Assembly: GCA_910587795.1 (NCBI GenBank)
Contig: CAJUNH010000004.1
Span: forward strand, 66,008-130,007
Length of the DNA stretch: 64,000 bases
Source: an uncultured Christensenellaceae bacterium
GTDB lineage: Bacteria > Bacillota > Clostridia > Christensenellales > CAG-314
Direction: 5' to 3'
The position numbers were made by a program, and so were the translations under genes. This document shows, one piece after another, positions 1 through 64,000 of the stretch. Each line of letters begins with the position of its first letter. The first letter of the stretch is position 1. The notes under the pieces are model-generated. The model was not told the DNA's origin. It saw only the letters and a program-made list of their open reading frames with translations, and did not search any database.

Positions 1-1
1 A

Positions 2-733
2 AACGGTTACAACATTAACAAGGTAGACATAACGTCTTTGTCTGTAAGAGATATATTCGGCGGTTACAATGCGGCACTGTTTGGAATATGGCCTTCTAGT
101 TGGAAAAACAACGGAATGGTAAATCCGAATACGTTTATGTATTTGCCGGCATTGATTGCAAGTATAGCAGTGGGCATAGCGTTAATAGTGGCAACGCTTA
201 ATCTTGCAAAAAGAGTATATGAAATAATCTTTATGTATTTTTGTATGCCCGTATCTATGTCAACTTTGCCTTTGGATGACGGAGCAAGGTTTAAAAATTG
301 GCGCGAGCAGTTCGTAACTAAGATTATTCTTGCCTACGGCGCGGTACTGTCAGTAAACGTGTTTGTGCTTTTGTTACCGTTGATTCAGCAAATGAGTATA
401 CCGAGTATTGGAAGTTTCGGTAATGCCATATTTACAATCTTTATGATTGTCGGCGGTGCAATGGTGATACCTGCAGGACAAACTTTGTTTGCAAGGCTTT
501 TCGGTGCTGCCGACGATATGCATGCGGGCGGCGGTTGGTTGAGAAGTGCGTACTACGGTGGAAGAATGGTAGGAGCAATGACGATAGGACTTGCTGCAAA
601 GGGAATAAAAGGAATTACGCATATAGCAAGGAGAAAACGTGAAAGTAGCAATAATAACGATTCGTCGGGAGATGACGAAAAGTATTCGGAAGAAAGCGAT
701 GATACAGAATCGTCGGAAGGAGGTGGCGAGTGA
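2..733 (+). CDS. Polytopic membrane protein of a conjugative element (VirB6/TrbL-like role); 5' end lies outside the window
   Basis: The frame is open from nt 2, so the listed start at 38 is an internal TTG. The product has several long hydrophobic segments and a Ser/Asp/Glu-rich tail. Its stop overlaps the GTG start of the next gene (GTGA at 730-733). Confidence 0.5.
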   Translation, partial: NGYNINKVDITSLSVRDIFGGYNAALFGIWPSSWKNNGMVNPNTFMYLPALIASIAVGIALIVATLNLAKRVYEIIFMYFCMPVSMSTLPLDDGARFKNWREQFVTKIILAYGAVLSVNVFVLLLPLIQQMSIPSIGSFGNAIFTIFMIVGGAMVIPAGQTLFARLFGAADDMHAGGGWLRSAYYGGRMVGAMTIGLAAKGIKGITHIARRKRESSNNNDSSGDDEKYSEESDDTESSEGGGE

Positions 734-3375
734 GAATAATACCTAAAAAGATAAAGGTAAAAAATACAGTGTGGAAATGCTACTCAATGATTGACGTAAT
801 AGTAGCGCTTATTGTATTCGCAGTTATCTTTGCTGCAATAACAGCGGGAAATTGGATTGTCGCGTTAATATTAGGACTGTTGGCAGTAGGAATGTTTATG
901 CCTACGCCTGACGGTATTTTTTATACTTGTGTTTATGAGAATATACGTTTTTTATTTTCTAAAAAGAAATACACAAAAGGCTCAAAGAATGTCAAGACGG
1001 ACGTTGATGTTATTGTGGACTTAAAAGAAATTAAAGAGAGCGGTTTGCTTGTTTACAAAGGCGGTATGTTTGGACGTGTAATTAAGGTAGGACAAAAGAA
1101 CTTCGGTATCGAGGACGTTGTGCAACAAAACTTAGACATTAACTACTTTGCGAATGCGTTAAAACAATTAGACCAAAATCAATGCGCGGATATTGTAAAG
1201 ATAGACCGTCCCGTAAATTTAGACGGATTTGCAAGCGAGTTATTTGACCGCATATCCGCTGTCAATGCAAGCAACGAAGAAAGTGGAATTAAAAAGATAA
1301 AGGAAAGTATCCTACGAGAACGTATTGACAGAATAGACCGTTTAAATAATATTCGCAAACAGTATTTGTCGGATTATTACATAGTGGTTTATGGAAGAAA
1401 CGAGTTAGACATTGAAAACACTGCGGTAAACGTAGCAAGCGAAATTGGAAAGTGCGGACTCAATACGCAACTGCTTGAAATGAAAGAAACGGCGGTTTTC
1501 GTCAAGTACAGTTATTCGCGGAATTTTGACGAACGTGAGATTAAAAACTTAGATAAGGACGATTTGTTGGAATGGGTAAAGCCCAAAGAGATCACTTTTC
1601 ACGCAAATAGATATGAGATTGACGGAACGCAAGCTTCGGTGTTGGCAGTATCGGAATACCCATTAAGAGTTAAGAACGCTTGGGGAGCGGAACTGTTTAA
1701 TATTCCAAATACAAAAGTTGTCCTGCATGTTAAACCCGTAGATAAGTTCAAGGCAATTCGACGTATTGATAGATGTATAGGCGAAATGGAAACAAAGCAA
1801 ATAATTACGGACAAGGCAAGCGAAGCGAATAGTGCGGAAACGCATCGGGCTACTATGGACGAGTTGTTAAACGCTTTGCAAACGGAAAATGAAAGTTTGT
1901 TTGACGTTACATTGACCGTGACAGCCTACAACTATGCAGATAAAGATAACTACAAAAAGAATGCTCGTCGCGCTATGCTCACGGGCAATTTTAGACCTTC
2001 GACATTGTACGGATTACAAATTGACGGTTTCAAGTCGGCAAATATTTCGCCCGTATCTTTGTTGAAGAATATGGAACGCGGAATAAATAGTTCGAGCCTT
2101 GCAGCCACGTTTCCGTTTGTACGCACATTTGTAATGGACGATGGCGGAATAATGTTGGGCGAGAATAACAAGAACGGTTATCCGTTTATTTTTAATATAT
2201 GGAAACGCGGCAACTTGTACCAAAATTCAAACGGTATGATAATAGGCAAATCGGGAAGCGGCAAATCTTTCTTTTTGAAAAATCTAATATTGAACGAGTG
2301 GGCAAACGGTACAAGGGTAATAGTGCTTGACCCTGAAGCGGAATATTTGGCATTGACAAGAAATCTGTACGGCAACGTCATTAACGTCGGTAACGCAAGG
2401 GAAGGCAGAATAAACCCGTTTCATATTTACAAGATTTTGACTGAGGACGGAACGCCGGCGGACAGTAGAGTTACGTTTAACACGCATTTAAAGATGTTGG
2501 AGAGTTTCTACAAGATTGTGCTTGCGGACGCGCCGTTGGACGTAATAGAACTAATAAACAACTTGACTGTGGAAACGTACAACAATATGGGTATTAACGA
2601 AAATACTGATTGTTCAAACTTTCCGGCGGATTACTTTCCCGTTTTCTCGGACTTGTTGGAAACATTGCAAAGCAAAGATAAATCCAAGATGGACGAACTG
2701 ACGTTAAGAGATATGCGAACGGCGGAATTGTATTTACAAAAATTTGTAACGGGCAGGTACTCGGATATTTGGAACGCGCCTAGTACGTTAAAGGTAAACG
2801 CAAATCTTATTGATTTTGATTTTCAATCCCTGTTTGCTAATAAGAACAACGTCGTTGCAAACGCGCAAATGTTGTTGGTTTTCCGTTTCATAGAGCAAGA
2901 AGTTATTAATGCAAGGGAACGCAATAAGAACGGAGCAAATTTGAGAACGCTAATAATAGCGGACGAAGCGCACTTGTACATAGACCCGAAGTTTCCTATT
3001 GCGTTGGACTTTTTCTATTCGATGAGTAAAAGAATAAGAAAGTACAACGGAAGTTTCATACCCGCCACGCAGAACATAGCGGATTGGAATGCCAACGAGG
3101 AATTGAGAGGCAAGACTAGCGCAATAATTAAGAACAGTCAGTATACCTTTATATTTAAGTTGTCAGCGCCGGACATGAAAGACGTGTTGGACGTTTACAA
3201 AACGGGCGACAGTTTTAATGAGGAGGAGCAGCGGCAAATAATATCTGCGGTTACGGGGCAAGCATTTTTTGTGGGTTCGACGGAGTTGCGCGCATCAGTA
3301 AGAATACAAGCGGGGAATACGGCAATGAATTTGTTTAGCGAAGAACAAACGGAGGAGGACGAAAGTGACAGTTAA
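730..3375 (+). CDS. VirB4/TraE-family conjugative-transfer ATPase with N-terminal two-TM (VirB3-like) segment
   Basis: 881 aa. Walker A is GKSGSGKSFFLKN and the Walker B-like motif is LIIADEAHLYID. The N-terminus has a hydrophobic pair (VIVALIVFAVIFAAI, IVALILGLLAVGMF). The gene follows a polytopic membrane protein, as in Gram-positive T4SS modules. Confidence 0.8.
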   Translation: MRIIPKKIKVKNTVWKCYSMIDVIVALIVFAVIFAAITAGNWIVALILGLLAVGMFMPTPDGIFYTCVYENIRFLFSKKKYTKGSKNVKTDVDVIVDLKEIKESGLLVYKGGMFGRVIKVGQKNFGIEDVVQQNLDINYFANALKQLDQNQCADIVKIDRPVNLDGFASELFDRISAVNASNEESGIKKIKESILRERIDRIDRLNNIRKQYLSDYYIVVYGRNELDIENTAVNVASEIGKCGLNTQLLEMKETAVFVKYSYSRNFDEREIKNLDKDDLLEWVKPKEITFHANRYEIDGTQASVLAVSEYPLRVKNAWGAELFNIPNTKVVLHVKPVDKFKAIRRIDRCIGEMETKQIITDKASEANSAETHRATMDELLNALQTENESLFDVTLTVTAYNYADKDNYKKNARRAMLTGNFRPSTLYGLQIDGFKSANISPVSLLKNMERGINSSSLAATFPFVRTFVMDDGGIMLGENNKNGYPFIFNIWKRGNLYQNSNGMIIGKSGSGKSFFLKNLILNEWANGTRVIVLDPEAEYLALTRNLYGNVINVGNAREGRINPFHIYKILTEDGTPADSRVTFNTHLKMLESFYKIVLADAPLDVIELINNLTVETYNNMGINENTDCSNFPADYFPVFSDLLETLQSKDKSKMDELTLRDMRTAELYLQKFVTGRYSDIWNAPSTLKVNANLIDFDFQSLFANKNNVVANAQMLLVFRFIEQEVINARERNKNGANLRTLIIADEAHLYIDPKFPIALDFFYSMSKRIRKYNGSFIPATQNIADWNANEELRGKTSAIIKNSQYTFIFKLSAPDMKDVLDVYKTGDSFNEEEQRQIISAVTGQAFFVGSTELRASVRIQAGNTAMNLFSEEQTEEDESDS

Positions 3376-5269
3376 AACAAAATATATGTTAACAAGCGTA
3401 CTGTTTGTGATACTTTGTTTAATTGCTTTATTGGCGGTCGTTACGTTACAAGAAACGCCAACGGCAAACGCAGTTAGTATGGTAACAATATTCAAAACAC
3501 GAGGGGTTATGGGTACTTTTGACAACCCTTATTTAGTAGGAACACCGGAAGGTTGTTTTGACGTTACCATACAGGGAACGTCAGGCGCAAGCGAAACAGG
3601 CGGAACATTGGAAAACGATTGCGTACTTAATTGGTATTATTGCGTAATAAAGGTGGAAACGACCAATAGGTATACAAACCATAAATATTTTAAATTGGAA
3701 AAAGATGGTGTCGCTATATATACTGAGGAGTTGTCGGGGAAATATGCTTTGACGTTATATAGCGGAGCGTTAAACGATGGTGAGTATGTATTGACGTATA
3801 CGTCGTCATATAAGTATAACGGTGTAGGTCATAGCGGCAGTTACAATTTTAGATTTCGCGTTGATAGGACTGCACCTATAAACGAATTAAAAGCGGGCGG
3901 AGGAAATCTAGCAAGTGGCGGTAATACGTCGAAAAACATTACTTATACAGCAATAGACCCGAACTTCAGTAGATTGTATTATAAGTCGCCAACAGCAGTT
4001 AGTTACAGCTCAACAACGGCGAACAGTTATTCGGTTGAAGCAAAACCGAGTAACTCCGGTTGGTGGTATTTTTATGCAACTGATGCAGTGGGCAATACTT
4101 CCGCTAAAGTAAGCGCATATATGGATTGCGTTCCGCCAAATATGACGTTGAGTAAAGGAATGAGTTTTGGAACAACTGTCGGTAATACTATTTCAGTATC
4201 TGCAACGGATGAAGTAAGTACATGTAAACTTTACATAAAATTTGAAAGCGAAGAATGGTTTTCAAACGGAAACACATATACCATACCCGATACCGAACGT
4301 AACGGTAGATATTATTTTTACGCAGAGGACGGAAACGGCAATAGAACGGAAACGAGTTGGATAGTTTTGAGTACGGAAGAACCGTCGGGAAGTCTTATTA
4401 AATCCGATAGTGATAATAGCGTTAAGTTTGTGTGGGACAATGAATATTGGTCGGCAACGTTAGACGGTAAAAGTTATACGGAAGGTAGGATAATAAGCAA
4501 CGAAGGCGAACACGAAATAGTGTTATCTAATAATGCGAATAAAACCAAAAAGTATATGTTTAAAATTGACCACTGCTACAAAGCGGTAAGTCAGACTCCT
4601 GCAACCTGTATTAAGAACGGTGCCGTAAAATATGAGTGCAGTCAATGCGGAGATAAGTATGTCGAAACGGTATATACAAGCGGACACAGGTACGACGTAA
4701 CGTCAACGCCGTCGTCTTGCACTGAAAGCGAACATATATCTTATACTTGCAGTTTGTGTGGCGCAAAGTATGAAACGGAAGGAAACTATCCTTCGGGACA
4801 TAATTATGTAAGCACGGTTACAAAAGAACCTACTTGTACAATGGAAGGCGAACGGAGCGTGGAATGTAGTAAATGCGGAGACGTTTACATTGTAACCTTA
4901 GCCGCAAACGGACACAACTATGAAATAACGGATATTACAACGTCAAAAGGAAAGACCACGCGGACTTATACATGTAAAGATTGTAAGCATAGCTACAAGC
5001 AAGAACTTGGAGATCAGTACGAAGAAATATCTAACTATGTGGAATATCTGTTCCAGCAATACAGTCCGTATATGTGGTGGGCATTGCTTGCATCCGCAGG
5101 CGTATGGAGTATTGTAATAGGTGTGATGATAGCGATAGCACACAAGAACGAGGACAAAGAGAAAGCAAAAAAGATGCTTGTAAACTATGTCATAGGATTA
5201 GTCGTCATAGCAGTTATCCTTGTTGCTTGTCCGTATTTAATAAGGGGAATAGCGGCATTAGTAACTTAA
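3365..5269 (+). CDS. Membrane-anchored surface protein with tandem Cys-rich (CxxCG) repeats
   Basis: 634 aa. It has an N-terminal signal/anchor (LTSVLFVILCLIALLAVV) and C-terminal TM helices. There are four ~33-aa repeats of the type TPATCIKNGAVKYECSQCGDKYVETVYTSGHRY. The GTG start overlaps the end of the ATPase gene. Confidence 0.55.
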   Translation: MTVKTKYMLTSVLFVILCLIALLAVVTLQETPTANAVSMVTIFKTRGVMGTFDNPYLVGTPEGCFDVTIQGTSGASETGGTLENDCVLNWYYCVIKVETTNRYTNHKYFKLEKDGVAIYTEELSGKYALTLYSGALNDGEYVLTYTSSYKYNGVGHSGSYNFRFRVDRTAPINELKAGGGNLASGGNTSKNITYTAIDPNFSRLYYKSPTAVSYSSTTANSYSVEAKPSNSGWWYFYATDAVGNTSAKVSAYMDCVPPNMTLSKGMSFGTTVGNTISVSATDEVSTCKLYIKFESEEWFSNGNTYTIPDTERNGRYYFYAEDGNGNRTETSWIVLSTEEPSGSLIKSDSDNSVKFVWDNEYWSATLDGKSYTEGRIISNEGEHEIVLSNNANKTKKYMFKIDHCYKAVSQTPATCIKNGAVKYECSQCGDKYVETVYTSGHRYDVTSTPSSCTESEHISYTCSLCGAKYETEGNYPSGHNYVSTVTKEPTCTMEGERSVECSKCGDVYIVTLAANGHNYEITDITTSKGKTTRTYTCKDCKHSYKQELGDQYEEISNYVEYLFQQYSPYMWWALLASAGVWSIVIGVMIAIAHKNEDKEKAKKMLVNYVIGLVVIAVILVACPYLIRGIAALVT

Positions 5270-5367
5270 TAGAAATTTTTTTAAAAACTTTTCAAAAAAC
5301 TATTGACAAAAACAAAAAAATGTAGTAATCGTATTAACACGATGAACAAATTTTAAGGAGGTCGCTT

Positions 5368-5721
5368 ATGAACGCAGCAAAAGTAATAGCAAAAGCGGAA
5401 CGCGGTGAAGGGTTGACGGTAGAAGAAATAAAGATTTACCAAGCAAATGCAAAGCCGGTCAAACAAGTGTACGGCAAGTACGGAACACTTAAAAGAAAGT
5501 ATCTTGAAGAAAAAGGTATAGATTGGACGATAGCGGATTTGCCTACATACTTGCACAACGTAGACAAGCAGGCGGACGAACTGTATGAAGGTATGTACTC
5601 AAGACTAATGTGTAATGAGAAGTATAAACGCACAGGCGACTTCCTAGAAGATTTGCATAGACAAACGGAAGTGCAGCATCTCATCGAAGAAGAAATCTTA
5701 AATGAGATAGTGTATGTGTAG
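5368..5721 (+). CDS. tnpV: TnpV-like transposon/ICE accessory protein
   Basis: 117 aa. The pattern GKYGTLKRKYLEEKG ... ADLPTYL ... EEEILNEIVYV matches what I recall of the TnpV family of clostridial mobilisable transposons. An RBS (AAGGAGG) lies 7 nt upstream. Confidence 0.6.
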   Translation: MNAAKVIAKAERGEGLTVEEIKIYQANAKPVKQVYGKYGTLKRKYLEEKGIDWTIADLPTYLHNVDKQADELYEGMYSRLMCNEKYKRTGDFLEDLHRQTEVQHLIEEEILNEIVYV

Positions 5722-5732
5722 AGAGGTGTAAC

Positions 5733-5843
5733 ATGCGTATAGTAATAACTGTATTTAAAGGAATTGCTATAGGAATAGTAGTGGTAGCAGTATTTGTAAT
5801 GAACTGCATAGGCGCAATAATCTGCGCCATTACACAGGGGTGA
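5733..5843 (+). CDS. 36-aa hydrophobic peptide (MRIVITVFKGIAIGIVVVAVFVMNCIGAIICAITQG)
   Basis: It is absent from the supplied track because it is under 60 aa. It has an ATG with RBS GAGAGGTG 5 nt upstream and codes a single TM helix. It sits tightly between tnpV and the RHH gene. Confidence 0.35.
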   Translation: MRIVITVFKGIAIGIVVVAVFVMNCIGAIICAITQG

Positions 5844-5850
5844 AAGGACT

Positions 5851-6075
5851 ATGCAAAAGAAAGAGAATACGCCTAAACGGATTGCGAGACGCAATTACGA
5901 GGCAAGGCATAAGGAAGAGCGGTTGGAAAAATCTAAGGTTTGGGGAACAAGCATCGATAGAGCATTAGCCAATGAGATAGACGAGTTTCTAGAACAGCAC
6001 AACATAAAAAAAGTCGAACTGATATACGCAGGGTACAAAGCCTTGCAAAGTCAGTACGGTCCTAAAAAAGAATAA
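5851..6075 (+). CDS. Small basic protein, probable ribbon-helix-helix DNA binder
   Basis: 74 aa with a basic N-terminus. The layout is beta-strand/helix/helix (VWGTSID - RALANEIDEFLEQHN - KKVELIYAGYKAL). It lies upstream of the Xis/Int region. Confidence 0.4.
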   Translation: MQKKENTPKRIARRNYEARHKEERLEKSKVWGTSIDRALANEIDEFLEQHNIKKVELIYAGYKALQSQYGPKKE

Positions 6076-6083
6076 AGACAACG

Positions 6084-6110
6084 AGAGCGAGGGCGTATGG
6101 CCCTCGCTCT
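6084..6110 (+). terminator. 11-bp perfect stem-loop (AGAGCGAGGGC / GCCCTCGCTCT)
   Basis: The inverted repeat was read directly and has a 5-nt loop. Only a weak T-tract follows (TAGTTTGC). Confidence 0.45.
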
Positions 6111-6213
6111 TAGTTTGCAAAAAATATACTTGCCGAATGGCATAATGACGAACGGTGTTGGTTATTATGTCGACACCAATTTCGTCCTAAAAAATAAAAG
6201 GAAGGAAAAAGAG

Positions 6214-6438
6214 TTGGAACAAGATTTGGCATCAAAGAAATTGCTTACCGTAATTGAAACGGGCAAGGTATTGGGAATAGGAAGAATAAGAGTTTACGAA
6301 TTAATAAAAGGTGGCTTTTTACCCGCATTGAATATTGGCGGATTAAAAGTGAGACGTGAAGCAATAGACGAATTTCTAACAAAATACGAGGGGTACGACT
6401 TCTCAAATATTAAAAATATTGTCAAGATGAATTCTTAA
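6214..6438 (+). CDS. Excisionase-type helix-turn-helix protein (Xis-like)
   Basis: The HTH_17/MerR-like motif is LLTVIETGKVLGIGRIRVYELIKGGFLPALNIGGLKVRREAIDEFL. I prefer the TTG start at 6214, which follows RBS AAGGAAGG. The listed start at 6097 lies inside the upstream hairpin. Confidence 0.55.
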   Translation: MEQDLASKKLLTVIETGKVLGIGRIRVYELIKGGFLPALNIGGLKVRREAIDEFLTKYEGYDFSNIKNIVKMNS

Positions 6439-6453
6439 AGGATGTGATAAACT

Positions 6454-6625
6454 ATGGTTGAATTAAGTATTAGGAAACGGCAAAGAAAAAACGGGACCGT
6501 TTACGAGTATCGATTTGAAATCGCTACTGTAGATGGTAAGCGCAAATGGGAAACAAAGTGTGGATTTAAGACAAAAGCAGATGCATTGAAAGCAGGTAAT
6601 GCAGCATTAAGTCATTATGAGAAGA
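6454..6625 (+). pseudogene. int: Tyrosine integrase, N-terminal arm-DNA-binding fragment only (truncated)
   Basis: MVELSIRKRQRKNGTVYEYRFEIATVDGKRKWETKCGFKTKADALKAGNAALSHYEK is the typical N-terminus of Tn916/phage-type integrases. Similarity stops at about aa 57. The ORF then runs into unrelated AT-rich sequence and ends at 6711. No SAM-like or catalytic domain follows. Confidence 0.6.
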
Positions 6626-6707
6626 TGAATACGAAACAATATATTGCATTGTTGTTGATAAACAATATTCTAATATTCAAGCGATGCAACAATCGTTTGG
6701 ACAAAAT

Positions 6708-7436
6708 ATGATCGAGAACATATCGATAATATTGAATACGGAATTGTGTAATAAAACTAAATTTATTTTATTATCTAAATTAGCATTCTTACGAGAAAAA
6801 GCGGAGTTGTATTCAAATTATGTGTATTTGTCTAAAATAACCAAGTCTCATTATTTAAGAGATGAAATACAGCATCAATCAGAGCAGTCTGTCAAAGCTT
6901 CAAAAATATACGAATCTATGAATATCATTGCCAGTATAATTGATTTTAAGTGCGATGATCTTTATTTGACATATAATTATACTTACATATACGATATTGT
7001 AAGTCATATTGTTACTACATATAATTTGCATAATAAGGATAAAATAATTTTGCCAAAATTAGCAAATGGTGATTTATCTGTTGTTGGTTTGGATGGTAAC
7101 GCGAGAATATCCAATATATTTAATAATGAGTTAGAATTGTCTCTTGGTGAAAAGGATATTAAAAAGAAAGTAATGAGCATTTATACGGATCCCAAACATA
7201 TTAAAGTATCTGATCCTGGGCATGTCGAGGGAAATCCCTTATTTATTTATGTTAGACAATTATGTAGCGATGAAGTAGTTAGAAGTCACTTGGGGTTTGA
7301 TAGTGTTGCCGATCTTGAAGATAGATACGAAAGAGGAGGCGTTGGAGATAAATTAATTAAAGAAATGTTATTTGATACTATTAAAAGTTTGGTTAAACCA
7401 TTAAATCATAAAATACAATCTAAGTTTTTAAATTAA
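6708..7436 (+). CDS. AT-rich ORF with degenerate tryptophanyl-tRNA-synthetase-like similarity (no HIGH/KMSKS)
   Basis: The C-terminal block DLEDRYERGGVGDKLIKEMLFDTIKSLVKPL resembles the conserved TrpRS C-terminal block (ELE..YEGKGYG.FK.DLAEVV...LKPI). MNIIASIIDF..DDLYL...YIYDIVSHIVTTYN aligns to L(M)AADILLY..DLVPVGEDQ.QHLELTR..AERFN with the catalytic residues replaced. The comparison is from memory only. Confidence 0.35.
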   Translation: MIENISIILNTELCNKTKFILLSKLAFLREKAELYSNYVYLSKITKSHYLRDEIQHQSEQSVKASKIYESMNIIASIIDFKCDDLYLTYNYTYIYDIVSHIVTTYNLHNKDKIILPKLANGDLSVVGLDGNARISNIFNNELELSLGEKDIKKKVMSIYTDPKHIKVSDPGHVEGNPLFIYVRQLCSDEVVRSHLGFDSVADLEDRYERGGVGDKLIKEMLFDTIKSLVKPLNHKIQSKFLN

Positions 7437-7442
7437 ATAAGT

Positions 7443-7476
7443 ATGGCGTTAATTATAATGATTGACGCCATTTTTT
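7443..7476 (+). terminator. Rho-independent terminator after the TrpRS-like ORF
   Basis: The stem is ATGGCGT/ACGCCAT and is followed by TTTTTT. Confidence 0.55.
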
Positions 7477-8097
7477 AGCATCATTATGAATAGTACAACA
7501 TAGATTCGCATAAGAAAAACGATATCTATTGAGGAAAAATCAACCATGATTTATGACGAGGAATGATTGTATAAGGTGACAAGAAACTGTAAGTAAATTT
7601 TCGATTTGTCGAGTTCTTTAAAATTTGTATTTCTAAAGTAGTTAGTTGATTCTGACTAATCGGTTACAGTCCTGATGCACTTTGTATTTTTCATATCAAA
7701 TAAGCAGTTCATCGCCTAGTCCTTTGGTTCCAAAATTTTGGTGAGTCTTAAGATTTATTTGGGATAGAGAACATAAGATATAGTATAATTAAATTTGACC
7801 ATCCATCGGTAAATTCTATCATATAATGGTGCCCATAGGAATGAAAAGGAAAAAAAGTCCACATATTGTCAACATTCTAGCGAAATTTCATTGAAATAAA
7901 TTAGAACGATTTGAAACAAATTGTACTAATTATAAAAACATAACTACCGAAAATCTGACAAATTGAAAACATTTATAATGTTTTGAAACAGATAAAACTG
8001 CAATTCTTAAAAGGGCAACAATCCTATGGTCGGCGCAACAGTCGCCTGCGCAGTTGCAGTTTCTCTTGCAAAGTAACTATATATTGTGTTTTTTAGC

Positions 8098-8132
8098 ACG
8101 TCCCCACACAAAATGTGGGGACGTGTTCTTTT
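8098..8132 (+). terminator. Strong hairpin (ACGTCCCCACA caaaa TGTGGGGACGT) plus T-tract
   Basis: An 11-bp perfect stem with a 5-nt loop, followed by GTTCTTTT. Confidence 0.5.
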
Positions 8133-8178
8133 AATGTCATAAACCATAGGTATGTAACGGCAAAAAAGTCCGCATTTC

Positions 8179-8276
8179 GTCAACATTTTTTTGAACTTTG
8201 TGCTCGTCATGTTGACCGAAAATCGTCGTATTTTGCAGAAAATGTTGACCAAACGCTCAAAATGTTGACGAAAATC
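8179..8276. repeat. Cluster of ATGTTGAC motifs (iteron/operator-like)
   Basis: GTCAACAT occurs at 8179. ATGTTGAC occurs at 8209, 8242 and 8262, the last two preceded by AAA and 20 bp apart. A further copy, GTCAACAT at 7868, sits in a ~27-nt context (AAAAAAGTCCrCAT..GTCAACATT) that is repeated at 8163. Confidence 0.4.
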
Positions 8277-8422
8277 ACCCACCATATAGAAGAACTCCAA
8301 TCCAATGGTTTGACCGTATTTTGTACCATTTTGTTATAATTCGTGTTAAATAAGTATGAATACGTTAGAAATAGAAATATCAACCATCCTTACCCAATAA
8401 TGACGTGTTATTTTTTAATCAC

Positions 8423-8450
8423 TTGACTAAATTGTAAAAAATGCTATAAT
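8423..8450 (+). promoter_or_regulatory. Sigma70-type promoter (TTGACT - 16 nt - TGcTATAAT)
   Basis: Read directly. It has an extended -10 TG and points into the toxin island. Confidence 0.5.
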
Positions 8451-8621
8451 AAGCAACGCATAATCTTCAAGGTGCCAAATATGATTATGTACAGTTAAGG
8501 AGGTGATGTTCATGAAAGCCCTACTTAAGGCACTGATGCTACTTTACTCAAACAAGAAAATAACAAAAACAAAATCGTTGTCTTTTTAAAAAATATTTTG
8601 AAAAAATTTTTGCTCAAACTA

Positions 8622-8650
8622 TTGACAAATCGATTTTTATGGTTTATACT
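8622..8650 (+). promoter_or_regulatory. Consensus sigma70 promoter of cassette A (TTGACA - 17 nt - TATACT)
   Basis: Read directly, 138 nt upstream of the com-like start. Confidence 0.6.
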
Positions 8651-8787
8651 AACGCCATAAGTCGAACGAATGTTCTATTTATACAAACATATTTACATTC
8701 GACGCGCTCAGTAACCAAATTATAAATCAATTAATAGTACAAAAAATATAATACGGTATTAATACAACATAGGGGGAGAATTAAACA

Positions 8788-8949
8788 ATGAAATACGTTT
8801 ATTGCATTATATGCGGACACAAATTGCTGGAAGGACACGACGGCAGCAGCGTCAAGGTAAAATGCAGCAAGTGTAAAAGCATATTAGAGGTCAATATTTT
8901 AAATCAAAACACAACCGTTACACCGATAAAAACGGACATAACTAAATAA
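8788..8949 (+). CDS. com: Mu Com-like zinc-ribbon protein (53 aa)
   Basis: Not in the ORF track because it is under 60 aa. MKYVYCIICGHKLLEGHDGSSVKVKCSKCKSILEV... matches the Com pattern MK.I.C..C.KLL.......I.I.C..CK. An RBS (GGGGGAG) lies 7 nt upstream. Confidence 0.6.
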   Translation: MKYVYCIICGHKLLEGHDGSSVKVKCSKCKSILEVNILNQNTTVTPIKTDITK

Positions 8950-9026
8950 CGCCAAGAAAAACTCCCGAAAGCGAGGACGGTAAAGACGGCATAGAGGTAC
9001 ACAAAGTACCTTTGTGCCGTCTTTTT
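8949..9026 (+). terminator. Conserved 77-nt element, copy 1: leader plus 16-bp hairpin plus U-tract
   Basis: GACGGCAUAGAGGUAC acaaa GUACCUUUGUGCCGUC (with G-U pairs) is followed by TTTTT. It sits between the com stop and the holin RBS. Confidence 0.7.
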
Positions 9027-9052
9027 ATATAAAATTAATAAGGAGAAAGCAA

Positions 9053-9421
9053 ATGGAGCACTTAGAACAAATCATAACAATAGCATCGGCAGGCGTAGGA
9101 CTGTTAGCAACGGTCACAGGCTTTTTAATTCCTTTGGTAAAAAACGTAAAAGCAAAAAACAGACTGACGGCTTTAAATAAATTAAGCGTATTGCTAAATT
9201 CGCTTATTGTCGAAGCCGAACAGTTTGCAAACTTTACGGGCGCGGAAAAGAAACAGTACGTTTTGACAAAAGCAAACCGTTACGCGCTGGAAAATAACAT
9301 TCCTTTTGAAGAATCGACGGTTGACGCCGAAATAGAAAAAATTGTCAAATTAAGCAAAAACGTTAACGTCGGCGCACCCAAATCCGCAGCGGAAAAAGTT
9401 ACCTCGGCGGCAGATAAATAA
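9053..9421 (+). CDS. LL-H-family-like phage holin (single N-terminal TM)
   Basis: 122 aa counted from the ATG that follows RBS AAGGAGAAA. The listed GTG at 9014 lies inside the terminator stem. The TM segment is IITIASAGVGLLATVTGFLIPLV. It is followed by the helical pattern ...IVEAEQF..FTGAEKKQYV......L....I......VDAEIEKIV, which is typical of Holin_LLH proteins. Confidence 0.55.
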   Translation: MEHLEQIITIASAGVGLLATVTGFLIPLVKNVKAKNRLTALNKLSVLLNSLIVEAEQFANFTGAEKKQYVLTKANRYALENNIPFEESTVDAEIEKIVKLSKNVNVGAPKSAAEKVTSAADK

Positions 9422-9525
9422 AACGGATACTTTTTTAAAAGCGTTTCCTGCCAAAACGCAAACATCGTTAAGGTATATAACTGCGATAAAACAGTCGGCT
9501 GATGTCCGTTTACGACAAAAGATCA
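9422..9525 (+). pseudogene. Relic of an rhs 5' region
   Basis: About 105 bp is roughly 80 percent identical to 17631-17735, which lies inside the second rhs gene (codons NGYLFKSVSCQNN...SRLTSVYDQ). It lies immediately after the holin stop and lacks the first ~455 bp of that gene. Confidence 0.7.
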
Positions 9526-9548
9526 CTAATAAAAAACGGAGGCACATA

Positions 9549-10457
9549 ATGAATGGTGTGGTAGATAATAAAGAATTAATCGTTCGTAAAAAAATGGCGG
9601 CTTTTTTAGAAAAATTACTGCGATATTTTGGATATGATTTTCGTCACGATATTTATAAACAAATAGTTTATAACGAAACTGACTGTCAAACTCCATTAGA
9701 GGAAAAAATTAAAAACTATTATGATGCTTATGTTTACTTGCTAAGTAATTATAAAAATCCGTTTTCGCAAAATGTATTTAAAAGATTTTTGTATATTTTA
9801 ATTGGTGTCGAACCAGATCATGCTTTGGTAGTACGTGTCACTAGCTTTTATTATCATTTAAATGATTTGCCGCCAATAGAAAAAGCCACAGAATTTCATA
9901 TGCAAGCATTTTCTGCGATGCACGATTTAGATGAAGAAATTCAAACGGTGGTATCACTAATGTTATTTAATTACTCTTTGGTAAGATATGGAATCCCCAC
10001 AGTGAGAATTTGCAGAAAAGAACTTAATCAATACTTTACCGCTAGAAAAAAATTCTTAAACGGAATCAAGACCGATATGTATAATTTTGCTTTAAATCTT
10101 ATTGCTAGTTCTCAAACGCAGGACAAGTCTTATTACAAAAATTTAAAGCCCATTACTGTTAAAGATTTATATAACGCCATTTATGCGGACAAAGAAATGC
10201 TTTATGAAAGATACGGCATAGTTCATGTGGGTATATTTGGTTCTTTTGCCAAAGGTAATAATCGCATTGACTCTGATGTTGATTTGTTGGTTCAGTTTGC
10301 TGATGACCTTACTTTTGACGAAAAAGTAGATATGTCTAAAAAAATTACAGAGCATTATTTCATTAAATTTAAACGTTTTGTCGATTTAAACGAAATTGGA
10401 AAGTACGTAATCGATAAAATATTAAAGGAAACTCATAATTATAAAAAAATATTTTAA
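9549..10457 (+). CDS. Helical-domain + minimal nucleotidyltransferase (MNT-like) fusion protein
   Basis: 302 aa. The C-terminal motif is GIFGSFAKGNNRIDSDVDLLVQF (GS...DxD NTase fold). The N-terminal ~200 aa are helical, with a possible degenerate Fic-like segment (MHDLDEEIQTVVSLMLFNYSLVRYGIP). RBS GGAGG. Confidence 0.6.
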   Translation: MNGVVDNKELIVRKKMAAFLEKLLRYFGYDFRHDIYKQIVYNETDCQTPLEEKIKNYYDAYVYLLSNYKNPFSQNVFKRFLYILIGVEPDHALVVRVTSFYYHLNDLPPIEKATEFHMQAFSAMHDLDEEIQTVVSLMLFNYSLVRYGIPTVRICRKELNQYFTARKKFLNGIKTDMYNFALNLIASSQTQDKSYYKNLKPITVKDLYNAIYADKEMLYERYGIVHVGIFGSFAKGNNRIDSDVDLLVQFADDLTFDEKVDMSKKITEHYFIKFKRFVDLNEIGKYVIDKILKETHNYKKIF

Positions 10458-10474
10458 TATAGGAGAAAAACATT

Positions 10475-13400
10475 GTGAACAGAGGATTAAAAAAATACAC
10501 TAAGCAACTTACACAAACCGTAGGAAACGCTGGTACGGTTAGCGTAAATATCAATAAGGACGATGCAAATATGCATATGATATTGCCTGTTTTAAAGACA
10601 ATAGGACTTGCACCAATAGAGTTAAAATTAATATACAATTACCAAGATAGAAGTGTAGAAGGATTATTTGGTAAAGGTTTCAAGCTTAACGTATATTCTA
10701 AATTGATGGCTTCAGGAAATAATTATAAGCTTCTCAATGCTGATGGCTCTCAAGACTTTTACACAAATGGATGTTTCAACAAGGAAACAAATCTTGTAAT
10801 AACCGCTCAATCGGACGGATATAACAATGTTTTAGGGTATCAAATAAATGACAGGAAAGGAAATATTGTTGAGTATTCTGCCGAACAAACGGAATATCCT
10901 AAGCTGATAAAAAACGATGGAGAAACATTTACTTTGGATTTTATCAAGAGCTATCCAACGATTGAAAACGGACGAGGAGATCTTGTAAGATTTATAACGA
11001 CAAAAAACAGAGTAGAAAGAGTGGTTTATTCTAGAAATGAAGCGGCTGTTTTAATTGTTGAATTTACCTACGATAACGACGGAAGATTGATATCGGTTGT
11101 GTATACTGACGGTACCGGTAGAACCAGTACAGATTATGCGCTCAACAGCACTTCCATTATATACGGAAGCAATACTGTTTCATTAAAAGACAATATCAGT
11201 GCTTATTTTGTCAGGGTGGCTTTTGATAGTCTGGGTAAAGCTACAACAATAGAAGAGGGTTTCGGCGATACTTTTTTGAATGAACGTAAAATAGCTCTAT
11301 CTTATGCAGAAAATAAGACCACGGTAACTAATGCTAAAAATAACAGTATAAACTATTTATTCGATAGCGAAGGATTACCGTTGTTCCAAGTAGACAGTCA
11401 AGGTATAGCAATAGAAACGGAAGTTGATAAGGATACAAAGCGTCTGCTTGCAAAAAGCTCGCCGATTTTGGCTAATTGTTCCAATACAATATACTCCGGC
11501 AAGGCGTCTTGTTTTTCTAACAACGGGGTTACGGTCATAGATAAATTTTGTACCGATGATATTTTAAAAAAATTTATTAACGCTGTAAGTACTGTTAAAG
11601 GGTCGGGCACCTTAACTTGTGAGGTTCCTTATTTGGGATTGCCTGGCGATAGTATTATGGCGGTAATTTGGGGAAAACAACTCAAGCCTTTGTCTCAGGG
11701 CAAAGTTTCCGTATCCCTTTCGGTTGACAACGAAACCGATACAGACTTTTTTAAAAAAGACACGGCGGATTCAAATTTTGATTTTCTCACTTTGGGCGTT
11801 ACGGCGAATAAGTCATTTTCCAAAATTGTAATGCAAATTAATTTGGAAAATAGCACCGAAATAGAACTTTGCGGAATACATATTTTAAAAAAGAAATATG
11901 GCTCGGCATATAAATATGACGATTACGGCAACTGTACCGAAGTGGAAAACACCGGTAAAACAATGGCGTTAAGGTATAATGAAAAAAGTTTGTTGACGGA
12001 TATTATCGGCGCAGATTCGTTATATTCAAAAAACGAATACAATACTAAAAATAAGGTAGAGCGTTCCATTACAGCGTTCGGCACAACTATAACAAACGTT
12101 TACGATGATTTTAATCATTTGGTTAAAACAAGTATGCAAACTGCGGACAATTCACAAATAATGGAAACAACAAGGACTTACACACCTGATGGGCGGTTTG
12201 TAGAATCGGTTACAAACGAAATGGGCAAATCCACCAAATTTACACATGACAAATATGGCAGAATTATAAAAGTCCTTGATGCTATGGGGTGCGCGGCAGA
12301 GTCTAACTATGCAGACAACGGCTTGCTAAAAAAACTTATTTTGGGGACAGGAAGCGAAAGTCGGTCCGCAACGTATAGATACTACAATAACCGTCAAATA
12401 ATGAGTATAGCGTTAAGCGGTAGTCAAACATATGAATTTAATTACAATGACCGTCTCGATCTTAGCGAAATTTTATTAAACGAGACCGTATTATATCAAT
12501 TTGTATATGACGAATTGGGCAACGTCATAGCAGAAAAATACGGACTCAACTCAGGTAAAATGTTGTTTGAATACAACAAATTCGGCAATATCGTAAAGAC
12601 TAAGTATCTTGCCCCCAACAGCAATGTCCCGCAAATAAAGTATCAATACGAATACGATTCTTTGCAAATGTTGACGAGAGTCGTAGACGGCAAGGGTAAA
12701 GAAATTGTAAGATATACCTATGACAATGACGGAAAACGTATTAGCGAAATTGTCAACGGCAGCGTAATTAACAATAACTACGATATTAAAGGAGACCTTG
12801 TACTGCAAGCGCGTCAACATGACAATGAAGTAATATACCAGTCTTTTGAACGGGCAGATCGTTCTAAAAGCGAATCTCCGCAATCTCTTATAGAATCCTT
12901 TGGTAAGGAAAATTATCTTTGTTTCTTTGAGGGACATGCTGTTTTAACAAAAGGTGACGAAGCAATCATACCCAAGGTAACAGATGAACGTATTTTAGAA
13001 ATTCATAGAGACGGATTTCTTCCGTTTATAAATACATGGTCGTCTCAACTAAGTTACACGTTTAATAAATCTTTTTCTAATAAAGGTTTTAGCGTTCAAT
13101 TTTGGTTTAAACCGGAAAATTTGTCTGCTGCGGGTAACCTGTTCTATTGCACATCTACAGACGGCCGTATAATTCAAGTATATTATCAAAACAAAAAACT
13201 GGTTTTGTCCTTGGACGGCAGCGAAATTAAAACAGTAAACGAAGCCGTTGAGGGTTGGAACTTTATGTCAATTAATGTCGTAAATGATAACGGGCGGAAC
13301 AAATATTGTCTAACGTTAAACGGCCGCATTACAAGCAGCAATACGTTGTCGGCATTTGACTTGGGCAATAATCCGCAATTCTTTATCGGCAGCGCTCCCC

Positions 13401-15706
13401 AAAACGGCTATAATTTCCGCGGTCAACTTGCCTGTATGATGATTTCGTTGGGAAAAACAATGCCGCAAAAAGATATATACGATTTCTACCGCACATCAAA
13501 GGATTATATTATCGAAAAATCGGCTGTAGATAATAAATGTATTGATTTTTCCGAAACTGTATTGTATACTATTAATAACGAAATTACAAAAAATTATGAT
13601 ATCTTCCCGCTGCACAGCAATTACACGTCTTTAAAGGGAACCAAACCGATACTGGCGGAAAAGAACGTCGGGTCTCAATTAGATAAAGACAGATCCTTCC
13701 ATTTTAATTTACTGTCGCGCAGCTATGCTTATGTTGCCGACGGACGTCCGTTGGTATACGGATTCAATCACACAAACGAAGGCACAATACTAATGCGGGC
13801 ATATATAAGTCAAAATGCAGGCAAACAGTATTTCTTTGAGGGAAAAGATACGCAAGGTAATACTTTAGGTCTGTATAAGGCAAGCAACGGTAAATTATGC
13901 GTGGATTTAAAAGATACTATCATAACTACGGGACTGGATTTTATCGAGAAAAAATGGCAGACAATCGGCTTAACATTCGGTACCGAAGTTACGTCAACAT
14001 CTTTGTCTAGTTCGTCCACAAGAAAGATTTGCGTATATTTGGATGAAGAAGTATACGAAACGGTAATTCAAAAAACGTTGGATTTTACAGGGCTGTCGTA
14101 TTCTATAGGACGTACTATGGATAAAATTAACGACAGCACATTACCGGACGGCGGCGAATGTTATCCGTTGTACGGGCAAATCGAAATGCTGACTGTCGAT
14201 AGTAATTACTGTTATAACAGTAAAATGCAATATTTGGCAGCTCAGTTAAATAATGTTTCCTGCGTTACGGAACGTGACGAATTTGGATTGTTAAAACGTA
14301 AGGGAGTGCAAAATCACAAACAAAGTATATGGGCAAAAAATATAACCTATAAAAGGCGTTCCCAAAAATCCAAGTATTATTCTAAAGTTGTAGAAGCGGA
14401 AGATATTTGGACTGGTGCAAATCATTCAAAACGTTCGTATGTAACGGACGATTTAGGACGAATAACGTCGATTACTGATACAACGTTCGGCGGACATACT
14501 TACGAATACGACTCCTCCGGCAGAGTGATTAAGGACGACGGTAAAAGTATTTTCTACGATAAAAACGGCAATATTACAAACCTGTGCGGAGTAGGAATGG
14601 AATACAGTGACGCAACGTACAGCCTTATAACCAAAGCGGATGGCAACACTGTTAGATACGATGCTAACGGCGATTATTTAGTCACAGGTTGGAGAAGCAG
14701 ATATTTTGATTATTTTAGAAATCAGCTGATTGTGTTTGGAACAACCGGCGCGCAGTATCAATATACGTATAACCATCTTGGGCAAAGAATAAGCAAAATC
14801 GAACCGAACGGCACTACGCAATATGTTTACAGCGGATTAAAGCTGCTTACGGAAATTACCGACAATTATCGGCTGGACTTCCTGTATGACGAAAACGACG
14901 AACTATTCGGCTTTGTAAAAAATAACGTAAACAAATACTTTTACATAAAAGATATTTTGGATAATATACTCGGTATTGTAGATGAAAATGGTACTCTTGT
15001 TGGAAAATACAGTTACACAGCATTCGGTAAAACAACCGTAACGTTGGATCAGTTCGGTATTGCCAATCTCAATCCTTTCCGTTTTAAATGTTGCTATCAG
15101 GATTACGAATCGGGTATGTACTTTATTAACGGCCGTTACTATATACCCGAATGGGGCAGATGGCTGACTTACGATAAGTCATCTATAGACTTTATGAGCG
15201 TCGGCAAACATAACCCGTTTGGATTAAATACGCTTTGTCCAGTAACGTACAAGCCGGGAACGGAAATTCCTGCATATAATGTACCGAATAACGAATTTAT
15301 AAAGTTTGTACCGTATCTTAAAGATGAATGGTTGTTTACAAACGGACCAGAGTTTTTCAAAGTAACAAATGAAGGCATAGTTATTATTGACGGCAGCAAG
15401 TCGGTATATAAAAGTACGTTGGCACTTGACGAGGAAAAAGAACATTCGCTGTATGTTTCTTTCGGTAACGTCGATGCTTATTTTGGTGTTAATTACCAAA
15501 AAGGTATAGGATTGCAAATGGATGCAAGCGTGGTGGCATTGGGTTACGACGGGAAATACGTTGACATTGAAATTTCTGTCCTAACAATTGGTGGTGGCGC
15601 AATGTGCAGTAGCGAAAGATTTTCATTAGCTTTCAAAGGCAAATTGGTGGGTTTTTCTATAAGTATTAACATACAAGCAATTTTAGACACAGTATTTGGA
15701 GGATAA
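10475..15706 (+). CDS. Rhs/YD-repeat polymorphic toxin 1 with two LamG-like inserts and an unassigned C-terminal toxin domain
   Basis: 1743 aa with many YD repeats (YTYDNDGRLISV, YTPDGRFVESV, HDKYGRIIKV, YEYDSSGRVIKDDG). The core-closing block is YFYIKDILDNILGIVDENGTLVGKYSYTAFGK...NPFRFKCCYQDYESGMYFINGRYYIPEWGRWLTYD. LamG_3-like segments span nt 13085-14215 (FSVQFWFKPENL...FRGQLACMMISLG; ILMRAYIS...LYGQIEMLTV). The last ~180 aa carry no motif I recognise. I see no signal peptide, LXG or PAAR domain at the N-terminus. Confidence 0.85.
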   Translation: MNRGLKKYTKQLTQTVGNAGTVSVNINKDDANMHMILPVLKTIGLAPIELKLIYNYQDRSVEGLFGKGFKLNVYSKLMASGNNYKLLNADGSQDFYTNGCFNKETNLVITAQSDGYNNVLGYQINDRKGNIVEYSAEQTEYPKLIKNDGETFTLDFIKSYPTIENGRGDLVRFITTKNRVERVVYSRNEAAVLIVEFTYDNDGRLISVVYTDGTGRTSTDYALNSTSIIYGSNTVSLKDNISAYFVRVAFDSLGKATTIEEGFGDTFLNERKIALSYAENKTTVTNAKNNSINYLFDSEGLPLFQVDSQGIAIETEVDKDTKRLLAKSSPILANCSNTIYSGKASCFSNNGVTVIDKFCTDDILKKFINAVSTVKGSGTLTCEVPYLGLPGDSIMAVIWGKQLKPLSQGKVSVSLSVDNETDTDFFKKDTADSNFDFLTLGVTANKSFSKIVMQINLENSTEIELCGIHILKKKYGSAYKYDDYGNCTEVENTGKTMALRYNEKSLLTDIIGADSLYSKNEYNTKNKVERSITAFGTTITNVYDDFNHLVKTSMQTADNSQIMETTRTYTPDGRFVESVTNEMGKSTKFTHDKYGRIIKVLDAMGCAAESNYADNGLLKKLILGTGSESRSATYRYYNNRQIMSIALSGSQTYEFNYNDRLDLSEILLNETVLYQFVYDELGNVIAEKYGLNSGKMLFEYNKFGNIVKTKYLAPNSNVPQIKYQYEYDSLQMLTRVVDGKGKEIVRYTYDNDGKRISEIVNGSVINNNYDIKGDLVLQARQHDNEVIYQSFERADRSKSESPQSLIESFGKENYLCFFEGHAVLTKGDEAIIPKVTDERILEIHRDGFLPFINTWSSQLSYTFNKSFSNKGFSVQFWFKPENLSAAGNLFYCTSTDGRIIQVYYQNKKLVLSLDGSEIKTVNEAVEGWNFMSINVVNDNGRNKYCLTLNGRITSSNTLSAFDLGNNPQFFIGSAPQNGYNFRGQLACMMISLGKTMPQKDIYDFYRTSKDYIIEKSAVDNKCIDFSETVLYTINNEITKNYDIFPLHSNYTSLKGTKPILAEKNVGSQLDKDRSFHFNLLSRSYAYVADGRPLVYGFNHTNEGTILMRAYISQNAGKQYFFEGKDTQGNTLGLYKASNGKLCVDLKDTIITTGLDFIEKKWQTIGLTFGTEVTSTSLSSSSTRKICVYLDEEVYETVIQKTLDFTGLSYSIGRTMDKINDSTLPDGGECYPLYGQIEMLTVDSNYCYNSKMQYLAAQLNNVSCVTERDEFGLLKRKGVQNHKQSIWAKNITYKRRSQKSKYYSKVVEAEDIWTGANHSKRSYVTDDLGRITSITDTTFGGHTYEYDSSGRVIKDDGKSIFYDKNGNITNLCGVGMEYSDATYSLITKADGNTVRYDANGDYLVTGWRSRYFDYFRNQLIVFGTTGAQYQYTYNHLGQRISKIEPNGTTQYVYSGLKLLTEITDNYRLDFLYDENDELFGFVKNNVNKYFYIKDILDNILGIVDENGTLVGKYSYTAFGKTTVTLDQFGIANLNPFRFKCCYQDYESGMYFINGRYYIPEWGRWLTYDKSSIDFMSVGKHNPFGLNTLCPVTYKPGTEIPAYNVPNNEFIKFVPYLKDEWLFTNGPEFFKVTNEGIVIIDGSKSVYKSTLALDEEKEHSLYVSFGNVDAYFGVNYQKGIGLQMDASVVALGYDGKYVDIEISVLTIGGGAMCSSERFSLAFKGKLVGFSISINIQAILDTVFGG

Positions 15707-16005
15707 TGATGTACGATTTTCATCTTGAAATAAAGAGAGGAATGTTGTTTCGCAGAATGTATTGCTGTAAATGCGGCACAAAACTGAAACGGCGTAGTAC
15801 CTCTCGGTTAGTCAATAAAGGCGAAATAGGATATATCAATAATATTTTACCTGGAATTTATTTTGGTGGGCCAACCTCGCAAATTCAGGTTCGGTACGTC
15901 TATATATGCCCAAACTGTAAACAAATAACTACCTACGATCAGCAATGCATAATAGCCAAAAAACAAAAGCAAGCCAAAACAAAAATTTTAGAAGAATATA
16001 AGTAA
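15706..16005 (+). CDS. Candidate immunity protein 1 (zinc-ribbon, 99 aa)
   Basis: TAATG overlap with the rhs stop. It has CCKCG...CPNCK cysteine pairs, and its position is that of a cognate immunity gene. Confidence 0.5.
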   Translation: MMYDFHLEIKRGMLFRRMYCCKCGTKLKRRSTSRLVNKGEIGYINNILPGIYFGGPTSQIQVRYVYICPNCKQITTYDQQCIIAKKQKQAKTKILEEYK

Positions 16006-16023
16006 TTTTATTTGTCAATTACG

Positions 16024-16057
16024 ATGAGCGTATCAATTATGATGCGCTCATATTTTT
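16024..16057 (+). terminator. Rho-independent terminator after cassette A
   Basis: The 10-bp stem is ATGAGCGTAT/ATGCGCTCAT (one G-U pair) with an 8-nt loop, followed by ATTTTT. Confidence 0.6.
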
Positions 16058-16352
16058 GCTCAAATTGAAAAAGCCAATCAAATTACTTGGAGAAAAAAAT
16101 CTCTATATATTGCAGCGCAATCAAAACAAAAAATAACGTAATTCTAATAAACTTAGCAATATTCCGGAATAAATCTTGATGTTTATGGCAGTTACTAAGT
16201 TGTTTTTGCCCCGTAACGCCGTAAAATGTTTTTCGCTCCTAACACTTTTTACTGTATCGAATACAAAAACACTCTTACTCAAACAAGAAAATAACAAAAA
16301 CAAAATCGTTGTCTTTTTAAAAAATATTTTGAAAAAATTTTTGCTCAAACTA

Positions 16353-16381
16353 TTGACAAATCGATTTTTATGGTTTATACT
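16353..16381 (+). promoter_or_regulatory. Consensus sigma70 promoter of cassette B
   Basis: Identical to 8622-8650. Confidence 0.6.
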
Positions 16382-16518
16382 AACGCCATAAGTCGAACGA
16401 ATGTTCTATTTATACAAACATATTTACATTCGACGCGCTCAGTAACCAAATTATAAATCAATTAATAGTACAAAAAATATAATACGGTATTAATACAACA
16501 TAGGGGGAGAATTAAACA

Positions 16519-16680
16519 ATGAAATACGTTTATTGCATTATATGCGGACACAAATTGCTGGAAGGACACGACGGCAGCAGCGTCAAGGTAAAATGCAGCA
16601 AGTGTAAAAGCATATTAGAGGTCAATATTTTAAATCAAAACACAACCGTTACACCGATAAAAACGGACATAACTAAATAA
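16519..16680 (+). CDS. com: Mu Com-like zinc-ribbon protein, second identical copy
   Basis: Identical to 8788-8949. Confidence 0.6.
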   Translation: MKYVYCIICGHKLLEGHDGSSVKVKCSKCKSILEVNILNQNTTVTPIKTDITK

Positions 16681-16757
16681 CGCCAAGAAAAACTCCCGAA
16701 AGCGAGGACGGTAAAGACGGCATAGAGGTACACAAAGTACCTTTGTGCCGTCTTTTT
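16680..16757 (+). terminator. Conserved 77-nt element, copy 2
   Basis: Identical to copy 1. Confidence 0.7.
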
Positions 16758-16783
16758 ATATAAAATTAATAAGGAGAAAGCAA

Positions 16784-17164
16784 ATGGAGCACTTAGAACA
16801 AATCATAACAATAGCATCGGCAGGCGTAGGACTGTTAGCAACGGTCACAGGCTTTTTAATTCCTTTGGTAAAAAACGTAAAAGCAAAAAACAGACTGACG
16901 GCTTTAAATAAATTAAGCGTATTGCTAAATTCGCTTATTGTCGAAGCCGAACAGTTTGCAAACTTTACGGGCGCGGAAAAGAAACAGTACGTTTTGACAA
17001 AAGCAAACCGTTACGCGCTGGAAAATAACATTCCTTTTGAAGAATCGACGGTTGACGCCGAAATAGAAAAAATTGTCAAATTAAGCAAAAACGTTAACGT
17101 CGGCGCACCCAAATCCGCAGCGGAAAAAGTTAAGGCGGCGGCAGATAAATACAAAATAGGCTGA
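16784..17164 (+). CDS. LL-H-family-like holin, second copy (126 aa, divergent last residues)
   Basis: Identical to the first copy up to ...SAAEKV, after which it ends KAAADKYKIG instead of TSAADK. Confidence 0.55.
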   Translation: MEHLEQIITIASAGVGLLATVTGFLIPLVKNVKAKNRLTALNKLSVLLNSLIVEAEQFANFTGAEKKQYVLTKANRYALENNIPFEESTVDAEIEKIVKLSKNVNVGAPKSAAEKVKAAADKYKIG

Positions 17165-17174
17165 GGATACGATT

Positions 17175-20100
17175 ATGAACTATACTTACTTAAATATGCC
17201 TGTAAAACCGGAAATGATAAAGGATGTAGATTACTCTCAATCCAATATCGGCGGCAATCCTACCGTAAATCTTGCAATCGGCCGCTTGCAATATGTTTTT
17301 CAGGACGCCGAAATAGGCGCTGCTAATTATGCAATAAATATCGCACACGTTTATAATAACAAGCTTAATAATAGGTTCGCCGGTAAAATTGCAGGTTTTG
17401 GCAATAATTGGAAGCTTAATTTATCGCAGTTTGTTATTGCAGATAACTACGACAGCTCAACCGGACGGTCCGTTTTAAAATATATGGACGAATCGGGCGA
17501 AATCCACCGTTACGTTTCGTTCGGCACAAACAAATGGTATAACGACCTTAAAGCGACAAGCATTATTCAAAAGATTAACGGCGAATACGTCTTGTCCGAC
17601 GGCGTAGGCAATAAACTGTACTTTAATTCCAACGGATATCTGTTTAAAAGCGTTTCCTGCCAAAACAATAGTATTGTTAAAGCGTACAACTATGATGAAA
17701 ACAGTCGGCTGACGTCCGTTTACGATCAAAGAACGCCGAATAATCGTATAAATTTATCGTATAACAGCAACGGCGCTTTGGACACAATGGTTGCTTACGT
17801 AAAAGACAGCCGCCCTGTAACGGGGTTTAGATACGCGTACGATACAAGCAATAACTTAACGGCTGTTTTTAAGATTGCGTACGGCAGTAATAACCAAGCA
17901 ATGGCAGAAAAACAAATACTGGAATTTTGCTACGAAGACGATAACCTTGTAATGATAATCGACACCGAAACAAAAGCGGCAAAACTGATCCGTTACGAGG
18001 ATGGAAAAGTTGGCAAATTATCCTGCGGGTTTGTAAAAGAAAACTGTATTGCAAGCGGAATGACGGACTCGGCAAACAATAGCCTTGCAGTAAGCGGCAA
18101 TTTGAAAAGCGGATTGTCTTGCGAACCGGATTTTATAGAAAAATCGTTTAATACGTTTAATTATATGTACATTTCTGCAAGTGATAATATTGCGGTCGAA
18201 GCGGAAGTAACAAACGAATGCAATATAACGCTTAGGTATTATATCGACCGTAAGGCATGTATAACTTCGTCGTTCGAGGTTGATAAAAGCTTTTCTAAAA
18301 AAGGAGAAAACTTAAAAACACTCGAAAAGTATGAAGGTCAAAATCCACCGTCGGAGTCTAATGAAGATTTGGGGTATATAAATGGTTGCAATATTTTTTC
18401 AAGAAACAAAAGAAACATTAATCTTACATTGTCTCCTTCAAATGTTGTAGACGGTAAGCCTGTGACTGTAAACTATAATTATTCGTTTTGGCTTAAAACA
18501 AAAAAGAATTACGATTTACTAGAAGTGACGGCGCATTTTAAAGCTGCCAATTGGACAATCGAACCGCTTTCCACAAATGCTATACTTGTAAATTCGCAGG
18601 CAATGGGTGCTTGGCAACGCGTAGTTATTCCGTTTTCAATGACTCAAAATAGCGATTATTCGTTAGAGGTTTCTTTTTGGGCGAATAAAAGCAAATGCAA
18701 TGATGATTTTGAAATTTGTTGTATAGGTATGGCTCCGGCAACTTGCGCCGAGCTTATGTTTAAGGCGAATGCAGAAACAGACGTACCGATGAGGAAGGCA
18801 ACACAGGTAAGGCTTACGTCGGTTGACGGCACGGAAGAATATATTGATATCGGCGCGGATTTTTATTTGACGGAAGCGGATATAATAAGCACCCATACAA
18901 ATAAACATAAAAACGGTGCCGACGTTTTCGACTTGATTTACTGCAACGGCACAAAACGCCGTTCTAATATAAAGGATATGCAATACGCTCTTCCGGCGTG
19001 CGGCTTTTCTAATTATGCCGGTTCTCAGCCTTTTTATATATATACCGCTTTCCCTGTAAACGACGCGTATATAAATACTCATTACAAATACGAAAAAGAC
19101 GGTTTTACCGTTAGAAGCGATTACATTAAATTTATCGGCGAAGAAGAATATAATTCCAGTACGTACGTAAAAATGGACTATACCGGAAAAACTATATTTG
19201 AAACAGACGAATACGGAACAAGAAAAGATTACCGATATAACGCCGACGGAACACTTAAACAGCTTAAAGTTTACAACGGGAACGATGTGCAAAGCCTGCA
19301 AAAGTTCGAGTACAAAGAGGGACTCCTTGTGTCCGTTGACGACGGACTTAATAAACGGCAGATACAGTATAACGAAGCTTTTCAGCCTAAAAAAATAAAA
19401 GACGTTTCTTACTGGAACTACGATATGCCGGATACCGAACGCTGCGTTACAAACAGTATAGGTATATTTAGGGACAGCTCCGTATGCGTTACGGAATACA
19501 GCGGACAAAATAACGCCGTTTCAAAACGTTTGACGTACGAAAACGGTCATATCCGCACGGTTGCGGATAACTTAGTTAAATACGGCGTACAGTATAACTT
19601 TTTAAAAGACTGCGTAACATACACCCAATTTGACGGCAATGCAGAAAAACCTATTCAGTTGGATGCAGTTTCGCCGTACTATCAAATAGACGAAAAATAT
19701 TACAAAACGCACACCGGTAAGTTTTATGACGAAACGGGCAAAATTATTGACGGTTCGTCCGTAGAAGTAGACGCGTACGGCAAACCCACGCGTTTGGCAA
19801 AAGGGTTATCGGGATTTTACCAATACGAAGGCGGCACTGCAAGGGAAATATACTCGTATACGTACCAAGATGTACAGGAAAGCGAATTTACAAAAAAACC
19901 GAGCGTTTGCAAAAACCTCGACGGCTATTCTGCTACGGAATATAAGTATGACAATGACGGCAATCTTATAGGCTGGAAAGAAACGGAATCGCAAAACACG
20001 GTATTTGAAGTCAAGCAAATTGCTCCAAACGCTACAAAATACAGCTTTGGAGATAACTTTCGTGAAGAGTATCTTATTAGAGCTGATTATGATATAAATA

Positions 20101-22001
20101 AAACGGCTGCGCCGCACATTGACAGTGTTGTTTTTCAAAGGGATACTTATACGGATATCGATAAACCGCAGGAAATATATACAATAAATTACAATAGGAC
20201 TAATTGGGGCGCGATAGATAACAGTGTAACTCAAACGGGTAATAAAGAAATATCCAAAGAAAAATACGATTATTTAAGCCTTCATAACAATATCTTGTTG
20301 AAGAAAACATCATACGAAAGTTCAAAAGCGTCAGTCGGTACAAATTCTACAAACTATGTGTACGACGAACTGCAATATTACGATAACGGACTCGTAAAAC
20401 AGGAAACCGTTACGCGTCAATTAAAAAGGGGACTAAAATTATTCGACCCGATTTTGTCCAGAAGAACCTACCAATACGACAATCTGCACAGGATTACAAA
20501 AGAGATAAATACGGGATTGCACGTTGACAGAACGTACAGCTATTATCCCGACGGACGGCTTAAAAGTATTTCCGGTTACAGTGACGACGTAAGAAACTTT
20601 GTATACGACTATAAAGGCAGACTTACGTCTATAAACGGAACCACAACGTTTGCCTACGACCATTTCGGCAACCGTATTTCCAAAACGGTAAACGGTGTAA
20701 CTACTAACTATAAATACGACGTGGGCGGAAGACTGGTGTCGGCAGGCAACGTAAATTACAGTTACAATGCAGACGGAATAAGGTGCAAAAAGACCGCTAT
20801 CGGCAGTGCCAAAGGCGAAAGAATGTATCTTGACGGCGGCAAGATTTTAGGCGAAGACAGAGCAAATTACGAACTGCGCTATCTCTACGACGTATCAGGA
20901 CTTAAAATTATACGTTTACATAAAAATAACACCTACTACAATTACGAATGTATAAAGGACAGCCAGGGCAGCATTGTAGCTATAATAAACTTGCGAGACA
21001 ATGTTTTGGCTGCTCAGTACGAATACGACGCATTAGGCAAGTGTACTGTACTAGTAAATGACGACGAAATGGCTGCAATTAACCCGTTTAGATGGAAAGG
21101 CTTTTTCTACGATTCGGAAACAGGCTTTTACTACGCCAACGGAAGCTACTACGATCCGGAAACGGGAATGTACGTAGACGCAGCCCCCGTATCAACAGTA
21201 ATAGACAATGCAGATTCGCCAAGGCATATTGACAGGAACGGCACACTATGCTACAATCATCTTGCTATTGCAGGCAGCCCGTATACTGTTTATACGGTGA
21301 CAGAATTGACTTTCGACTCGACTTATGGTAAGGATAATTTTTCTAATTGTACTCCTCCGGCATGGCTTGGATGGGCAATATCTGGCTTACAACTTGTGGC
21401 TGGTATAGGACTATTGTTTGTTCCAGGTGCTCAAGGTTTTGGGGTTTCAATGATTGTTGGCGGAGTGATAGGACTTGCGAGTAATGCTTTGGGAAGTAGT
21501 ATAGGCGGAGGCATTGTCTCAATGGTTAATGGTGGAGGAGCAATAGGTGTTGGCTCAAGTTTGCTTGGATTGGGACCTTTTGGTTGGATAGCAGGAGGAA
21601 TGTTAATTGCTATTGGAGCAGGTACAATGGCTTTTGGAGCAAATGAAATTGCTTACGGAATTACTGGAACAAACTTTATTCAAGAGTGGACAGGCATGAG
21701 TGAACTAATGTATAGTGGTTTATACCTTGGTTTGAATATTGGTTCTGCTATTGGACAAATTGCAGGTAGAGCGTATCATCTGTACGCAACTAGAACTCCA
21801 ATTTATGGTAGGGATGGTTCGCTGAATAGATATAGATATTCTGACTTGAGAGGAAGACCATTATATGACTATGATTTTCCACATGGGAATATAAATTTTA
21901 ATCACTACCATGGTTGGGCTGGTCCTGGACTTAACGGGCGAACAAACGGTCAACATTGGGGATATTGGCGCTTTCTTTGGTGGTTATTGACAAGGAGATG
22001 A
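17175..22001 (+). CDS. Rhs/YD-repeat polymorphic toxin 2 with glycine-zipper-rich hydrophobic C-terminal extension
   Basis: 1608 aa with YD repeats (YNADGTLKQLKVYNG, YYPDGRLKSISGY, YDYKGRLTSING, YDHFGNRISK). The core-closing block is QGSIVAIINLRDNVLAAQYEYDALGK...NPFRWKGFFYDSETGFYYANGSYYDPETGMYVDAAP. A 270-aa C-terminal region starts at nt 21189. It contains ~130 aa of Gly-rich hydrophobic sequence and a His/Trp-rich tail (DFPHGNINFNHYHGW). RBS GAGGA. No recognisable export domain. Confidence 0.85.
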   Translation: MNYTYLNMPVKPEMIKDVDYSQSNIGGNPTVNLAIGRLQYVFQDAEIGAANYAINIAHVYNNKLNNRFAGKIAGFGNNWKLNLSQFVIADNYDSSTGRSVLKYMDESGEIHRYVSFGTNKWYNDLKATSIIQKINGEYVLSDGVGNKLYFNSNGYLFKSVSCQNNSIVKAYNYDENSRLTSVYDQRTPNNRINLSYNSNGALDTMVAYVKDSRPVTGFRYAYDTSNNLTAVFKIAYGSNNQAMAEKQILEFCYEDDNLVMIIDTETKAAKLIRYEDGKVGKLSCGFVKENCIASGMTDSANNSLAVSGNLKSGLSCEPDFIEKSFNTFNYMYISASDNIAVEAEVTNECNITLRYYIDRKACITSSFEVDKSFSKKGENLKTLEKYEGQNPPSESNEDLGYINGCNIFSRNKRNINLTLSPSNVVDGKPVTVNYNYSFWLKTKKNYDLLEVTAHFKAANWTIEPLSTNAILVNSQAMGAWQRVVIPFSMTQNSDYSLEVSFWANKSKCNDDFEICCIGMAPATCAELMFKANAETDVPMRKATQVRLTSVDGTEEYIDIGADFYLTEADIISTHTNKHKNGADVFDLIYCNGTKRRSNIKDMQYALPACGFSNYAGSQPFYIYTAFPVNDAYINTHYKYEKDGFTVRSDYIKFIGEEEYNSSTYVKMDYTGKTIFETDEYGTRKDYRYNADGTLKQLKVYNGNDVQSLQKFEYKEGLLVSVDDGLNKRQIQYNEAFQPKKIKDVSYWNYDMPDTERCVTNSIGIFRDSSVCVTEYSGQNNAVSKRLTYENGHIRTVADNLVKYGVQYNFLKDCVTYTQFDGNAEKPIQLDAVSPYYQIDEKYYKTHTGKFYDETGKIIDGSSVEVDAYGKPTRLAKGLSGFYQYEGGTAREIYSYTYQDVQESEFTKKPSVCKNLDGYSATEYKYDNDGNLIGWKETESQNTVFEVKQIAPNATKYSFGDNFREEYLIRADYDINKTAAPHIDSVVFQRDTYTDIDKPQEIYTINYNRTNWGAIDNSVTQTGNKEISKEKYDYLSLHNNILLKKTSYESSKASVGTNSTNYVYDELQYYDNGLVKQETVTRQLKRGLKLFDPILSRRTYQYDNLHRITKEINTGLHVDRTYSYYPDGRLKSISGYSDDVRNFVYDYKGRLTSINGTTTFAYDHFGNRISKTVNGVTTNYKYDVGGRLVSAGNVNYSYNADGIRCKKTAIGSAKGERMYLDGGKILGEDRANYELRYLYDVSGLKIIRLHKNNTYYNYECIKDSQGSIVAIINLRDNVLAAQYEYDALGKCTVLVNDDEMAAINPFRWKGFFYDSETGFYYANGSYYDPETGMYVDAAPVSTVIDNADSPRHIDRNGTLCYNHLAIAGSPYTVYTVTELTFDSTYGKDNFSNCTPPAWLGWAISGLQLVAGIGLLFVPGAQGFGVSMIVGGVIGLASNALGSSIGGGIVSMVNGGGAIGVGSSLLGLGPFGWIAGGMLIAIGAGTMAFGANEIAYGITGTNFIQEWTGMSELMYSGLYLGLNIGSAIGQIAGRAYHLYATRTPIYGRDGSLNRYRYSDLRGRPLYDYDFPHGNINFNHYHGWAGPGLNGRTNGQHWGYWRFLWWLLTRR

Positions 22002-22005
22002 CTTT

Positions 22006-22386
22006 ATGTATAAATGGGTTCAAAAAAAAGAGAGAAAAATACAATCTCTAAGAGAAATGCCTTATGATAGTTTATCCGTATGTGAAAAGCTTGAAATTGT
22101 TCAAAACAAATTAAGCAGATACCCGAGAATAGAAAAAATTAGCTATGAAGAGTTTGAATTGGCTTGTTTGGCTAATTGGGAGTTAGATTTTGATGTTCGT
22201 GGGGTAGGGTATGAAATTGTCCATATTACCGAAAATAAAGTGTGTTTTCTTATCGACGTTAAGAAAATAAACGGCAAATGCACCTGGTTCAAAGAAGAAA
22301 CCTATGCAACATCAGCAGAATTACTTGAGAAGGTTAGAATATACGGACAAACAATCAAACAAATATGGGATGAAGTGACTTGTTAA
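22006..22386 (+). CDS. Candidate immunity protein 2 (126 aa)
   Basis: It starts 4 nt after the rhs stop. It is a small acidic cytoplasmic protein in the position of a cognate immunity gene. Confidence 0.5.
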   Translation: MYKWVQKKERKIQSLREMPYDSLSVCEKLEIVQNKLSRYPRIEKISYEEFELACLANWELDFDVRGVGYEIVHITENKVCFLIDVKKINGKCTWFKEETYATSAELLEKVRIYGQTIKQIWDEVTC

Positions 22387-22390
22387 TTAA

Positions 22391-22903
22391 TTTTCTATCG
22401 GTATAGGCTTTGCAGTAGCGGGTTGGGCAATAAGTTCTGCAATTTCAGGTAATTGGAGCGTAAATGCCTTAAATGATGCTGTTGCAGATGCAATATTCTT
22501 TGCTGGCGTATTCCTATTTATATCCACTAGCGTAAGCGCGATTAAGTACGCGTACAGAGCGGATCCGTATCCTATGGCTGAAGCATATCCACCAAACAAT
22601 GGAGCTGTTCCTGGCACTGAAGAAATGATAACATTGGAACCTGGTGTATATGGGCGATATGGTGGAGTTGGTCCTAAGAGTAGATATATTACTAATTATG
22701 GTGCTTCACCAGAGCAATTGTCCTTGCCACCAAGCAATAATAGAATTTTTACAGAAATACATGTTCTCAAGCCAATTAAGCATGTACAAAAAGCGATTGT
22801 TGCCCCATGGGCACCTTGGGGAGGTATTGGTGGCGGTCAACAATACTATTTGCCCAAAACAATAGAGAAACTAATTAAAGGAGGATTTATCCGATTAGGA
22901 TGA
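22391..22903 (+). CDS. Orphan (start-less) toxin module: hydrophobic linker + TNT-family NAD+ glycohydrolase domain
   Basis: There are 171 sense codons directly after TAA (22388-22390), with no start codon or RBS at the 5' end. FSIGIGFAVAGWAISSAISG... is followed by YPPNNGAVPGTEE.ITLEPG...RYGG......LPP......VLKPI.....APWAPWGGIGGGQQYYLPKTIEKLIKGG. This matches the TNT (tuberculosis necrotizing toxin) domain pattern, including the RYG and GGGQQY blocks. Confidence 0.75.
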   Translation, partial: FSIGIGFAVAGWAISSAISGNWSVNALNDAVADAIFFAGVFLFISTSVSAIKYAYRADPYPMAEAYPPNNGAVPGTEEMITLEPGVYGRYGGVGPKSRYITNYGASPEQLSLPPSNNRIFTEIHVLKPIKHVQKAIVAPWAPWGGIGGGQQYYLPKTIEKLIKGGFIRLG

Positions 22904-23238
22904 TAAAGTACAATACTCAAAACGAAATTAGATTATTAAAAATGGCAATAGGCAACATTCAGGATTTTGGCGATCATTTTGTGGCGTATAATACGGAATT
23001 CTTGGGCACTAGTACTAATGATAATTTTATTATAAATGGTAAAAATACTAAAGATGCGGAAAGTCTGGATGAAATTTGTTTTGGTTACGATATGTATGAC
23101 CAATTGCAGTTGCTGGACTTATACGTTACTTCTGCGGGGACCAAATTTGCTTCTACAGAAATAATGATGGGCGTATATGGATATTGGTTGGTAACTATAC
23201 CACAAAAAAAGAAAGATAACTCAAAGTTACTATCGTAA
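22900..23238 (+). CDS. Candidate immunity protein 3 (for the TNT module, 112 aa)
   Basis: ATGA overlap with the TNT stop; a small protein in the immunity position. Confidence 0.5.
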   Translation: MIKYNTQNEIRLLKMAIGNIQDFGDHFVAYNTEFLGTSTNDNFIINGKNTKDAESLDEICFGYDMYDQLQLLDLYVTSAGTKFASTEIMMGVYGYWLVTIPQKKKDNSKLLS

Positions 23239-23251
23239 TAATTTTAATTAT

Positions 23252-23328
23252 ACGCCAAGAAAAGCTCCCGAAAGCGAGGACAGTAAAGACGGCATAGAGG
23301 TACACAAAGTACCTTTGTGCCGTCTTTT
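23252..23328 (+). terminator. Conserved 77-nt element, copy 3 (2 substitutions)
   Basis: ACGCCAAGAAAAgCTCCCGAAAGCGAGGACaGTAAAGACGGCATAGAGGTACACAAAGTACCTTTGTGCCGTCTTTT. Here there is no com gene upstream, and an RBS plus ATG (23368) lie downstream. Confidence 0.7.
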
Positions 23329-23367
23329 AATTTAAAACAAAAAAATAAATATAAAGGAGAAAAAATT

Positions 23368-23601
23368 ATGGAATTCAAAGACAGAAAAGCAACCAATCCG
23401 GGAAGGGTAATTTTGAAAGACGTGCAAACAAACGCGCAGACTACTTACGATATTATTCTTGCGGATAACCCGACCGAGCAAGGCACTCCGCTTAACAAGC
23501 AAACAATGGACACTTTTAAAGCGGATGTTCTCAACGAAGTGCAAGCCAAATTCGACGGTACGTTTGTTTTATCCGGTACTACACTTACTATAAAGTTATA
23601 G
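23368..23601 (+). CDS. Phage tail-fibre N-terminus-like small protein (77 aa)
   Basis: MEFKDRKATNPGRVILKDV...DNPTEQGTPLNKQTMDTFKADVLNEV resembles the conserved N-terminus of Firmicutes prophage tail-fibre proteins (KDR...NPGR..L....GT.LNK). I start at the ATG after AAAGGAGAAAA. The listed GTG at 23317 lies in the hairpin. Confidence 0.45.
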   Translation: MEFKDRKATNPGRVILKDVQTNAQTTYDIILADNPTEQGTPLNKQTMDTFKADVLNEVQAKFDGTFVLSGTTLTIKL

Positions 23602-23610
23602 GAGGTAATT

Positions 23611-24330
23611 ATGTCGATAAAAATAAACGGTGTAGAGCCGCAAAAAATACTTGTAGACGAAAACGGCAAGATAACCGAATTAACTCGTTTAAAAGTGTAT
23701 AAAGACGGACAATACAAGTGCGGTTGGACAAAACCGTATACGCTGACAATATCTAGGGGCGGCCACAGTACGGTAACCGTAGGTTATAAAGCAGACAAAG
23801 ATTCGCCCATAACCAAAGAGCTGTATAACGGAAACACCATTACGCACGGCTGCTACTTAAATATTGCGGTAACGGGACACCAAGGTTATTCCGTAACATG
23901 GAAAATCAACGGGGTTACTCAATCTTCCGCAAATGCGGTAATAGAGGTTACGGATAATATAAATATATCCGTTACGGAAACGGTTAATATAGTGTATTTA
24001 TCATATCCGGTTATTTCCGGTACGTTTACTTACAATTCGTCCGCAAACTCTTATTATTTAACGTACAGCGTAACAAATAAAAACTCTTGCGAGGTTAATG
24101 CAAATACAGCAGTGTACTCGGACGGCGACTGTTTAGACGGCTCTCGCTCGGTAAGTATTCCGGCAAATTCTACTTGGACGTGCAAGCACGGCGAAATGTA
24201 CAGCATGGGCGCAAAAGTTACGGCAGCGTTTAGCTGTTCGGGATACGGAGACTCTTCCTCTTCGACAACGTTCGGCAAATATACCGGCGCTGCCGGCTCT
24301 CCCGACGAAACTACGACTACTACGTCCTAA
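23611..24330 (+). CDS. Hypothetical protein, beta-rich with Ser/Thr-rich tail (239 aa)
   Basis: RBS AGGAGG. The N-terminus MSIKINGVEPQKILVDENGKITEL is of a kind seen in phage tail-associated proteins. No motif could be assigned. Confidence 0.4.
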   Translation: MSIKINGVEPQKILVDENGKITELTRLKVYKDGQYKCGWTKPYTLTISRGGHSTVTVGYKADKDSPITKELYNGNTITHGCYLNIAVTGHQGYSVTWKINGVTQSSANAVIEVTDNINISVTETVNIVYLSYPVISGTFTYNSSANSYYLTYSVTNKNSCEVNANTAVYSDGDCLDGSRSVSIPANSTWTCKHGEMYSMGAKVTAAFSCSGYGDSSSSTTFGKYTGAAGSPDETTTTTS

Positions 24331-24341
24331 GGAGAAAAATT

Positions 24342-24578
24342 ATGATAAGACCTATAGAAAATTTTGTAGAAGTTGAAACGCGGGGAAATTTTTCCTTGTG
24401 GATTAACAAACCGATTTATAAAATATACAAAACCACTTGCGGATACGTAAGGAATACGCGCACCGGCGAAAATATGGGACAAACGGTAAATTTACATTTA
24501 AACCTATATGATGACAACAACAATAAACTTGCAGTTGCAAGTTACGACGAAGATTGCTATGAGATTGCGGAGGAATAA
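24342..24578 (+). CDS. Hypothetical protein (78 aa)
   Basis: RBS AAGGAGAAAA; tightly packed within the operon. Confidence 0.4.
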   Translation: MIRPIENFVEVETRGNFSLWINKPIYKIYKTTCGYVRNTRTGENMGQTVNLHLNLYDDNNNKLAVASYDEDCYEIAEE

Positions 24579-24580
24579 AT

Positions 24581-25282
24581 ATGACTGAGCAGTTTATAAA
24601 CGATTTAAAATCGTCGCCGTACTACGAGCGCATTTTTAACGGACACGACGTTATTATGATAGCTTTAACGGGTTCTCGGCTGATAGGCGTTGTCGACGAA
24701 CGAAGCGATTTTGATTTACTGGTAGTTACAAACGATAAAGACAGAGAGGAATACGTTGATGAATTTTTAACTTATTACTCTAAAAAAGTACATTGGCATT
24801 ATGTTCCTGTACAAAAACTTATTTCCAACGAGGACGGCAACTTGCTTACTTGCAACGGCGAAGTGGAATTTGTAGGGTTGTGCGAACAAAAGATTTTGTA
24901 TGCCGATACGAAGTATTACAGTATTGTAAAGTACTTGATAGAAAATAAAAATACTGTTGCTTTGGTGGGAGCATACGGTTTGGTTCGCTTTCACAGCGAC
25001 CTTATATACAGAATTTTAAGCGCAAACCAAATTAAGCAGCAAGATTATTGCAAATATATCTATCACTTGTGTTTTGCGTCCTACGTGCTTTTGGGCGAAA
25101 CTCCCGACAAAAGTTTTTTAGGCGAAATAAAACGTATACGGTGGAGAACGGTAGCCGATGAATATAAAAGTTTTGCAGTGGAGCGTATTAGGCTGTTACG
25201 CGATTATGCGGCGGAAAATCCTTTGGATCTTAAAAGTATAATTTATCAATTCAATCACGGTATTAGCATAATACTTAACTGA
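24581..25282 (+). CDS. Nucleotidyltransferase-domain protein (N-terminal NTase + helical C-domain)
   Basis: 233 aa. The motif is IALTGSRLIGVVDERSDFDLLVVT (GS...DxD), and the layout is KNTase/RlaP-like. Confidence 0.6.
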   Translation: MTEQFINDLKSSPYYERIFNGHDVIMIALTGSRLIGVVDERSDFDLLVVTNDKDREEYVDEFLTYYSKKVHWHYVPVQKLISNEDGNLLTCNGEVEFVGLCEQKILYADTKYYSIVKYLIENKNTVALVGAYGLVRFHSDLIYRILSANQIKQQDYCKYIYHLCFASYVLLGETPDKSFLGEIKRIRWRTVADEYKSFAVERIRLLRDYAAENPLDLKSIIYQFNHGISIILN

Positions 25283-25296
25283 AAACGATTTTGTAA

Positions 25297-25330
25297 AACC
25301 GCCGATTTATGTTTTATCGGCGGTTGTTTT
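25297..25330 (+). terminator. Rho-independent terminator
   Basis: The 10-bp stem is AACCGCCGAT/ATCGGCGGTT, followed by GTTTT. Confidence 0.65.
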
Positions 25331-25346
25331 AATAAAGGAGACGATT

Positions 25347-26165
25347 ATGACAGTTTTACATAACAAAATATATAACCCGAAAATTGACTATTTAATTTGC
25401 AAGCAACTGGTAAAAACTTTGCCCGAAAGGTACGACGAGGATAAAATGAGAATTTGTTACCGAAACAATAAAGCGGAAAAACCTTATGAAAAAGATTTAA
25501 TAAACATAAAAGCTTTTTTTGAACGGAACGACGTTTTGCAATGCACAAATAATACGGTTAAAGATTTATACAGGCTTTGCACTAACGAAAACATATTATT
25601 TAAAGACGAAGATATTGCTATTGCGGTGCAAAAAGACATACGCGATATTGCGGCTTTTGTAAACGGAATAGAGTGTAACAGAAACGTTTTGTTTCAAATA
25701 TTATTTCTTTTACATTATCTTGTAAAAAACAATTTGCCTATAATACCCTATGCATCATTGTGCGGCAGTTTGTTTTATGCTATAAGCGCCAGAGAGGATT
25801 TTGACGCGGCGGCGATTTACGGCAAACTGCAAAAGCAGGCTGAAAAATATTTAACAAAACATAATATCGAAGACGGGGAAAATTGCATTAAACTGTTTAA
25901 TAAATATGCGGACGATTTTTTGGCGGAAATAGATGCGGTTAAGGTTGGCTATTACGGATCTTACGCGCGGGGCAACGCAAACGAATACAGCGATTTTGAT
26001 ATTTTAACCGTTTTTACGGATGAAAAGGTTTTACCCTTGTGTAAAATAAAAGCATTGGAGTTTTGGCGAGCTAAACTGCCTATTAAGGTTGATGTTGCCG
26101 TTATAAACCAAAGTAATTTTGACGATCTTCCGCAGGGAATCAGACGCTCGGTTAAGTTTGTATAA
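25347..26165 (+). CDS. Helical-domain + MNT-like nucleotidyltransferase fusion, paralog of 9549-10457
   Basis: 272 aa. The C-terminal motif is VGYYGSYARGNANEYSDFDILTVF. The N-terminal helical domain has a possible degenerate Fic-like segment (AAFVNGIECNRNVLFQILFLLHYLVKNNLPII). Confidence 0.6.
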   Translation: MTVLHNKIYNPKIDYLICKQLVKTLPERYDEDKMRICYRNNKAEKPYEKDLINIKAFFERNDVLQCTNNTVKDLYRLCTNENILFKDEDIAIAVQKDIRDIAAFVNGIECNRNVLFQILFLLHYLVKNNLPIIPYASLCGSLFYAISAREDFDAAAIYGKLQKQAEKYLTKHNIEDGENCIKLFNKYADDFLAEIDAVKVGYYGSYARGNANEYSDFDILTVFTDEKVLPLCKIKALEFWRAKLPIKVDVAVINQSNFDDLPQGIRRSVKFV

Positions 26166-26318
26166 AAAGAGCAAACGCGATAATTAAGCAAAAAAACGGC
26201 GGTGAAAGTTTTGCCGAGTACAAAAAAGTTTAAGCTGACTTAATAAAAAACGATTAAAAATTCGGCAAATAGATAAATGTCTGCAAAGTATTTATCTGCT
26301 CGCCGTTTTTTCTTGCCT

Positions 26319-27188
26319 TTATACGCGCTGCGTAATTAGTTTGCTTTCGTCCAATGTGGGGTTAAACGAATCCGTAGTTTTAAATTGTTTATAATCAAGT
26401 TGGTAATCCGTCGGTAAACTGCTGGGAGAATATCCTGTTATTTCTAAAAAACTCCTGTTAAAATGGCGTATAGTAGAGTATCCGCACATAGAGGCAATTT
26501 CAGTAATCGAATATATATTTGTCGACGAAAGCAGTTCAATTGCTTTTTCTATGCGGACAAAGTTCATGTATTGCGAAAAAGTCATACCGCATAAATTTTT
26601 AAACAGTTTGCTAAAATATGTTTCACTCAACCCCATATAATCAGCTGCGTCTTTAAACGTTATAAATTCGTAATTTTTATCGATATGATTTAGCAATTCT
26701 TTGTATCCGGACAAAGTTTTTCCCTGGTTTTTGCTCGAATGCTCGGTTTGTTCTCGGCAAAAAATATCTGCTGTCAAATAAATGATTGCCGCGTTAGTTT
26801 TGCTTTCGTAAAATTGTTTTCTGTTTAGCAGTTCGCCTTGAATAAAGTCGAAATAACTGTTAAGGTCGTATTCGCATTTTAATATCGGGTCTGCAAGAAC
26901 GTAAAGCGAGGTTATATTTTCCACAAGGATATTGTCAAACAAAAAGATGTCTATAAGGCTGTCCTTTTCTCCGCTGATGTAATGTAAACTTCCGCTTTGG
27001 CAAAATACTGCTTGTCCTTGACCGACGAATCTTATTTCTCCGTTAATTGATATGTGCGCGCCGCCTTTTTTTATATAAATAATCTCATTATCTAAATGCC
27101 AATGGCTTAAATTGTGTAAATTAGCGTAAGTGCCCACCCAAATTTGTTCGTTTCCTACGTAACATCGTTTTTCGTGCTTACTCAGCAT
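26319..27188 (-). CDS. AraC-family transcriptional regulator (cupin + HTH_18)
   Basis: 289 aa. The C-terminus FSQYMNFVRIEKAIELL...ITEIASMCGYSTIRHFNRSFLEITGYSPS is the AraC double HTH. The gene is divergent from the arabinose operon. Confidence 0.85.
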   Translation of the reverse strand: MLSKHEKRCYVGNEQIWVGTYANLHNLSHWHLDNEIIYIKKGGAHISINGEIRFVGQGQAVFCQSGSLHYISGEKDSLIDIFLFDNILVENITSLYVLADPILKCEYDLNSYFDFIQGELLNRKQFYESKTNAAIIYLTADIFCREQTEHSSKNQGKTLSGYKELLNHIDKNYEFITFKDAADYMGLSETYFSKLFKNLCGMTFSQYMNFVRIEKAIELLSSTNIYSITEIASMCGYSTIRHFNRSFLEITGYSPSSLPTDYQLDYKQFKTTDSFNPTLDESKLITQRV

Positions 27189-27316
27189 AGTTTTTCCGTC
27201 CTTAAGTATTTATGTAAAGATAATAACGTAAAAACTAATAAATGTCCACCATAAGATAATAGTTTTCTTTAAATAGACTGAAATCGGTGTTAATATACTT
27301 GCAAAGGAAGAAAAAA

Positions 27317-28594
27317 ATGATTATTACTGCGTCACAAATTAAGCGCGGCGACTTACAATCGATAGAAACCGAATACGTAGTTATTGAAGAAGGATGTCTA
27401 AAAAACTTTAAAGATATACTTATTCAAAATAAAATTTCAGGCGTGGTAGCGGGGCTTTTCGATTCAAATACTATTTGCGCCGAAGGTATGTTTGTCCCCG
27501 ATTTGGATCAACAAATCGTACTTGACGCCGAGGGTTTACACGCAGATGAAAAAGCTGTGGAAAAAACATTGTCGCAGTTACGCTGCGACGTCAAAGTGAT
27601 TGCGGCGTTCGGTTCGGGTACTATAACCGACATTGCGCGGTATTGCGCCAAGCAGAAAAATTTGGTTTTAGTATGCTGTCCTACGGCGGCAAGCGTCGAT
27701 GGGTTTTGTTCGTCGGTGTGCGCAATGACGTTTAACGGCGTAAAAGTTACAATACCGTCGGTCGCGCCTAAAATAGTTGTCGCCGATCTTTCGGTAATAA
27801 AAAACGCGCCGAAAAGATTAGTTAAAAGCGGTTTGGGTGATATTTTAGGTAAATACGTATCTCTTGCGGATTGGCGGATTGCCCATTTGATAAACGGCGA
27901 GTATTACAGCGAAGATATTATGCAATTAGTATGCGGTGCGTTGGTCTCCGTTACGGATTTGGTAAAAAATAATGTTTTAAATGGAAACGAGTTTTATACG
28001 CAAATTACTTACGCGTTGCTATTGTCGGGCTTGGCTATGCAATTTATAGGTTCGTCCCGTCCCGCGTCCGGCGCGGAACATCATTTTTCGCATTTAATAA
28101 GCGTTGCCCCTCCGTCGCTTGGAATAACTTCAAACGCTTTGCACGGAGAAAGCGTGGGCATAGGCACGTTAGCGCTTGTCGGGCATTACAAAAACGCAGT
28201 AGCTCGTATGTTAAAGCACGACGGGTGTTTGCAAAAAATAATTGCCGAATTGACTAAATTGCGTCAAAACGGCAATAGGTTATACGGTTTAGACTTTTAC
28301 CGCCGTAATTTCGGTACGCTTGCCGAGCAGCTTTACAAAGAAAACGAAAACGATTGTCTTGCATCGGTTAAGGAAAATTTGCTGAAAAATAATTGGAAAG
28401 ACGTATGTCAGGTAATTGCCGAAATACCGTCCGTAGAGGAACTTAAAGCAATTTATATCAAATTAGGCATGAAAACGGATTTAAGCGATATAGGTGTAGA
28501 CGAAAGTAAAAAGGAACTTCTTGTAAGATTGAGCCCGAATATACGCAACAGACTAACTTTAAACAGACTTTTGCTGTTAGCAAATTTAATTTAA
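27317..28594 (+). CDS. Glycerol-1-phosphate dehydrogenase / AraM-like iron-type dehydrogenase
   Basis: Motifs GSGTITDIARY, ASVDGF, GLGDILGK and SGAEHHFSH are present. It starts at the ATG after AAGGAAG. An araM homolog sits in the B. subtilis ara operon. Confidence 0.65.
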   Translation: MIITASQIKRGDLQSIETEYVVIEEGCLKNFKDILIQNKISGVVAGLFDSNTICAEGMFVPDLDQQIVLDAEGLHADEKAVEKTLSQLRCDVKVIAAFGSGTITDIARYCAKQKNLVLVCCPTAASVDGFCSSVCAMTFNGVKVTIPSVAPKIVVADLSVIKNAPKRLVKSGLGDILGKYVSLADWRIAHLINGEYYSEDIMQLVCGALVSVTDLVKNNVLNGNEFYTQITYALLLSGLAMQFIGSSRPASGAEHHFSHLISVAPPSLGITSNALHGESVGIGTLALVGHYKNAVARMLKHDGCLQKIIAELTKLRQNGNRLYGLDFYRRNFGTLAEQLYKENENDCLASVKENLLKNNWKDVCQVIAEIPSVEELKAIYIKLGMKTDLSDIGVDESKKELLVRLSPNIRNRLTLNRLLLLANLI

Positions 28595-28636
28595 CCGACG
28601 GACATCGGTAAAATATAAGAAAGGAGAAATAATACT

Positions 28637-31009
28637 ATGAAAACGAAATGTTTACTTCCGTTAAAAAAATGGCCGCGCTCATTTACTGTTTTTTTTGCGT
28701 GTCTGTGCATTGTGGCGATATGCTTTCTCGTATCGTCGCTATGTATGACTAACGGTTGGACGGCTACGGTAAAAGATTTGCAAAACGCCGAAAACAGCGG
28801 CGTAATTACACGTACGCCCACGGACGGAGACGGTCCAAAGGAGTATACTATCAAAGGCAAGGTCACGTCGGGAATATTAATAATCCCCAAAAATGCCACA
28901 AAAGACAATCCCGCGCCCGCCGTTACGTTTACGCACGGCGTGTATAACAACCGTGAAATGCTTGAGCAGTTTGCTATTGAAATGGCGCGCCGCGGCTTTG
29001 TAACGCTGATGATCGACCGCGAGCAATCGGGGCATAACGACGACGTTACGGTCAATTCGGGCGATATATTGTTGGAAGCGTCCAAGTACTTAATTAACCT
29101 TACAGATAAAAACGGAAACCGCATCGTAGATGAAACCAGAGTAGGCGTAGCGGGCCATTCGTTTGCCGGTATGGTTATCAGCGGGGCGTTAGGGCTGGAT
29201 TCGCCTGTTGCTACCAGTAATGTAAAAATCGTAAAGACAAGTATGTTCGGCACGACAACCGAAACTAAAACTCTTGTCGGCGCCAGCGACGAAGCGCTCA
29301 GCGCGGGCTATCATATGGGCATTATCTCGGCGGCACTGCCTATCGGATGCGCTACGACGCGATACAATCCGGGCCCCAGTATCATTGCTTTGGGCGATAT
29401 AAAAGCAAATTCCGACGATATGTACGATGGCTGCACAACCAAAAATCCCGTTTACGTACCTATTGCCAAAAATATAATGACGGCGACCGATTTTGCGTCT
29501 GCGGTTAACGGAAAGTACAGCGGAAGCGTGGACGGTAATTTGTACGTTAAAAACGGCGACAGTTACGCAGCGGTTACGTCTGCCGATAATTTTAAGGCTA
29601 ATAAGCAGTATTATAAGTACACTTCAACAGGTGTAAATTCCAATTATTTTATGCAATCTCGCGAAGCGATGACGTTTGTCGGCTTGAACCCTGCCGAAGT
29701 AACAGGAGATTCTTACGGCATTGTAAACGGCGGTATTTACGACAAAAACACAGGCACGTTGCTTGCTCAACCTAAAGACGAAGTACAGTTTGTAAAAAGC
29801 AATACTAAATATGCGTCCGTTATGTCCAAGGGCGAAAAATTGGCGACAGAAGGCAGAAGCATACGCGTTTACTACGAATTTAAAGGAATACATCAATTTT
29901 GCACTTTTTCAACGGCTACGGCTGCCGCAAGCGTAGATTTTTTCTATTCGGCGTACGGCGTACCCTACGGCGCAAGGTTTATTTCTCCGGGTAATCAGGT
30001 ATGGACTTTAAAAGAAGCTGCGGGCGCGTTGGGTATAGTAGCGATGTTCGTAATGCTCATTGGATTGTTGGATCTGTTGCTGAAAACAAAATTTTTCTCG
30101 TCGCTTAAAGCTACAGACGAAGAAATAGCCGCAGGAAGTACCGAGCCTATATACAAAGATCCTTTAAAAGCGGTTTGCTATTGGCTGACATTTGCTGCAA
30201 CTGCCCTGTTTGGAGGATTGTTCTACTGTTATAAACTGGACGAGTGTTTCACCGACAGTATTTTTAAAATGCTTCTTGAAAGGGAACAGGGCATTATCTT
30301 CAATTTGGAACTTACCCGTTGGACGGAAGTGTGGAGATTTGCTTACTGGGGAATGGTATGTGCATTATTCGCCGTAGGCGTAACGCTGCTGTTTTGGCTG
30401 GTTCGTATAATCGTTAACAAGATAAGATATAAGGACGAATTCTGCAGTGAACACGTAGACAACCCGTTTGTCGGTTTTAAAGTTCGCAGCGGCAAAAACG
30501 CAATGAAAACCGTCCTTTTAGCAACGATAATTGTTTCGGCGTTTTATCTTATAGTATGGGCTATGTGGTACGTCAGTTGCGTTGACTTCCAAATATTCAC
30601 GCTTAATCTTAGAATATTTAAGGGATCGCGTATTATTTCTTATTTGAGCTATGCGCCTTACTTTATCGTATTCTATTTAGTTAACGGAGCTTTGGGACAA
30701 AACTATCGTGTAAAAGATATGCCCGAATGGCTGACTGTAACGTTACAGGTTATTGCAAATACGTTTGTATTTACGGTTATTATTTGGGCGGCTAACAATT
30801 ACTACATTAATGTAGGAGTCGTGCAAAACAACGCAGTTTGGAAGAATTTTTGTTATGCGTATCCCACTATACCTATGGTTGCGCTCTGTACCGTTGTTCA
30901 GCGCAGATTCTACACCCGTACGGGTAACGCTTGGCTGTCGGCTATCGTTTGCGGAGTTTTATCGGCATTCATTGCGTGCGCCAATCAGTGTGTCGGTTTC
31001 GGCATATAA
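28637..31009 (+). CDS. Fusion of secreted alpha/beta-hydrolase domain and polytopic membrane domain
   Basis: 790 aa. It has a signal anchor and the nucleophile elbow VAGHSFAGM (GxSxG). The C-terminal ~330 aa contain many hydrophobic helices. Confidence 0.6.
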   Translation: MKTKCLLPLKKWPRSFTVFFACLCIVAICFLVSSLCMTNGWTATVKDLQNAENSGVITRTPTDGDGPKEYTIKGKVTSGILIIPKNATKDNPAPAVTFTHGVYNNREMLEQFAIEMARRGFVTLMIDREQSGHNDDVTVNSGDILLEASKYLINLTDKNGNRIVDETRVGVAGHSFAGMVISGALGLDSPVATSNVKIVKTSMFGTTTETKTLVGASDEALSAGYHMGIISAALPIGCATTRYNPGPSIIALGDIKANSDDMYDGCTTKNPVYVPIAKNIMTATDFASAVNGKYSGSVDGNLYVKNGDSYAAVTSADNFKANKQYYKYTSTGVNSNYFMQSREAMTFVGLNPAEVTGDSYGIVNGGIYDKNTGTLLAQPKDEVQFVKSNTKYASVMSKGEKLATEGRSIRVYYEFKGIHQFCTFSTATAAASVDFFYSAYGVPYGARFISPGNQVWTLKEAAGALGIVAMFVMLIGLLDLLLKTKFFSSLKATDEEIAAGSTEPIYKDPLKAVCYWLTFAATALFGGLFYCYKLDECFTDSIFKMLLEREQGIIFNLELTRWTEVWRFAYWGMVCALFAVGVTLLFWLVRIIVNKIRYKDEFCSEHVDNPFVGFKVRSGKNAMKTVLLATIIVSAFYLIVWAMWYVSCVDFQIFTLNLRIFKGSRIISYLSYAPYFIVFYLVNGALGQNYRVKDMPEWLTVTLQVIANTFVFTVIIWAANNYYINVGVVQNNAVWKNFCYAYPTIPMVALCTVVQRRFYTRTGNAWLSAIVCGVLSAFIACANQCVGFGI

Positions 31010-31072
31010 TTATCAAATGTTTTTTTGCGGAAGTTCCGTACTTTTTACGGCTCATATTTTTCCGCAAAGATT

Positions 31073-31100
31073 CAAGCAGGCTACCTAGGCAGCCTGCTTG
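31073..31100 (+). other. Intra-operon 10-bp perfect stem-loop (CAAGCAGGCT / AGCCTGCTTG)
   Basis: Read directly. It lies between the hydrolase-membrane gene and the kinase gene, and no clear U-tract follows. Confidence 0.5.
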
Positions 31101-31128
31101 TTGCTGAAATAGTATAACTGAGGTTGAT

Positions 31129-32721
31129 ATGGATCAAATTGCAGAATTTATAACGGACGGAAACGCTGTTTTGGGAATAGAAATAGGATCTACCAGAATC
31201 AAATCTTCGCTTATAGACGGAGAATACAATGTAATTGCGAGCGGTTCTTACGTTTGGGAAAATAAATTTGTCGACGGATACTGGACGTATTCGCAAGAGG
31301 ATATATGGAAAGGTTTGCAAGGAAGTTATCTCGATTTGTGCGGCGACGTCTTTAATCGTTACAGAGTACATATCTCAAAGCTTAAAGCAATAGGCGTTTC
31401 TGCGATGATGCATGGTTATTTACCTTTCGGCGCTAACGGCGAACAGCTTGTTCCTTTTAGGACTTGGCGCAACTCTACGACAGCGGCCGCAGCCGAAAAA
31501 CTTACGAAATTGTTCGGTTTTCACGTTCCTCAGCGTTGGAGTATAGCTCACTTGTATCAGGCGATCCTTAATTGCGAGTCTCATGTAAAAGACGTTTGTT
31601 ATCTTACCACTCTTGCAGGATACGTTCATTGGAAGCTTACGGGTTGCAAAGCGGTAGGCGTAGGCGAAGCGTCTGGAATAGTCCCTTTAAACGCAGACGG
31701 AACCGACTACGACGAAGAAATGGTGTCGAAATTTGATAAACTTGTTTCGCCGAACGGATTTTCTTGGAAATTGCGCGGCATTTTACCGAAAATTCTTCGA
31801 GCGGGAGCAACTGCAGGATATTTGACTGTCGATGGCGCAAAGCTTTTGGATGCTTCGGGAAAGTTACTTCAAGGAACACCTTTTTGCCCTCCCGAGGGAG
31901 ACGCTCAAACGGGAATGACCTCTACTAACAGCGTTAAAGCTAAGACCGGCAATATTTCGGCGGGCACGTCGGTATTTGCTATGATAACGCTTGACAAACC
32001 TCTCAGCAAGTATTATCGCGAGGTAGACATAGTAGCTACGCCTCAGGGCAAACCGACGGCTATGGTTCATTGCAATAATTGCAGCAGTGATATAAACGCT
32101 TGGGCGGATATTTTTGCACAATTCGCCTCAGCGAGCGGGATAAATATCAGCAGAAACGATTTGTACGGCTTATTGTTTGCCGAATCGTTAAAGGGCGACG
32201 ACGATTGCGCCGAAATGCTTTCATATAATTTTCTGTCGGGAGAACATATAGTGGATTTGACGGAAGGCAGACCGATTTTCGCAAGAAGTCCCGACTGCAA
32301 ATTTACTCTTGCAAACTTTATTAAAAACCTTTTGTATTCGTCTTTTTGCGTATTAAAACGCGGAATGGACGTATTATGTAGAGCCGAAAACGTTCAAATA
32401 GACAATCTTGTAGCGCAGGGCGGGATGTTTAAAATAAAACATGTGGCGCAGCAAATTTTATCTAACGCGTTAAACGTTCCTATATTAGTGCGCGATACGG
32501 CAGGCGAAGGAGGAGCATGGGGTATGGCGCTCCTTGCTTCTTATATGCTCGATAACGGTAATTTGCCTCTTGACGAATTTTTGGATTTAAAAGTTTTTTC
32601 AAATCGTTCGGGCGACTGTGTGCGTCCGTCGGTAGGCGGTGTAAAGGGATTTAACCGTTATTATAACCGCTTTCTTAAATGTTTGGATGTGGAACGGGAA
32701 ACGGTAAGGAGGTTAAAATAA
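31129..32721 (+). CDS. FGGY-family pentulose kinase (probable L-ribulokinase)
   Basis: 530 aa. The N-terminus LGIEIGSTRIKS is the actin-like ATPase phosphate-1 motif, and GGMFK...GEGGAWGMA lies near the C-terminus. The gene sits between ara genes. Confidence 0.65.
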   Translation: MDQIAEFITDGNAVLGIEIGSTRIKSSLIDGEYNVIASGSYVWENKFVDGYWTYSQEDIWKGLQGSYLDLCGDVFNRYRVHISKLKAIGVSAMMHGYLPFGANGEQLVPFRTWRNSTTAAAAEKLTKLFGFHVPQRWSIAHLYQAILNCESHVKDVCYLTTLAGYVHWKLTGCKAVGVGEASGIVPLNADGTDYDEEMVSKFDKLVSPNGFSWKLRGILPKILRAGATAGYLTVDGAKLLDASGKLLQGTPFCPPEGDAQTGMTSTNSVKAKTGNISAGTSVFAMITLDKPLSKYYREVDIVATPQGKPTAMVHCNNCSSDINAWADIFAQFASASGINISRNDLYGLLFAESLKGDDDCAEMLSYNFLSGEHIVDLTEGRPIFARSPDCKFTLANFIKNLLYSSFCVLKRGMDVLCRAENVQIDNLVAQGGMFKIKHVAQQILSNALNVPILVRDTAGEGGAWGMALLASYMLDNGNLPLDEFLDLKVFSNRSGDCVRPSVGGVKGFNRYYNRFLKCLDVERETVRRLK

Positions 32722-33410
32722 TGTTGGAGCAGCTTAAACTAGACGTATTGCAAGCTAATCTCGATTTGGTAAAAAACGGTTTAGTTTTGTTTACGTGGGG
32801 AAATGTGTCTGCAATAGACCGTGAGAGCGGTTACGTAGTAATAAAGCCCAGCGGAGTGGAATATGTAAATATGTCCGCCGAAGATATGGTAGTAGTGGAT
32901 TTGGACGGTAAGATCGCGGAGGGTAAATATCGCCCATCGTCCGATACTCCTACACATTTGGAAATTTACAAACAGCACAGTGAAATCGGAGGTATAGTTC
33001 ACACGCACAGTGCATACGCTACGGCATTTGCTCAAGCGGGCAGGCGTATTCCCGTTTACGGAACGACTCACGCGGACTATTTTTATGGGGATATACCGTG
33101 CGCGCGTACTCTTACTTTTGCCGAAACGGAAGATTACGAAAAAAATACGGGGGTGATAATAAACGAAACGTTTGCACATAAAGATGTTTCCGCCGTTCCC
33201 GCATGTTTAGTCGCGCACCACGGCGTATTTGCTTGGGGAAAAAACGCCTCGCAGGCGGTATATCACGCTACGGTAGCGGAGCAAGTAGCTAAAACAGCGT
33301 TTTTAACCGAGCTACTCGGCGGCAGCGACGTACTTCCCCGGCATATTGCGGACAAGCACTACAAGCGTAAGCACGGAAAAAACGCTTATTACGGACAAAA
33401 TAAGAGGTAG
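32721..33410 (+). CDS. araD: L-ribulose-5-phosphate 4-epimerase
   Basis: 229 aa counted from the ATG overlapping the kinase stop (TAATG). The class II aldolase/epimerase pattern is GNVSAIDRE...VVIKPSGVEY...PSSDTPTHLEIY...GGIVHTHS. Confidence 0.85.
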   Translation: MLEQLKLDVLQANLDLVKNGLVLFTWGNVSAIDRESGYVVIKPSGVEYVNMSAEDMVVVDLDGKIAEGKYRPSSDTPTHLEIYKQHSEIGGIVHTHSAYATAFAQAGRRIPVYGTTHADYFYGDIPCARTLTFAETEDYEKNTGVIINETFAHKDVSAVPACLVAHHGVFAWGKNASQAVYHATVAEQVAKTAFLTELLGGSDVLPRHIADKHYKRKHGKNAYYGQNKR

Positions 33411-33413
33411 TAT

Positions 33414-34835
33414 ATGAAAAAGCTATACTTTATTACAGGCAGTCAAGACTTGTACGGCGCAGATACTCTAAAACAAGTGGCAGCTGACAGCCGTCAAATT
33501 ATAGAATATCTAAATTTGCGTTTAAAAAATACTGCCGAGATAGTTTGGCAGCCCACGGTAACTACTTCAGACGAAGCAGAAGACGTATTTATAAAAGCGA
33601 CAGCAGATAAGGATTGCGTAGGCGTAATAACATGGATGCATACGTTTTCTCCTGCTAAAATGTGGATACGCGGACTGCAAATTTTAAATAAACCTATGTT
33701 GCACTTACATACGCAAGCAAACGAAAAAATTCCCTACGAAAGCATAAATATGGATTTTATGAATCTTAATCAGTCGGCGCACGGCGACAGGGAATTCGGT
33801 TTTATTTGCGCACGGCTGGGAGTAAAGCGCGAAGTTGCGGTAGGGTATTATAAGCACGATTGCGTAATAGAAAAAGTCCGTTCTTTTGCGCAGGTCGCAA
33901 TAGCCGTTGATTTTTCACGCAGAATGAAGGTTGCGATGTTCGGCAGCAATATGCGCGACGTTGCGGTTACCGACGGAGACAGAGTTGAAAGCGAAATTCG
34001 TTACGGCTGGAACGTCAATTACTACGGCATAGGCGATTTGGTGGATTTAATCGAAGGCGTTACCGAGCGTGAAATTGACGAAAAAACGGCGCAGTATGCA
34101 GAAAAATACGAAATGGCAACAGACGATATCGTCTCGGTAAAGGAGCAGGCAAAGTATCAAATAGCGATTGAAAAATTTTTGAAAAGGGAAAAAGTATCCG
34201 CTTTTACCGATACATTTCAGGATTTGCACGGTTTAAATCAGCTTCCCGGACTTGCTGTTCAGGATATAATGGCTAAGGGCGTAGGTTTCGGTCCCGAAGG
34301 CGATTACAAAACAAGCGCGTTAATGGCAGTTATGTGTAAAATGGCTCTGGGTCGCCTCGGCGCCACTGCATTTACCGAAGACTATACTTACGATTTGACT
34401 GCGGGCGACGAAAAAGAGCTGGCTTCGCATATGTTGGAAATTTCTCCCGTATTTGCGGCGGAAAAGCCAAAAATTCAAGTTCATCCTTTGAGCATCGGCG
34501 GTAAGCAGGCTCCGGCGCGATTAGTGTTTGACGGTATAGAGGGCGAAGGAATAGCCGTTTCTATGGTAGATATTGGCTCGCATTTCCGTCTTGTATGCGC
34601 CAAAATAAATTTAATACGCCAGCCTCAGCCAATGCCGAACCTTCCCGTTGCAAGACTTATGTGGAAATTAATTCCCGATTTTAAAACAGGAGCGGCGGCG
34701 TGGATATATGCAGGCGGAGCGCATCATGCGGTTGTGTCAACTGCGCTTACGGTCGACGATATCCGTATGTTTGCAAAATTTACGGATACCGAAATTGTAG
34801 TAATAGACGAAAATACAAAACTTACCGACATGTAA
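33414..34835 (+). CDS. araA: L-arabinose isomerase
   Basis: 473 aa. MKKLYFITGSQDLYGADTL... and the size and position are typical of AraA. Confidence 0.85.
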   Translation: MKKLYFITGSQDLYGADTLKQVAADSRQIIEYLNLRLKNTAEIVWQPTVTTSDEAEDVFIKATADKDCVGVITWMHTFSPAKMWIRGLQILNKPMLHLHTQANEKIPYESINMDFMNLNQSAHGDREFGFICARLGVKREVAVGYYKHDCVIEKVRSFAQVAIAVDFSRRMKVAMFGSNMRDVAVTDGDRVESEIRYGWNVNYYGIGDLVDLIEGVTEREIDEKTAQYAEKYEMATDDIVSVKEQAKYQIAIEKFLKREKVSAFTDTFQDLHGLNQLPGLAVQDIMAKGVGFGPEGDYKTSALMAVMCKMALGRLGATAFTEDYTYDLTAGDEKELASHMLEISPVFAAEKPKIQVHPLSIGGKQAPARLVFDGIEGEGIAVSMVDIGSHFRLVCAKINLIRQPQPMPNLPVARLMWKLIPDFKTGAAAWIYAGGAHHAVVSTALTVDDIRMFAKFTDTEIVVIDENTKLTDM

Positions 34836-35100
34836 CTATAACTGTATCGGAGCATTTAATTGTTTTAGAAAGTGCAGTAAATCTTTTTAATACCGTTGCT
34901 GTATAATATTAATAATTTATAAAAAATACAAAACGCGCCGTTAAAATTTTGTTATGATTTGCTTAAAAAGTTGAAAATTACTCGGTATAAATATTATTGT
35001 CGGCGCAGCCGTGGGTGTGCGCAGCGGCGGTTTGGCCCATTAAGTAGCCGTACGTGGCACAAGTTTCGTTATGGTTTTTAATTCAAATAATCATTAATGC

Positions 35101-35139
35101 GGACGGAAAAATAATTCCGTCCGTATTTCGTATTTTTTT
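35101..35139 (+). terminator. Rho-independent terminator
   Basis: The stem is GGACGGAA/TTCCGTCC with a 6-nt loop. T-rich sequence ending in TTTTTTT follows. Confidence 0.6.
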
Positions 35140-35151
35140 GCGCTTATTTTA

Positions 35152-35191
35152 TTGAAAATTTGTTCTAAATTGTGTATACTAACATATGTAC
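35152..35191 (+). promoter_or_regulatory. Promoter (TTGAAA - 17 nt - TATACT) overlapped by two imperfect LexA/Cheo-like boxes
   Basis: GAAAATTTGTTC (35154-35165) has 1 mismatch to GAAC-N4-GTTC. AACATATGTAC (35181-35191) has 2 mismatches to GAACATATGTTC. The site is upstream of the Y-family polymerase gene. Confidence 0.35.
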
Positions 35192-35415
35192 AGATGTAAA
35201 TGCACTGTAAAGTAAGAAAGCCGCGGACGGTAGGTAATTTTGTATTAGCAGATTAATAAATGATTTTGGAATAAAAAATCTATTAAAAAACAATCTTACT
35301 AAACGCTTATAAAAGGTGTCTAAAAATAATGTGAGGCTATTTTTAATTTTTTGCCGTGCGGTTAAAGTATAAAAGATGTTGGGTTGTGCTATACATTATT
35401 TGCAAAGAGGTTTAA

Positions 35416-36912
35416 ATGGAAAAGCAACGGACATACATCGCAATAGACTTAAAGTCTTTTTACGCTTCCGTCGAGTGCGTAGAGCGCAATTTGGACGCTA
35501 TGGACACGCACCTTGTCGTTGCGGACTCTTCCCGTACGGAAAAGACCATTTGTCTTGCTGTATCTCCGTCGCTTAAAGAGTACGGCTTAGGCGGACGCGC
35601 AAGGCTGTTTGAAGTAGTGCAAAAAGTTAAACAAATCAACGCCGACCGACGTTTTAAGGCGCCTGACAAAAAGTTTAGCGGTAAATCGTGCATTGCAAGC
35701 GAATTGTCTGCAAATCCGTCGTTAGAGTTGGATTTTGTAATTGCTCCGCCGCAAATGGCAAAATATATGCAATTAAGCACGAAAATTTACAATATCTACA
35801 AAAAATACGTTTCGGCGGACGATATTGTAGTTTATTCTATAGACGAAGTTTTTATAGACGCAACGGATTATTTAAAGTATTATAACTGTACTGCAAAGCA
35901 GCTTGTAATGAAAATTATTTTGGACGTATTAAAAACTACGGGCATTACCGCAACGGCGGGCATCGGTACAAATCTGTACCTTGCCAAAGTGGCAATGGAT
36001 ATAGGCGCAAAGCACATCAAGGCGGATAAAAACGGCGTACGTATAGCGACGTTGGACGAAATGACCTACCGCAAAAGACTTTGGTCGCACGAGCCTATTA
36101 CGGATTTTTGGCGCGTCGGCAGGGGGTATGCAAACAAACTGCAAATGCACGGCATTACCTCTATGGGGGACGTGGCGCGCTGTTCGCTGGAAAACGAGGA
36201 TTTGCTTTACGGACTGTTCGGCATAAATGCCGAATTGTTGATAGATCACGCTTGGGGATACGAACCGTGCGAAATTAAGCATATCAAGGCATATAAGCCG
36301 CAAAATAACTGTTTGTCGTCGGGGCAGGTTTTAATCTGTCCGTACGACTACGAAAAAACAAAGATAATCGTTAAGGAAATGATTGAGTTGCTTTGCTTAG
36401 ATTTAGTTGCCCAAAAAATCGTCACAAACCAAATAGTGCTGACAATAGGGTACGATGCCGAAAATTTAACTAACCCCGATATCCGCAAAAAATATAAAGG
36501 AGAAGTAACTACCGACTATTACGGACGCAAAATTCCCAAACACGCCCACGGTACGGAAAATTTGGGCTGTTATACTTCGTCCGCGCAGCGGATAATGAAA
36601 GCGGCTGTGGAGTTGTTTGATCGTATCTATAATAAAAACTTACTTGCGCGCAGGATTAGCGTCACCGCTAATTTTGTTATAGACGAGGCGGAGGGGGATA
36701 GGCGCAACAGCTGCAGACAACTGTCTATTTTTGATAACGAGGACGCGGCGATATGCGAAAAGCAAAAGCTTAACAGAGAACGTCGGTTAAAGGAAACGGA
36801 AATTGCTTTGCAGAAAAAGTACGGCAAAAACGCGATATTAAAGGGAACGGATTTGCAGGAGGGCGCAACTACAAAAGAGCGTAACGGAAAAATAGGAGGA
36901 CACAAAGCATAA
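35416..36912 (+). CDS. Y-family (UmuC/DinB/UvrX-like) translesion DNA polymerase
   Basis: 498 aa. YIAIDLKSFYASVEC and YSIDEVFID are the catalytic acidic motifs of Y-family polymerases. Confidence 0.85.
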   Translation: MEKQRTYIAIDLKSFYASVECVERNLDAMDTHLVVADSSRTEKTICLAVSPSLKEYGLGGRARLFEVVQKVKQINADRRFKAPDKKFSGKSCIASELSANPSLELDFVIAPPQMAKYMQLSTKIYNIYKKYVSADDIVVYSIDEVFIDATDYLKYYNCTAKQLVMKIILDVLKTTGITATAGIGTNLYLAKVAMDIGAKHIKADKNGVRIATLDEMTYRKRLWSHEPITDFWRVGRGYANKLQMHGITSMGDVARCSLENEDLLYGLFGINAELLIDHAWGYEPCEIKHIKAYKPQNNCLSSGQVLICPYDYEKTKIIVKEMIELLCLDLVAQKIVTNQIVLTIGYDAENLTNPDIRKKYKGEVTTDYYGRKIPKHAHGTENLGCYTSSAQRIMKAAVELFDRIYNKNLLARRISVTANFVIDEAEGDRRNSCRQLSIFDNEDAAICEKQKLNRERRLKETEIALQKKYGKNAILKGTDLQEGATTKERNGKIGGHKA

Positions 36913-37307
36913 TGTACAATGATATAATTAATCTACCGCACTATGTTTCTAAAAAACGTCCGCAAATGTCTATGGAAGACCGCGCCGCGCAGTTTGCCCC
37001 TTTTGCCGCATTAGTAGGCTTTGACGACGGCATAGAGGAAACAAACAGACAAGTGGAGCAGTTTACCGACCTTGATGAAGACGTTATGCAGGAGTTAGAC
37101 GAAAAAATACGGTATCTACAGGCGCATATTGCAGAAAATCCTTTGGTTGAAATAACTTATTTTGTTCCTGACGGGTTAAAAGAGGGCGGTGAATACAAAA
37201 CCGTGCGCGGCAAAGTTAAAAAAATAGATAAAGATAATTTGTCGATATGCTTTACCGATAAGCAAAGCTTTTTAATAAAAACCATTCGTCAAATAATACT
37301 GCCGTAA
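36912..37307 (+). CDS. YolD-like accessory protein
   Basis: 131 aa. ...MSMEDRAAQFAPFAALVGFDD is the YolD-like signature. It has a TAATG overlap with the polymerase gene, the same pairing as uvrX-yolD. Confidence 0.6.
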   Translation: MYNDIINLPHYVSKKRPQMSMEDRAAQFAPFAALVGFDDGIEETNRQVEQFTDLDEDVMQELDEKIRYLQAHIAENPLVEITYFVPDGLKEGGEYKTVRGKVKKIDKDNLSICFTDKQSFLIKTIRQIILP

Positions 37308-37685
37308 CGTTCTAAATAACGGCGGTGTATTTTACGGTTTTCTATTAATTAATATCCTAAAACAAAAACGTAGCTCTAATATATATCCGTTTTAGTAAAC
37401 GTTTTATAACAGTAATTAAAAGAAACAGGAATAAGTTACCCCGATTGACTGCGAAAAATTATAAATTAAAAACAGCGAGATTTGTAAATAAAATAATGTC
37501 TTTTAAACGCTTGCAAATTTTATGCGACGGTGTTACAATAATTTAGCAAATTAAATGTTGAAAAGATTTTTAATTTTTGCAGTATTTGTAAGCACATCTA
37601 TTTGTTTTGTAACGCTGCGTGCCGATGATGTTAAGCGTACGGCGGAAATAGACGTAGTAAACTTTAACATATAAACTAAATATAT

Positions 37686-37761
37686 GGGGGCATAGCACAG
37701 TTGGTAGCGCGATACGTTCGCAACGTATAGGTCAGGGGTTCGACTCCCCTTGTCTCCACCA
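37686..37761 (+). tRNA. tRNA-Ala (anticodon CGC), CCA encoded
   Basis: The cloverleaf was read by hand. The acceptor GGGGGCA/TGTCTCC carries the G3:U70 alanine identity pair. The anticodon stem ATACG/CGTAT has loop TTCGCAA. The T-arm is GGGGTTCGACTCCCC and the 3' end is ACCA. Confidence 0.9.
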
Positions 37762-37811
37762 TACAGTGCCCAGTTGAACCTCTTGGTTTGATTGGGTTCT
37801 TTATTTATAAA

Positions 37812-37835
37812 AACACGCAATACGGCGTGTTTTTT
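37812..37835 (+). terminator. Terminator after tRNA-Ala
   Basis: The stem is AACACGC/GCGTGTT, followed by TTTTT. Confidence 0.6.
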
Positions 37836-37933
37836 GCATTAACGGGTGTTTGGGCGAGGTTCGTTTTAGGTTGTCTATGAGTAGGAAAACCAACCTAAAA
37901 TGAATGTATGGACTTGCAGTTTAATGCTACTTG

Positions 37934-39202
37934 TTATATACAAGCACCCGCCACAGTGCCATTTAAATTATATTTATTTTCTAAACTTTGCAAACCTTTT
38001 GTTTTAATGGTCTCTAACAATTTTATATCTGCTGATAATATCTCGATTTGATGCTCTATACTTTTTGCTTGATTATTTAAATTAGCATTATCCTTTTGCA
38101 AACCTGTAATTTTTCTTTGTAATTCTATAATTTCGTTACTTGAAATAGGCGCATAAGCTTCTTTAATTAAAGAAATAAGCTGTTCTCTATCTATTAGTCT
38201 AATGTGAGCTTCTTGCGCATAGTCTTTCGCTTGCTTTGTAAAATGACTATTCGTTATCACCCAAGCATTTTTTGTTTTGTATTTTGCCATTGATCCATAA
38301 ACTTCATATAAGGCGTGAATACCAACCATACCTGAATACAACTTGCATTGCACGCTAATTGTATTATCTACAATCAAATCAGCCCCGCAGTCGCCACTTC
38401 CCTTTGTCATTGTTACAGAATGGTTGAGTTGTCTAAACATTTTTTCGCAATAGGCTTCAAACTCTAGACCAGTTAGAGTATCTACATATTCTATTCCACC
38501 CCGCTTGGCAATTGCTTTACGCTCAATATCACGTAATTTATTTTGTTGGTCAAATATACTAGATGTGTTATTAGAAATATCAACTTTAATTATTCTTAAC
38601 TGTTCATTAAATTTGGCTATCTGACTTTCTATTACAGCTTTAATTTTTGTTATTCTTGCATTCTTTTTTCTTAATTTAGTAAAAACAACTATCCCTATAC
38701 AAATTAGAATTGGAATAATGATTATAGTTCCCAGTGGTAAATAGTAAGAGTTCGTTTCGCCGATAGACTTAATCTCATAGACTTCGTTATCTGATAGCTT
38801 GTATTCAATTTTAACAATTTGATAATTATCAGCAATATAACAAGCTTTCTGATAGCTCGCCGAAGGGTCTAACATATGTATTGCTATCGTAATTTTTTTA
38901 TTCTTTTTGACCGTGTAGGATATCAGATTGGGATAACTAAAAATTTCTTTTGTATTCTTATCTTGACAATATAATATGATTTCGTTCGTGTTTATAACAA
39001 TTGTGTCGTTTGTTGCATTTATAATTTCGCCATCGGCATAGACGCCACTAACATTATGTATAGAGAAAGTACCTACCTTCCTTACTAATTTAGAATATTT
39101 AGCTGTATCACTCCAAACATAAAATCCCGTAATGGAATAGAACCCGACAATAATGCCTATTATCAAACATACTAACACAAAATAACCAATAACTTTTTTC
39201 AT
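37934..39202 (-). CDS. Membrane-anchored Mrr-type (restriction endonuclease fold) protein with coiled coils
   Basis: 422 aa. Its two TM helices (VIGYFVLVCLIIGIIVGFY; LGTIIIIPILICIGIVVF) flank a ~130-aa outer domain. The cytoplasmic Mrr_cat pattern is LTGLEFEAYCEKMFRQLNH.V..T.GSGDCGADLIV....ISVQCKLY...VGIHALYEVYG......TKNAWVITNSHFTKQAKDYA. Heptad-rich segments lie on both sides of it. Confidence 0.65.
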   Translation of the reverse strand: MKKVIGYFVLVCLIIGIIVGFYSITGFYVWSDTAKYSKLVRKVGTFSIHNVSGVYADGEIINATNDTIVINTNEIILYCQDKNTKEIFSYPNLISYTVKKNKKITIAIHMLDPSASYQKACYIADNYQIVKIEYKLSDNEVYEIKSIGETNSYYLPLGTIIIIPILICIGIVVFTKLRKKNARITKIKAVIESQIAKFNEQLRIIKVDISNNTSSIFDQQNKLRDIERKAIAKRGGIEYVDTLTGLEFEAYCEKMFRQLNHSVTMTKGSGDCGADLIVDNTISVQCKLYSGMVGIHALYEVYGSMAKYKTKNAWVITNSHFTKQAKDYAQEAHIRLIDREQLISLIKEAYAPISSNEIIELQRKITGLQKDNANLNNQAKSIEHQIEILSADIKLLETIKTKGLQSLENKYNLNGTVAGACI

Positions 39203-39223
39203 AGTAATTTAAAAATTGATAAT

Positions 39224-39724
39224 TCAATTGGATTGGTTTATCTTTTGTCTACTCTCTATGTATTTTATTAAGCAACGCGAGTACAAGTTCATAAAATCTA
39301 ATTCGCTTTTTTTAGGTGTAAAATTATAGCGCCAATCGTTATTTGCTAACTTATTCTCGTCTAATAATCTAAGTAAATTACTATTCCCATTATCCATATT
39401 ATTAAATAAGTGTTGCACTTCACTTTGAATATTCAAGGGAAATTTTTCAAAAAGAAGCTTTAAATTATGAACCTTGTTCGTTTTAGGATAATCTATTTTT
39501 TCTAATTCAAGAATGCAACAACTTAAATATTCAATGGCATAAGTATAACACAATATACTTGGTATAATTGTGTTGATATAATTTTTATCGAACTCTTGAT
39601 TTTTTAACAAATTTGCCGACCTAAAATATGAACGCCCTAAATATAGCAATAAATCCCAGTGCCCGTCAAAAGATACTGTATAATCCCATAAATTATTGTG
39701 TGAGTGAATATCTGTCACTTTCAT
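39224..39724 (-). CDS. HEPN-like four-helix protein (166 aa)
   Basis: I start at MKVTDIH after RBS AGAGG. The blocks YAIEYLSCCILE...KVHNLKLLFEKFP...NDWRYNF resemble the HEPN (PF05168-like) pattern A.E..lK.......HdL..L....... RY. Confidence 0.4.
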   Translation of the reverse strand: MKVTDIHSHNNLWDYTVSFDGHWDLLLYLGRSYFRSANLLKNQEFDKNYINTIIPSILCYTYAIEYLSCCILELEKIDYPKTNKVHNLKLLFEKFPLNIQSEVQHLFNNMDNGNSNLLRLLDENKLANNDWRYNFTPKKSELDFMNLYSRCLIKYIESRQKINQSN

Positions 39725-39953
39725 AACAATACCTCTATTTATGATAAAGTATATCACTTTTCACCATAAAAGTAAATACTTTTGTTGTAAAAGAATTAGC
39801 TATGGAAAAATTCGTTTTAGGTTATTACTGCTCCACCATTAGTAAATGATACGAACCATAATGAAAATTATCGGTTCGTTTTATTTTACAAAGTTAATAT
39901 TCGGGTTTAAAATTGAAAGGTGATTTGTAAAATAGTAATTATGAGGAAATACT

Positions 39954-40181
39954 ATGAAAAATCAAAAATACGCTGTTTGTAATGAATGTAAAAGTAAATT
40001 TCTTAAATCTAGTTCAGTGATGGAATCTCTATGTCCGGAGTGCGCAAGTATTATATACGGTTATCCAAATTGTAACCATATTTTTAAAAACGGCAGATGC
40101 ATACAGTGCTATTGGAATGGAAGCCGAAGTGATTATATAAAACATTGTTTGGATATCAATGACAAAGAAAATAAAAATTAA
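39954..40181 (+). CDS. Small Cys-rich zinc-ribbon protein (75 aa)
   Basis: Cysteine pairs CNECK...CPECA...CNH...CIQC are present. RBS GAGGAAA. Confidence 0.45.
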   Translation: MKNQKYAVCNECKSKFLKSSSVMESLCPECASIIYGYPNCNHIFKNGRCIQCYWNGSRSDYIKHCLDINDKENKN

Positions 40182-40378
40182 ATAAATAAGACGGTTGTAC
40201 TGCTTTTTTAATTATTATATTAGGTAATTAAAGTAAAAAGTTTTTACAATCTAAGATTAATTATGAAAACGCGATAGTATCGCTCGAATTTTATCAAGTA
40301 CTCGCCACAGGGTCTTGAATATAGTTTTGAATAAAATAAAAGCTGTGAGATCATGCTGACCTCTCGGCGTTTGTTTTA

Positions 40379-40959
40379 TCAATAATCTATCAATCTTCCG
40401 TTATCGTCCCATTTGCCGAACATTATACCTTGACGTGTGTTTTTAATAAACTTCTGTAAGCGACTATTAAATAATTCGGGCTGTTTTTTCTTTATTTGTA
40501 TTGTATCAATTCACACGCGCCTATATAAGGGCGGAAAACTCATATAATTGTCCCATACCGTTTTATCCGCCTGCAATGCCGTTAATATCGTTTCGTCAAT
40601 CACAAAACCTCTTTCGGACATATCGGGTAATACCGCTCGTCCAGCATCAGTCATTTTACCTAGCTTTTCCGTACGGCGGCAGCGTTCTTTATTTAATTTG
40701 GACCATAAAGATTTAGCCTTACGCGGAGCGAACTTTTGTGCCGTAATACCGTTTTCGAGCTTCTTGGCTGTACTGTCTATCCATCGAAACACATTGCCTC
40801 TTCAACGGCGTCTATATACCAAAATACATTATCGCTTTTCGGTTCGCCGCGCTTTACTATACACCAACATTCTTTTTCGATTGCATAATATTTAGAAAGC
40901 CAATCTCTAAATTCTTCTCGGTTGCAAACGCTTAATAAATTGTTTATTTCAATACTCAT
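40379..40959 (-). pseudogene. YdeI/OmpD-associated-family gene with a frameshift and an in-frame stop
   Basis: The N-part ends ...VEEAMCFDG* and the next frame continues (G)WIDSTAKK.... Reading TGT TTC GAT GGA TAG suggests a 1-nt loss in the Gly codon near 40787. After ...PPLYRRV a TGA (40511-40513) interrupts a frame that continues for 44 codons (IDTIQIKKKQPELFNSRLQKFIKNTRQG...). Confidence 0.65.
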
Positions 40960-41351
40960 TGCTCCAACAAATCCTTTATTTGTTCTTCCGTATATGGGCT
41001 TACGTAATCGGGAGCGCATAAATGCGTTTGGCTCCACGTCATCATTTGCGTAAGGATAGGCACAAAACTTTTACCGAGTTCTGTCAAGGTATATTCTACT
41101 TTGGGCGGAACTTCTTTATAAATTTCACGGTGAATAAAGCCGTCGTCTTCTAACTCTCGCAACTGTTTAGTTAGAGTTGATTGCGTAATACCGTCTATTC
41201 TTCTTAATAGTTCGCCGAAACGCTGTACTTTGCTTACGGCAATATACCACATAATGAGAAATTTCCACTTTCCGCTTAATACGGATTGCAACGTGCTCAT
41301 AGGGACGCACCGCATCATAACTTCTCTTTTTCTAAATTTATTATCTGTCAT
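40956..41351 (-). CDS. HxlR-family winged-helix transcriptional regulator
   Basis: The pattern CPMSTLQSVLSGKWKFLIMWYI...RFGELLRRIDGITQSTLTKQLRELEDDGFIHREIYKEVPPKVEYTLTELG is canonical HxlR. It has an ATGA overlap with the ydeI-like gene. Confidence 0.85.
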   Translation of the reverse strand: MTDNKFRKREVMMRCVPMSTLQSVLSGKWKFLIMWYIAVSKVQRFGELLRRIDGITQSTLTKQLRELEDDGFIHREIYKEVPPKVEYTLTELGKSFVPILTQMMTWSQTHLCAPDYVSPYTEEQIKDLLEQ

Positions 41352-41503
41352 AGTAAAACTCCTTATTTTTATTATAGCGAAATGCAAATGGCAAGTCAAT
41401 CGCAATAGTATTATTTTTAATACTATTACTAAATAAAGACAGTACTTGAAATTTAGTACTATGCCGATTTATAATATAAAAAATATTAAAGGAAGGTATT
41501 AAT

Positions 41504-42388
41504 ATGCACTACACGGGAACGGTTTGGCGTCCGCCTTATGAGGCGTGGTCGGCTCTATTACAAGTTACAGCAGGTTGTACACATCATAAATGCAAATTTT
41601 GTACTTTATACGAAGATATACCGTTTAAATTCAAAATATCGTCTATGGAAGAAGTCGAGGAGGACTTAAAAGAGTTGCGTTACTTTACGCCTGATGTTAC
41701 TAGACTGTTTTTAGTCGGGGCAAATCCGTTTGTATTGTCAACGGAAAAATTAAGACAAATAGCGTATTTATCTAAACAGTATCTTAACCGACTTAAAACT
41801 ATCGGCTGTTTTGCTCGTATAACGGATATAACACCGAAAAGCGTTGAAGAGTTAAAGCAGTTGCGCAGCTGCGGTTATAACGGTATCACAATCGGCGTCG
41901 AAACGGGCGACGACGAGGCTTTATCGTTTATGCACAAGGGCTATACTTCTGCGGATATTTTAACACAGTGCAGTAAACTCGACGAAGCAGGTCTCGAATA
42001 TAACTTTTTTTATCTGACGGGCATTTACGGTAAAGGAAAAAGCAAGCAGGGCGTTGAAAATACGCTAAAAGTATTTAATCAACTTAACCCGAAAATCGTC
42101 GGGGCATCTATGCTGACAATTTACCCTGCGTCGGAATTATACGGCGAAATTCAAAACGGAAATTGGGCGGAAGAAAGCGAAACGGAAAAATACGAGGAAT
42201 TGAAAATGCTTGTAAACGGTTTGGATATTAAAACGCACTTTGCCGCTTTGGGTGCGTCGAACGCCGTCCAACTGCACGGGAATATACCGAGCGATAAAGC
42301 GGAATTGATTTCAATAATCGACGAAATTATAAGTCGTTTCGGTGAAAGCGAACTTAGAAATTATAGAAAGAATTTGAAACACCTTTAA
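41504..42388 (+). CDS. Radical SAM protein
   Basis: 294 aa. The CTHHKCKFCT (CxxxCxxC) cluster lies near the N-terminus. The gene is divergent from the HxlR regulator. Confidence 0.75.
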   Translation: MHYTGTVWRPPYEAWSALLQVTAGCTHHKCKFCTLYEDIPFKFKISSMEEVEEDLKELRYFTPDVTRLFLVGANPFVLSTEKLRQIAYLSKQYLNRLKTIGCFARITDITPKSVEELKQLRSCGYNGITIGVETGDDEALSFMHKGYTSADILTQCSKLDEAGLEYNFFYLTGIYGKGKSKQGVENTLKVFNQLNPKIVGASMLTIYPASELYGEIQNGNWAEESETEKYEELKMLVNGLDIKTHFAALGASNAVQLHGNIPSDKAELISIIDEIISRFGESELRNYRKNLKHL

Positions 42389-42691
42389 TCTTAAAACCGC
42401 GCCGACTTACAGCAGGGCGTATGCCTGTTTTGCTGCAAAAATCCAATAGATCCGTTGATACGGCGGTTTACTTCAATCTCCGCGGCAGAAAAAATGTAAT
42501 CGCGTACGATGTTTATGTTAAATACACCAAACTGCCATAGACTCTGCTGAAAACGGTGATTAAACTTCAATAGAGCTCCGCCTTTTATTGTTGTATAACT
42601 TATAAAACGTAATATATTTTTTTGTCAAGGGTGCCGCGGGCTTTATAGCATACAAAAACCTTTCGGCGCAGTCGGCAAATTAATACACATT

Positions 42692-42733
42692 AAAAACGTC
42701 CAAACTCTCAAATAATAATGAGCGTTTGGACGT
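42692..42733 (-). terminator. Terminator of the LRR gene
   Basis: The 10-bp stem is ACGTCCAAAC/GTTTGGACGT, with a U-tract on the minus strand. Confidence 0.6.
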
Positions 42734-42790
42734 TTAATCATTTTACTGCAAAGAGGTATTATTTTTAAACACGCCGAGTATACATAAAAT

Positions 42791-45046
42791 TTAATCAGTA
42801 GCGGTAAATTTTATTTTCGGGTTCAGTTTTGTAAAATATTTTCTCATACGTTCGGGCGCGCAAACCGTTTCAAGGTTGACCGAATCGTCGAAACAACCGT
42901 CGGGCGAATACAGGCTTTGGGGCAGCGTAAGATGTTTTAGCTTTTTACAGCCTTTAAACGCTTCGCTCATTATTATTTCCACGCCTTCGGGTATAACAAT
43001 GCTTTCAAGCTCCGATTCCGCAAAGGCTTCGGCGTATATCCGCATAACGGTACCTCCGGCAGGTATCACTGTCGTGGGGCAGCCCGCCCAAAGCTCTCTT
43101 TTTGTTAAGTTCAGCAGGCAGTTACCTTGCGAAGAAAATACTTCGTTGCCCTCGGCTACGGTTATTTTTTCCAGTTTGGGTTTAAACCTGAAACCCGCGT
43201 TAAAAAATGATTTTGCCGTGGACGGTAACGAAATAACTTTAACGTTATCGCACTTATAAAACGATAGGTAGCCTATTTCTTCCACCCCTTCGGGGAAGTT
43301 AAGAACCTCCAGTTTTTTGCACCCCTCAAAAGCGCAGCTTCCTATTGTTTTCAGTCCTTGGGGCATTTTCAGTTCGGTGACGTTCCCGCAATTATAAAAA
43401 GCATATGCGCCTATTTCTTTCAATCCATCATCGAAAACAACGGCTTCCAGGTTGGAACATTCATTAAACGCGCTGTCGCCAACCGTTTCCAAACCGTAAG
43501 GAAAAGTGACGGATTTGATTCCCGTGCAAGAATCGAACGCCTTGTTTCCTATCTTTTTCACTCCGCGCGGAATAACAACATTCTCTAATTTTCCGCATTT
43601 ATAAAAAGCGCCGTTTCCTATCTTGTCTATGCCGCTTTCCGGAATAACCGAGGAGTTGCAGCCGAGCACAAGCGTTTTGTTTTTGACGTCCACTATGCAG
43701 TCGTTTACGCTTCGGTATTTTTTGTTTCCCTCGTCAACTGTTATCGAGCAGAGGTTTTCGCAGCCCTCAAACGCGCTGCCTGCTATCGCCGTGACAGAAG
43801 AAGATATTACAACGCTCTCTAATTTCTTTTTACCTTTAAACGCCTTAGCCTTTATCGCCGTAACTCCGTCGGGTATAACTACGTTAACAGCCTTTCCGCG
43901 GTATTTGCGGATAGCGGTGCCGTCCATTTCAAAGTCGGGGTTTGATATCTTGCGTTGGATTTTCTCCGCCAAAGTACATCCTACAAACGCATCTCTGCTT
44001 ATAAAGTCGGGGTCGGGCGGCAAAATTACGTCTTTAAGCGCACATCCCCAAAACGCGCTGTCGCCTATGTACTTAACCGAAGGCGGAATAACGGCTTCCT
44101 GCAGTTTTTCACAGCTTATAAACGCATATTTTTCAATTTTTACAAGTCCGTTGGGCATTACTGCTTTTTTTAGATTGCGGCAGCAGCGGAACGTGGCGGA
44201 TTCTATTGCCGTAATTCCATTGCCTATGGTTACGGAAGTTATCCCGCTCATTTCAAACGCTCCCGAACCTACTTTTACGGTACGGTCGGATATTACGACA
44301 TCGCATTGCAGGCTTTTGCAGTTTTGAAAGGCGTTTTTTTCAATGCGTTCAACATTTTCAAGATTGATTTTTTCCAGCTTTTCACATCCCTCAAACGCGC
44401 TTACGTCTAACTTTTTTACGCTTTCGGGTAAAACTATCTCTTTTAAAGACCTGCAATTAAGAAACGCATACCTGCCTATGCTTTTAACGCTTTCGGGAAT
44501 ATTAATCTCTTTTAAATAATACTGACGGCAAAACGCGCCTTCGTTAATAGCCGTGATACTGCCGTCGTCGGGAATAACGGAATTTCGGCAGCCGGAAATA
44601 ACCGTTCCCGTCGCCCTTTCAATTAAACAGTTTCCCTCCGAGCGGAAAACGGGGTTGTTTTCGTCGACGGTAATTTCTTTTAATCCGTAACAGTTGTTAA
44701 ACGGCTGATACTTTTTGTCCAGTTTAACAAGCGAAGCGGGCAGATGAACTTTTTCAAGCGAACAGCAATGATTAAACGCCCACGGTCCCAGCTCCTCCAA
44801 GCCTTCTTGAAAAATTACTTCTTTTAGACTGTAACAGTGGTTAAACGCTTCTTTTCCAACTAATTTAAGCGTAGACGGAAATATCACGGATACGCAGCCC
44901 TCGCTTTCGAAGGCACAATTATGTATTTTTATTACGCCATCGGGCACGGCTATGTTGCAGCTTCCTTTAACGGGCGTTCTGTGTTTTAATACAACGTTAT
45001 TTTCTATTATACCGTAAAAGTCGTATTCGGTGTTTTTCGTTGCCAT
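42791..45046 (-). CDS. Cytoplasmic BspA-type leucine-rich-repeat (LRR_5) protein
   Basis: 751 aa made almost entirely of ~23-25-aa repeats of the type IP.SVK.IG..AF..C..LKEI. The N-terminus MATKNTEYDFYGIIENN has no signal peptide or anchor. Confidence 0.8.
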   Translation of the reverse strand: MATKNTEYDFYGIIENNVVLKHRTPVKGSCNIAVPDGVIKIHNCAFESEGCVSVIFPSTLKLVGKEAFNHCYSLKEVIFQEGLEELGPWAFNHCCSLEKVHLPASLVKLDKKYQPFNNCYGLKEITVDENNPVFRSEGNCLIERATGTVISGCRNSVIPDDGSITAINEGAFCRQYYLKEINIPESVKSIGRYAFLNCRSLKEIVLPESVKKLDVSAFEGCEKLEKINLENVERIEKNAFQNCKSLQCDVVISDRTVKVGSGAFEMSGITSVTIGNGITAIESATFRCCRNLKKAVMPNGLVKIEKYAFISCEKLQEAVIPPSVKYIGDSAFWGCALKDVILPPDPDFISRDAFVGCTLAEKIQRKISNPDFEMDGTAIRKYRGKAVNVVIPDGVTAIKAKAFKGKKKLESVVISSSVTAIAGSAFEGCENLCSITVDEGNKKYRSVNDCIVDVKNKTLVLGCNSSVIPESGIDKIGNGAFYKCGKLENVVIPRGVKKIGNKAFDSCTGIKSVTFPYGLETVGDSAFNECSNLEAVVFDDGLKEIGAYAFYNCGNVTELKMPQGLKTIGSCAFEGCKKLEVLNFPEGVEEIGYLSFYKCDNVKVISLPSTAKSFFNAGFRFKPKLEKITVAEGNEVFSSQGNCLLNLTKRELWAGCPTTVIPAGGTVMRIYAEAFAESELESIVIPEGVEIIMSEAFKGCKKLKHLTLPQSLYSPDGCFDDSVNLETVCAPERMRKYFTKLNPKIKFTATD

Positions 45047-45131
45047 ATTTTATTTCTCCCATATTATAGTAAACGTTATAGTAAGTTGCTGATTTTATTT
45101 GTTAATTATGCGCTCTCTTGATAAGTCATTA

Positions 45132-46733
45132 CTATAAGGAATCTTTTAAACTATCTAGAAATAAATTGTAATATTCCAAAAATACGGCATAAGCGACTTC
45201 TTTATTCGTTTCAACCATTAATTTTGGAACGTCGGAGTTATCACTTTCATCCACATAAAATACGATCGCTTCGTCGTCTTTTATGTTATCGATTCGGTCT
45301 AACGGTTTTAATACGCAATATATTTTTTCGTCATACGGTATCACTGCAACCTGTTCAAAGATAATTTTTCGTCCGTTATTGTCCTTTAAAAGCAGAGGTC
45401 TAGTATTTTCTTCATCAAGAAGTATATCAAGTATATCAAGGTCTTCTTCCGTTGCATTTTCTATAACGAATTCGTTTGTGTTAGTAATTTCTTTATTCAC
45501 GTTTTCTTTTTGAGCTTTTGGATTACTTACTTTATCTATTATGGATTGCATAGAGTTTGTTATATTTTGTAAGTCGGTTAGATAGTCGTATCGTTCGGTC
45601 AGTTTACCGGATGCAATAAGCGACTGAACATATTCGATAACGATTTTGCAATCGGATGAATCGATATGCAGACCGTATAAAATCAGTGTTTGCGCAATCA
45701 TAGGGTGCATTGTAAGAATATAATCGTTATTAGCGCTCTTGTATCGATTGAGCAATCCTAGATTTGTAAGACGAATAATTTCGTTGGAGGATTGCAGTGC
45801 AAGAACGTCAAGCAGAAATTTTTCGCTTATTTGAAACTGTTTGTATATAGCAAGCAAAGACAGTATTTTTTGCGAAACAGCATCGCTGATTATATCCGCA
45901 AAATCGGTAATTTTAAGGAATGAGCACAGATTGTTGGCTATCGTATCGAATTTGTCGTTTCCGTGAATATCGCCGTTGAAAGCATTTTTCTTCAAATATA
46001 TTTCACTCTTTTCACAGTAGTTTTTCAATGAGATATTTTGCTCGTTAAGCATTTGCGCAATCCAAATTATAGCTTGTGTATTTCCCAAAAACTCATTGTG
46101 TATATGCTTTTCAAAGTATTGCAGATCGTTTGGCTCAAAACTCGAATAATAGTTTTTAAAAATCTTTGTTGTTACAGAAACATCTAATTCTGTAATTTCT
46201 TTGTTAAGAATTTCGCAAGGCAGCGTAAGTTTTTTACGTGTAGTAATTAAAATTTTACATTGAAACAGTTCGAGTAAGCTGTTTATAAATTTTTCGTTTA
46301 AATTATTAACGTTGTCAATTAGCAGAATAACGTTATCGCTTAATTTTTTTACGGCGTTGCCTAAAATATTCAGCGCTAAGTCTTTATCCTGACTGGCTAC
46401 TTGTGCATATTGTGCTATCACTTCGGAGCTGTAATCTATTTGTAATAATAAGTTTTTAATAGTTGCGTCCTGTTTGTCTTCAAAAACAATTGTGCGCGGA
46501 CATAAAAGATTGGAAGACTGTACAAAACGCTTTGCCAAAGTCGTTTTGCCTATGCCTCCAATACCGTATAGTACGGCAATGCGTTTATTTTGTTTAAAAA
46601 ACCAGTCATTTAATGCGTTGATTTCTTGTTCTCTGCCCACAAAATATCTTTCAAGCGTTGTATTTTCGGACTGTAAAACGGGCTTAGCACTATTGATAAC
46701 AGATAAATTTCTTTTGAGTTCTTCTGTGTTCAT
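45132..46733 (-). CDS. NB-ARC-type STAND NTPase fused to a C-terminal DUF1292 domain
   Basis: 533 aa. FVGREQEINAL is followed by the P-loop GIGGIGKTTLAKRF. Walker B is VILLIDNVNN, the RNBS-B-like motif is KILITTRKK, and the MHD-like motif is LTMHPMIAQ. The last ~100 aa (LLLKDNNGRKIIFEQVAVIPYDEKIYCVLKPLD....DEAIVFYVDE......LMVETNKEVAYAVFLEY) fit the DUF1292 pattern. Confidence 0.75.
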   Translation of the reverse strand: MNTEELKRNLSVINSAKPVLQSENTTLERYFVGREQEINALNDWFFKQNKRIAVLYGIGGIGKTTLAKRFVQSSNLLCPRTIVFEDKQDATIKNLLLQIDYSSEVIAQYAQVASQDKDLALNILGNAVKKLSDNVILLIDNVNNLNEKFINSLLELFQCKILITTRKKLTLPCEILNKEITELDVSVTTKIFKNYYSSFEPNDLQYFEKHIHNEFLGNTQAIIWIAQMLNEQNISLKNYCEKSEIYLKKNAFNGDIHGNDKFDTIANNLCSFLKITDFADIISDAVSQKILSLLAIYKQFQISEKFLLDVLALQSSNEIIRLTNLGLLNRYKSANNDYILTMHPMIAQTLILYGLHIDSSDCKIVIEYVQSLIASGKLTERYDYLTDLQNITNSMQSIIDKVSNPKAQKENVNKEITNTNEFVIENATEEDLDILDILLDEENTRPLLLKDNNGRKIIFEQVAVIPYDEKIYCVLKPLDRIDNIKDDEAIVFYVDESDNSDVPKLMVETNKEVAYAVFLEYYNLFLDSLKDSL

Positions 46734-46744
46734 TGTAATCCTCC

Positions 46745-47290
46745 TTATTGCATTGCATTCAAAATTTGGGGAATTTTGTTAAAGAATTGCGTTTGTGTTT
46801 CGTCTGCAATCGTAACGCATAGCGCCTGGTATGTTTGTTGCTCTTCGTTCAAAACCGATTCGTTGTCAATGTTTAATTTTAACAAATTATCAAAATAGTA
46901 ATCGGATTTTTTTTCGTACCATTTATTAATTTCATTCATTGTAGCAAATAATTCCATTAGGTCGTTAAACCATTTCTCATTAGAAATTAAAATCAGCTGA
47001 TTGGTAGCAGCCAATTGCTCTACATGTGTTAAAGATAAAATCGTATGTCCAATATCCGTGCCGGTTTTGATTTTTTGCAGCGTTTGATTTTGAATATCTT
47101 TCCTACCCCATTCCGTTAAATCTTTTTTAATCAATTTGACTATGCTGTTACATTGTGCTTTTTCTATCCATTTATTTGCTCCCCAAGCAGACAATATCGC
47201 AAACGCAAAGCCTAGCAAAGACCCTATAACAGTAATGGCAAAGTCCGACCAATTCCATTCCCATGCCGTCGATAAAAGCGTAAAAAGCAT
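46745..47290 (-). CDS. Small single-TM protein (181 aa), first gene of the NB-ARC operon
   Basis: An N-terminal TM (FAITVIGSLLGFAFAILSAWGA) is followed by a helical domain. There is an 11-nt gap to the NB-ARC gene. RBS GGAG. Confidence 0.5.
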   Translation of the reverse strand: MLFTLLSTAWEWNWSDFAITVIGSLLGFAFAILSAWGANKWIEKAQCNSIVKLIKKDLTEWGRKDIQNQTLQKIKTGTDIGHTILSLTHVEQLAATNQLILISNEKWFNDLMELFATMNEINKWYEKKSDYYFDNLLKLNIDNESVLNEEQQTYQALCVTIADETQTQFFNKIPQILNAMQ

Positions 47291-47322
47291 TTATGTAATC
47301 TCCGTATAACATACTTTTTTTG

Positions 47323-47351
47323 ATTGTATCATAGACAAAATCAAATGTCAA
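47323..47351 (-). promoter_or_regulatory. Sigma70 promoter of the TM/NB-ARC/LRR operon (TTGACA - 17 nt - TACAAT on minus strand)
   Basis: Read on the reverse complement: TTGACATTTGATTTTGTCTATGATACAAT. Confidence 0.55.
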
Positions 47352-47445
47352 TATTCGATGTGAGTTTTTAAATGCTTTATAAAATTTGACTGTGGCAATA
47401 TTTTTACAGGCAATAGTAAACTTTATTTTATGTTCGTGCAGAATA

Positions 47446-47646
47446 ACAGGCGTAGCGCATGTGTGCTATATTAATAAAAAACCTTTTATGGCAATTTGCA
47501 GTATTACCGATAATGCCGATAACGTCGGGCATAATGACTTTGAATTTAACTGTAAAAATGCGTCGAATATAGCTGCCGATTTCGTTAAATTGTTTATAGA
47601 AGAATGTAAAAATTATTTTGGGAGTGTTAAAGGACTTATATTATAG
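47446..47646 (+). pseudogene. mtnN: 3' fragment of an MTA/SAH nucleosidase (PNP_UDP_1 family) gene
   Basis: TGVAHVCYINKKPFMAICSITDNADNVGHNDFEFNCKNASNIAADFVKLFIEE matches the C-terminal ~65 aa of MtnN/Pfs (A.AHVC..FNVPF.V.RAISD.AD......F.EF...AA..S...V..L). The upstream ~170 aa of such enzymes are missing. Confidence 0.6.
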
Positions 47647-47898
47647 ACAAAGACAAAGAACGCCGCATTTAATTGCAACGCTGTTAGAGATTCGGTAAAA
47701 GTCCGTAAAGCGCCTATCAGCTTTTGTAAGTTCGTATGCAATAACGCACACTTTATATTGTTATTGTTCCTTTGGGGACTGAATATGTAGGCGTATGATA
47801 AAAATGCATTCGATAAAATGAATAATAAAATACCGCATAGGCTTTAAAAAGTTTATGCGGCTTTTTGTTTGTTATTGTTTTGTAGCAGTGCAAAATAA

Positions 47899-48342
47899 TT
47901 AGCTTGCGGATCTGCCGAGAATAAAATCAACGGATACGTCAAAGCCGTCGGCGAGCGCAATTATGTTATCAAGCGTAGGTTCGCGCTTTCCGTTCTTCCA
48001 TTCATAAAACCGCGAAGCCGAAATATGTGCTGTTTTATAAAATTGCCACCATGGACACTCGAAATACTTTTTCAGTCTCACCAATTGCTCGGAGAACAGA
48101 GGGCATTTTTGAAATTTCGAAGAGTAGTTTTCATGTTCTCTGCCAAGCAAAAAATCCGTTGTGCAATTAAAATAGTCTGCTAATTTAATCAGTGTGCCAA
48201 CAGATGGTGTGAATTGTGAATGTAATGCTCGGGAAATAGTAGACGAGTCTAACCCAATTTTGTTTGCGAGTTGTGTAACTGTTATTTCTTGTTCGAACAT
48301 CAACGAATCGAGTGTTTCAGCAAATTTCGACAAATTATCCAT
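47899..48342 (-). CDS. XRE-family regulator with two HTH_3 domains
   Basis: 147 aa. The first HTH is ITVTQLANKIGLDSSTISRAL.... The second is ISASRFYEWKNGKREPTLDNIIALADGFDVSVDFILG. Confidence 0.8.
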   Translation of the reverse strand: MDNLSKFAETLDSLMFEQEITVTQLANKIGLDSSTISRALHSQFTPSVGTLIKLADYFNCTTDFLLGREHENYSSKFQKCPLFSEQLVRLKKYFECPWWQFYKTAHISASRFYEWKNGKREPTLDNIIALADGFDVSVDFILGRSAS

Positions 48343-48833
48343 TTATTAGTCTCCTTTCTACAAATATATTATCTCCCACATGCGCAAAAAAATACTTGTC
48401 GCTTGCACTGATGGGAGAGTATAATATAAGTACACTTAACGCGCGAACGGTGAATAAAACAAGGAGTTGAATTTAATGGAAAATCAACAAAAAAATTTTG
48501 CTAAAGAAAAAATGAATTACAGTGCATCTAAAAAACAAACATTATAACGGCAAACGATATTGCAGCAGAAATAATGGTATTGCTAGACGATTTCTTTTGT
48601 GGTATGTTTAAAATTAACAAGACCGAGATACTTATGGAGTTAGATGATAACAAAGTTTTTCGGTTGTCGATTAGGTAATATAGGATTACGCAGTATAATA
48701 AAAAAGCCGAAGCAAAAAAAGAGTTGGAACGAAAAGAGAGAAGTTGTAATTATTGTATCAATTCGACTTTTGAACAAAAAGAAATCAATTGTCTTGGGTT
48801 GAAGAAAATTGTCGAAACGGGAGAAAAAAAGAA

Positions 48834-49313
48834 ATGTTGTTAATAAAAGGAAATAGGTTGGTGTCATCAAATGTCAGTTTTGATTTCCCGGAAAAATTCA
48901 GTATAGTTTTTAATAATAAGTTATATTGTGAGAATATGATACGTTTTGTATCTCGTACTGGCATAATAAAATATGGTACTGTGAATATTGAAGTGTCATT
49001 AAGATATGCGAACGAATCTGCCGTAAAAGATTTGAGACAATTTATCGGGTATGGCGGGCATTTGCGTAGTGAAATTAAGCCGATTGTAAGGGGAGACGGC
49101 ACGGGTTACTGTGCGTATTATAACGCTTGTCAAAAAACCATTGATATGTATGCTGAAAAGTATGATTTTCCGATGACTAAGCAGGGTGTAAACCGCTTTG
49201 ATTTGTGTGTGTTTTTGATGGCGGGAAAAGGAAAAAAACTTGTCCAGAATGTCGAAGGAGGAATGGATATTCCTATCGTAAAAAAATTCCTTGACAGTAT
49301 TCGATATAAATAA
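48834..49313 (+). CDS. Hypothetical protein (159 aa)
   Basis: I start at MLLIKGN after GGGAGAAAAAAAGAA. No motif was recognised. A terminator follows. Confidence 0.4.
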   Translation: MLLIKGNRLVSSNVSFDFPEKFSIVFNNKLYCENMIRFVSRTGIIKYGTVNIEVSLRYANESAVKDLRQFIGYGGHLRSEIKPIVRGDGTGYCAYYNACQKTIDMYAEKYDFPMTKQGVNRFDLCVFLMAGKGKKLVQNVEGGMDIPIVKKFLDSIRYK

Positions 49314-49324
49314 ATGTAAAGAAG

Positions 49325-49350
49325 GAGCCGACAAAATTGTCGGCTCTTTT
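49325..49350 (+). terminator. Rho-independent terminator
   Basis: GAGCCGACA aaat TGTCGGCTC plus TTTT. Confidence 0.7.
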
Positions 49351-49647
49351 GATGTGAATGTATGCAACGCATATTTACATTTTTAAACGATATAGAAAAA
49401 GATAATAAACTTGTTTCATAATATGAAGATGGTATTTTATGCTCATAAAAATATTCAATACATTTAAATACTTGGCATTTTTCACAAAAGTGTTATAATT
49501 AATTGAGTAACTGTGCCTAACGGAATACAATGAGTTTTGATTATATTGTAAAAATACTAACTAGGTTTAAATGTAATTTACCTTATATTTTTTATTTGAT
49601 TTTATCAATATAAAAACTTCCGTCTAAGCGGAGCAAAGGAATTGAAT

Positions 49648-50301
49648 ATGAAATTTAAAAACGTTTTATTCGATTTGGACGGTACGCTGCTAAGTACCGA
49701 GGAGGACTTGGCAATAGCCACAAACCATGCTTTTGAAAAGTTCGGCTATAAGGTTAACGCCACGGTCGAAACAATTCGTCGCGGTATAGGGGTGGAAATA
49801 ATCCCAATGTTGCGTCTTGCCTACAAGGAAGCGGACTTAGCCGTTTGCGAGGACGATTTTTTAAAAATCAGGGACGAATTTGAAATTTATTACGCAGCGC
49901 ACAACAACGTTTACACCCGTCCTTTTAACGGAGTAATCGATACGCTAAAAAAGCTAAACGCCGCAGGCGTAAAGACGGGCGTTATCTCTAATAAACCCGA
50001 CGAATCTGCGCGTGCTTGCGTCAACAGGTATTTCGGCAGTTTGTTTTCTTTTGCCGTCGGCTCGTGTGTGGGTAAACCTATCAAGCCGCAAAAAGAAGTG
50101 TTTTACAATTTGGCGGCGGAATACGGATTAATACGCGAAGATTGTTTGTATGTGGGAGATATGGTTTACGATGTTCAGTTTGCCAAAAACGTCGGTATGA
50201 AAGTTGCAATTTGCTCTTACGGCTACGGCACAAAGCAGGATATGGCAAATGCGGATTTTGTTATAGACGAGTTTTCTCAGCTTTTGCAAATTGTTTTGTA
50301 A
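49648..50301 (+). CDS. HAD-superfamily phosphatase (phosphoglycolate phosphatase-like)
   Basis: Motif I is FDLDGTL, motif II is GVISNK, and motif IV is YVGDMVYDVQFAKNVGM. Confidence 0.8.
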   Translation: MKFKNVLFDLDGTLLSTEEDLAIATNHAFEKFGYKVNATVETIRRGIGVEIIPMLRLAYKEADLAVCEDDFLKIRDEFEIYYAAHNNVYTRPFNGVIDTLKKLNAAGVKTGVISNKPDESARACVNRYFGSLFSFAVGSCVGKPIKPQKEVFYNLAAEYGLIREDCLYVGDMVYDVQFAKNVGMKVAICSYGYGTKQDMANADFVIDEFSQLLQIVL

Positions 50302-50345
50302 GCAAACCGCCGATTTTGCGTCGTCGGTTTTTGTTTGCGCTAATG

Positions 50346-50374
50346 TTGACAATGCGCGCGATATTTGATATATT
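50346..50374 (+). promoter_or_regulatory. Sigma70 promoter (TTGACA - 17 nt - TATATT) ending 6 nt before the PHP gene ATG
   Basis: Read directly. There is no SD between the -10 element and the ATG at 50381. Confidence 0.5.
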
Positions 50375-50380
50375 TTGTAT

Positions 50381-51199
50381 ATGAAATGCGATTTACACAT
50401 TCACTCAAATTGCTCGGACGGAATTTTTTCCCCTTCAAAACTTGTGGAAATGGCTAAGGATCGGGGGTTGGAATGTATTGCCGTAACCGATCACGATACG
50501 TTTGCGGGAGTTTTGGAAGCGCAGGAAAAAGCGCGTGAAGCGGGTATGAAATATATTGTCGGGGCGGAGCTGTCCAGCGTATACGAAGGCAGGGACGTAC
50601 ATATACTTGCGTATAACGTAAATATGTCTGCGGACGGCTTCGAACACGATTTGGCGCAGATTGCCGATTTAAGAAATCAGCGCAATTTTGCTATGGTTAA
50701 AAAACTTGCCGAGCACGGAATTACGGTAGATTTGGAAAAACTGAAAGAGCAGTGTACCGTTGTCGGCAGACCGGCTATTGCAATGGAAATCGTACGTCAG
50801 GGCATATGTAACGACGTGCCGGAAGTATTTGATAAGTATTTGGGGCAAGATAAGTGCTGTTTTGTCCAAACCCGACGTTTAACGCCGACAGAGGCAATAC
50901 AGTTTACGTTAAAGTACGGCGGATTGCCGGTGCTTGCCCACCCCAAACAGCTGCGTATGTCCGGTAATGCTAAGTTCGAACAGTTTTTGCGTATTCTTGT
51001 AAAAGCGGGGCTTGCAGGTATTGAAGCGCATTATTTTACACACAATAGGGTAGAGCGCAATTTTTACGGCAAAATGGCAAAAAAATATAGGCTTATCTCC
51101 ACGGGCGGAAGCGATTTTCACGACTATACCCACGGAGTGGAGCTAGGTACAAAAAGTTTTTCGCCAAGCGGTTATACCCGCAAAATTTTGGGAATATGA
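50381..51199 (+). CDS. PHP-domain phosphoesterase (TrpH/YciV-like)
   Basis: MKCDLHIHSNCSDG...IAVTDHDT is the PHP metal-binding signature. Confidence 0.8.
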   Translation: MKCDLHIHSNCSDGIFSPSKLVEMAKDRGLECIAVTDHDTFAGVLEAQEKAREAGMKYIVGAELSSVYEGRDVHILAYNVNMSADGFEHDLAQIADLRNQRNFAMVKKLAEHGITVDLEKLKEQCTVVGRPAIAMEIVRQGICNDVPEVFDKYLGQDKCCFVQTRRLTPTEAIQFTLKYGGLPVLAHPKQLRMSGNAKFEQFLRILVKAGLAGIEAHYFTHNRVERNFYGKMAKKYRLISTGGSDFHDYTHGVELGTKSFSPSGYTRKILGI

Positions 51200-52452
51200 A
51201 AAAACTTAAATATTACACGATTATATTTGCGCTCGCAGTAATTATTGCGGGCGTTTTTGTTACTAACTCGGCTGTCGCTTATGCGGAGCAGTCTTTTGCG
51301 CCGTGGAACGTAACGGCGGAAATATATTACGGCGACGAGGTTTACCGCTACGATTTAAGCAAACAAATAGACGGAGTGGAGTTTGAAGCGGATATCAGGG
51401 GCTTTTATTTGGGATATAACGGCCGAAAAAATCTTGCAAACGGTCTGTTAAAGCAAGGACTGGACCCGATATGCGTGTATCAGTATTTGCTGCCGAACTT
51501 CGATAAAATTTTAAAACGTTTTAATTACGTGTGCTGTGACAGAACGGACTCTGCGGTAAATTTTTCCTCACGCGGATTCAGTTACGGCAAGTCTTGCGAC
51601 GGCGTTAAAATAGACGCGGATAAACTGTTTGAAGAAATGATTTCCTGCCGCGGACATTTTAAACGTATTGCATTGCCGTTAAAATACGACCGAGCAATAA
51701 CTGCCGAACAGCTTAAACGTAACACGGTATTAAAAGGCAAATTTACTACTACGTACTATAACAGCGGCGAAAACCGCTGCTTTAACATAGCGTTGTCTGC
51801 TAAGGCTATTGACGGCATTACAGTAAAAAGCGGACAAACGTTTTCATTTAACGACGTAGTAGGCGCGCGTACCGAAGCAAACGGTTACAAGAACGCAAAG
51901 GTTATAATGGACGGCGGATATACCGACGGCGTAGGCGGAGGAGTGTGTCAAACTTCTACCACGCTCTATAACGCTCTGCTTTTAGCGGGACTGCTTCCTA
52001 AGGCGAGCCAGCATACGCTGGTGTCCGGTTATGTTAAAGCGGGGTTTGACGCTATGGTTGCCGACGGAGTTGCGGATTTGACTTTTGTCAATACTACAAA
52101 TCACGATCTTTACATCAGCGCAAAAGTTAGCGGTAAGACGGTAACTTTTACTGTCTACGGAGAGCCGAACGAGTACGATATCGTGCGGGAAAGCGTCGAG
52201 CAGCGTCAGCCTTTTAACGTGGTGGAAATAGTGGATAAAACCCGTTTTCCCGAATTGGTGTACGACGATCAAATAAAAGTGATAACAAACGGCAGCGACG
52301 GAGTAAAAACCAAATCTTACTTAAAGTATTATAAAAACGGCGTTTTGGTTAAAACTCAGCTGATACGCAGTAACTCCTACAAACGCGTGGATAAAGTTAT
52401 TGCGCGCGGCGCCGAACCGCGGGCAGAACAGCCGTCGGCGTTGCTGCCGTAA
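51196..52452 (+). CDS. VanW-family protein with C-terminal G5-like domain
   Basis: It has a signal anchor. The VanW core is GQTFSFNDVVGARTEANGYKNA...GGGVCQTSTTLYNALL. ATGA overlap with the PHP gene. Confidence 0.75.
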   Translation: MKKLKYYTIIFALAVIIAGVFVTNSAVAYAEQSFAPWNVTAEIYYGDEVYRYDLSKQIDGVEFEADIRGFYLGYNGRKNLANGLLKQGLDPICVYQYLLPNFDKILKRFNYVCCDRTDSAVNFSSRGFSYGKSCDGVKIDADKLFEEMISCRGHFKRIALPLKYDRAITAEQLKRNTVLKGKFTTTYYNSGENRCFNIALSAKAIDGITVKSGQTFSFNDVVGARTEANGYKNAKVIMDGGYTDGVGGGVCQTSTTLYNALLLAGLLPKASQHTLVSGYVKAGFDAMVADGVADLTFVNTTNHDLYISAKVSGKTVTFTVYGEPNEYDIVRESVEQRQPFNVVEIVDKTRFPELVYDDQIKVITNGSDGVKTKSYLKYYKNGVLVKTQLIRSNSYKRVDKVIARGAEPRAEQPSALLP

Positions 52453-52814
52453 AAATTTACGCAGTATATTAATGCGTTGCATTAGCGGCCGCTTTGTATC
52501 AAGCGCTTAAATAAAAAGCTGAAATCGGCGTAAAACGCACGTTTTGCTTTGTAAAGTCTATTTATTGTATAAATGCGGATATTAATATATGCGCATATGT
52601 TGTTGGACCGTATGCGATAATTAGCTTTAACCGTACGTTGCAAAACGTACTGGCCGTTTTGCATAGCATTATAAAAAAATCTTTTTATTTTTTATTGCTT
52701 TATAATGCAAAGTTTAGTATAATCTTTATATAAATTGTAACAAAGCGGTGCGTTATAACTGAAGGTCAGGCGCGTAACCGTCTTTTTTGCGTATTCAGTA
52801 CAAAGGAGGCTGCA

Positions 52815-54395
52815 ATGCCCGTTAACAAAGATACACAAAACACAGTAAAGCCGTCTGCAGCGTCTGGTAAAGTAATCAATTTGCCGACAATGCCCAACAG
52901 TGTGGAAGCGGAACAAAATATTTTATTCTGTATAATGCGTAACCCCGCGATGCAGTTGGAAATTTTGTCCAAACTTTCGGAAGACGATTTTTATCAGTCC
53001 AGCCACGCCGCTATTTTTGCGGCAATGAAAGAAATCTCCCGCCGTTCTCATAAGGTGGGGGAAGAAAACATGTCTAATACCGTCAACTTTACTACGGTGG
53101 TGGACTGTTTGCGCCGTAACGGCAAACTTTCGCAGGTGGGTGATATCGACTATATACTTAAATTAAACGAGCTTCTGCCTTCTTCGGCAAAATACGAGGA
53201 ATATCTTGCAATAGTCAAGCGCGCCTCGGTTATGCGTAAACTTATAGGCATTTGCGGCGAGGTTACAAAACGCGCTTACAGCGCCGACAGCGCCGACGAT
53301 GTAATAACTTACGCGGAAGAAGCGATATTTAATTTGTCTCAACGCGACGCCAACAGCGGACTGATTTCTTTTGCCGACGAGGCGGCGCGCACAATGGTGG
53401 CTATCAATAACCGTTTTGTCAATCCCGACGCTTCGCGCGGAATTATGACGGGTTACGTTAAGTTTGACCGTATGACAAACGGCTTGCACGGAGGCGAACT
53501 GATAGTGCTTGCAGCGCGTCCGGGCGTAGGTAAGTCCACAATGGCGATGAACATAGTGGAAAACGTTGCAAAACAGGGCAAGACGGTTGCCGTTTACAGT
53601 TTGGAAATGTCCAACCAACAGCTTGTCGAGCGTATGCTGTCCAGTATGTCCACCGTGCCGTTAAAGTTTATCAAAAACGGTCAGCTGCCTAATGCGGAAA
53701 GCGATATTGCGCGTTTGCAGGCGGCGCAGAATACAATCTGTTCTACAATGCAGCTTTTCGGTAACGATTACGCTAATATACGCCCGTCGGAAATTTCTTC
53801 GCAGTGCCGCAGATTAAAAGCGCAGCACGGCTTGGATTTGATTGTTATCGACTACATACAGTTGATGAACAGCGACGCAAAAGACGCAAATCAGGGCAGA
53901 CAGCAGGAAGTTGCCGCAATCACCCGTGCGTTAAAGCTTATTGCAAAGGAGCTTAACGTGCCGGTCATTGCTTTGTCGCAGTTAAAGCGCGAGGCGGAAA
54001 TCCGCAACATAAAGGGCGAAAAGGGCGGCAGCAGCGAGCCGGTATTATCCGACTTGCGCGAATCGGGCGCTATCGAACAGGACGCGGATATCGTATTGTT
54101 TATTCATAAGGAACAAAACGAAAGCGGCGGTTACGACCATAGCCTAATTGTTGCAAAACACCGTAACGGCGAATTAGGTAATATAAAAATCAGCCTTATC
54201 GGCTCTATCGTACGTTTTGTAGACGAACATTACCAGTATACTCACGGACAGATTGCCGAAAAGCCCGAAGGATACGAAGAAGTGGCTAACGGCGGTGCGG
54301 ATATGACCTTTACGGACGATAGCGAAAGCGACGGCGGTACGTTCAGCGGAATAGACGACGTTGCCTCGGAAACCGACGGTGACGACAATAACTAA
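52815..54395 (+). CDS. dnaB: Replicative DNA helicase
   Basis: 526 aa. The N-terminus has [15 protein letters not shown]. Walker A is [19 protein letters not shown] and LSQLKRE are also present. The tail is acidic. Confidence 0.9.
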
Positions 54396-54411
54396 CATTA
54401 AAGGTATAAAA

Positions 54412-56052
54412 ATGAGCGAATTTAAAAACTTTATCGAAGATATAATTGATAACGATATAAAAAGCGGCAAGGTTACCGAGGTTTGTACGCGTTTTCCGCC
54501 CGAGCCTAACGGGTATCTGCACATAGGTCACGCTAAAAGTCTATGCATCAATTTTGGAATAAAAACAAAATACAACGGCAAGTGCAATTTGCGTTTTGAC
54601 GATACAAATCCCAGTAAGGAAGATACCGAATACGTGGAAAGTATTAAAAACGATATCGAATGGCTGGGCTTTAAGTGGGACAAACTGTTGTTTGCCAGCG
54701 ATTACTTTGACGTTATGTTCGATTGCGCGGTTAAGCTTATAAACAAAGGCTTGGCGTACGTATCGGACGAAACGGCGGAGGAAATACGCGAACGCCGCGG
54801 AACTCTTACCGAGGCGGGAACGGAGAGCCCGTACCGCAACCGCAGCGCGGAGGAAAACTTGCAGCTGTTTTACGGAATGCGCGACGGCAAGTACGCCGAC
54901 GGCAGTAAGGTGCTTAGGGCAAAGATAGATATGTCGTCTTCTAACATAAATATGCGCGATCCCGTAATATACCGCGTGCTGCGCGCGCATCACCATAATA
55001 CGGGGGACAAATGGTGCATTTACCCGATGTACGACTTTGCTCACCCCATAGAGGACGCTTACGAGGGAATTACGCATTCGATCTGCACTTTGGAGTTTGA
55101 AGATCATCGTCCGTTATACGACTGGGTCGTTAAGTCTTGCGATTTTCCCGAACCGCGTCCGCAGCAGATAGAGTTTGCGCGTCTTAACGTTACCAATACG
55201 ATTATGTCCAAACGCTATCTGAAAAAGTTGGTGGACGAAGGCAAAGTTATGGGCTGGGACGACCCCCGCATGCCTACGCTTTCGGGTTTACGCAGACGCG
55301 GCTATCCCGCCGCCGCTTTACGCGATTTTTGCGAGCGTATAGGCGTAAGCAAAGCAAACAGCGAAGTGGAAGAAGGCTATTTGCAAGCATGCGTCCGTGA
55401 CGAACTTAACAAAACCGCCGATCGGGTAATGGCGGTGTTTGACCCGTTAAAAGTAGTGCTTACCAACTTTGAAGGTACGGAAGATTTGACTGTGGAAAAT
55501 AACCCAAATGCCGAGCCTTTGACGTACAGAACCGTACCGCTTTCTAAGGAAATTTACATCGACCGCGCAGATTTTGCGTTGGTACCTCCGCCCAAATATT
55601 ACCGTCTTAAACCTGGCGGGGTAGTCCGTCTTAAAGGCGCGTATATTATACGCTGCGACGAAGTAATACAGGATACGGACGGTAACGTTACGGAATTGCA
55701 CTGTTTTGTGTTGCCTAATTCCAAATCGGGCAGCGATACCAGCGGCGTTAAAGTTAAGGGCGTAATCCAGTGGGCGGACGCGTCAACCTGCATCGATATT
55801 ACGGTGCGCAAGCTGCAAAGTTTGCTTACCGACGTTGTAGACGGAGTAACGGACTTTAATCAGCGCTTTAACGAGGACAGTTTAAAGGTTGTTTGCGCCA
55901 AAGCGGAGCGCAGTTTGCTTACCGCAAAAGTTGAAGATAAATTTCAGTTTATGCGCGTAGGTTATTATGTGTTGGATAAGGACAGCACAAAAAACAATTT
56001 GGTGTTTAACGAAATCGTAAGTTTAAAGGACAATTTTAATAAACCTAACTGA
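54412..56052 (+). CDS. glnS: Glutaminyl-tRNA synthetase
   Basis: I start at [23 protein letters not shown] (HIGH), [22 protein letters not shown] and IMSKRYL (KMSKS-type) are present. It appears collinear with E. coli GlnRS as I recall that sequence. Confidence 0.9.
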
Positions 56053-56241
56053 AATAAATTTTGTAAACATAAATCGTGCATTTTTAACATGCCGTTTCCG
56101 TATTTTTCCGCCAAAATTTCTTCCTAAACGAAATATCGGGGATTAGTTTGTTGGCATTGACAAATACTAAACGATGGTATATAATATCTAGATGTAGCCA
56201 TAGTTTTATCTGTGGCAGGCGATATTACAAACAGGTGAATT

Positions 56242-57078
56242 ATGAAAGTATGCAAACATTGCGGGGAAATCAACCCCGGCGATTCGGCGTTTTGCTGTAA
56301 TTGCGGAAATACTAACTTCATATTTCAAGAAGAGGTAACTTGCCCCAACTGCGGAGCCGTAAACGACAAGTCATACGCGTTTTGTATCGATTGCGGATCG
56401 AGCCTTACTCCGCCGGCGCAGACGTCTTCCGCGGTAAACGCCGAAGCGTTTTACGATGTGGAAACGAGCAGCGTATCGCGCGAGGTGGCGGACTTGTACG
56501 GCGGAGTTATGATGACTCCCAGCGAAACGTCGCAGTGTCCTTCTTGCGGGGCGGCTATTGCGCTTACGGCAATTTTTTGCGATAAGTGCGGTACAAGCGT
56601 TGCCGATTTGCACGAGCACCGAGTGGTTCAGCGCAAGGTTTGCCCGCAATGCGGCAGACCCAATTCGTTGGAGTCGCACTTCTGTTCGTACTGCTTTACG
56701 TCGCTTGCGGACGCGGATACGGAAGATATGCAAGTCGTGCACGAAAGCAGAAATTTGGGCGAAATGTCGGTCAGGCAGGTAATGTTGGAAAGCCCCAACG
56801 GCAAAAAGCTGGTTTGCCCTAACTGCGGCACGTTAAATTCCCGCGAAGAGGAATTTTGCGAAAGCTGCGGACTTAAACTTGTTATAGAGGAGCCCAAACG
56901 TTATTGTCCCAGCTGCGGAGCGGAAAACTCCGTTGACAGCGCGTTTTGCGCCAAATGCCGTTGGTCGTTTACCAACGCTAAGCCGGACGCGGTAGACAAC
57001 TGGACTTGCGAATGCGGTTATTCTAACGAAAAAGAAGATAAATTTTGTTCCCGTTGCGGAAAAAAGAGAAAAAAATAA
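56242..57078 (+). CDS. Multi-zinc-ribbon (double zinc ribbon repeat) protein
   Basis: 278 aa with about a dozen CxxCG / CxxC pairs throughout and no TM segment. Confidence 0.6.
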   Translation: MKVCKHCGEINPGDSAFCCNCGNTNFIFQEEVTCPNCGAVNDKSYAFCIDCGSSLTPPAQTSSAVNAEAFYDVETSSVSREVADLYGGVMMTPSETSQCPSCGAAIALTAIFCDKCGTSVADLHEHRVVQRKVCPQCGRPNSLESHFCSYCFTSLADADTEDMQVVHESRNLGEMSVRQVMLESPNGKKLVCPNCGTLNSREEEFCESCGLKLVIEEPKRYCPSCGAENSVDSAFCAKCRWSFTNAKPDAVDNWTCECGYSNEKEDKFCSRCGKKRKK

Positions 57079-57090
57079 GGAGACAAACTT

Positions 57091-58485
57091 ATGAACAGTT
57101 CCAACAGTTTTAATATCTGTCCTCGCTGCGGAAATTCCAATTCCCTAAATGCGAAGTATTGTTCTAGGTGCGGCGCACAACTCAAAGTGCCGACCGAAGC
57201 GGTCGTTTGCCATAAATGCCATACGCGCAATTATTCTTTGGCTAATTTCTGCCGTAACTGCGGCGCCACATTAAAAGTGGGCGCGCAAACAAAAATTTGT
57301 CCAAGATGCGGAAGGGAAATAGGCGCAGAGGAAAATATGTGCGCTTGCGGGTATTCGTTTGTTACAATGCAGCAAACTCAGCCTCGCAAAGTGGACGTCA
57401 CTTCTACAAACAAGGATAAAAAGCGCGATAAAAAACGTAATAAAAACCGTCAAGAGGATAATTATCCGCAACAATCCTATGCTCAGCAAGGTCAAGCCGA
57501 GCAGCAATCCGCAAACGGCGGTAAAAAACCCAAAAAGAGCGGACGCGGATTTGCATTGTTTGCATTTTTGTTTTTGGCGCTGTTTGTGTATGTTATAATT
57601 GCGCCCGCAACGGCAAGACCGGGGTTTTTGACAAATTTTGACAAAGGTTTTTACCATCATAACAAAACGGAAAATCCCGACGGACCGTCCGCTGTTTTAG
57701 GCGAGTCGTCAAACTTATATGCCGAAGGAGACGAAGGAACAGCAACGCCTGAGGAAACATGGACGGTAACGTTTAAAAACGGCGATGCTACGGTTGCGAC
57801 TGTAACGGTAGTAAAAGGGCAAAAGCTTACGGCAGAACAAATCCCCGCCGCGCCAACTGCTCCCGAAGGAAAGGAATTTAAGGGCTGGTTTGCAGGCGAA
57901 ACGGCAATTACTGCCGAAACTGACATAACAGGCGATATAACCGTAACGGCTGGTTTTGCGGACGTCGCGGTAACCGAACCCGATCCTAACGCACCTCAGG
58001 ATTACGTTTACGGTTGGGAATTGATAGGCGACATCATAAAGTTGTTTGACGAAGAACACCGTGCGGCAATGGATGCGTTTGAAGGCGGCGCGTTTGCATA
58101 CATTCTAGACCAACTGGGAACGGCAACTTTCGTTATGGTGGCAATGTTTGCGATATTCGTACTGACGGCATTTTTCCACCTTATCGTGTGTCTGTTCCGT
58201 ATTATATCTCCGCGCAGATCTAAGCACGGCAATTTGCTGTATTTGATACTGTTTATTGTAACGGCAGTGCTTACCGCGTTGATGCTATGCTCGCATATGC
58301 TGCCGGGCGAGGGAAATTTCTTTGCAAGCGTAAGAGAATTCTTTACTCCCAAACACAACGGAATTGCCTGCTCGTACGGCTATGCGCTGATATTTATTCC
58401 CGCATACTATTTATTCTTCTGGATTTACTCTAACATGGCAAAGAAAAAGGGTGCGAAAAAATCCAAAAAAGACAACGGTAAATAA
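57091..58485 (+). CDS. Zinc-ribbon N-terminus + membrane protein with Listeria-Bacteroides-repeat-like outer domain
   Basis: 464 aa. It has three N-terminal CxxCG ribbons and a K/Q-rich linker, then a TM. The segment WTVTFKNGDATVATVTVVKGQKLTAEQIP.AP...GKEFKGWF is a Flg_new-type repeat. Four C-terminal TM helices follow. Confidence 0.55.
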   Translation: MNSSNSFNICPRCGNSNSLNAKYCSRCGAQLKVPTEAVVCHKCHTRNYSLANFCRNCGATLKVGAQTKICPRCGREIGAEENMCACGYSFVTMQQTQPRKVDVTSTNKDKKRDKKRNKNRQEDNYPQQSYAQQGQAEQQSANGGKKPKKSGRGFALFAFLFLALFVYVIIAPATARPGFLTNFDKGFYHHNKTENPDGPSAVLGESSNLYAEGDEGTATPEETWTVTFKNGDATVATVTVVKGQKLTAEQIPAAPTAPEGKEFKGWFAGETAITAETDITGDITVTAGFADVAVTEPDPNAPQDYVYGWELIGDIIKLFDEEHRAAMDAFEGGAFAYILDQLGTATFVMVAMFAIFVLTAFFHLIVCLFRIISPRRSKHGNLLYLILFIVTAVLTALMLCSHMLPGEGNFFASVREFFTPKHNGIACSYGYALIFIPAYYLFFWIYSNMAKKKGAKKSKKDNGK

Positions 58486-58659
58486 TTTAAACCCACTCCG
58501 TGGGAGCCTCTCCCTTGGTACAAAGGAGAGGCTCTTAACTTATTAATCGTAGGTATTAGAGCAATAAAACAGCAACATATTACTTAACGCAATAATAAAC
58601 GGAAATTAATTTCATAAAACACAATACATAAAAATTTCTCAAAGAGGTACATACATTAT

Positions 58660-60447
58660 ATGAAAATCACATCGCAGTATTTACGTGATAAATATCTCGG
58701 CTTTTTTAAAGAAAGAGGTCACGCCGTAATTAAGTCGGCAAGTCTTATTCCGGAAAACGATCCGTCGGTGCTTTTTACAACGGCGGGCATGCATCCATTA
58801 ATACCGTATTTGCTCGGTCAAAAACACCCTAACGGCACCAGACTGACCGACGTACAAAAGTGCGTGCGCACGGGCGATATAGAGGAAGTCGGCGACGATT
58901 CGCACTTGACGTTTTTTGAAATGTTGGGCAACTGGTCGCTGGGCGATTATTTTAACCGCGAATCGATTAAGTGGAGTTACGAGTTTTTAACGTCACCCGA
59001 ATACTTGGGGTTGGACGTCAACCGTTTGTCCGTAACGGTGTTTGCCGGCGACGACGACGCGGCTCGGGACGAAGACTCCGCCAGAGTGTGGCAGGAGTGC
59101 GGTATACCTAAGGAGCGTATTTATTACATGCCCAAAAAGAACAACTGGTGGATAGCCGGCACAACGGGACCTTGCGGACCGGATACGGAAATCTTTTGGG
59201 ATACAGGCAAACCCGCTTGCGGCAAAGATTGCAATCCCAGTTGCGACTGCGGAAAATATTTGGAAATTTGGAATAACGTATTTATGCAGTTTAACCGTCA
59301 AGCCGACGGAACGTATTTGCCTCTTGTTCAAAAAAACGTAGATACAGGTATGGGCTTAGAGCGTACCGTGTGCGTACTTAACGGAATGAAGTCCGTTTAC
59401 GATATCGACTTGTTTCAAGGCGCTTTGGAAAAAATCCAACAGCTGTCGGGTAAAATCTACGGCACGGACGACAAAACGACAAAGGCAATGCGCGTAATTG
59501 CCGACCACGTTCGCACTGCGACGTTTCTTTTGGGCGACCCCGTAGGCGTAACGCCCAGCAACGTTGATCAGGGATACGTATTGCGCCGTTTGATTCGCCG
59601 CGCTGTACGGATGGCAAATTCGCTTGATATGCCTAAGGGAAGCATTGCGCAAATTGCAGAAGTATATATAAACGTATACAAAGACGCTTACACGGAGTTG
59701 ACGGAAAACGCAAGTAAAATTGTGGACGAACTGAATAAGGAAGAAGAAAAATTTTCCAAAACGCTTGTGTCGGGTGAAAAGGAATTTTTAAAGGTAATTT
59801 CCCATATTCAGGGCAGCGTTGTCCCTGGCGGTACGGCGTTTAAGCTTTACGATACGTTCGGTTTCCCTGTGGAGATGACAATAGAACTTGCCGCCGAAAA
59901 CGGATTTACTGTGGACGTAGAAGGTTTTAAAACAAAGTTTGCCGAGCATCAGGCTAAATCTCATGCGGGGAGCGAACAGCGCTTTAAAGGCGGTATGGCG
60001 GAAGGCGGCGGACAGGAAACAACCTTTTTGCATACGGCTACGCACTTATTGCAGGCGGCTTTGCGCAGAGTGCTAGGCGACGAGGTAAAGCAAAAGGGCA
60101 GTAATATCACTCCCGAAAGACTTCGCTTCGATTTCAGTTTCGGCCGTCCTATGACTGCGGAGGAAATAGCGGAAACCGAGCGTTTGGTAAACGAAGCGAT
60201 AGCGCGCAAATTGCCTATAACGTGTGAAGAAATGACCGTAGAAGAAGCCCGCAAAACGGGAGCTATAGGTCTGTTCGGCGACAGATACGGCGAGGTTGTT
60301 AAAGTGTATACAATGGGCGATTTCAGTAAAGAAATCTGCGGAGGTCCGCACGCGGACAACACAGGCGATTTGGCTCACTTTGTAATTACAAAGGAGCAGT
60401 CCTCGTCCGGCGGAGTCCGTCGTATCAAGGCGGAATTGCGCAAATAA
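58660..60447 (+). CDS. alaS: Short-form alanyl-tRNA synthetase (catalytic + tRNA-recognition + minimal editing core, no C-Ala domain)
   Basis: 595 aa. FTTAGMHPLIPYLLG, FFEMLGNWSLGDYF and WNNVFMQFNR...DTGMGLER are the class II AlaRS motifs. The editing-site motifs HTATHLL and CGGPH are present. The protein ends ~280 aa short of canonical bacterial AlaRS. Confidence 0.75.
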   Translation: MKITSQYLRDKYLGFFKERGHAVIKSASLIPENDPSVLFTTAGMHPLIPYLLGQKHPNGTRLTDVQKCVRTGDIEEVGDDSHLTFFEMLGNWSLGDYFNRESIKWSYEFLTSPEYLGLDVNRLSVTVFAGDDDAARDEDSARVWQECGIPKERIYYMPKKNNWWIAGTTGPCGPDTEIFWDTGKPACGKDCNPSCDCGKYLEIWNNVFMQFNRQADGTYLPLVQKNVDTGMGLERTVCVLNGMKSVYDIDLFQGALEKIQQLSGKIYGTDDKTTKAMRVIADHVRTATFLLGDPVGVTPSNVDQGYVLRRLIRRAVRMANSLDMPKGSIAQIAEVYINVYKDAYTELTENASKIVDELNKEEEKFSKTLVSGEKEFLKVISHIQGSVVPGGTAFKLYDTFGFPVEMTIELAAENGFTVDVEGFKTKFAEHQAKSHAGSEQRFKGGMAEGGGQETTFLHTATHLLQAALRRVLGDEVKQKGSNITPERLRFDFSFGRPMTAEEIAETERLVNEAIARKLPITCEEMTVEEARKTGAIGLFGDRYGEVVKVYTMGDFSKEICGGPHADNTGDLAHFVITKEQSSSGGVRRIKAELRK

Positions 60448-60664
60448 CCGTTTGTAGTTTACGGTAACGGAAAATATAATCTGCGGCTTTATGCGGCATG
60501 AATAAAACATTTGATATGTTGCAGATTTAATTAAGCCTGATACTTGTGTTTTTTGTGTTCGTTATAGTTAAAGAGTTAAACGCGTGCGTTGTCTTTTACG
60601 GTTTGACCGTACTGCGATGTCAATAGATACGCATAATACATATAAGTTTAAAAGGAGGACGAAT

Positions 60665-62287
60665 ATGAAAAGGAAATTATTGTTGGTTTTGGCGGTTATC
60701 TTTGCTTTGGCGGTAACGCTTACCGCTTGCGAACATATCCATACATATGCTGAAGAATGGACATACGACGCGGAATACCATTGGCGCGAAGCCACCTGCG
60801 GTGATACGGAAGAAGTATTTGGCAAAGAAAAACACAGTATGGCGGGCGTTCCCGGCGGCGATATGGAAGAGTGTACGGTATGCAAATATTCTAAGCCCGT
60901 TTCCGTTGTGCCTAATCCGGACGTCGAACCCGAACCTGAACACGACTATGTAGACGGCGTATGTACGGATTGCGGACAATGGAGCAGCGTCACCGACGTT
61001 GTGCTGGCTCAAGTATCAAAGTTGGACGTATGGAACTACGTAATAACTGCGGAAAACGTAACTGCAAATATTCCAACGTCGGGCAACGGCGCGGAGACTG
61101 TAACCGTAGAATATGCCGAGTTGAAACTCGGTTTATCTAAAAACGGTGCAGTCGAAGGATGCGGATATATTAACTTTAAAACGTCGTCTAACGTCAACGT
61201 CGTTGCGGCGGCAACGGTCAAAGACGGTATAGTATATGCCCGTTACGAAGAAAACTTCGCCATTAAATATTTTCGCTTGACCGTAGAAGAATTGCTTGGC
61301 GAGTTGGACATAGAAATCGGTATTAACGAATTAAAACAATTTATCGAAGAAATTAATGCAAACACGCAGCAAATACAGTCAGGCGTAAAGGAACTGTTGG
61401 ATGCTTTAAAACAACTGCCTCCTCAAGACGGTGCTGTACAATGGATTAAAGATACGTTTTTGACGTTAAACACAGATAAAAGCACTGCGGACACAACAGT
61501 ATATACCGTAAAGTTCGATTTTTTGCGTACGGTAAATAACGTATTAAATACAAAGACGGTTTTACAATATTTCGAGTCTGTATTCGGCGAAGGAAGTTAT
61601 GCTAAAATCCCCGCTACGGCGGAAGCGTTGTTCGACGTTAAAGTCGGTGATATTTTGGACGGACTGGAAGCGCAGGGTTATACTCTGGACGATATAATCG
61701 ATATGCTTAACGTTGCGGTAGCGGCATACTATCCCGACGATAACGTAAATACAGTCGACCAATTAATGGCGAAGTTGGGCGTAGACTTAAAAGGCGTAAC
61801 CGTTAAGGAATATATTTTGTTGGCAAAACCTCTTACTCCCCGGCAAATGCTTAAATTGGCTCAGGCAGACGTAGCGGCGGATAAGCAAATAACAGTCGAG
61901 CAAATTATCGCTGCGTTAACCGACGTATGTAACGGCGTTAAGGATTTAACCGTTTACGATATTATTGCGAAATCGGTCAACTTACAAATTAACGGCGGAC
62001 AGCTTTATAACGTTGTGGAAGGCATAGCGGAAATTTTGGACGGCGGATTAACGGTGGAATTAAGTTTTAAAAATAACGTTTTACAGCAAGTATACGTGGA
62101 ATTTGACGTAGACGAACCGTCTCCCCTCGACTTAAATGCCGACGAAGCGGAAAAGCTGATTTACGCTATCCAACAGCAGTTGGCGCAATTTAAAGCAGGC
62201 GGCGTTTGCATTGTAAACGGCGGAAACTTGCAGCAGGATTATTCCAAACTGATTGACGTAGTAATTTCCGGACTCGAAAACGTTTAA
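60665..62287 (+). CDS. Lipoprotein of unknown function
   Basis: I start at MKRKLLLVLAVIFALAVTLTAC (lipobox LTAC) after RBS AAAGGAGGA. The N-terminal region is Cys/His-rich and the remainder is helical. Confidence 0.65.
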   Translation: MKRKLLLVLAVIFALAVTLTACEHIHTYAEEWTYDAEYHWREATCGDTEEVFGKEKHSMAGVPGGDMEECTVCKYSKPVSVVPNPDVEPEPEHDYVDGVCTDCGQWSSVTDVVLAQVSKLDVWNYVITAENVTANIPTSGNGAETVTVEYAELKLGLSKNGAVEGCGYINFKTSSNVNVVAAATVKDGIVYARYEENFAIKYFRLTVEELLGELDIEIGINELKQFIEEINANTQQIQSGVKELLDALKQLPPQDGAVQWIKDTFLTLNTDKSTADTTVYTVKFDFLRTVNNVLNTKTVLQYFESVFGEGSYAKIPATAEALFDVKVGDILDGLEAQGYTLDDIIDMLNVAVAAYYPDDNVNTVDQLMAKLGVDLKGVTVKEYILLAKPLTPRQMLKLAQADVAADKQITVEQIIAALTDVCNGVKDLTVYDIIAKSVNLQINGGQLYNVVEGIAEILDGGLTVELSFKNNVLQQVYVEFDVDEPSPLDLNADEAEKLIYAIQQQLAQFKAGGVCIVNGGNLQQDYSKLIDVVISGLENV

Positions 62288-62425
62288 AATATCAGTGCCG
62301 TAACAGCGGTTGAATTGCGCGTGCGTTAATTTACGTTTGTTAATCAATAATAAATTTGACTGAAAAATCTAATATGCAAAAATAATATTGCGGTAACGGT
62401 TATTTTAATAAATGTAAAAAAATAA

Positions 62426-62453
62426 AGCGGCAGCGGAGTACGCTGCCGCTTTT
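62426..62453 (+). terminator. Rho-independent terminator
   Basis: AGCGGCAGCG gagta CGCTGCCGCT plus TTT. Confidence 0.7.
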
Positions 62454-62787
62454 AATATCGATTGATAGTAAAATTTGGGAAATTATATTTAAGTGGTTTT
62501 ATTTTGTATTCTAGGGTAATTTAAATATATTAGACTGAGGGTAAATTTATTTTATAGGGCAGCAGCTAAAATAAATCGGTTAAACAAAAAAGGCTCAACC
62601 AACACGGTTGATAGCCTTTTGTCTTAAAAAAAACACCTAATCATTTAAAACGAATTTAAGTTCAAATTAAAGACGGAAAAAATAATACTTTTAACAAAAT
62701 AACCTAATGGCAACGTAACATTTCGGGATACGTCCCTAACAGAATAGCACAAAAAGCGTCTTTTGTAAACTTTTTTCGACAAAATCT

Positions 62788-63375
62788 CTATTTTATTTCC
62801 GCAATTATAGTTTCGGCTTGTTTTTCCAACATGGTTTTTAATTGTAGGTCGTGTATAAAGCAAGTGTTGGCGTATACGTTTTTTACGGAAAAATCAACCA
62901 CCGTTCTAAGCAAACTTATGCCTATTTCGCAGTCGCTTGCAACGTACTTAGACAGTCGGTTAAGTACGCGCATATCCGCGCGCTTTAAAACGTCTGCACA
63001 TAATTTCATTACGTCCAACGGCACAAGCGTAGCTTTGTGAAACGCCTTTTGCAACGTAGCTGTACGTATGCGTATATGTTCATCCGTATCTTTGGGCAGT
63101 TTGCGCGCCGCTACAATATCGTCGTATGCCGCAGCGTCGTCGTTGGACAGTTTGTACAAACATCTGCGCGCGCGAATGCAGGTTGCCAGCTCGCTTTTTA
63201 AATAAGAGTAATTGTCTTCGTCGGCAGACAGTTTTTCCAACGTTACGTTTATTGCCATCTCTATTAAAGCGCACGCTTCCGCGCCCACAACCGCCAACGC
63301 GCTTCCTCCTCCCGGCGCGGGGGCTTTGCTTGCAAGTACGTCGCAGTATTTTTCTATCGTCATTTGTTCAAACAT
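62788..63375 (-). CDS. Cyclodeaminase/cyclohydrolase-family protein (FTCD_C domain; methenyl-THF cyclohydrolase-like)
   Basis: 195 aa. SKAPAPGGGSALAVVGAEACALIEMAINVT is the family signature. Confidence 0.7.
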   Translation of the reverse strand: MFEQMTIEKYCDVLASKAPAPGGGSALAVVGAEACALIEMAINVTLEKLSADEDNYSYLKSELATCIRARRCLYKLSNDDAAAYDDIVAARKLPKDTDEHIRIRTATLQKAFHKATLVPLDVMKLCADVLKRADMRVLNRLSKYVASDCEIGISLLRTVVDFSVKNVYANTCFIHDLQLKTMLEKQAETIIAEIK

Positions 63376-63538
63376 ATCGTTACCTCACACAATAATTATA
63401 TAGATAAACTGCCCGTAAGTCAATCGCTGTAAAATAACCCGTCGTCTTTATTTTAGCGTTTTAATCTCTTTTAAATATTAAATTTGTCAAATTAACGTTA
63501 ATAAAAACAAATTATTTTTTAAAACACCGTTTAAACTA

Positions 63539-63567
63539 TTGACATTAGGTGCATATAGTGATATATT
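63539..63567 (+). promoter_or_regulatory. Sigma70 promoter of hrcA (TTGACA - 17 nt - TATATT)
   Basis: Read directly. Confidence 0.6.
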
Positions 63568-63578
63568 AGAAGCATAAA

Positions 63579-63605
63579 TTAGCAGTCGACGCGTTAGATT
63601 GCTAA
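63579..63605 (+). promoter_or_regulatory. CIRCE operator
   Basis: TTAGCAGTC-N9-GATTGCTAA compared with the consensus TTAGCACTC-N9-GAGTGCTAA (one mismatch per half-site). It lies between the promoter and hrcA. Confidence 0.8.
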
Positions 63606-63641
63606 CACTCCGCTAAAACCGCTGACAGAGGAACGCCGATA

Positions 63642-64000
63642 ATGTTATCCAACCGTAAAAAGAAAATTTTATGCGCCGTAGTGGACGGCTACATCGACAG
63701 AGCCGCACCTATTTCCAGTAAGGAAATACAGGAGCAGTATCTTTGCGAATGTTCGTCGGCTACAATCCGCAACGAACTTTCCGCTTTGGAGAGTATGGGC
63801 TATTTAAACCAACCCCACGTATCGGCAGGACGCATTCCCACGGAAAAGGCTTTTCGTTTTTATGTAAACGAATTGCTGTGCGGCGCTACGCTTACCTCCC
63901 GCGAGGCGGAGCTTATCGACAATTATTTTCAGCGTAAGATAGGTTCGTTAGAGGATATAATCGTTGCCGTAACCAAAATAATTGCGGAAATAACCAATTA
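63642..64000 (+). CDS. hrcA: Heat-inducible transcription repressor HrcA (3' end outside window)
   Basis: MLSNRKKKILCAVVDGYIDRAAPISSKEIQEQY...SSATIRNELSALESMGYLNQPHVSAGRIPTEKAFRFYV is the HrcA N-terminal wHTH. Confidence 0.9.
   Translation, partial: MLSNRKKKILCAVVDGYIDRAAPISSKEIQEQYLCECSSATIRNELSALESMGYLNQPHVSAGRIPTEKAFRFYVNELLCGATLTSREAELIDNYFQRKIGSLEDIIVAVTKIIAEITN

Follow-up and report, generated by a model that had tools for sequence, protein, structure and literature searches.

The window analysed here is a stretch of 64,000 nt from an uncultured Christensenellaceae bacterium (GCA_910587795.1 CAJUNH010000004.1:66008-130007), and the region of interest within it spans positions 8544-23238. 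Two holin-headed Rhs operons lie in this region, as had been observed in a first-pass annotation, whose gene coordinates and sizes were right on re-check. The features are listed below in window coordinates.

8544..9401, + strand: leader cassette copy 1, spanning the promoter-like site, the com-like gene, R1 and all but the 3' end of the holin gene; 100% identical to 16275-17132
8622..8650, + strand: sigma-70-type promoter-like site TTGACA-17-TATACT, 11/12 hexamer matches; second copy at 16353-16381
8788..8949, + strand: com-like 53-aa 4-Cys zinc-ribbon protein, copy 1, putatively assigned from phrog_6417, phrog_13819 and the Cys pattern
8950..9029, + strand: RNA element R1, copy 1; mini-hairpin (UCCCG-AAAG-CG-A-GGA), then terminator stem with invariant base (GACGGCA / UGCCGUC) and U-run
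9053..9421, + strand: LL-H-type holin, 122 aa; N-terminal TM helix, then three more helices; PF09682 at 26.8 bits, phrog_6918
9549..10457, + strand: p302, 302 aa, with C-terminal Pol-beta-type nucleotidyltransferase domain; accessory-enzyme slot between holin and Rhs1
10475..15706, + strand: Rhs1, 1743 aa; ConA-like lectin domain inserted in the shell (aa 864-990), C-terminal toxin at about aa 1571-1743
15706..16005, + strand: presumed Rhs1 immunity protein, a 99-aa zinc ribbon overlapping the toxin stop; role suggested by position
16275..17132, + strand: leader cassette copy 2, identical to copy 1
16519..16680, + strand: com-like zinc-ribbon protein, copy 2 (identical)
16681..16760, + strand: R1 copy 2, covariance-model match
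16784..17164, + strand: LL-H-type holin, 126 aa; stop codon 10 nt before the Rhs2 start; PF09682 at 26.0 bits
17175..22001, + strand: Rhs2, 1608 aa; C-terminal region at about aa 1341-1608 with a glycine-zipper membrane segment
22006..22386, + strand: presumed Rhs2 immunity protein, 126 aa; role suggested by position
22391..22903, + strand: orphan toxin cassette; Rhs core-end remnant (22391-22603) running into a 109-aa TNT ORF (22574-22903)
22900..23238, + strand: presumed immunity protein for the orphan TNT toxin, 112 aa; overlapping stop/start, role suggested by position
23253..23332, + strand: R1 copy 3, 98.1 bits; ahead of the p77 module, with no com before it
23368..26165, + strand: partner module of p77 ('FxDR..PGR' N-terminal domain, tail-fibre-like family), p239, p78, and the nucleotidyltransferase-domain proteins nt233 and nt272

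Both operons start with the same 858-bp block, present twice in the window at 100% identity and carrying the promoter-like site, the 53-aa zinc-ribbon gene, a terminator hairpin and the holin gene. On its right-hand side the repeat stops within the 3' end of the holin gene. In the strain variant L043, only the operon headed by copy 2 (leader 16275-17132) is present. A consensus promoter had been proposed to open each operon, and the hexamers do match at 11 of 12 positions; however, sites of this quality are not enriched (8 observed versus 10.9 expected from shuffled sequence). No significant structure was found in the 5' UTR between promoter and com (z = +0.7).

The description of the small protein as Mu Com-like is a weak assignment. 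It does have the small 4-Cys zinc ribbon of Mu Com-type activators, its CxxCG..L..G..V..C.KC pattern is conserved in eight homologues with C6, C9, C26 and C29 invariant, and it matches the 'translational regulator' family phrog_6417 at 2.5e-5. On the other hand, the match to gpCom itself (phrog_13819) stays at 0.061, and Pfam returned generic zinc ribbons alone, all under their gathering scores, the Com family being absent among the families shown. Taken together, these matches suggest at most a weak homology to Com. The strong terminator reported after this gene was recovered as a 19-bp stem followed by a U-run (fold z = -5.4). It belongs to a conserved element, R1, that shows covariation in both helices, with 95.6% of cells able to pair. 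The covariance model scores 95.5 bits at copy 1 and 59-74 bits in the same com-holin interval of independent loci, that is, loci left out of model building. Rfam has no family for this hairpin, whether the whole window is searched at gathering scores or the leader at E <= 5. R1 lies directly 3' of com in the window and in L001, L009, L010, L032 and L064-69, where the com-like protein is its putative binding partner. R1 is also found at operon ends in L004 and L036, where no com-like ORF was found, and it may therefore be mainly a terminator.

The assignment of the small membrane protein to the LL-H holin family was borne out by profile searches. Both copies score above the gathering score of 24.9 for PF09682 (Holin_LLH, Phage_holin_6_1), at 26.8 and 26.0 bits, and both match the 'holin' family phrog_6918 at about 8e-9 (7.8e-9); one homologue (P0048) is named 'phage holin, LLH family' at NCBI. 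The layout typical of the family, one N-terminal TM helix and then a helical, charged C-terminal part, was seen in both analyses: hydrophobic windows are confined to residues 7-29, giving a single N-terminal TM segment, and the AF2 model (pLDDT 66) has four helices (2-28, 32-56, 63-80 and 87-105). A Foldseek search of this model against BFVD gave only non-significant matches to phage holins. Where measurable, dN/dS of the holin is at most 0.13, which argues for strong purifying selection on the family. A longer holin starting at GTG 9014 was rejected because this codon lies within the terminator stem and AAGGAG precedes ATG 9053 by 8 nt. Against phage records, tblastn with the holin found only weak matches, in two gut microviruses (three records), and megablast of the 8.5-17.2 kb DNA against phages found none. 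PLSDB plasmids contained no match for either the holin or the Rhs2 N-terminus. Distant LL-H relatives in viral contigs adjoin Amidase_2 or Peptidase_M15 endolysins, a context which the window holins do not share, and Rhs is absent from all 11 viral contigs that carry related holins. Endolysin adjacency describes the context of LL-H proteins and not a defining trait of the family.

In the first-pass annotation, rhs was placed after the holin gene, in the position of a phage endolysin. In operon 2 the two genes are separated by 10 nt; in operon 1 the gene for the 302-aa nucleotidyltransferase-domain protein intervenes (PF18765 at 1.6e-11, PF01909 at 6.9e-8, and an MntA-like match below the cut-off). 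We considered p302 and nt272 as possible paralogues and set this aside, their common part being limited to the nucleotidyltransferase motif.

Rhs1 and Rhs2 have the features of polymorphic toxins, namely a YD/RHS shell, a core motif, a variable toxin, an immunity gene and orphan cassettes. RHS_repeat is matched at 4e-21 and 1e-10 (Pfam) and YD_repeat_2x is matched as well; in Rhs1, Laminin_G_3 is found at 3e-10 and Rhs structures from the PDB match over aa 1289-1570. The TIGR03696 core lies at aa 1513-1580 of Rhs1 (31.7 bits) and aa 1284-1341 of Rhs2 (22.7 bits), both below the cut-off of 32.5. Similarity between the two proteins is limited to the final ~250 shell residues; their C-termini differ, and a small ORF stands behind each toxin. 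In the orphan cassette, the core remnant shares 60% identity with the L036 Rhs (residues 1492-1562 of the latter) and the TNT (NAD+ glycohydrolase-type) domain matches PF14021 at 3e-11.

That the Rhs proteins begin without a trafficking domain was upheld by profile searches and structure prediction alike. The first shell segment (DUF6531) is detected, at sub-threshold scores, at aa 42-92 of Rhs1 and aa 31-112 of Rhs2, so that the shell begins some 20-40 residues from the start. The AF2 model of Rhs2 residues 1-700 (pLDDT 86) is an Rhs shell with disorder limited to residues 1-8, and Foldseek matches it to T6SS Rhs cores, Tse5, TcB/TcC and teneurin shells with E down to 1e-14. The first 45 aa of the Rhs proteins contain no hydrophobic core, no signal peptide was seen, and LXG, PAAR, WXG and MafB have no match in either protein (Pfam and NCBIfam, E <= 0.1). 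None of the known Rhs trafficking N-termini (PAAR/VgrG-binding, LXG/WXG, signal peptide, MafB, SpvB/TcB) was found in Rhs1 or Rhs2.

The 64 kb had been described as free of T6SS and T7SS genes. This agrees with our scan, which found none among the scanned ORFs of at least 100 aa (30 lie outside the cassette region; all but a few were scanned). However, conjugation (T4SS) genes are present within bases 1-5300, and the window is therefore not free of secretion machinery. The locus sits at the edge of a conjugative element, and defence-like genes (an Mrr-type nuclease and a STAND NTPase) lie near it. A functional tie to the neighbouring T4SS was set aside because related holin-Rhs loci occupy different backbones, some without conjugation genes in the part seen. 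The absence of a nearby peptidoglycan hydrolase, also noted previously, is supported: none is encoded by the same scanned ORFs of the window, and neither hydrolase domains nor other phage structural genes occur within +/-10 kb of the related loci having precomputed Pfam annotation.

The partner module p77-nt272 is kept with holin-Rhs loci in L007, L032 and L047-50, and in other loci the p77 domain heads proteins of 118-450 aa that adjoin the holin. These partner proteins share a conserved N-terminal domain of ~60 aa and have variable C-termini (phage tail protein, Ig-like or InlB-B-repeat domains); in L009, the remainder of the p77-domain protein is homologous to phage tail proteins. Searches of Pfam and PHROGs with p77, p239, p78 and several tail-fibre-like ORFs mostly gave no match, and p77 had none in phage records. 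Two additions to the earlier picture of the locus are the conserved element R1 and the partner genes of tail-fibre-like type.

To see how far the holin-Rhs pairing extends, we surveyed relatives, all of which are MAG or metagenome contigs; on the holin side the MAGs are labelled Christensenellaceae, Eubacteriales, Erysipelotrichales, Anaeroplasmataceae and Bacilli. The linkage reaches beyond this genome. Of 28 informative species-level loci that have a related holin, 17 carry Rhs at or near its 3' side; in 15 of the 17 the holin stop is 1-30 nt from the Rhs start or overlaps it, and in the other two Rhs is nearby. Starting from the Rhs side, com, R1 and the LL-H holin were found upstream in six of seven close Rhs2 relatives, whereas L070, also a close Rhs relative, has com immediately before Rhs and no holin. 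A distant sister Rhs clade from human-gut metagenomes (17 loci) carries a Hol44-family holin (PF16079, 1.7e-12) instead of the LL-H protein, a non-orthologous displacement of the holin. In these loci the holin comes first and two genes intervene before Rhs. Consequently, the proposal that Rhs occupies the position of a phage endolysin applies to the LL-H loci but not to the Hol44 loci. For the metagenome Rhs scan we used a 4-sequence alignment, an 8-sequence one being too diverse.

The pairing has exceptions. Related holins without a neighbouring Rhs occur in L002, L003, L007, L019, L021 and L027, and in L006 at an apparent prophage end; in L047 an 813-aa protein takes the slot that Rhs genes occupy in the related loci L048 and L049. 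Word-indexed homologue searches with the Rhs2 N-terminus gave only 3-4 matches, two of which (P0123 and P0124; loci L062 and L063) are Rhs fragments lacking an upstream holin; these are treated as degenerate copies, yet they count against strict linkage. One holin variant occurs in 206 blocks of the assembly index, and the mobile context of the relatives includes PcfJ/PcfK, recombinase and rolling-circle replication genes.

Based on gene content, the family membership of the holin, the lack of another export signal, the conserved linkage and the Hol44 replacement, we consider it fairly probable that the locus is a phage-derived system for expressing and releasing leaderless Rhs polymorphic toxins. 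In this uncultured gut Firmicute it is placed at the margin of a conjugative element. The computational tests of the holin-release interpretation put forward in the first-pass annotation support it, none having gone against it; release itself is what we infer. Transcription from the promoter would cover the small zinc-ribbon gene and then meet the strong terminator within R1. Read-through, probably aided by binding of the zinc-ribbon protein to R1, would allow expression of the LL-H-type holin, the Rhs toxin and the immunity protein. Since there is no export signal, the Rhs cocoon would fold in the cytoplasm. The holin would then permeabilise the membrane of the producer cell, probably in a sub-population, and Rhs together with the leaderless tail-fibre-like proteins might leave either by lysis with the help of host autolysins or by a non-lytic holin path of the TcdE and TpeE kind. 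Outside, Rhs would deliver its C-terminal toxin to competitors, with sister cells shielded by the immunity proteins. As no endolysin is encoded nearby, passage of the ~180-kDa cocoon through a Gram-positive wall is left unexplained.

It is tempting to speculate further, although we regard this extension as unlikely, that the locus encodes a three-part phage-derived bacteriocin. A bistable zinc-ribbon/RNA switch would be combined with holin release from a sacrificial sub-population and with partner proteins docking on the Rhs cocoon as interchangeable receptor binders. This would give an 'Rhs particle' without a tail, directed at specific target cells, and the linked enzymes (nucleotidyltransferase, Mur-ligase-like, glycosyltransferase) might modify the cargo or the wall of the producer.

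Prophages of Gram-positive bacteria often carry toxin genes beside their lysis modules, and the Rhs cassettes might accordingly be 'morons' in the tail-fibre/lysis hot spot of a temperate phage, with the holin and tail-fibre-like genes as leftovers that have no role in export. The order of tail-fibre-like, tail-fibre-assembly-like and holin genes in several loci does resemble a phage late region, and some related holins are found at apparent prophage ends without Rhs (L006). Nonetheless, we find a prophage remnant improbable, given that more than 40 related loci contain neither other phage genes nor an endolysin, that the holin is under strong purifying selection and in many taxa shows tight coupling to the start of Rhs, that a second, divergent Rhs has acquired an identical copy of the leader, and that a different holin family takes the same role in the sister Rhs clade. 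Such an account explains the origin of the module, not its maintenance. The Hol44 replacement also bears on the idea that the small membrane protein no longer forms holes and acts as an anchor, adaptor or timer for Rhs (e.g. in surface display or coupling to an exporter), or that genes beyond the 64 kb encode the machinery that exports Rhs. For a holin, the soluble part does show unusual conservation (29 positions are invariant in 24 homologues), the AF2 model is of moderate confidence with weak fold matches to holins, and the exporter search was confined to the 64-kb window. Yet the protein scores above the Pfam threshold for LL-H holins, the Rhs N-termini lack any domain that known exporters recognise, and substitution by an unrelated, bona fide holin family is difficult to account for if the property that matters is something other than hole formation. 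We hold this possibility, too, to be an improbable one.

A purely intracellular role, in which a trigger causes the holin and Rhs of a mobile element to kill their own host as an addiction or abortive-infection system with no delivery to other cells, would suit the position at the edge of a conjugative element near an Mrr-type nuclease and a STAND NTPase, as well as the apparently terminator-gated expression. It fits poorly with the typical polymorphic-toxin layout, with an immunity gene per toxin and an orphan toxin-immunity cassette bearing an Rhs core remnant. The tail-fibre-like partners and the inserts resembling lectin or Ig domains also speak against it, as they suggest that the surfaces of foreign cells are bound. 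In our estimation, this role is very improbable.

Release of leaderless Rhs through a holin has counterparts. Leaderless clostridial toxins and bacteriocins exit via linked holins, and non-lytic toxin secretion has been reported for the single-TM holin TpeE (PMC9527704), which has a single TM helix like the holin described here. As in TcdE-TcdA/TcdB, TpeE-TpeL and UviA/UviB-Bcn5, a large signal-less toxin lies beside a phage-derived holin in a Firmicute, with a dedicated regulator. However, the hallmarks of PaLoc-type loci (a TcdR/UviA sigma factor, a TcdE/BhlA holin, a glucosylating toxin or Bcn5) were not found: the holins belong to LL-H (PF09682) or Hol44 (PF16079) instead of the TcdE/BhlA families, and in place of toxins directed at host cells there is, as cargo, a polymorphic toxin of the Rhs type, accompanied by immunity genes and orphan cassettes and presumably aimed at bacteria. 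Instead of a sigma factor the window has a zinc-ribbon protein and an RNA element, although in related elements (L036) a gene for a 163-aa sigma70 r2/r4 protein lies upstream. The tail-fibre-like partner genes are a further difference from the clostridial loci.

Rhs-containing Tc toxins are released by the T10SS (PMC10847048). The T10SS of Yersinia entomophaga likewise repurposes a phage lysis module for a large, cytoplasmically assembled Rhs-cocoon toxin, and in both cases expression is probably limited to a sub-population (PMC10847048, PMC10847046). That system consists of holin, endolysin and spanin, whereas our locus, from a monoderm organism, has neither endolysin nor spanin; in contrast to the Yersinia Tc toxin, Rhs stands alone, with no TcA partner and no TcB/SpvB regions, and the holin is coupled directly to rhs. 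With a holin and a leaderless substrate but no nearby hydrolase, the locus may be T10SS-like in its working and is not a full member. Similarly, phage Mu Com and the mom mRNA share with our locus a 4-Cys zinc-ribbon gene of ~55-60 aa just upstream of a conserved RNA hairpin that precedes possible targets. The sequence match to Com families is weak, however, R1 is an intrinsic terminator with no sequestration of a ribosome-binding site, and downstream lie a holin and a toxin instead of a DNA-modification enzyme.

The T6SS PAAR/VgrG, T7SS LXG/WXG, Sec-dependent WapA and Tc BC Rhs proteins have in common with ours the YD-repeat shell, C-terminal core motif, variable toxin, immunity and orphan cassettes. 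Their trafficking relies on N-terminal domains, whereas the proteins described here have none and start 20-40 residues before the shell. In a 2012 catalogue of how polymorphic toxins are trafficked, a holin-linked class is absent and holins are never mentioned (PMC3482391). Our literature search found no paper linking holins with Rhs in Gram-positive bacteria, in agreement with the initial view that a dedicated cassette of this kind had not been described. Holin-dependent release of leaderless Rhs thus looks like a variation on the principle of TcdE, TpeE and the T10SS.

How Firmicutes export Rhs toxins that have no Sec signal, LXG/T7SS or other trafficking domain has so far been unexplained. 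The locus offers a concrete answer in the form of a portable promoter-regulator-riboregulator-holin cassette that could be placed ahead of any Rhs to be released, an answer supported by the conserved pairing across several orders of gut Firmicutes, the independent holin swap in one clade and the mobile-element setting. If this is the case, holin-dependent secretion, so far a matter of a few pathogen toxins, would also serve competition between bacteria of the gut microbiota, polymorphic toxins would gain an additional trafficking class, and a compact release module would become available for engineered protein delivery from Gram-positive commensals.

Rhs cargo without an export signal is tightly coupled to a bona fide holin-family gene, and a strong conserved terminator stands between the regulator gene and the holin. 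The coupling is conserved and arose with two holin families. All the genes concerned lie on the plus strand between 8.5 and 26.2 kb. A duplicated leader has its right-hand edge within the holin gene, near the 3' end, and so the unit that is repeated consists of promoter, regulator, hairpin and holin, placed ahead of differing cargo. The first leader copy is followed by a 302-aa gene with a nucleotidyltransferase domain (p302), Rhs1 and a 99-aa zinc-ribbon ORF, and the second by Rhs2, a 126-aa ORF and an orphan cassette.

Features of the window
8544-9401 and 16275-17132, plus strand: leader repeat, 858 bp, 100% identity between copies
8622-8650, plus strand: promoter-like site TTGACA-17-TATACT, inside the leader repeat
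8788-8949, plus strand: 53-aa Com-like zinc-ribbon gene (com), four cysteines, inside the leader repeat
Between com and holin gene, in the leader repeat, plus strand: hairpin, 19-bp stem and U-run
8950-9029, 16681-16760 and 23253-23332, plus strand: RNA element R1, which contains the hairpin; the third copy lies ahead of p77, p239, p78, nt233 and nt272
9053-9421 and 16784-17164, plus strand: holin genes, 122 and 126 aa, mostly within the leader repeat
10475-15706, plus strand: Rhs1, 1743 aa
17175-22001, plus strand: Rhs2, 1608 aa, starting 10 nt after the holin stop
22391-22603, plus strand: Rhs-core remnant of the orphan cassette, which also holds a TNT toxin domain (PF14021, 3e-11) and a 112-aa ORF
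23368-26165: p77 module (p77, p239, p78, nt233, nt272)

A consensus promoter had been proposed to head the operon; the site is present, but promoter-like sites are no more frequent here than in shuffled sequence. In the orphan cassette (22391-22903), the frame neighbouring the 109-aa TNT-domain ORF contains, upstream, a 60%-identical remnant of an Rhs core end. The ORF is therefore not a stand-alone toxin but the C-terminal tip of an Rhs, displaced and followed by a putative immunity gene of its own. Strains of the window's species are polymorphic: L043 lacks the entire com-holin-p302-Rhs1 operon, and in L042 Rhs1 is 95 residues shorter at the N-terminus, has no leader copy in front and adjoins a RelB/PIN pair. 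Recombination between the two identical leaders would fit the presence/absence pattern across the strains (L041-L046).

As the first-pass annotation had stated, T6SS and T7SS genes were not found among the scanned window ORFs of 100 aa or more; nor was a peptidoglycan hydrolase. Bases 1-7400 encode a VirB4/TraG-like ATPase, TnpV and an excisionase-type HTH protein, together with a weak, sub-threshold T4SS-pilin match; given these conjugation genes, the cassette sits at the edge of an integrative conjugative element. Other genes of the window include those for arabinose utilisation, DnaB, GlnRS, an Mrr-type nuclease, a STAND NTPase and a BspA-type LRR protein. A low-GC stretch (0.29-0.37) follows tRNA-Ala (37686-37761), with genes at 37934-39202, 42791-46733 and 47899-48342, all on the minus strand. 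It encodes an Mrr-type restriction nuclease domain protein, a 751-aa BspA-type LRR protein, an HTH_3 regulator and a 533-aa STAND/NB-ARC-like ATPase. The stretch may represent an island for defence or integration that has no connection with the Rhs genes.

The assignment of the small membrane protein to single-TM LL-H holins was borne out. Its two copies score 26.8 and 26.0 bits against PF09682 (gathering score 24.9), match a PHROG holin family (8e-9) and have a single, N-terminal hydrophobic segment; a model of moderate confidence has four helices. We found 141 relatives in a set of 5.8 billion proteins. They are very similar to each other, with 29 invariant positions in an alignment of 24 sequences and a dN/dS of at most 0.13 where dS is unsaturated. 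An assembly index lists one of the holin variants in 206 blocks, and all proteins of the module are unnamed in the source databases. Eleven related holins (29-42% identity) come from IMG/VR viral contigs and have no Rhs nearby; four of these (L055-L058) come after an Amidase_2 endolysin gene and one (L059) lies before a Peptidase_M15 endolysin gene. The Rhs-linked holins are therefore best seen as a domesticated lineage within an ordinary family of phage holins. In a search of 50,697 phage records, the sole holin matches were ORFs of two gut microviruses at 36-40% identity (MG641184.1 / NC_040328.1, 1536-1817; MK496793.1, 4195-4410), unannotated or hypothetical and originating from moose and capybara faeces. 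A holin-like gene is unusual in a microvirus. PLSDB plasmids had no match for either the holin or the Rhs2 N-terminus.

The link between holin and rhs is not unique to one genome. A holin-side scan with one genome per species gave 31 loci, with record titles naming Christensenellaceae, Eubacteriales, Erysipelotrichales, Anaeroplasmataceae, 'Bacilli' and other MAGs; three end at the holin, leaving 28 informative. The Rhs start overlaps the holin stop or lies within ~30 nt of it in 15 of the 28 (L001, L004, L009, L015-18, L020 with two tandem pairs, L022-26 and L028), and in two more (L010, L011) Rhs follows one or two ORFs past the holin. From the other side, metagenomes scanned with aligned Rhs2-like N-termini yielded 33 loci. 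Close Rhs2 relatives (37-64% identity) have com, the hairpin element and an LL-H holin directly upstream in six of seven cases; in the exception, L070, com is joined straight to the Rhs start without a holin. The linkage has limits, since some related holins have no Rhs beside them and a few Rhs genes stand without a holin. Mobile backbones of related loci encode a rolling-circle Rep protein, a serine recombinase, PcfJ/PcfK, HTH_3 and a small sigma-70-family protein. In L036, a conserved 273-aa backbone protein (6279-7100), without a homologue in the window, has a weak, sub-threshold match to Peptidase_C39_2 (papain-like fold; E = 0.0026). If the match is real, it could be a cell-wall or processing peptidase working with the holin.

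Distant Rhs relatives from human gut (25-28% identity; L071-L091) lack the LL-H holin. Their loci run from a Hol44 holin through a p77-motif protein and a Mur-ligase-like protein to an Rhs beginning at DUF6531, the first segment of Rhs shells (in L081: 1718-2011, 2004-2561, 2582-3928 and 3950-9314). This holin has 96-97 aa and three membrane segments and matches Phage_holin_5_2 above threshold (1.7e-12); upstream are genes for an HTH/sigma-region-4-like regulator and for a coiled-coil protein that also has a TM segment. The Hol44 gene was seen in 17 loci, and most others end at contig edges. Two unrelated holin families beside the same kind of leaderless Rhs suggest that hole formation matters to Rhs, and we regard this pairing as the strongest evidence here for that view.

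Rhs1 and Rhs2 were said to start directly with the shell, without a trafficking domain, and our analysis agrees. DUF6531 begins at residues 22-42 in both (with sub-threshold scores) and in the holin-linked Rhs proteins of other loci; the first 45 residues of Rhs1 and Rhs2 have no hydrophobic core, and profile searches of the two gave no match to LXG, PAAR, WXG, MafB or SpvB. In the AF2 model of Rhs2 1-700 (pLDDT 86, pTM 0.83), disorder is limited to residues 1-8, and structure comparison places T6SS Rhs cores, Tse5, TcB/TcC and teneurins closest to it. N-terminal shells of the Rhs2 type form a small family, with 128 clusters in a set of 1.84 billion representatives, and most of its full-length members likewise begin at the shell. 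Holin-linked Rhs proteins as a whole comprise several divergent lineages, one of which (L020, L023) has a helical/Ig-like N-terminal extension of 300 residues. Both window shells contain non-YD inserts, a ConA-like lectin domain (Laminin_G_3) in Rhs1 (aa 864-990) and a beta-rich segment in Rhs2 (aa ~290-560), within shell sequence according to the AF2 model. Both inserts may serve the shells as integral domains for receptor binding.

In most Rhs-linked loci, of LL-H and Hol44 types alike, the holin is adjoined by a protein family with a common N-terminal domain of ~60 aa (FxDR...PGR/NRK..L) and variable C-termini. A search of the 11 viral contigs did not turn up this motif. The member in L009 matches phrog_5302 'tail protein' (8e-68) and aligns to tail or tail-fibre proteins from phages of Bacillus, Clostridioides and Yersinia; other members have Ig-like or InlB-B-repeat domains. 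As none of the N-termini inspected has a signal peptide, these proteins need a leaderless exit too. An 'enzyme slot' is occupied by nucleotidyltransferase-domain proteins (p302, nt233, nt272), Mur-ligase-like proteins (Hol44 loci, L026) or a glycosyltransferase (L015-18). The nucleotidyltransferase domain of nt233 is N-terminal, and its C-terminal ~150 residues have no match. The Mur-ligase-like protein of Hol44 loci has Mur_ligase_M and _C domains only, and in L026 such a gene immediately precedes the LL-H holin as well. The p77-p239-p78-nt233(-nt272) module accompanies the holin in varying gene order, also in L007 (8453-9988), L032 (15718-18513) and L047-50. In L047 an 813-aa protein occupies the position of the Rhs genes in its relatives L048 and L049. 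Identical copies of p78 and p77 are present on 94 and 68 contigs, respectively, against 15 for Rhs2, which suggests a core function not tied to any one toxin.

The strong terminator described after com, with its 19-bp stem and U-run, proved to be part of a conserved RNA element, R1, whose hairpin fold has z = -5.4 against shuffled sequence. Its consensus is GCYAAGAAAA-N3-YCCCGAAAGCGAGGR-N6-AAAGACGGCA-(variable upper stem)-UGCCGUCUUUUU. The loop region of the mini-hairpin, CGAAAGCG, and the base of the terminator stem (GACGGCA / UGCCGUC) are invariant, and the upper stem covaries. In ten distinct copies 95.6% of cells pair, six pairs vary on both sides, and no shuffle reached the covariation score. 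A covariance model scores 59-74 bits in L064-69, outside the training set, exactly between com and holin.

R1 copies in other loci
L001: 8716-8794
L009: 1917-2014 and 3942-4039
L010: 9875-9971
L021: 104-186 and 2754-2838
L032: 9904-9976 and 15603-15682
L064-69: between com and holin

R1 usually follows the zinc-ribbon gene; it also precedes tail-fibre-like genes (L001, L009, L021, window copy 3) and stands at operon ends in L004 and L036, where no com-like ORF was found. It is absent from Hol44 loci, matches no Rfam family and is better conserved in nucleotide sequence than the flanking proteins. For the 53-aa protein, resemblance to Mu Com stands as far as the cysteine pattern and a match to phrog_6417 'translational regulator' (2.5e-5) go, but the match to gpCom itself (phrog_13819) is weak (0.061), and Pfam gave generic zinc-ribbon matches alone, below threshold, for it and seven homologues; the 'Mu Com' label is accordingly weak. 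By analogy with Com and mom mRNA, we infer that R1 may be a terminator-based riboregulator and the zinc-ribbon protein its likely ligand.

The principle of holin-based toxin release is already known. In clostridia, phage holins release leaderless toxins and bacteriocins (TcdE, TpeE, UviB/Bcn5; PMC9527704), and in Yersinia entomophaga a holin/endolysin/spanin T10SS releases an Rhs-containing Tc toxin (PMC10847048). In contrast to these systems, the cargo here is an Rhs polymorphic toxin that stands alone and comes with immunity genes and orphan cassettes, the holins are of other families, an endolysin is absent, and there are a regulator/RNA-element leader and tail-fibre-like partners. In line with the novelty claimed earlier, full-text literature on holins with Rhs, YD repeat or polymorphic toxins in Gram-positives or Firmicutes yielded no description of a cassette of this kind. 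A catalogue of trafficking modes from 2012 has T2SS, T5SS, T6SS, T7SS, PVC, TcdB/TcaC and PrsW classes and nowhere mentions holins (PMC3482391). The system seems to be limited to gut Firmicutes that are uncultured, and this may account for its having gone unnoticed.

The observation is confirmed, and its interpretation passes each computational test run (holin family, Rhs N-termini and linkage). In the most likely course of events, transcription would by default end after com, and the zinc-ribbon protein or another signal would permit read-through of the terminator, so that holin, Rhs and immunity protein would be made together. The holin would then permeabilise the membrane, letting the Rhs cocoon and the tail-fibre-like proteins exit the cell. 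As an endolysin gene is missing from the neighbourhood, passage through the wall could take one of two routes, autolysin-mediated or non-lytic. Host autolysins, which in Firmicutes are activated by membrane-potential collapse, might breach it. Alternatively, export might proceed without lysis, as has been reported for TcdE and for TpeE, a holin with a single TM segment (PMC9527704). Judged from sequence, it is moderately probable that the holin is functionally required for Rhs release, and the cassette is a candidate for the release of leaderless toxins by a coupled holin. Among the carriers, several have the label Anaeroplasmataceae or Mollicutes; if it is true that these are wall-less, the holin alone would suffice there.

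Follow-up and report, generated by a model that had tools for sequence, protein, structure and literature searches.

The window, by which we mean the whole stretch of 64,000 nucleotides analysed here, contains three copies of a 77- to 78-nt element, each of which is located between two genes and carries a long hairpin with a U-tract. The question raised by this locus is what the element does, and which protein, if any, it responds to. The initial annotation had proposed a switch controlled by a homolog of Com from phage Mu, acting either by read-through of the hairpin or on translation.

The locus is a bacterial chromosomal island of RHS polymorphic toxins that adjoins the remnant of an integrative conjugative element (ICE), and beyond 26 kb the window contains ordinary chromosomal genes, such as those for an AraC-type regulator and an alcohol dehydrogenase. 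The locus is not part of a phage. The first toxin cassette has the gene order zinc-ribbon gene, element, Holin_LLH, nucleotidyltransferase (NTase)-domain protein and RHS toxin, and the second has the same order minus the NTase-domain protein (Table 1). The genes for the proteins of 126 and 112 amino acids downstream of the second RHS gene are putative immunity genes, from their position only. The genes that follow copies 1 and 2 had been annotated as holins, which was borne out by matches to PF09682 and to a PHROG holin family, but the tail-fibre-like label given to the gene after copy 3 found no HMM support.

Table 1. Coordinates of the features in the 64-kb window
Feature	Position	Strand	Evidence or remarks
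End of integrative conjugative element	38-7436		TraG/VirB4-like ATPase, TnpV, HTH_17, integrase arm-binding domain
Duplication, copy A	8544-9401	+	identical to 16275-17132
Sigma-70-like promoter of operon 1 (zinc-ribbon/holin/RHS), TTGACA-17-TATACT	8622-8650	+	11 of 12 consensus positions, consensus match only
LexA/DinR "Cheo-box"-like operator, CGAACGAATGTTCT	8663-8676	+	13 nt past the -10
Zinc-ribbon gene copy 1, 53-aa C4 zinc ribbon, remote Com-like relative	8788-8949	+	profile searches, AF2 model
Element copy 1	8949-9026	+	leader 8950-8962, P1 8963-8977, linker 8978-8981; 89.1 bits
Element copy 1, terminator	P2 8982-9024, U-tract 9022-9026	+	folding, covariance model
Holin 1, Holin_LLH, 122 aa	9053-9421	+	PF09682; RBS AAGGAG 9039-9044, 13 nt past the U-tract
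302-aa protein, C-terminal nucleotidyltransferase domain	9549-10457	+	
RHS-repeat toxin 1, 1743 aa	10475-15706	+	
99-aa gene directly 3' of RHS 1	15706-16005	+	putative immunity by position only; weak zinc-ribbon match
Duplicate promoter-like site, operon 2	16353-16381	+	Cheo-like box 16394-16407
Zinc-ribbon Com-like gene copy 2	16519-16680	+	identical to copy 1
Element copy 2	16680-16757	+	P1 16694-16708, P2 16713-16755
Holin 2, 126 aa	16784-17164	+	HMM
RHS-repeat toxin 2, 1608 aa	17175-22001	+	
126-aa gene, TNT toxin and 112-aa gene, 3' of RHS 2	22006-23238	+	
Orphan TNT-domain toxin	22574-22903	+	
112-aa gene	22900-23238	+	stop 13 nt before copy 3
Element copy 3, without adjacent zinc-ribbon gene	23252-23329	+	end at 23328 or 23329; P1 23266-23280, P2 23285-23327, U4; 88.9 bits
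Operon 3' of copy 3	23368-26165	+	MEFKDRK 77 aa, 239 aa, 78 aa, two nucleotidyltransferase-domain proteins (233 and 272 aa)
tRNA-Ala	37686-37761		

Sequence comparison agreed with the annotation that the same sequence is present at three sites and that the third copy carries 2 substitutions relative to the first; within the U-tract, the two share the first four U residues and diverge at the fifth. The 37-nt hairpin core occurred three times without mismatches in the window and not once in 100 shuffles. Copies 1 and 2 were located inside a 100% identical block of 858 bp that contained the promoter-like site, the zinc-ribbon gene, the element and most of the holin gene, and the window therefore holds only two independent copies of the element. 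A single contig in a related assembly (L002 and L003) has the same tandem layout, and the duplication can thus not be put down to an error of assembly. Copy 3 is isolated, with a likeness to copy 1 that begins at its first position and fades past the U-tract. No further degenerate copies were detected in the window, where the covariance model described below assigned 89 bits to the three copies and 23 bits to the next best hit. A search of the whole window against Rfam at the gathering score returned only a tRNA and no family match for the element, and nothing relevant was found around copy 3 at E<=10 (best local match E=0.13).

Two of the annotated distances applied to some of the copies only. 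The element was said to start exactly after a stop codon, which is the case for copies 1 and 2, where it abuts the stop codon of the zinc-ribbon gene, but copy 3 starts 13 nt past the TAA of the upstream reading frame. Its end was placed about 20 to 40 nt before a ribosome-binding site, and this fits copy 3 (about 26 nt from the U-tract) but not copies 1 and 2 (13 nt).

The element begins with a leader rich in A (GCYAAGAAAAGA), which is followed by the small hairpin P1 (UCCCGAAAGCGAGGA); a purine linker then leads to the long hairpin P2 and its U-tract. The P2 stem (GACGGCAUAGAGGUAC/GUACCUUUGUGCCGUC) comprises the annotated 16 bp, including 2 G.U pairs, and is extended to 19 bp by AAA/UUU; the annotated run of five U residues is present in copies 1 and 2, but copy 3 has four. 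In the window, the hairpin folds as AAAGACGGCAUAGAGGUAC-ACAAA-GUACCUUUGUGCCGUCUUU plus the U-tract, with a folding energy of about -35 kcal/mol (z = -6). It has the anatomy of an intrinsic terminator, with a G+C-rich stem-loop, an immediate U-tract and co-orientation with the upstream gene, and the stem, the U-tract, the folding and the covariation all agree with its annotation as a canonical hairpin of this type.

The RNAalifold consensus contained the leader, a P1 hairpin of 5 bp (UCCCG-AAAG-CG(A)GGA), the linker CAAU, and a P2 hairpin in which the lower stem was conserved (AAAGACGGC/GYCGUCUUU) and the upper stem changed freely, and then 4 to 8 U residues. Across the copies, P2 measured 19 to 20 bp plus the U-tract. 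In a model-based alignment of 25 distinct intact copies, 97% of the cells were paired, as compared with 44% to 54% with slid partners; double compensatory changes were present at seven P2 pairs, and the covariation score was reached by none of 500 shuffles. The observation that the 5' part is conserved as well was also confirmed, in that P1 and the linker keep their sequence while the upper stem of P2 changes completely. P1 was near-invariant among the close copies, although this invariance is partly an ascertainment effect, since the DNA pattern by which most copies were collected could only match sequences with the motif. Its variants were mostly structure-neutral, such as C to U opposite G, a G.U at the loop-closing pair, and UCUCG/CGAGG in locus L022. 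None of the 25 intact close copies showed a double compensatory change in P1, and the sole compensatory case was the change from C-G to U-A in the P1 of one lineage, L058 (UUCUG-AAU-CAGGA). On its own, P1 was thermodynamically weak (-2 to -5 kcal/mol, no better than shuffles). The G.U pairs in both P1 and P2, together with the strict co-orientation with the flanking genes, point to selection on the RNA of the plus strand. A hidden reading frame in the conserved 5' part was rejected, as there were indels between the copies and no start codon past GAGGA.

To see how the element is distributed outside the window, we used both protein- and DNA-based samples. Homologues of the zinc-ribbon protein with 72% to 94% identity provided a protein-anchored and unbiased sample of loci, all of which contained the zinc-ribbon gene, a spacer of about 100 nt, the holin gene and the RHS gene, and the spacer always contained the element. 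When 185,579 species genomes were scanned with a pattern, the element was recovered in 7 MAG species, of which 6 bear the title Clostridia or Christensenellaceae and the seventh is Candidatus Fimimonas gallinarum; a scan of metagenomes added 30 further true loci. The element was not found in scans of viral contigs, where the P1 core gave 1 chance match within a coding region. With 21 distinct intact copies as its basis, a covariance model identified 71 copies of at least 44 bits in the window and the loci that had been retrieved. These corresponded to 56 distinct copies when a flank of 40 nt on either side was included, and at least this number is present in toxin islands of related Clostridia MAGs.

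The P1 core and a terminator were located 3' of the zinc-ribbon gene in 10 of 12 lineages, with protein identities of 94%, 81%, 75%, 72%, 74%, 71%, 57%, 62%, 45%, and 41%, and the stop codon of the gene abutted the element in 10 of the 12 lineages. The divergent lineages L071 (62%), L073 (45%), and L075/76 (41%) all contained UCCCGAAAG(C/U)G(A/C)GGA, followed by a linker of purines and then by a U-tract hairpin that was again long, with terminator stems in L073 and L075 that were completely unrelated in sequence. An exact 15-mer next to a gene for a protein of only 41% identity cannot stem from a recent transfer. In L076, the most distant lineage, the next gene was again Holin_LLH (PF09682, E=1e-4). 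Two zinc-ribbon lineages were without P1, one being L069 and the other a paralog of 59 aa that is found in loci of the L056 type. The hairpin region 3' of this paralog in L056 (GCUAAGAA, with GAGGA and a terminator further on) might resemble the element, but its covariance model score was only 17 bits. In holin-RHS operons without a zinc-ribbon gene (L061-L068), the element was not found. The association with com genes, for which the initial annotation had proposed that related genomes be searched, was thus seen both as coupling in the 10 lineages and as joint absence. Since the parts are coupled across this divergence and absent together, we regard the Com-like gene, P1 with its terminator, and the holin gene as an old conserved trio. 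The element is neither a chance repeat nor a plain terminator, and it is very probably a genuine conserved structured RNA that is partnered with Com-like genes.

For the zinc-ribbon protein of the window, as for every relative tested, the top PHROG match was phrog_6417, "translational regulator" (E-values of 1e-7 to 4e-5). Mu Com, represented by a query sequence 100% identical to the Mu record, also matched this family (2.8e-10), besides its own family phrog_13819. A profile search of 1.84 billion representatives identified 80 relatives, of which 23 matched the PF10122 Zn_ribbon_Com family, and the C6/C9/C26/C29 spacing was identical in the zinc-ribbon protein and Mu Com. The window protein itself did not match PF10122 even at E<=10, was not assigned directly to Com by Pfam or NCBIfam, and gave no tblastn match in 50,697 phage records. 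The AF2 model of the 53-aa protein (pLDDT 80) contained five beta strands and in a Foldseek search of BFVD matched generic zinc ribbons only, all with E>1e-3. Judging from the profile matches, the 53-aa protein is a remote relative of Com; the annotated homology to Mu Com is in this sense retained through phrog_6417 and the 23 relatives of 80 with PF10122 matches, but not as a direct match to the Com family.

Boxes of the type GAAC-N4-GTTC occurred only twice in the 64 kb, as CGAACGAATGTTCT and its duplicate, each of them 13 nt past the -10 of a zinc-ribbon promoter, and CGAACGAATGTTCT resembles a LexA/DinR Cheo box. Similar boxes were located 5' of the zinc-ribbon genes in L001, L019, L069, and L071, with a perfect one (CGAACATATGTTCG) among the last three, and a LexA-like repressor was encoded nearby in the L056-type loci. 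The boxes at the zinc-ribbon promoters, their counterparts in the relatives and the nearby repressor suggest that the toxin and lysis genes may be induced by an SOS response, as in colicin operons.

The distance from the U-tract to the start codon was 8 to 45 nt in the holin and MEFK contexts, with the exception of about 240 nt in L019, and across the lineages the ribosome-binding site of the holin gene was located 8 to 35 nt past the U-tract. In most of the 10 lineages with the P1 core and a terminator, the gene that starts within 8 to 45 nt encodes a holin or an RHS protein. No sigma-70-like site was found between the terminator and the downstream gene, and a promoter inside or 3' of the element was rejected on this ground and for want of room. 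Because of the short spacing and the lack of an intervening promoter, the downstream genes would be expressed only if transcription passes through a strong terminator. The Shine-Dalgarno sequence and AUG of the holin gene were unpaired in the consensus structure, which excludes translational unmasking of the Mu type. A translational block of this kind, in which the 5' motif would pair with the ribosome-binding site of the holin gene, was seen in one MFE fold but was not conserved, and was rejected. Of the two outputs that had been proposed initially, the translational one is not supported in its Mu form, and control of read-through is the one to which the layout points. A candidate antiterminator helix, P0, in which a 5' GCY pairs with GGC of the 5' arm of P2, has 3 invariant or wobble pairs. 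It could always be formed, with 5 to 7 bp in the UUGCC...GGCAAAG subfamily, and did not exceed shuffles; no statistically supported antiterminator structure was found.

In phage Mu, Com binds a short hairpin located directly beside a second, inhibitory hairpin and opens it, and the loop motif selected for Com binding is CC-N2-3-GAG (PMC6483171). The shared features of the two systems are a small protein with a C4 zinc ribbon, the gene for which directly precedes the RNA target on one transcript, a short CC...GAG hairpin, here a predicted target, beside a second, inhibitory hairpin, and a regulated gene that is costly or dangerous and expressed late. They differ in that the second hairpin is here an intrinsic terminator with a U-tract, whereas that of Mu sequesters the Shine-Dalgarno sequence and the start codon; the motif in P1, CC-N6-GAG, extends into the stem, whereas that of Mu is a loop motif with 2 or 3 nucleotides in between; the protein is a remote relative without a direct PF10122 match; and the setting is chromosomal toxin islands of Clostridia rather than a phage. 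Since the layout is that of Mu Com except for a terminator in place of the second hairpin, and since the downstream genes need read-through, we favour protein-dependent antitermination, and consider the chances about even that the element is a transcription attenuator responsive to the Com-like protein and apparently placed under a LexA-box promoter.

According to this proposal, the element would be a cis-acting leader RNA of the plus strand, an attenuator located immediately 5' of the holin and RHS toxin genes and of the accessory operon. Transcription from the LexA-box promoter would produce the Com-like zinc-ribbon protein first, with most transcripts ending at P2. The accumulated protein would then bind P1 and the linker on the nascent RNA and prevent or melt the adjacent P2, so that RNA polymerase could continue into the holin and toxin genes, while copies without an adjacent gene, such as copy 3, would be gated in trans by the same protein. 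A conserved protein-binding motif that adjoins or overlaps a leader terminator, with a small hairpin for recognition, is also a feature of BglG/LicT-RAT, PyrR, HutP and lambda N-boxB, the binding and the recognition being predicted in our case. Those systems differ from the present one in that the protein family is unrelated, and that the element has no boxA-like sequence that could be found and no conserved alternative antiterminator helix, P0 not exceeding shuffles.

An alternative that we judge unlikely, yet the one that survives best, is that P2 is a constitutive leaky terminator that sets the stoichiometry, giving much mRNA for the small proteins and immunity and little for the holin and the toxin. 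P1 would then, with the same low likelihood, be kept for a reason independent of the protein, such as RNase processing or stability, and the zinc-ribbon protein would act elsewhere. The anatomy of P2 is that of a canonical terminator, many copies are located behind small genes in the immunity position without an adjacent zinc-ribbon gene, and an SOS-box promoter combined with a terminator before a lysis gene is the colicin design. What it leaves unexplained is the exact P1 core beside zinc-ribbon genes down to 41% identity, when all else has changed, and the joint loss of element and gene. In the SOS-induced bacteriocin operons of the colicin and pyocin type, a terminator precedes the lysis gene, and these operons share with the present locus a promoter with a LexA box, here a putative one, a toxin gene accompanied by another in the immunity position, and a lysis function past the terminator by which the toxin is, or in our case would be, released. 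The differences are that the order is here regulator, terminator, holin and toxin, that the holin is of the phage type, and that a dedicated small protein of a predicted RNA-binding type and a conserved P1 accompany the terminator.

It is rather improbable that the zinc-ribbon protein binds the element with another output, either a stronger termination that represses the downstream genes by autoregulation, or a control of mRNA stability or translation. The co-occurrence of gene and element speaks for this as much as for antitermination, the direction of the effect is not readable from sequence, and Mu Com acts on translation (PMC6483171). However, with the ribosome-binding site and AUG of the holin gene unpaired in the consensus there is no translational block to relieve, and a terminator that is already strong (about -30 kcal/mol plus the U-tract) would hardly need help.

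A larger part of the element copies had no zinc-ribbon gene next to them (40 of the 56 distinct copies). As many as 20 copies were located 5' of a MEFKDRK-type gene with an intact terminator, as compared with 14 copies 3' of a zinc-ribbon gene, 10 of which were followed by a holin gene. Another 14 copies lacked the 3' lower arm and the U-tract, the next gene being neither holin nor MEFK, and the remaining 8 had another downstream gene with an intact U-tract or were cut by the contig edge. Inspection of truncated copies in L022, L032, L042, L050, L053, L054, and L056 showed all of them to be fused to orphan RHS C-terminal fragments, and one truncated junction, GCTTTGCC joined to TGTATAGCC, recurred behind different upstream genes in L032, L053, L054, and L056. 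Arrays of 2 to 3 copies with a spacing of 0.9 to 1.5 kb were located between orphan modules in L022, L021, L032, L053, and L043, and truncated copies were often members of such arrays. The element thus also marks recombination junctions between toxin cassettes, which we regard as a secondary property.

These arrays, the recurrent truncated junction and the bracketing of cassettes by the window copies would also be expected if the element was a DNA-level homology patch or cassette junction for the swapping of modules and operons within RHS islands, with the RNA structure as the terminator of the cassette. We consider this reading quite improbable, as the G.U-tolerant substitutions and the strict co-orientation point to selection on RNA, no recombinase core sites were seen, and the placement between zinc-ribbon and holin genes in distant lineages without cassette arrays (L075/76) is left unexplained. 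As in Rhs orphan-module arrays and integrons with attC sites, the copies separate successive orphan toxin and immunity modules in related loci; unlike attC, the element contained no R''/L''-L'/R' cores in the alignment, was not accompanied by an integron integrase in the surveyed flanks, and is a perfect terminator on one strand.

The initial annotation had held that a wide occurrence of such elements without com genes would speak for a generic terminator or repeat. Taken literally, this is what was found (40 of 56), but these copies were confined to the same toxin islands and can for this reason still be read as trans targets, so that those with no zinc-ribbon gene beside them would be either trans targets or cassette junctions. 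It had also been suggested that the operon behind copy 3 belongs to the same regulon. This fits with the finding that, in other lineages, the MEFK, p239, p78, and NTase genes are linked to those for the holin and the RHS toxin: the gene order in L019 was zinc-ribbon gene, element, MEFK-like gene, holin and RHS, and in L061-68, genes related to MEFK, p239, p78, and NTase were located directly 5' of the holin gene.

With a position always just 3' of a co-oriented gene, and with a conserved 5' part and a covarying terminator stem of the kind that is typical of small RNAs from 3' UTRs, the element might be such an sRNA, with a single-stranded seed and P2 as its own terminator, acting in trans on other mRNAs. 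We think this highly improbable, given that neither a promoter nor a processing signal was found to be conserved, that complementarity to possible targets was not convincing, and that the tight spacing to the next ribosome-binding site is better suited to a leader. A generic repeated terminator or a REP/MITE-like repeat devoid of specific function, as multiple near-identical copies might indicate, is hardly credible, since the three window copies are all in the toxin island, at 89 bits against 23 for the next hit in the 64 kb, and since there are no terminal inverted repeats and the association is with specific classes of genes.

Literature searches on RHS, holins and polymorphic toxins and on antitermination and Com-like zinc-ribbon proteins, and a term search of one review of polymorphic toxins, did not yield a description of such a module, and on the predicted mode of action we would classify it as a Com-type protein-hairpin switch with transcription termination as its output. 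More tentatively, and somewhat less probably than the attenuator itself, Com-like proteins, which are so far understood only from the translational activator of Mu, may make up a broader family of antiterminators that bind RNA in a sequence-specific manner, each with its own switch of P1 plus terminator, and the holin, RHS, and MEFK/NTase genes may form a regulon under an SOS-type promoter for lysis-mediated release in gut Clostridia. In Clostridioides difficile, TcdE is a holin for the release of large toxins. Holin-mediated release of a large toxin, similar to type 10 secretion, is also described for the Tc toxin of Yersinia entomophaga (PMC10847048). The feature shared with the present locus is a holin encoded together with a very large RHS-containing toxin, for which restricted expression is expected; that literature concerns the secretion step and, to the extent covered here, does not describe a comparable RNA gate.

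If the proposal is true, it would provide a class of tiny zinc-ribbon proteins, about which little is understood, with a concrete and testable function, add a class of cis-regulatory RNA that is absent from Rfam, and show how uncultured gut Clostridia silence a lethal holin and large RHS toxins until induction. It would also bear on antagonism between gut bacteria and on the release of very large toxins, and the compact pair of a 53-aa protein and an RNA of about 75 nt could be used as an orthogonal transcription switch for Firmicutes.

A minor observation concerns the most distant lineages. The rest of the operon in L076 encodes a glycosyltransferase and a radical-SAM enzyme, and with such neighbours (GT2 and radical-SAM in L075/76), the Cys-rich peptide could be read as a RiPP precursor. 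We think this improbable, since the gene that follows in these lineages is once more that of a holin and most of the contexts are without modification enzymes.

The two toxin cassettes each contained one copy of an 858-bp block that was 100% identical in sequence and embedded in unrelated flanking DNA. The same tandem layout of cassettes was also seen in a related assembly, in which loci L002 and L003 belonged to a single contig. The identity of the block, its unrelated flanks and this recurrent layout suggest that the regulatory head of the operon was recently duplicated, or that gene conversion is still ongoing. The left edge of the duplication cut a 25-aa ORF preceded by an AGGAGG ribosome binding site, and a near-consensus promoter was located in the same interval. 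A 77-nt direct repeat with 75% identity, present in the spacer between the holin and NTase genes and inside RHS gene 2, may be due to chance.

The sequence CGAACGAATGTTCT, which resembles a LexA/DinR Cheo box, was located just downstream of the -10 element of both zinc-ribbon promoters, and these were the only two GAAC-N4-GTTC sites in the 64-kb window. It was overlapped by an inverted repeat, GTCGAACGAATGT ... ACATTCGAC, and comparable boxes were found upstream of the zinc-ribbon genes in the related loci L001, L019, L069, and L071. A 45-nt A/T-rich stretch at the zinc-ribbon promoters, with AAACTATTGACAAA at its end, was also shared, at 73%, with sequence located upstream of the TnpV-like gene. 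RHS gene 2 carried a strong promoter-like site in its 3' portion, and the small genes located downstream of RHS gene 2 could be expressed constitutively from this site, with transcripts stopping at element copy 3.

Additional candidate regulatory genes were identified upstream of the zinc-ribbon/element/holin/RHS operon in L056 and four other related loci, and may represent a regulatory cascade. The zinc-ribbon paralog among them was followed by strong hairpins bearing faint element-like sequence. In another set of loci (L010 to L016, L058 to L060, and L066 to L068), a gene for an HTH protein of about 95 to 115 amino acids, with weak matches to HTH_23 and HTH_Tnp_4, was located next to the 5' side of the zinc-ribbon gene, or of a MEFK-like gene where the zinc-ribbon gene was absent. 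These lineages contained no Cheo-like box, and the HTH gene was absent from the window.

Several element copies in the related loci had retained the leader, P1, and the 5' arm of P2, and had lost the 3' lower arm and the U-tract. These copies were fused to orphan C-terminal RHS fragments (Hint/toxin), and the junction of GCTTTGCC to TGTATAGCC was repeated among them with different genes upstream.

Locations of features in the window and in related loci (L numbers)
Feature	Location
End of integrative conjugative element (TrbL-like, TraG/VirB4-like ATPase, T4SS-pilin-like, TnpV, HTH_17, integrase arm-binding domain)	38-7436
45-nt A/T-rich stretch	5266-5310; 8585-8629 / 16316-16360
Promoter TTGACT-16-TATAAT with TG	within 8423-8590
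25-aa ORF	ATG 8513 (within 8423-8590)
858-bp block	8544-9401; 16275-17132
Inverted repeat	about 8661-8704
Cheo-box-like site	8663-8676; 16394-16407
77-nt direct repeat	9415-9491; 17624-17700
Promoter-like TTGACA-17-TACAAT with TG	21229-21257
TNT-domain ORF (109 aa) and overlapping 112-aa ORF	22574-23238
MEFKDRK 77-aa, 239-aa and 78-aa proteins	23368-26165
LexA-like S24 repressor, 212 aa	within L056 4427-6217 (also L027, L030, L052, L054)
Second zinc-ribbon paralog, 59 aa, 40% identity	same regions
HTH / sigma region-4-like ORF	same regions
Element copies without 3' arm	L022 6351-6421, 7280-7350; L032 13527-13602; L053 129-206, 1589-1675; L054 333-410; L056 13117-13194

The MEFKDRK 77-aa, 239-aa, and 78-aa proteins had no match in Pfam, NCBIfam, or PHROG. 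In several lineages (L019, L061 to L068), synteny was seen between their genes and those for holin and RHS, and the proteins may serve the RHS system as accessory components or in delivery. The interval from RHS 2 to element copy 3 contained an orphan ORF with a TNT (tuberculosis necrotizing toxin-like) domain and its overlapping neighbor, and the end of the integrative conjugative element was immediately upstream of the toxin island. It was also noted that Candidatus Fimimonas gallinarum (L021) is placed under Myxococcaceae in the NCBI taxonomy, which conflicts with the record titles of the other MAGs bearing the same island (Clostridia/Christensenellaceae).

Follow-up and report, generated by a model that had tools for sequence, protein, structure and literature searches.

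A transmembrane protein gene and an NB-ARC–DUF1292 ATPase gene form a putative STAND defence cassette followed by an unrelated LRR gene

Bacterial STAND systems of the Avs/AVAST and bNACHT types are built around a STAND switch with a P-loop. Their effectors vary (TIR or membrane-acting) and are located at the N-terminus or adjacent to it, and the C-terminus holds a sensor; the systems occur in defence islands, and their distribution is sporadic. Across STAND proteins such as Avs, bNACHT, Apaf-1 and plant NLRs, the C-terminal part normally acts as the sensor, and STAND ATPases also include non-immune regulators such as MalT. CARD-NLR gasdermin operons are STAND-controlled pore-forming systems in which the ATPase and the membrane-acting effector are separately encoded. 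In plant NLR-ID proteins (RRS1-WRKY, RGA5/Pik-1 HMA), an NB-ARC switch is joined to a small tethered copy of a host protein. A bacterial decoy has so far been proposed only speculatively, for bNACHT11 (PMC11702601).

The window (the whole stretch of 64,000 nucleotides that was analysed) contains three co-oriented genes behind one consensus promoter. A sequence-only reading had described them as a possible split NLR, with a transmembrane (TM) protein as effector, an NB-ARC ATPase as switch and a separate LRR protein as detached sensor. The features named in that reading (promoter, co-orientation, ATPase motifs, DUF1292-like tail, intergenic gap and an LRR_5 protein without signal peptide) are all present and are arranged as follows.

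47323–47351, minus strand: sigma-70-type promoter with extended −10 for the TM–ATPase unit (TTGACA-17-TGnTACAAT, 11/12 matches).
46745–47290, minus strand: TM protein gene (181 aa; candidate effector).
46907–46914, minus strand: A8 homopolymer within the TM gene, with an A7 variant in a sub-lineage that shortens the protein to 136 aa.
45132–46733, minus strand: ATPase gene (533 aa), a compact STAND ATPase with an NB-ARC module, a short helical stub, a flexible linker and a DUF1292 domain.
45678–46646, minus strand: NB-ARC module, residues ~30–352 (nucleotide-binding domain, helical domain and winged helix; Pfam, Foldseek and alignment).
45441–45524, minus strand: variable linker joining the NOD to the C-terminal domain, residues 404–431 (pLDDT <50).
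45135–45434, minus strand: C-terminal DUF1292 domain, residues ~434–533, proposed sensor or bait.
45047–45131, minus strand: ATPase–LRR spacer of 85 nt with GGGAG as ribosome-binding site.
42791–45046, minus strand: LRR_5 (BspA-type) gene (751 aa), a cytoplasmic repeat protein outside the conserved module.
~42689–42735, minus strand: intrinsic terminator after the LRR gene (12-bp GC-rich stem and U-run).

The ATPase carries the P-loop GIGGIGKTTLA (residues 57–67, 46533–46565), the Walker B motif LLIDNV (residues 137–142, 46308–46325), the TTR motif ILITTRKK (residues 161–168, 46230–46253) and the MHD-like MHP motif TMHPMI (residues 341–346, 45696–45713), all of which are invariant in the six-member family alignment (A1). 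The protein scores 25.5 bits against Pfam NB-ARC (cut-off 23.5), and the top Foldseek matches of its full-length AlphaFold model, which is of only moderate quality (pLDDT 70, six sequences), are Apaf-1 (E = 3e-11), CED-4, NRC2 and Sr35. The linker that follows the NOD varies in length and sequence across the alignment. These results bear out the assignment of the ATPase as an NB-ARC-type STAND protein with neither a fused effector nor a repeat sensor. Its closest NB-ARC relatives by profile search are bacterial TIR-NB-ARC/NACHT-TPR proteins of ~1250–1300 aa, such as P0136 (E = 1e-48 to 1e-25 over the NOD). These proteins share an N-terminal TIR with two members of the ATPase family (P0004 and P0131), but where that family has its linker and DUF1292 domain they have TPR-type repeats that span ~700 aa at the C-terminus, and no separate TM partner is known for them. 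None of the PADLOC and Avs/NACHT models matched the ATPase or its closest relatives, so a defence role is assigned here from architecture and context. Besides matching no Avs or bNACHT model, the TM–ATPase cassette differs from these systems in its NB-ARC-type NOD, whose fold is closest to Apaf-1, CED-4 and plant NLRs, in having a 100-aa DUF1292 domain instead of a repeat (TPR/WD40/LRR) or large sensor, and in encoding the effector as a separate gene in most family members.

The C-terminal domain scores 20.5 bits against Pfam DUF1292, under the cut-off of 24, which three of the stand-alone DUF1292 proteins tested exceed (26–32 bits). It is 41–65% identical to 46 stand-alone DUF1292 genes from metagenome loci, 34 of which lie directly after ruvX. 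When fused and stand-alone forms were compared, 38 columns were conserved in both, always with the same residue and never with a different one; the domain thus belongs to DUF1292, as had been proposed for the end of the ATPase, and is indistinguishable from the stand-alone form. The motifs LDILLDEDN, FEQVAVIP, LYCxLKP and DEAIVF are shared with stand-alone DUF1292/UPF0473 proteins (B. subtilis YrzB type), which are encoded by a core Firmicute gene after ruvX, whereas the STAND fusion lies in an accessory island. The domain is the best-conserved part of the ATPase family (mean column identity 61% versus 45% overall), and its AlphaFold model has a pLDDT of 85 and no fold match in the PDB and BFVD. 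STAND proteins do not typically have a sensor of 100 aa attached through a flexible linker.

The view that DUF1292 normally occurs only as a stand-alone protein was too strict, since rare fusions to LRR_5, TPR, FtsK-gamma and multi-TM proteins were found elsewhere, and tandem or accessory paralogs occur outside the ruvX context (L094, L096, L110 and L119). Such promiscuous fusions and non-ruvX paralogs, together with the small size of the domain and its flexible linker, are consistent with a defence module in which DUF1292 could be an adaptor or oligomerisation module instead of a sensor, for example one that links the ATPase with its TM partner or with other proteins containing DUF1292, while the NOD and helical stub, or the TM protein, would perform the sensing. 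However, the domain occupies the C-terminal position that normally belongs to the sensor in STAND proteins, and it is not a dedicated TM-docking domain, because it is also present in TIR-fused members without a TM partner, just as it is in TM-partnered ones. We consider an adaptor role rather unlikely.

The TM protein has one TM helix (residues ~15–37, 47180–47248; Kyte-Doolittle peak of 2.19 at residue 17) followed by a helical cytoplasmic part of ~140 aa, and it matched no family in Pfam, PADLOC or NCBIfam. A homologous single-pass TM gene lies directly 5′ of the ATPase gene on the same strand in all four family members that have no fused N-terminal domain and whose upstream DNA is readable (window, L001, L003 and L149). 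The two genes overlap by 4 nt in L001 and are separated by 11, 20 and 67 nt in the other three, and the TM homologs have the motif DW..F...G.(L/F)(L/V)GF in common. An HMM built from the four TM proteins gave no further match among all ORFs of 131 loci. In P0004, a fused N-terminal TIR_2 domain was detected, and P0131 has a homologous N-terminal extension of ~137 residues that is not called by Pfam; at L002, the one locus read for the TIR-type members, the TM gene is absent. The TM protein is therefore a conserved partner of the ATPase that alternates with an N-terminal TIR. This pattern supports the suggestion that the upstream TM protein is a candidate effector, and it is likely to be the effector of the ATPase.

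The ATPase family is sporadic and rare: a set of 1.84 billion representative proteins contains ~6–8 clusters of it. The neighbours at L002 are GajA (483 bits), GajB (493 bits) and a DUF4365 nuclease; those at L001 are AbiD (175 bits), a WYL regulator and tRNA-Val; and at L003 a kinase resembling mad6/PD-T4-6 is found. In the window, a TM-Mrr nuclease is present, and the low-GC island is flanked by tRNA-Ala. Within the species, the TM protein is encoded as the 136-aa form on ~25 contigs and as the 181-aa form on ~85, so that about one contig in four carries a truncated gene. Low GC, sporadic rarity and TM-gene truncation are signs of an accessory module. We favour, with moderate confidence, a horizontally acquired defence cassette composed of the TM protein and the NB-ARC–DUF1292 ATPase, in which DUF1292 would be the sensor and TM or TIR the effector; it is best read as a variant of bacterial STAND/NLR-like defence and, judging from architecture and context, is probably an abortive-infection or anti-phage module.

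A housekeeping role was considered against the same evidence. Through its DUF1292 domain, the ATPase might plug into and regulate the pathway of RuvX and DUF1292 (processing of rRNA or nucleic acids), or it might control a process at the membrane by way of the TM protein; in either case it would have no part in phage defence. The retention of every conserved residue of the ruvX-linked protein, the existence of non-immune STAND regulators such as MalT and the lack of defence-database matches fit such a role, but the extremely sporadic distribution, the low-GC, island-like composition beside tRNA genes, the Gabija, AbiD, WYL-regulator and nuclease genes nearby, the exchange of the TM partner for TIR, a typical immune effector, and the strain-level inactivation of the TM gene make it improbable.

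For the defence cassette, conservation of the P-loop, Walker B, TTR and MHP motifs suggests that the resting ATPase would be an ADP-bound monomer. The DUF1292 domain on its flexible linker may serve as the sensor, as it keeps all signature residues of the post-ruvX stand-alone protein, and it would probably bind either the ligand of stand-alone DUF1292 or a phage factor that targets the latter. Upon binding, the NB-ARC module would exchange its nucleotide and oligomerise, and the clustered N-termini would then activate the effector. In the window, L001, L003 and L149, this would be the separate TM protein, acting through membrane damage; in P0004 and P0131, it would be the fused TIR domain, acting through NAD+ cleavage. 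The DUF1292 domain is possibly an integrated decoy: as in plant NLR-ID proteins, an NB-ARC switch is combined with a small copy of a host protein that keeps the conserved residues of the original. Unlike those proteins, the ATPase has no LRR in the same polypeptide and no paired helper NLR, and the decoy role is hypothetical here, no DUF1292-targeting pathogen effector being known. No phage-encoded DUF1292 was found, and no phage has been reported to target DUF1292. The cassette also resembles CARD-NLR gasdermin operons in its separately encoded effector, but it has no protease, CARD or gasdermin, and its single-pass TM partner belongs to no known family.

The promoter of the TM–ATPase unit is the top-scoring site of the scanned region. 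Overall, that region shows no excess of promoter-like sites (21 versus 18.6 expected), and the HTH gene upstream of the promoter terminates in its own hairpin (47833–47860). The 11-nt gap between the TM and ATPase genes contains an AGGAGG ribosome-binding site. As had been described, no terminator separates the ATPase and LRR genes: the 85-nt spacer contains no hairpin (−1.5 kcal/mol, z = +1.8), and its sole promoter-like site is weak (TTAACA-16-TACTAT). The 111-nt stretch with the terminator after the LRR gene folds strongly (−28.7 kcal/mol, z = −4.7; 0/200 shuffles fold equally well). A three-gene transcript is plausible because the spacer is unstructured and a strong hairpin with a U-run follows the LRR gene, and co-transcription of the LRR gene with the cassette is likely in this species; a shared transcript is, however, no evidence for a common function.

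The LRR protein matches LRR_5 with 446 bits across seven stretches and has no hydrophobic segment (maximum 19-residue Kyte-Doolittle mean of 1.23), in agreement with a cytoplasmic protein without signal peptide. This location, the single strong promoter, the strong terminator placed after and not before the LRR gene, and the retention of the three-gene order in all contigs of the species would suit one split NLR system with LRR_5 as the detached sensor and TM as the effector. The neighbourhoods of ATPase homologs tell otherwise: the TM gene recurs in them, but an LRR gene adjoins the ATPase homolog in none of the five readable loci (L001, L002, L003, L004 and L149), some of which are short, and across the 131 loci LRR_5 matches are no more frequent than the background and lie several kb away. 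ATPase homologs outside the species are all ≤53% identical, whereas orthologs of the LRR protein form ~14 clusters of ~750-aa proteins that are 57–80% identical. Five ortholog loci (59–79% identical, equal length) represent five unrelated contexts with neither the ATPase nor the TM gene, and the three orthologs checked all have strong promoters of their own. Composition also differs, with a GC of 0.44 in the LRR gene, which is host-like (neighbouring genes 0.43–0.46), versus 0.34–0.35 in the TM and ATPase genes, and a GC3 of 0.47 versus 0.33–0.37. In strain L142, the LRR gene is split despite an intact ATPase gene. The LRR_5 gene is an independently distributed, unrelated bystander behind the cassette, as the caveat of coincidental adjacency had anticipated, and a split NLR is very improbable. 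The LRR gene in the window is without the strong private promoter of its orthologs and may depend on that of the cassette. DUF1292 is fused to LRR_5 repeats in the rare proteins P0212, present on a single contig, and P0229, seen in two samples, which provide a weak residual link to LRR in favour of the split NLR.

All three minus-strand ORFs that the sequence-only reading had described as co-oriented genes behind one consensus promoter were recovered, and the locus is laid out as follows.

47351–47323, minus strand: promoter (TTGACA, 17 nt, TG-n-TACAAT), score 11/12
46745–47290, minus strand: TM protein gene, ORF of 181 aa
45132–46733, minus strand: ATPase gene, ORF of 533 aa
42791–45046, minus strand: LRR protein gene, ORF of 751 aa
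~42689–42735, 3' of the LRR gene: 12-bp GC-rich hairpin and U-run, z = -4.7

The promoter is the top site of the 6.4 kb scanned, a region with no general excess of promoter-like sites (21 found against 18.6 expected). The TM stop codon is separated from the ATPase start by 11 nt that contain an AGGAGG site. The 85-nt spacer between the ATPase and LRR genes is unfolded (-1.5 kcal/mol, z = +1.8), in agreement with the claim that no terminator lies there, and this spacer together with the hairpin and U-run after the LRR gene makes a three-gene TM-ATPase-LRR transcript physically plausible.

The NB-ARC motif set attributed to the ATPase is present and invariant in an alignment of six family members. 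Walker A (GIGGIGKTT, residues 57–65) and Walker B (LLID, residues 137–140) contribute the invariant residues G57, G59, G60, G62, K63, T64 and D140, and the hhhTTR motif ILITTR (residues 161–166; RNBS-B/sensor-1 arginine) contributes T164 and R166. In the MHD-like motif TMHP (residues 341–344), M342, H343 and P344 are likewise invariant, so that the MHD-type histidine is present and the third residue is proline, not aspartate. Pfam PF00931 (NB-ARC) matched the ATPase with 25.5 bits against a cut-off of 23.5, over model positions 1–138 of 248 only, and matched five of the six family members at E ≤ 0.01 (best 1.1e-11); ATPase_2 and AAA_22 were further Pfam matches. An AlphaFold model (mccf1051368a7) with a pLDDT of 70 overall and ~80–90 over the nucleotide-binding module (NBD-HD1-WHD) had Apaf-1 (3e-11), CED-4 (3e-10), NRC2 (5e-9) and Sr35 (9e-9) as its best Foldseek matches in the PDB. 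Motifs, Pfam match and NBD-HD1-WHD fold all identify the ATPase as a STAND protein of the NB-ARC (AP-ATPase) type. The WHD is followed by a 45-aa helical stub, a linker and the DUF1292 domain, and the 533 aa contain no LRR, TPR or WD40 repeats, as expected for a protein said to lack a repeat sensor.

The ATPase family is very small, rare and uncatalogued. A word-indexed search of 5.8 billion proteins revealed only six clusters of full-length relatives (98, 53, 41, 38, 37 and 35% identity), an exhaustive HMMER profile search through 1.84 billion representatives contributed just the family members P0130, P0131 and P0132 and a few fragments, and a scan of genome contigs gave at least one close family member among the matches listed. 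Outside the family, the nucleotide-binding module has its closest relatives in uncharacterised TIR-NB-ARC/NACHT-TPR proteins (~1250–1300 aa) that carry TPR, whereas the window ATPase has less than half that length and no repeats. PADLOC-DB 2.0 returned no match for the window ATPase or its relatives, among them P0004, the family member encoded at the homolog locus L002, so that none was assigned to a catalogued defence family. The NCBIfam Avs4 model scored P0004 at only 14.6 bits against a cut-off of 1500, and Pfam NACHT did not match the window ATPase; the protein thus differs from Avs (AVAST) and bNACHT proteins in falling outside their family HMMs (PADLOC-DB 2.0, NCBIfam Avs and Pfam NACHT). 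No carriage on plasmids was found.

The sequence-only reading had proposed examining conserved neighbourhoods for the recurrence of the TM and LRR genes, and this analysis favoured the TM gene as a partner. Wherever the upstream DNA of an unfused ATPase family member could be read, a gene for a small single-pass TM protein immediately precedes the ATPase gene in the same orientation: in the window (181 aa, 11-nt gap to the ATPase) and at the homolog loci L001 (190 aa, 4-nt overlap), L149 (135 aa, 20-nt gap) and L003 (256 aa, 67-nt gap). The window protein has one clear helix at ~residues 15–37. The four TM proteins are homologous, sharing an N-terminal motif, DW..F...G.(L/F)(L/V)GF(A/G)(F/L)A, and two helical motifs, and an HMM built from them matched these four only among all ORFs of the 131 loci fetched. 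P0004 instead carries a fused N-terminal TIR domain and its locus L002 is without a TM gene; P0131 has an N-terminal extension homologous to that of P0004. TM and TIR modules that exclude each other at the effector position match the classic pattern by which STAND, CBASS and Thoeris-type immune systems swap effectors. Within the species, an A8 run in the TM gene (46907–46914) is A7 in a sub-lineage with a 98% identical ATPase (L137–L144), which cuts the TM protein to 136 aa; the 136-aa form is found on ~25 contigs (about a quarter) and the 181-aa form on ~85. Such a slip would fit the switching off of a costly effector, and it could represent either phase variation or decay.

The LRR gene did not recur. 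It adjoins the ATPase gene in none of the five readable homolog loci (L001, L002, L003, L004 and L149), and tblastn of the LRR protein on the 131 fetched loci (1.45 Mb) gave five matches, each several kb away from the respective gene of interest and all outside the ATPase family loci. The protein itself (Pfam LRR_5, 446 bits over seven stretches) is without a hydrophobic segment anywhere, its maximum 19-residue Kyte-Doolittle mean being 1.23, and therefore has no signal peptide, as previously stated. It has ~14 ortholog clusters of equal length (57–80% identity), and the five ortholog contexts read (59–79% identical) were each different: after glf and a glycosyltransferase gene; divergent from a TetR gene and beside proS; after an FGGY kinase gene; 11 nt after a DUF2461 gene; and after a Rep gene and an integrase gene. 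Neither the ATPase nor the TM gene is near the orthologs in these contexts, and strong private TTGAxA/TATAAT promoters precede the three orthologs checked. An empty site with the same LRR synteny minus the cassette was not found, as every ortholog context differs. Base composition also sets the LRR gene (GC 0.443, GC3 0.47) apart from the TM gene (0.348, 0.37) and the ATPase gene (0.337, 0.33); the neighbouring HAD and PHP genes have GC 0.43–0.455 and GC3 0.465–0.49. The TM-ATPase-LRR order is constant within the window's species, which reflects recent common ancestry only.

Neighbourhoods, ortholog distribution and composition together led us to reject a split NLR in which the LRR protein acts as a detached sensor of the NB-ARC ATPase. 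The sequence-only reading had itself named an ATPase unlinked to LRR genes, or an LRR gene of unrelated distribution, as evidence against this architecture; with no LRR gene beside homologs, unrelated ortholog contexts and a differing composition, its proposal therefore falls on its own terms. Rare DUF1292-LRR_5 fusion proteins (P0212, seen on one contig, and P0229, seen in two samples) provide a residual hint, because of which we keep the probability of the split-NLR reading very slight rather than zero. LRR-NOD adjacency is not conserved across species in the five homolog loci and five LRR contexts. The split NB-ARC and LRR system is an attractive reading but a wrong one, and in Clostridia an LRR_5 gene can be a chance neighbour even within one transcription unit. 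One strain has its LRR gene broken into two ORFs of 332 and 348 aa, with the ATPase intact (L142, 2260–4363). In Blautia faecis, a distant STAND ATPase of 962 aa has an LRR_5 protein of 631 aa encoded two genes downstream on the same strand (L047, 6287–12346); this is the only same-strand downstream LRR_5 case among the 80 STAND loci listed, and the proximity may be coincidence.

Pfam PF06949 (DUF1292) matched residues 453–513 of the ATPase with 20.5 bits, below the cut-off of 24, and five of the six family members matched below cut-off (best E = 3.9e-4); NCBIfam PRK13678 gave 28 bits. No other segment of the family is as well conserved as the C-terminal domain, which has a mean column identity of 61% against 45% over the full protein. 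Used alone to scan metagenomes, the domain hit 46 loci; all the hits are small ORFs (100–160 aa where complete), with 41–65% identity to the domain over ~95 residues. In 34 of the 46 loci, 8–87 nt separate the stand-alone gene from ruvX/yqgF ahead of it in the same orientation; polA typically precedes, and pheST or thrS is near. This arrangement is the canonical yrrK-yrzB pair of Firmicutes. Three of the stand-alone proteins tested, all encoded after a RuvX gene, pass the PF06949 cut-off (32.3, 26.4 and 29.2 bits); RuvX itself was tested in L085, a stand-alone locus, where Pfam RuvX gave 137 bits. STAND-borne and stand-alone domains are inseparable, with 47–54% identity within and 42–49% between the groups; of the alignment columns conserved at ≥ 60% in both groups, 38 hold the same residue and none a different one. 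Judged from these alignments, the C-terminal domain is a true DUF1292 (PF06949/UPF0473) despite its sub-cut-off Pfam score, as first proposed. As to descent from a ruvX-linked copy or from accessory paralogs, a neighbour-joining tree over ~95 residues was star-like. The domain model (pLDDT 85) has a long C-terminal helix against which a small beta-sheet packs; its fold had no significant Foldseek match in the PDB or BFVD, a PDB sequence search with the domain gave no match, and a literature search on DUF1292/YrzB function returned nothing functional.

The surroundings of the cassettes contain defence genes. Directly upstream in L002 are Gabija (GajA, 483 bits; GajB, 493 bits) and a DUF4365 nuclease; L001 has AbiD, a WYL regulator and a tRNA-Val (9893–9967) 340 nt downstream of the ATPase; and L003 has a kinase resembling mad6/PD-T4-6. 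At the edge of L149 (1–60), a truncated tRNA 3' end was read by eye, with no ARAGORN call. The tRNA neighbours in L001 and L149 fit island insertion sites. In the window, a low-GC island begins at a tRNA-Ala (37686–37761) and contains a TM-Mrr nuclease. In this sample of five loci, defence genes recur as neighbours in the way looked for in anti-phage systems, and the context fits an accessory defence module. The tRNA-Ala is followed by a minus-strand gene pair of very low GC (0.28–0.31), tRNA and pair together spanning 37686–39757. One member encodes 422 aa, with TM segments at the N-terminus and an Mrr_cat/NA-iREase1 nuclease domain at the C-terminus, and has PADLOC matches to ZorD, PDC-S02 and mREase_IV; the other encodes 177 aa with no family match. 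The two genes probably form a defence pair of their own within this island.

These features make the cassette a candidate bacterial STAND/NLR-like defence system, best read as a putative two-gene abortive-infection module. The NB-ARC would serve as a nucleotide-driven switch and the TM protein, or the TIR domain, as the effector, with DUF1292 placed at the sensor position and tethered by a disordered linker of ~30 residues. Because the domain faithfully copies a host core protein and hangs on a disordered linker, it might be an integrated decoy: DUF1292 would act as bait, and a phage factor directed against the RuvX/DUF1292 pathway would be caught and trigger TM- or TIR-mediated cell suicide. 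Such a design would be the counterpart, on an NB-ARC switch, of the integrated decoys of plant NLR-IDs. The copy of a host core protein is seen, no phage factor is known to target DUF1292, and DUF1292 homologs were absent from phages both in an IMG/VR scan and in 50,697 phage genomes; we consider this reading unlikely, though well short of negligible. A phage-encoded DUF1292 homolog that triggers the switch by heterodimerisation was rejected, as none was found in IMG/VR, the 50,697 phage genomes or, by fold, BFVD. For bacteria, the decoy idea has been raised only speculatively, for bNACHT11, whose host counterpart was not identified (PMC11702601).

Alternatively, DUF1292 may be an adaptor or oligomerisation module, to which its promiscuous fusion to LRR_5, TPR, FtsK-gamma and multi-TM proteins and its accessory paralogs in non-ruvX contexts point. 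A further alternative is that the ATPase may regulate the RuvX/DUF1292 pathway without any immune role. Should the cassette prove to be a defence system, the NLR-like proteins of bacteria would gain a receptor, of NB-ARC type and unusually compact, with a swappable TM or TIR effector and a sensor recognisable as a copy of a host housekeeping protein, which makes the integrated-decoy idea directly testable in bacteria; it would also provide a first functional handle on DUF1292/UPF0473. Were the decoy reading true, this would be the first sequence-evident bacterial case of the plant NLR-ID strategy, and would suggest that phages target DUF1292, a core protein of Firmicutes, in taking over the cell.

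Stand-alone DUF1292-like paralogs away from ruvX (L094, 4901–5827; L096, 3776–7573; L110, 8004–12952; L119, 397–1041; L122, 7426–11473) occupy a second, recurring context. Those in L094, L096 and L110 are followed by a protein beginning ..LF...YF.., and in L096 and L110 also by 393–401-aa proteins, that of L110 resembling FtsK-gamma at a score below threshold. Two copies stand in tandem in L119, and the L122 gene lies between a ClpP gene and a gene for a 1005-aa AAA/FtsH-like protease. In the LRR_5 fusions, DUF1292 is C-terminal in P0212 and N-terminal in P0229. P0271 (761 aa) combines DUF1292 and TPR with an uncharacterised N-terminal domain, P0272 is a fusion to a multi-TM protein and P0193 to FtsK-gamma, and P0216 and P0208 are also among the proteins with a fused DUF1292 domain; those looked up (P0212, P0229, P0271 and P0193) are singletons or occur in two samples.

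Upstream of the cassette, a gene with its own terminator (47833–47860) encodes a 147-aa protein with two HTH_3 domains (47899–48342) and weak PADLOC matches to RmrA/capH; it is present in tandem duplicate in the L137 lineage (L137, 6932–7836) and might encode a regulator of the island. Between it and the cassette promoter lies a short plus-strand ORF (47386–47646), whose counterpart in a related strain has a weak PNP_UDP_1 match and which may be the remnant of a gene disrupted on arrival of the cassette. Two overlapping minus-strand ORFs of 86 and 93 aa at 40511–41037, both DUF8412 in the species annotation, look like a frameshifted gene, that is, a pseudogene.
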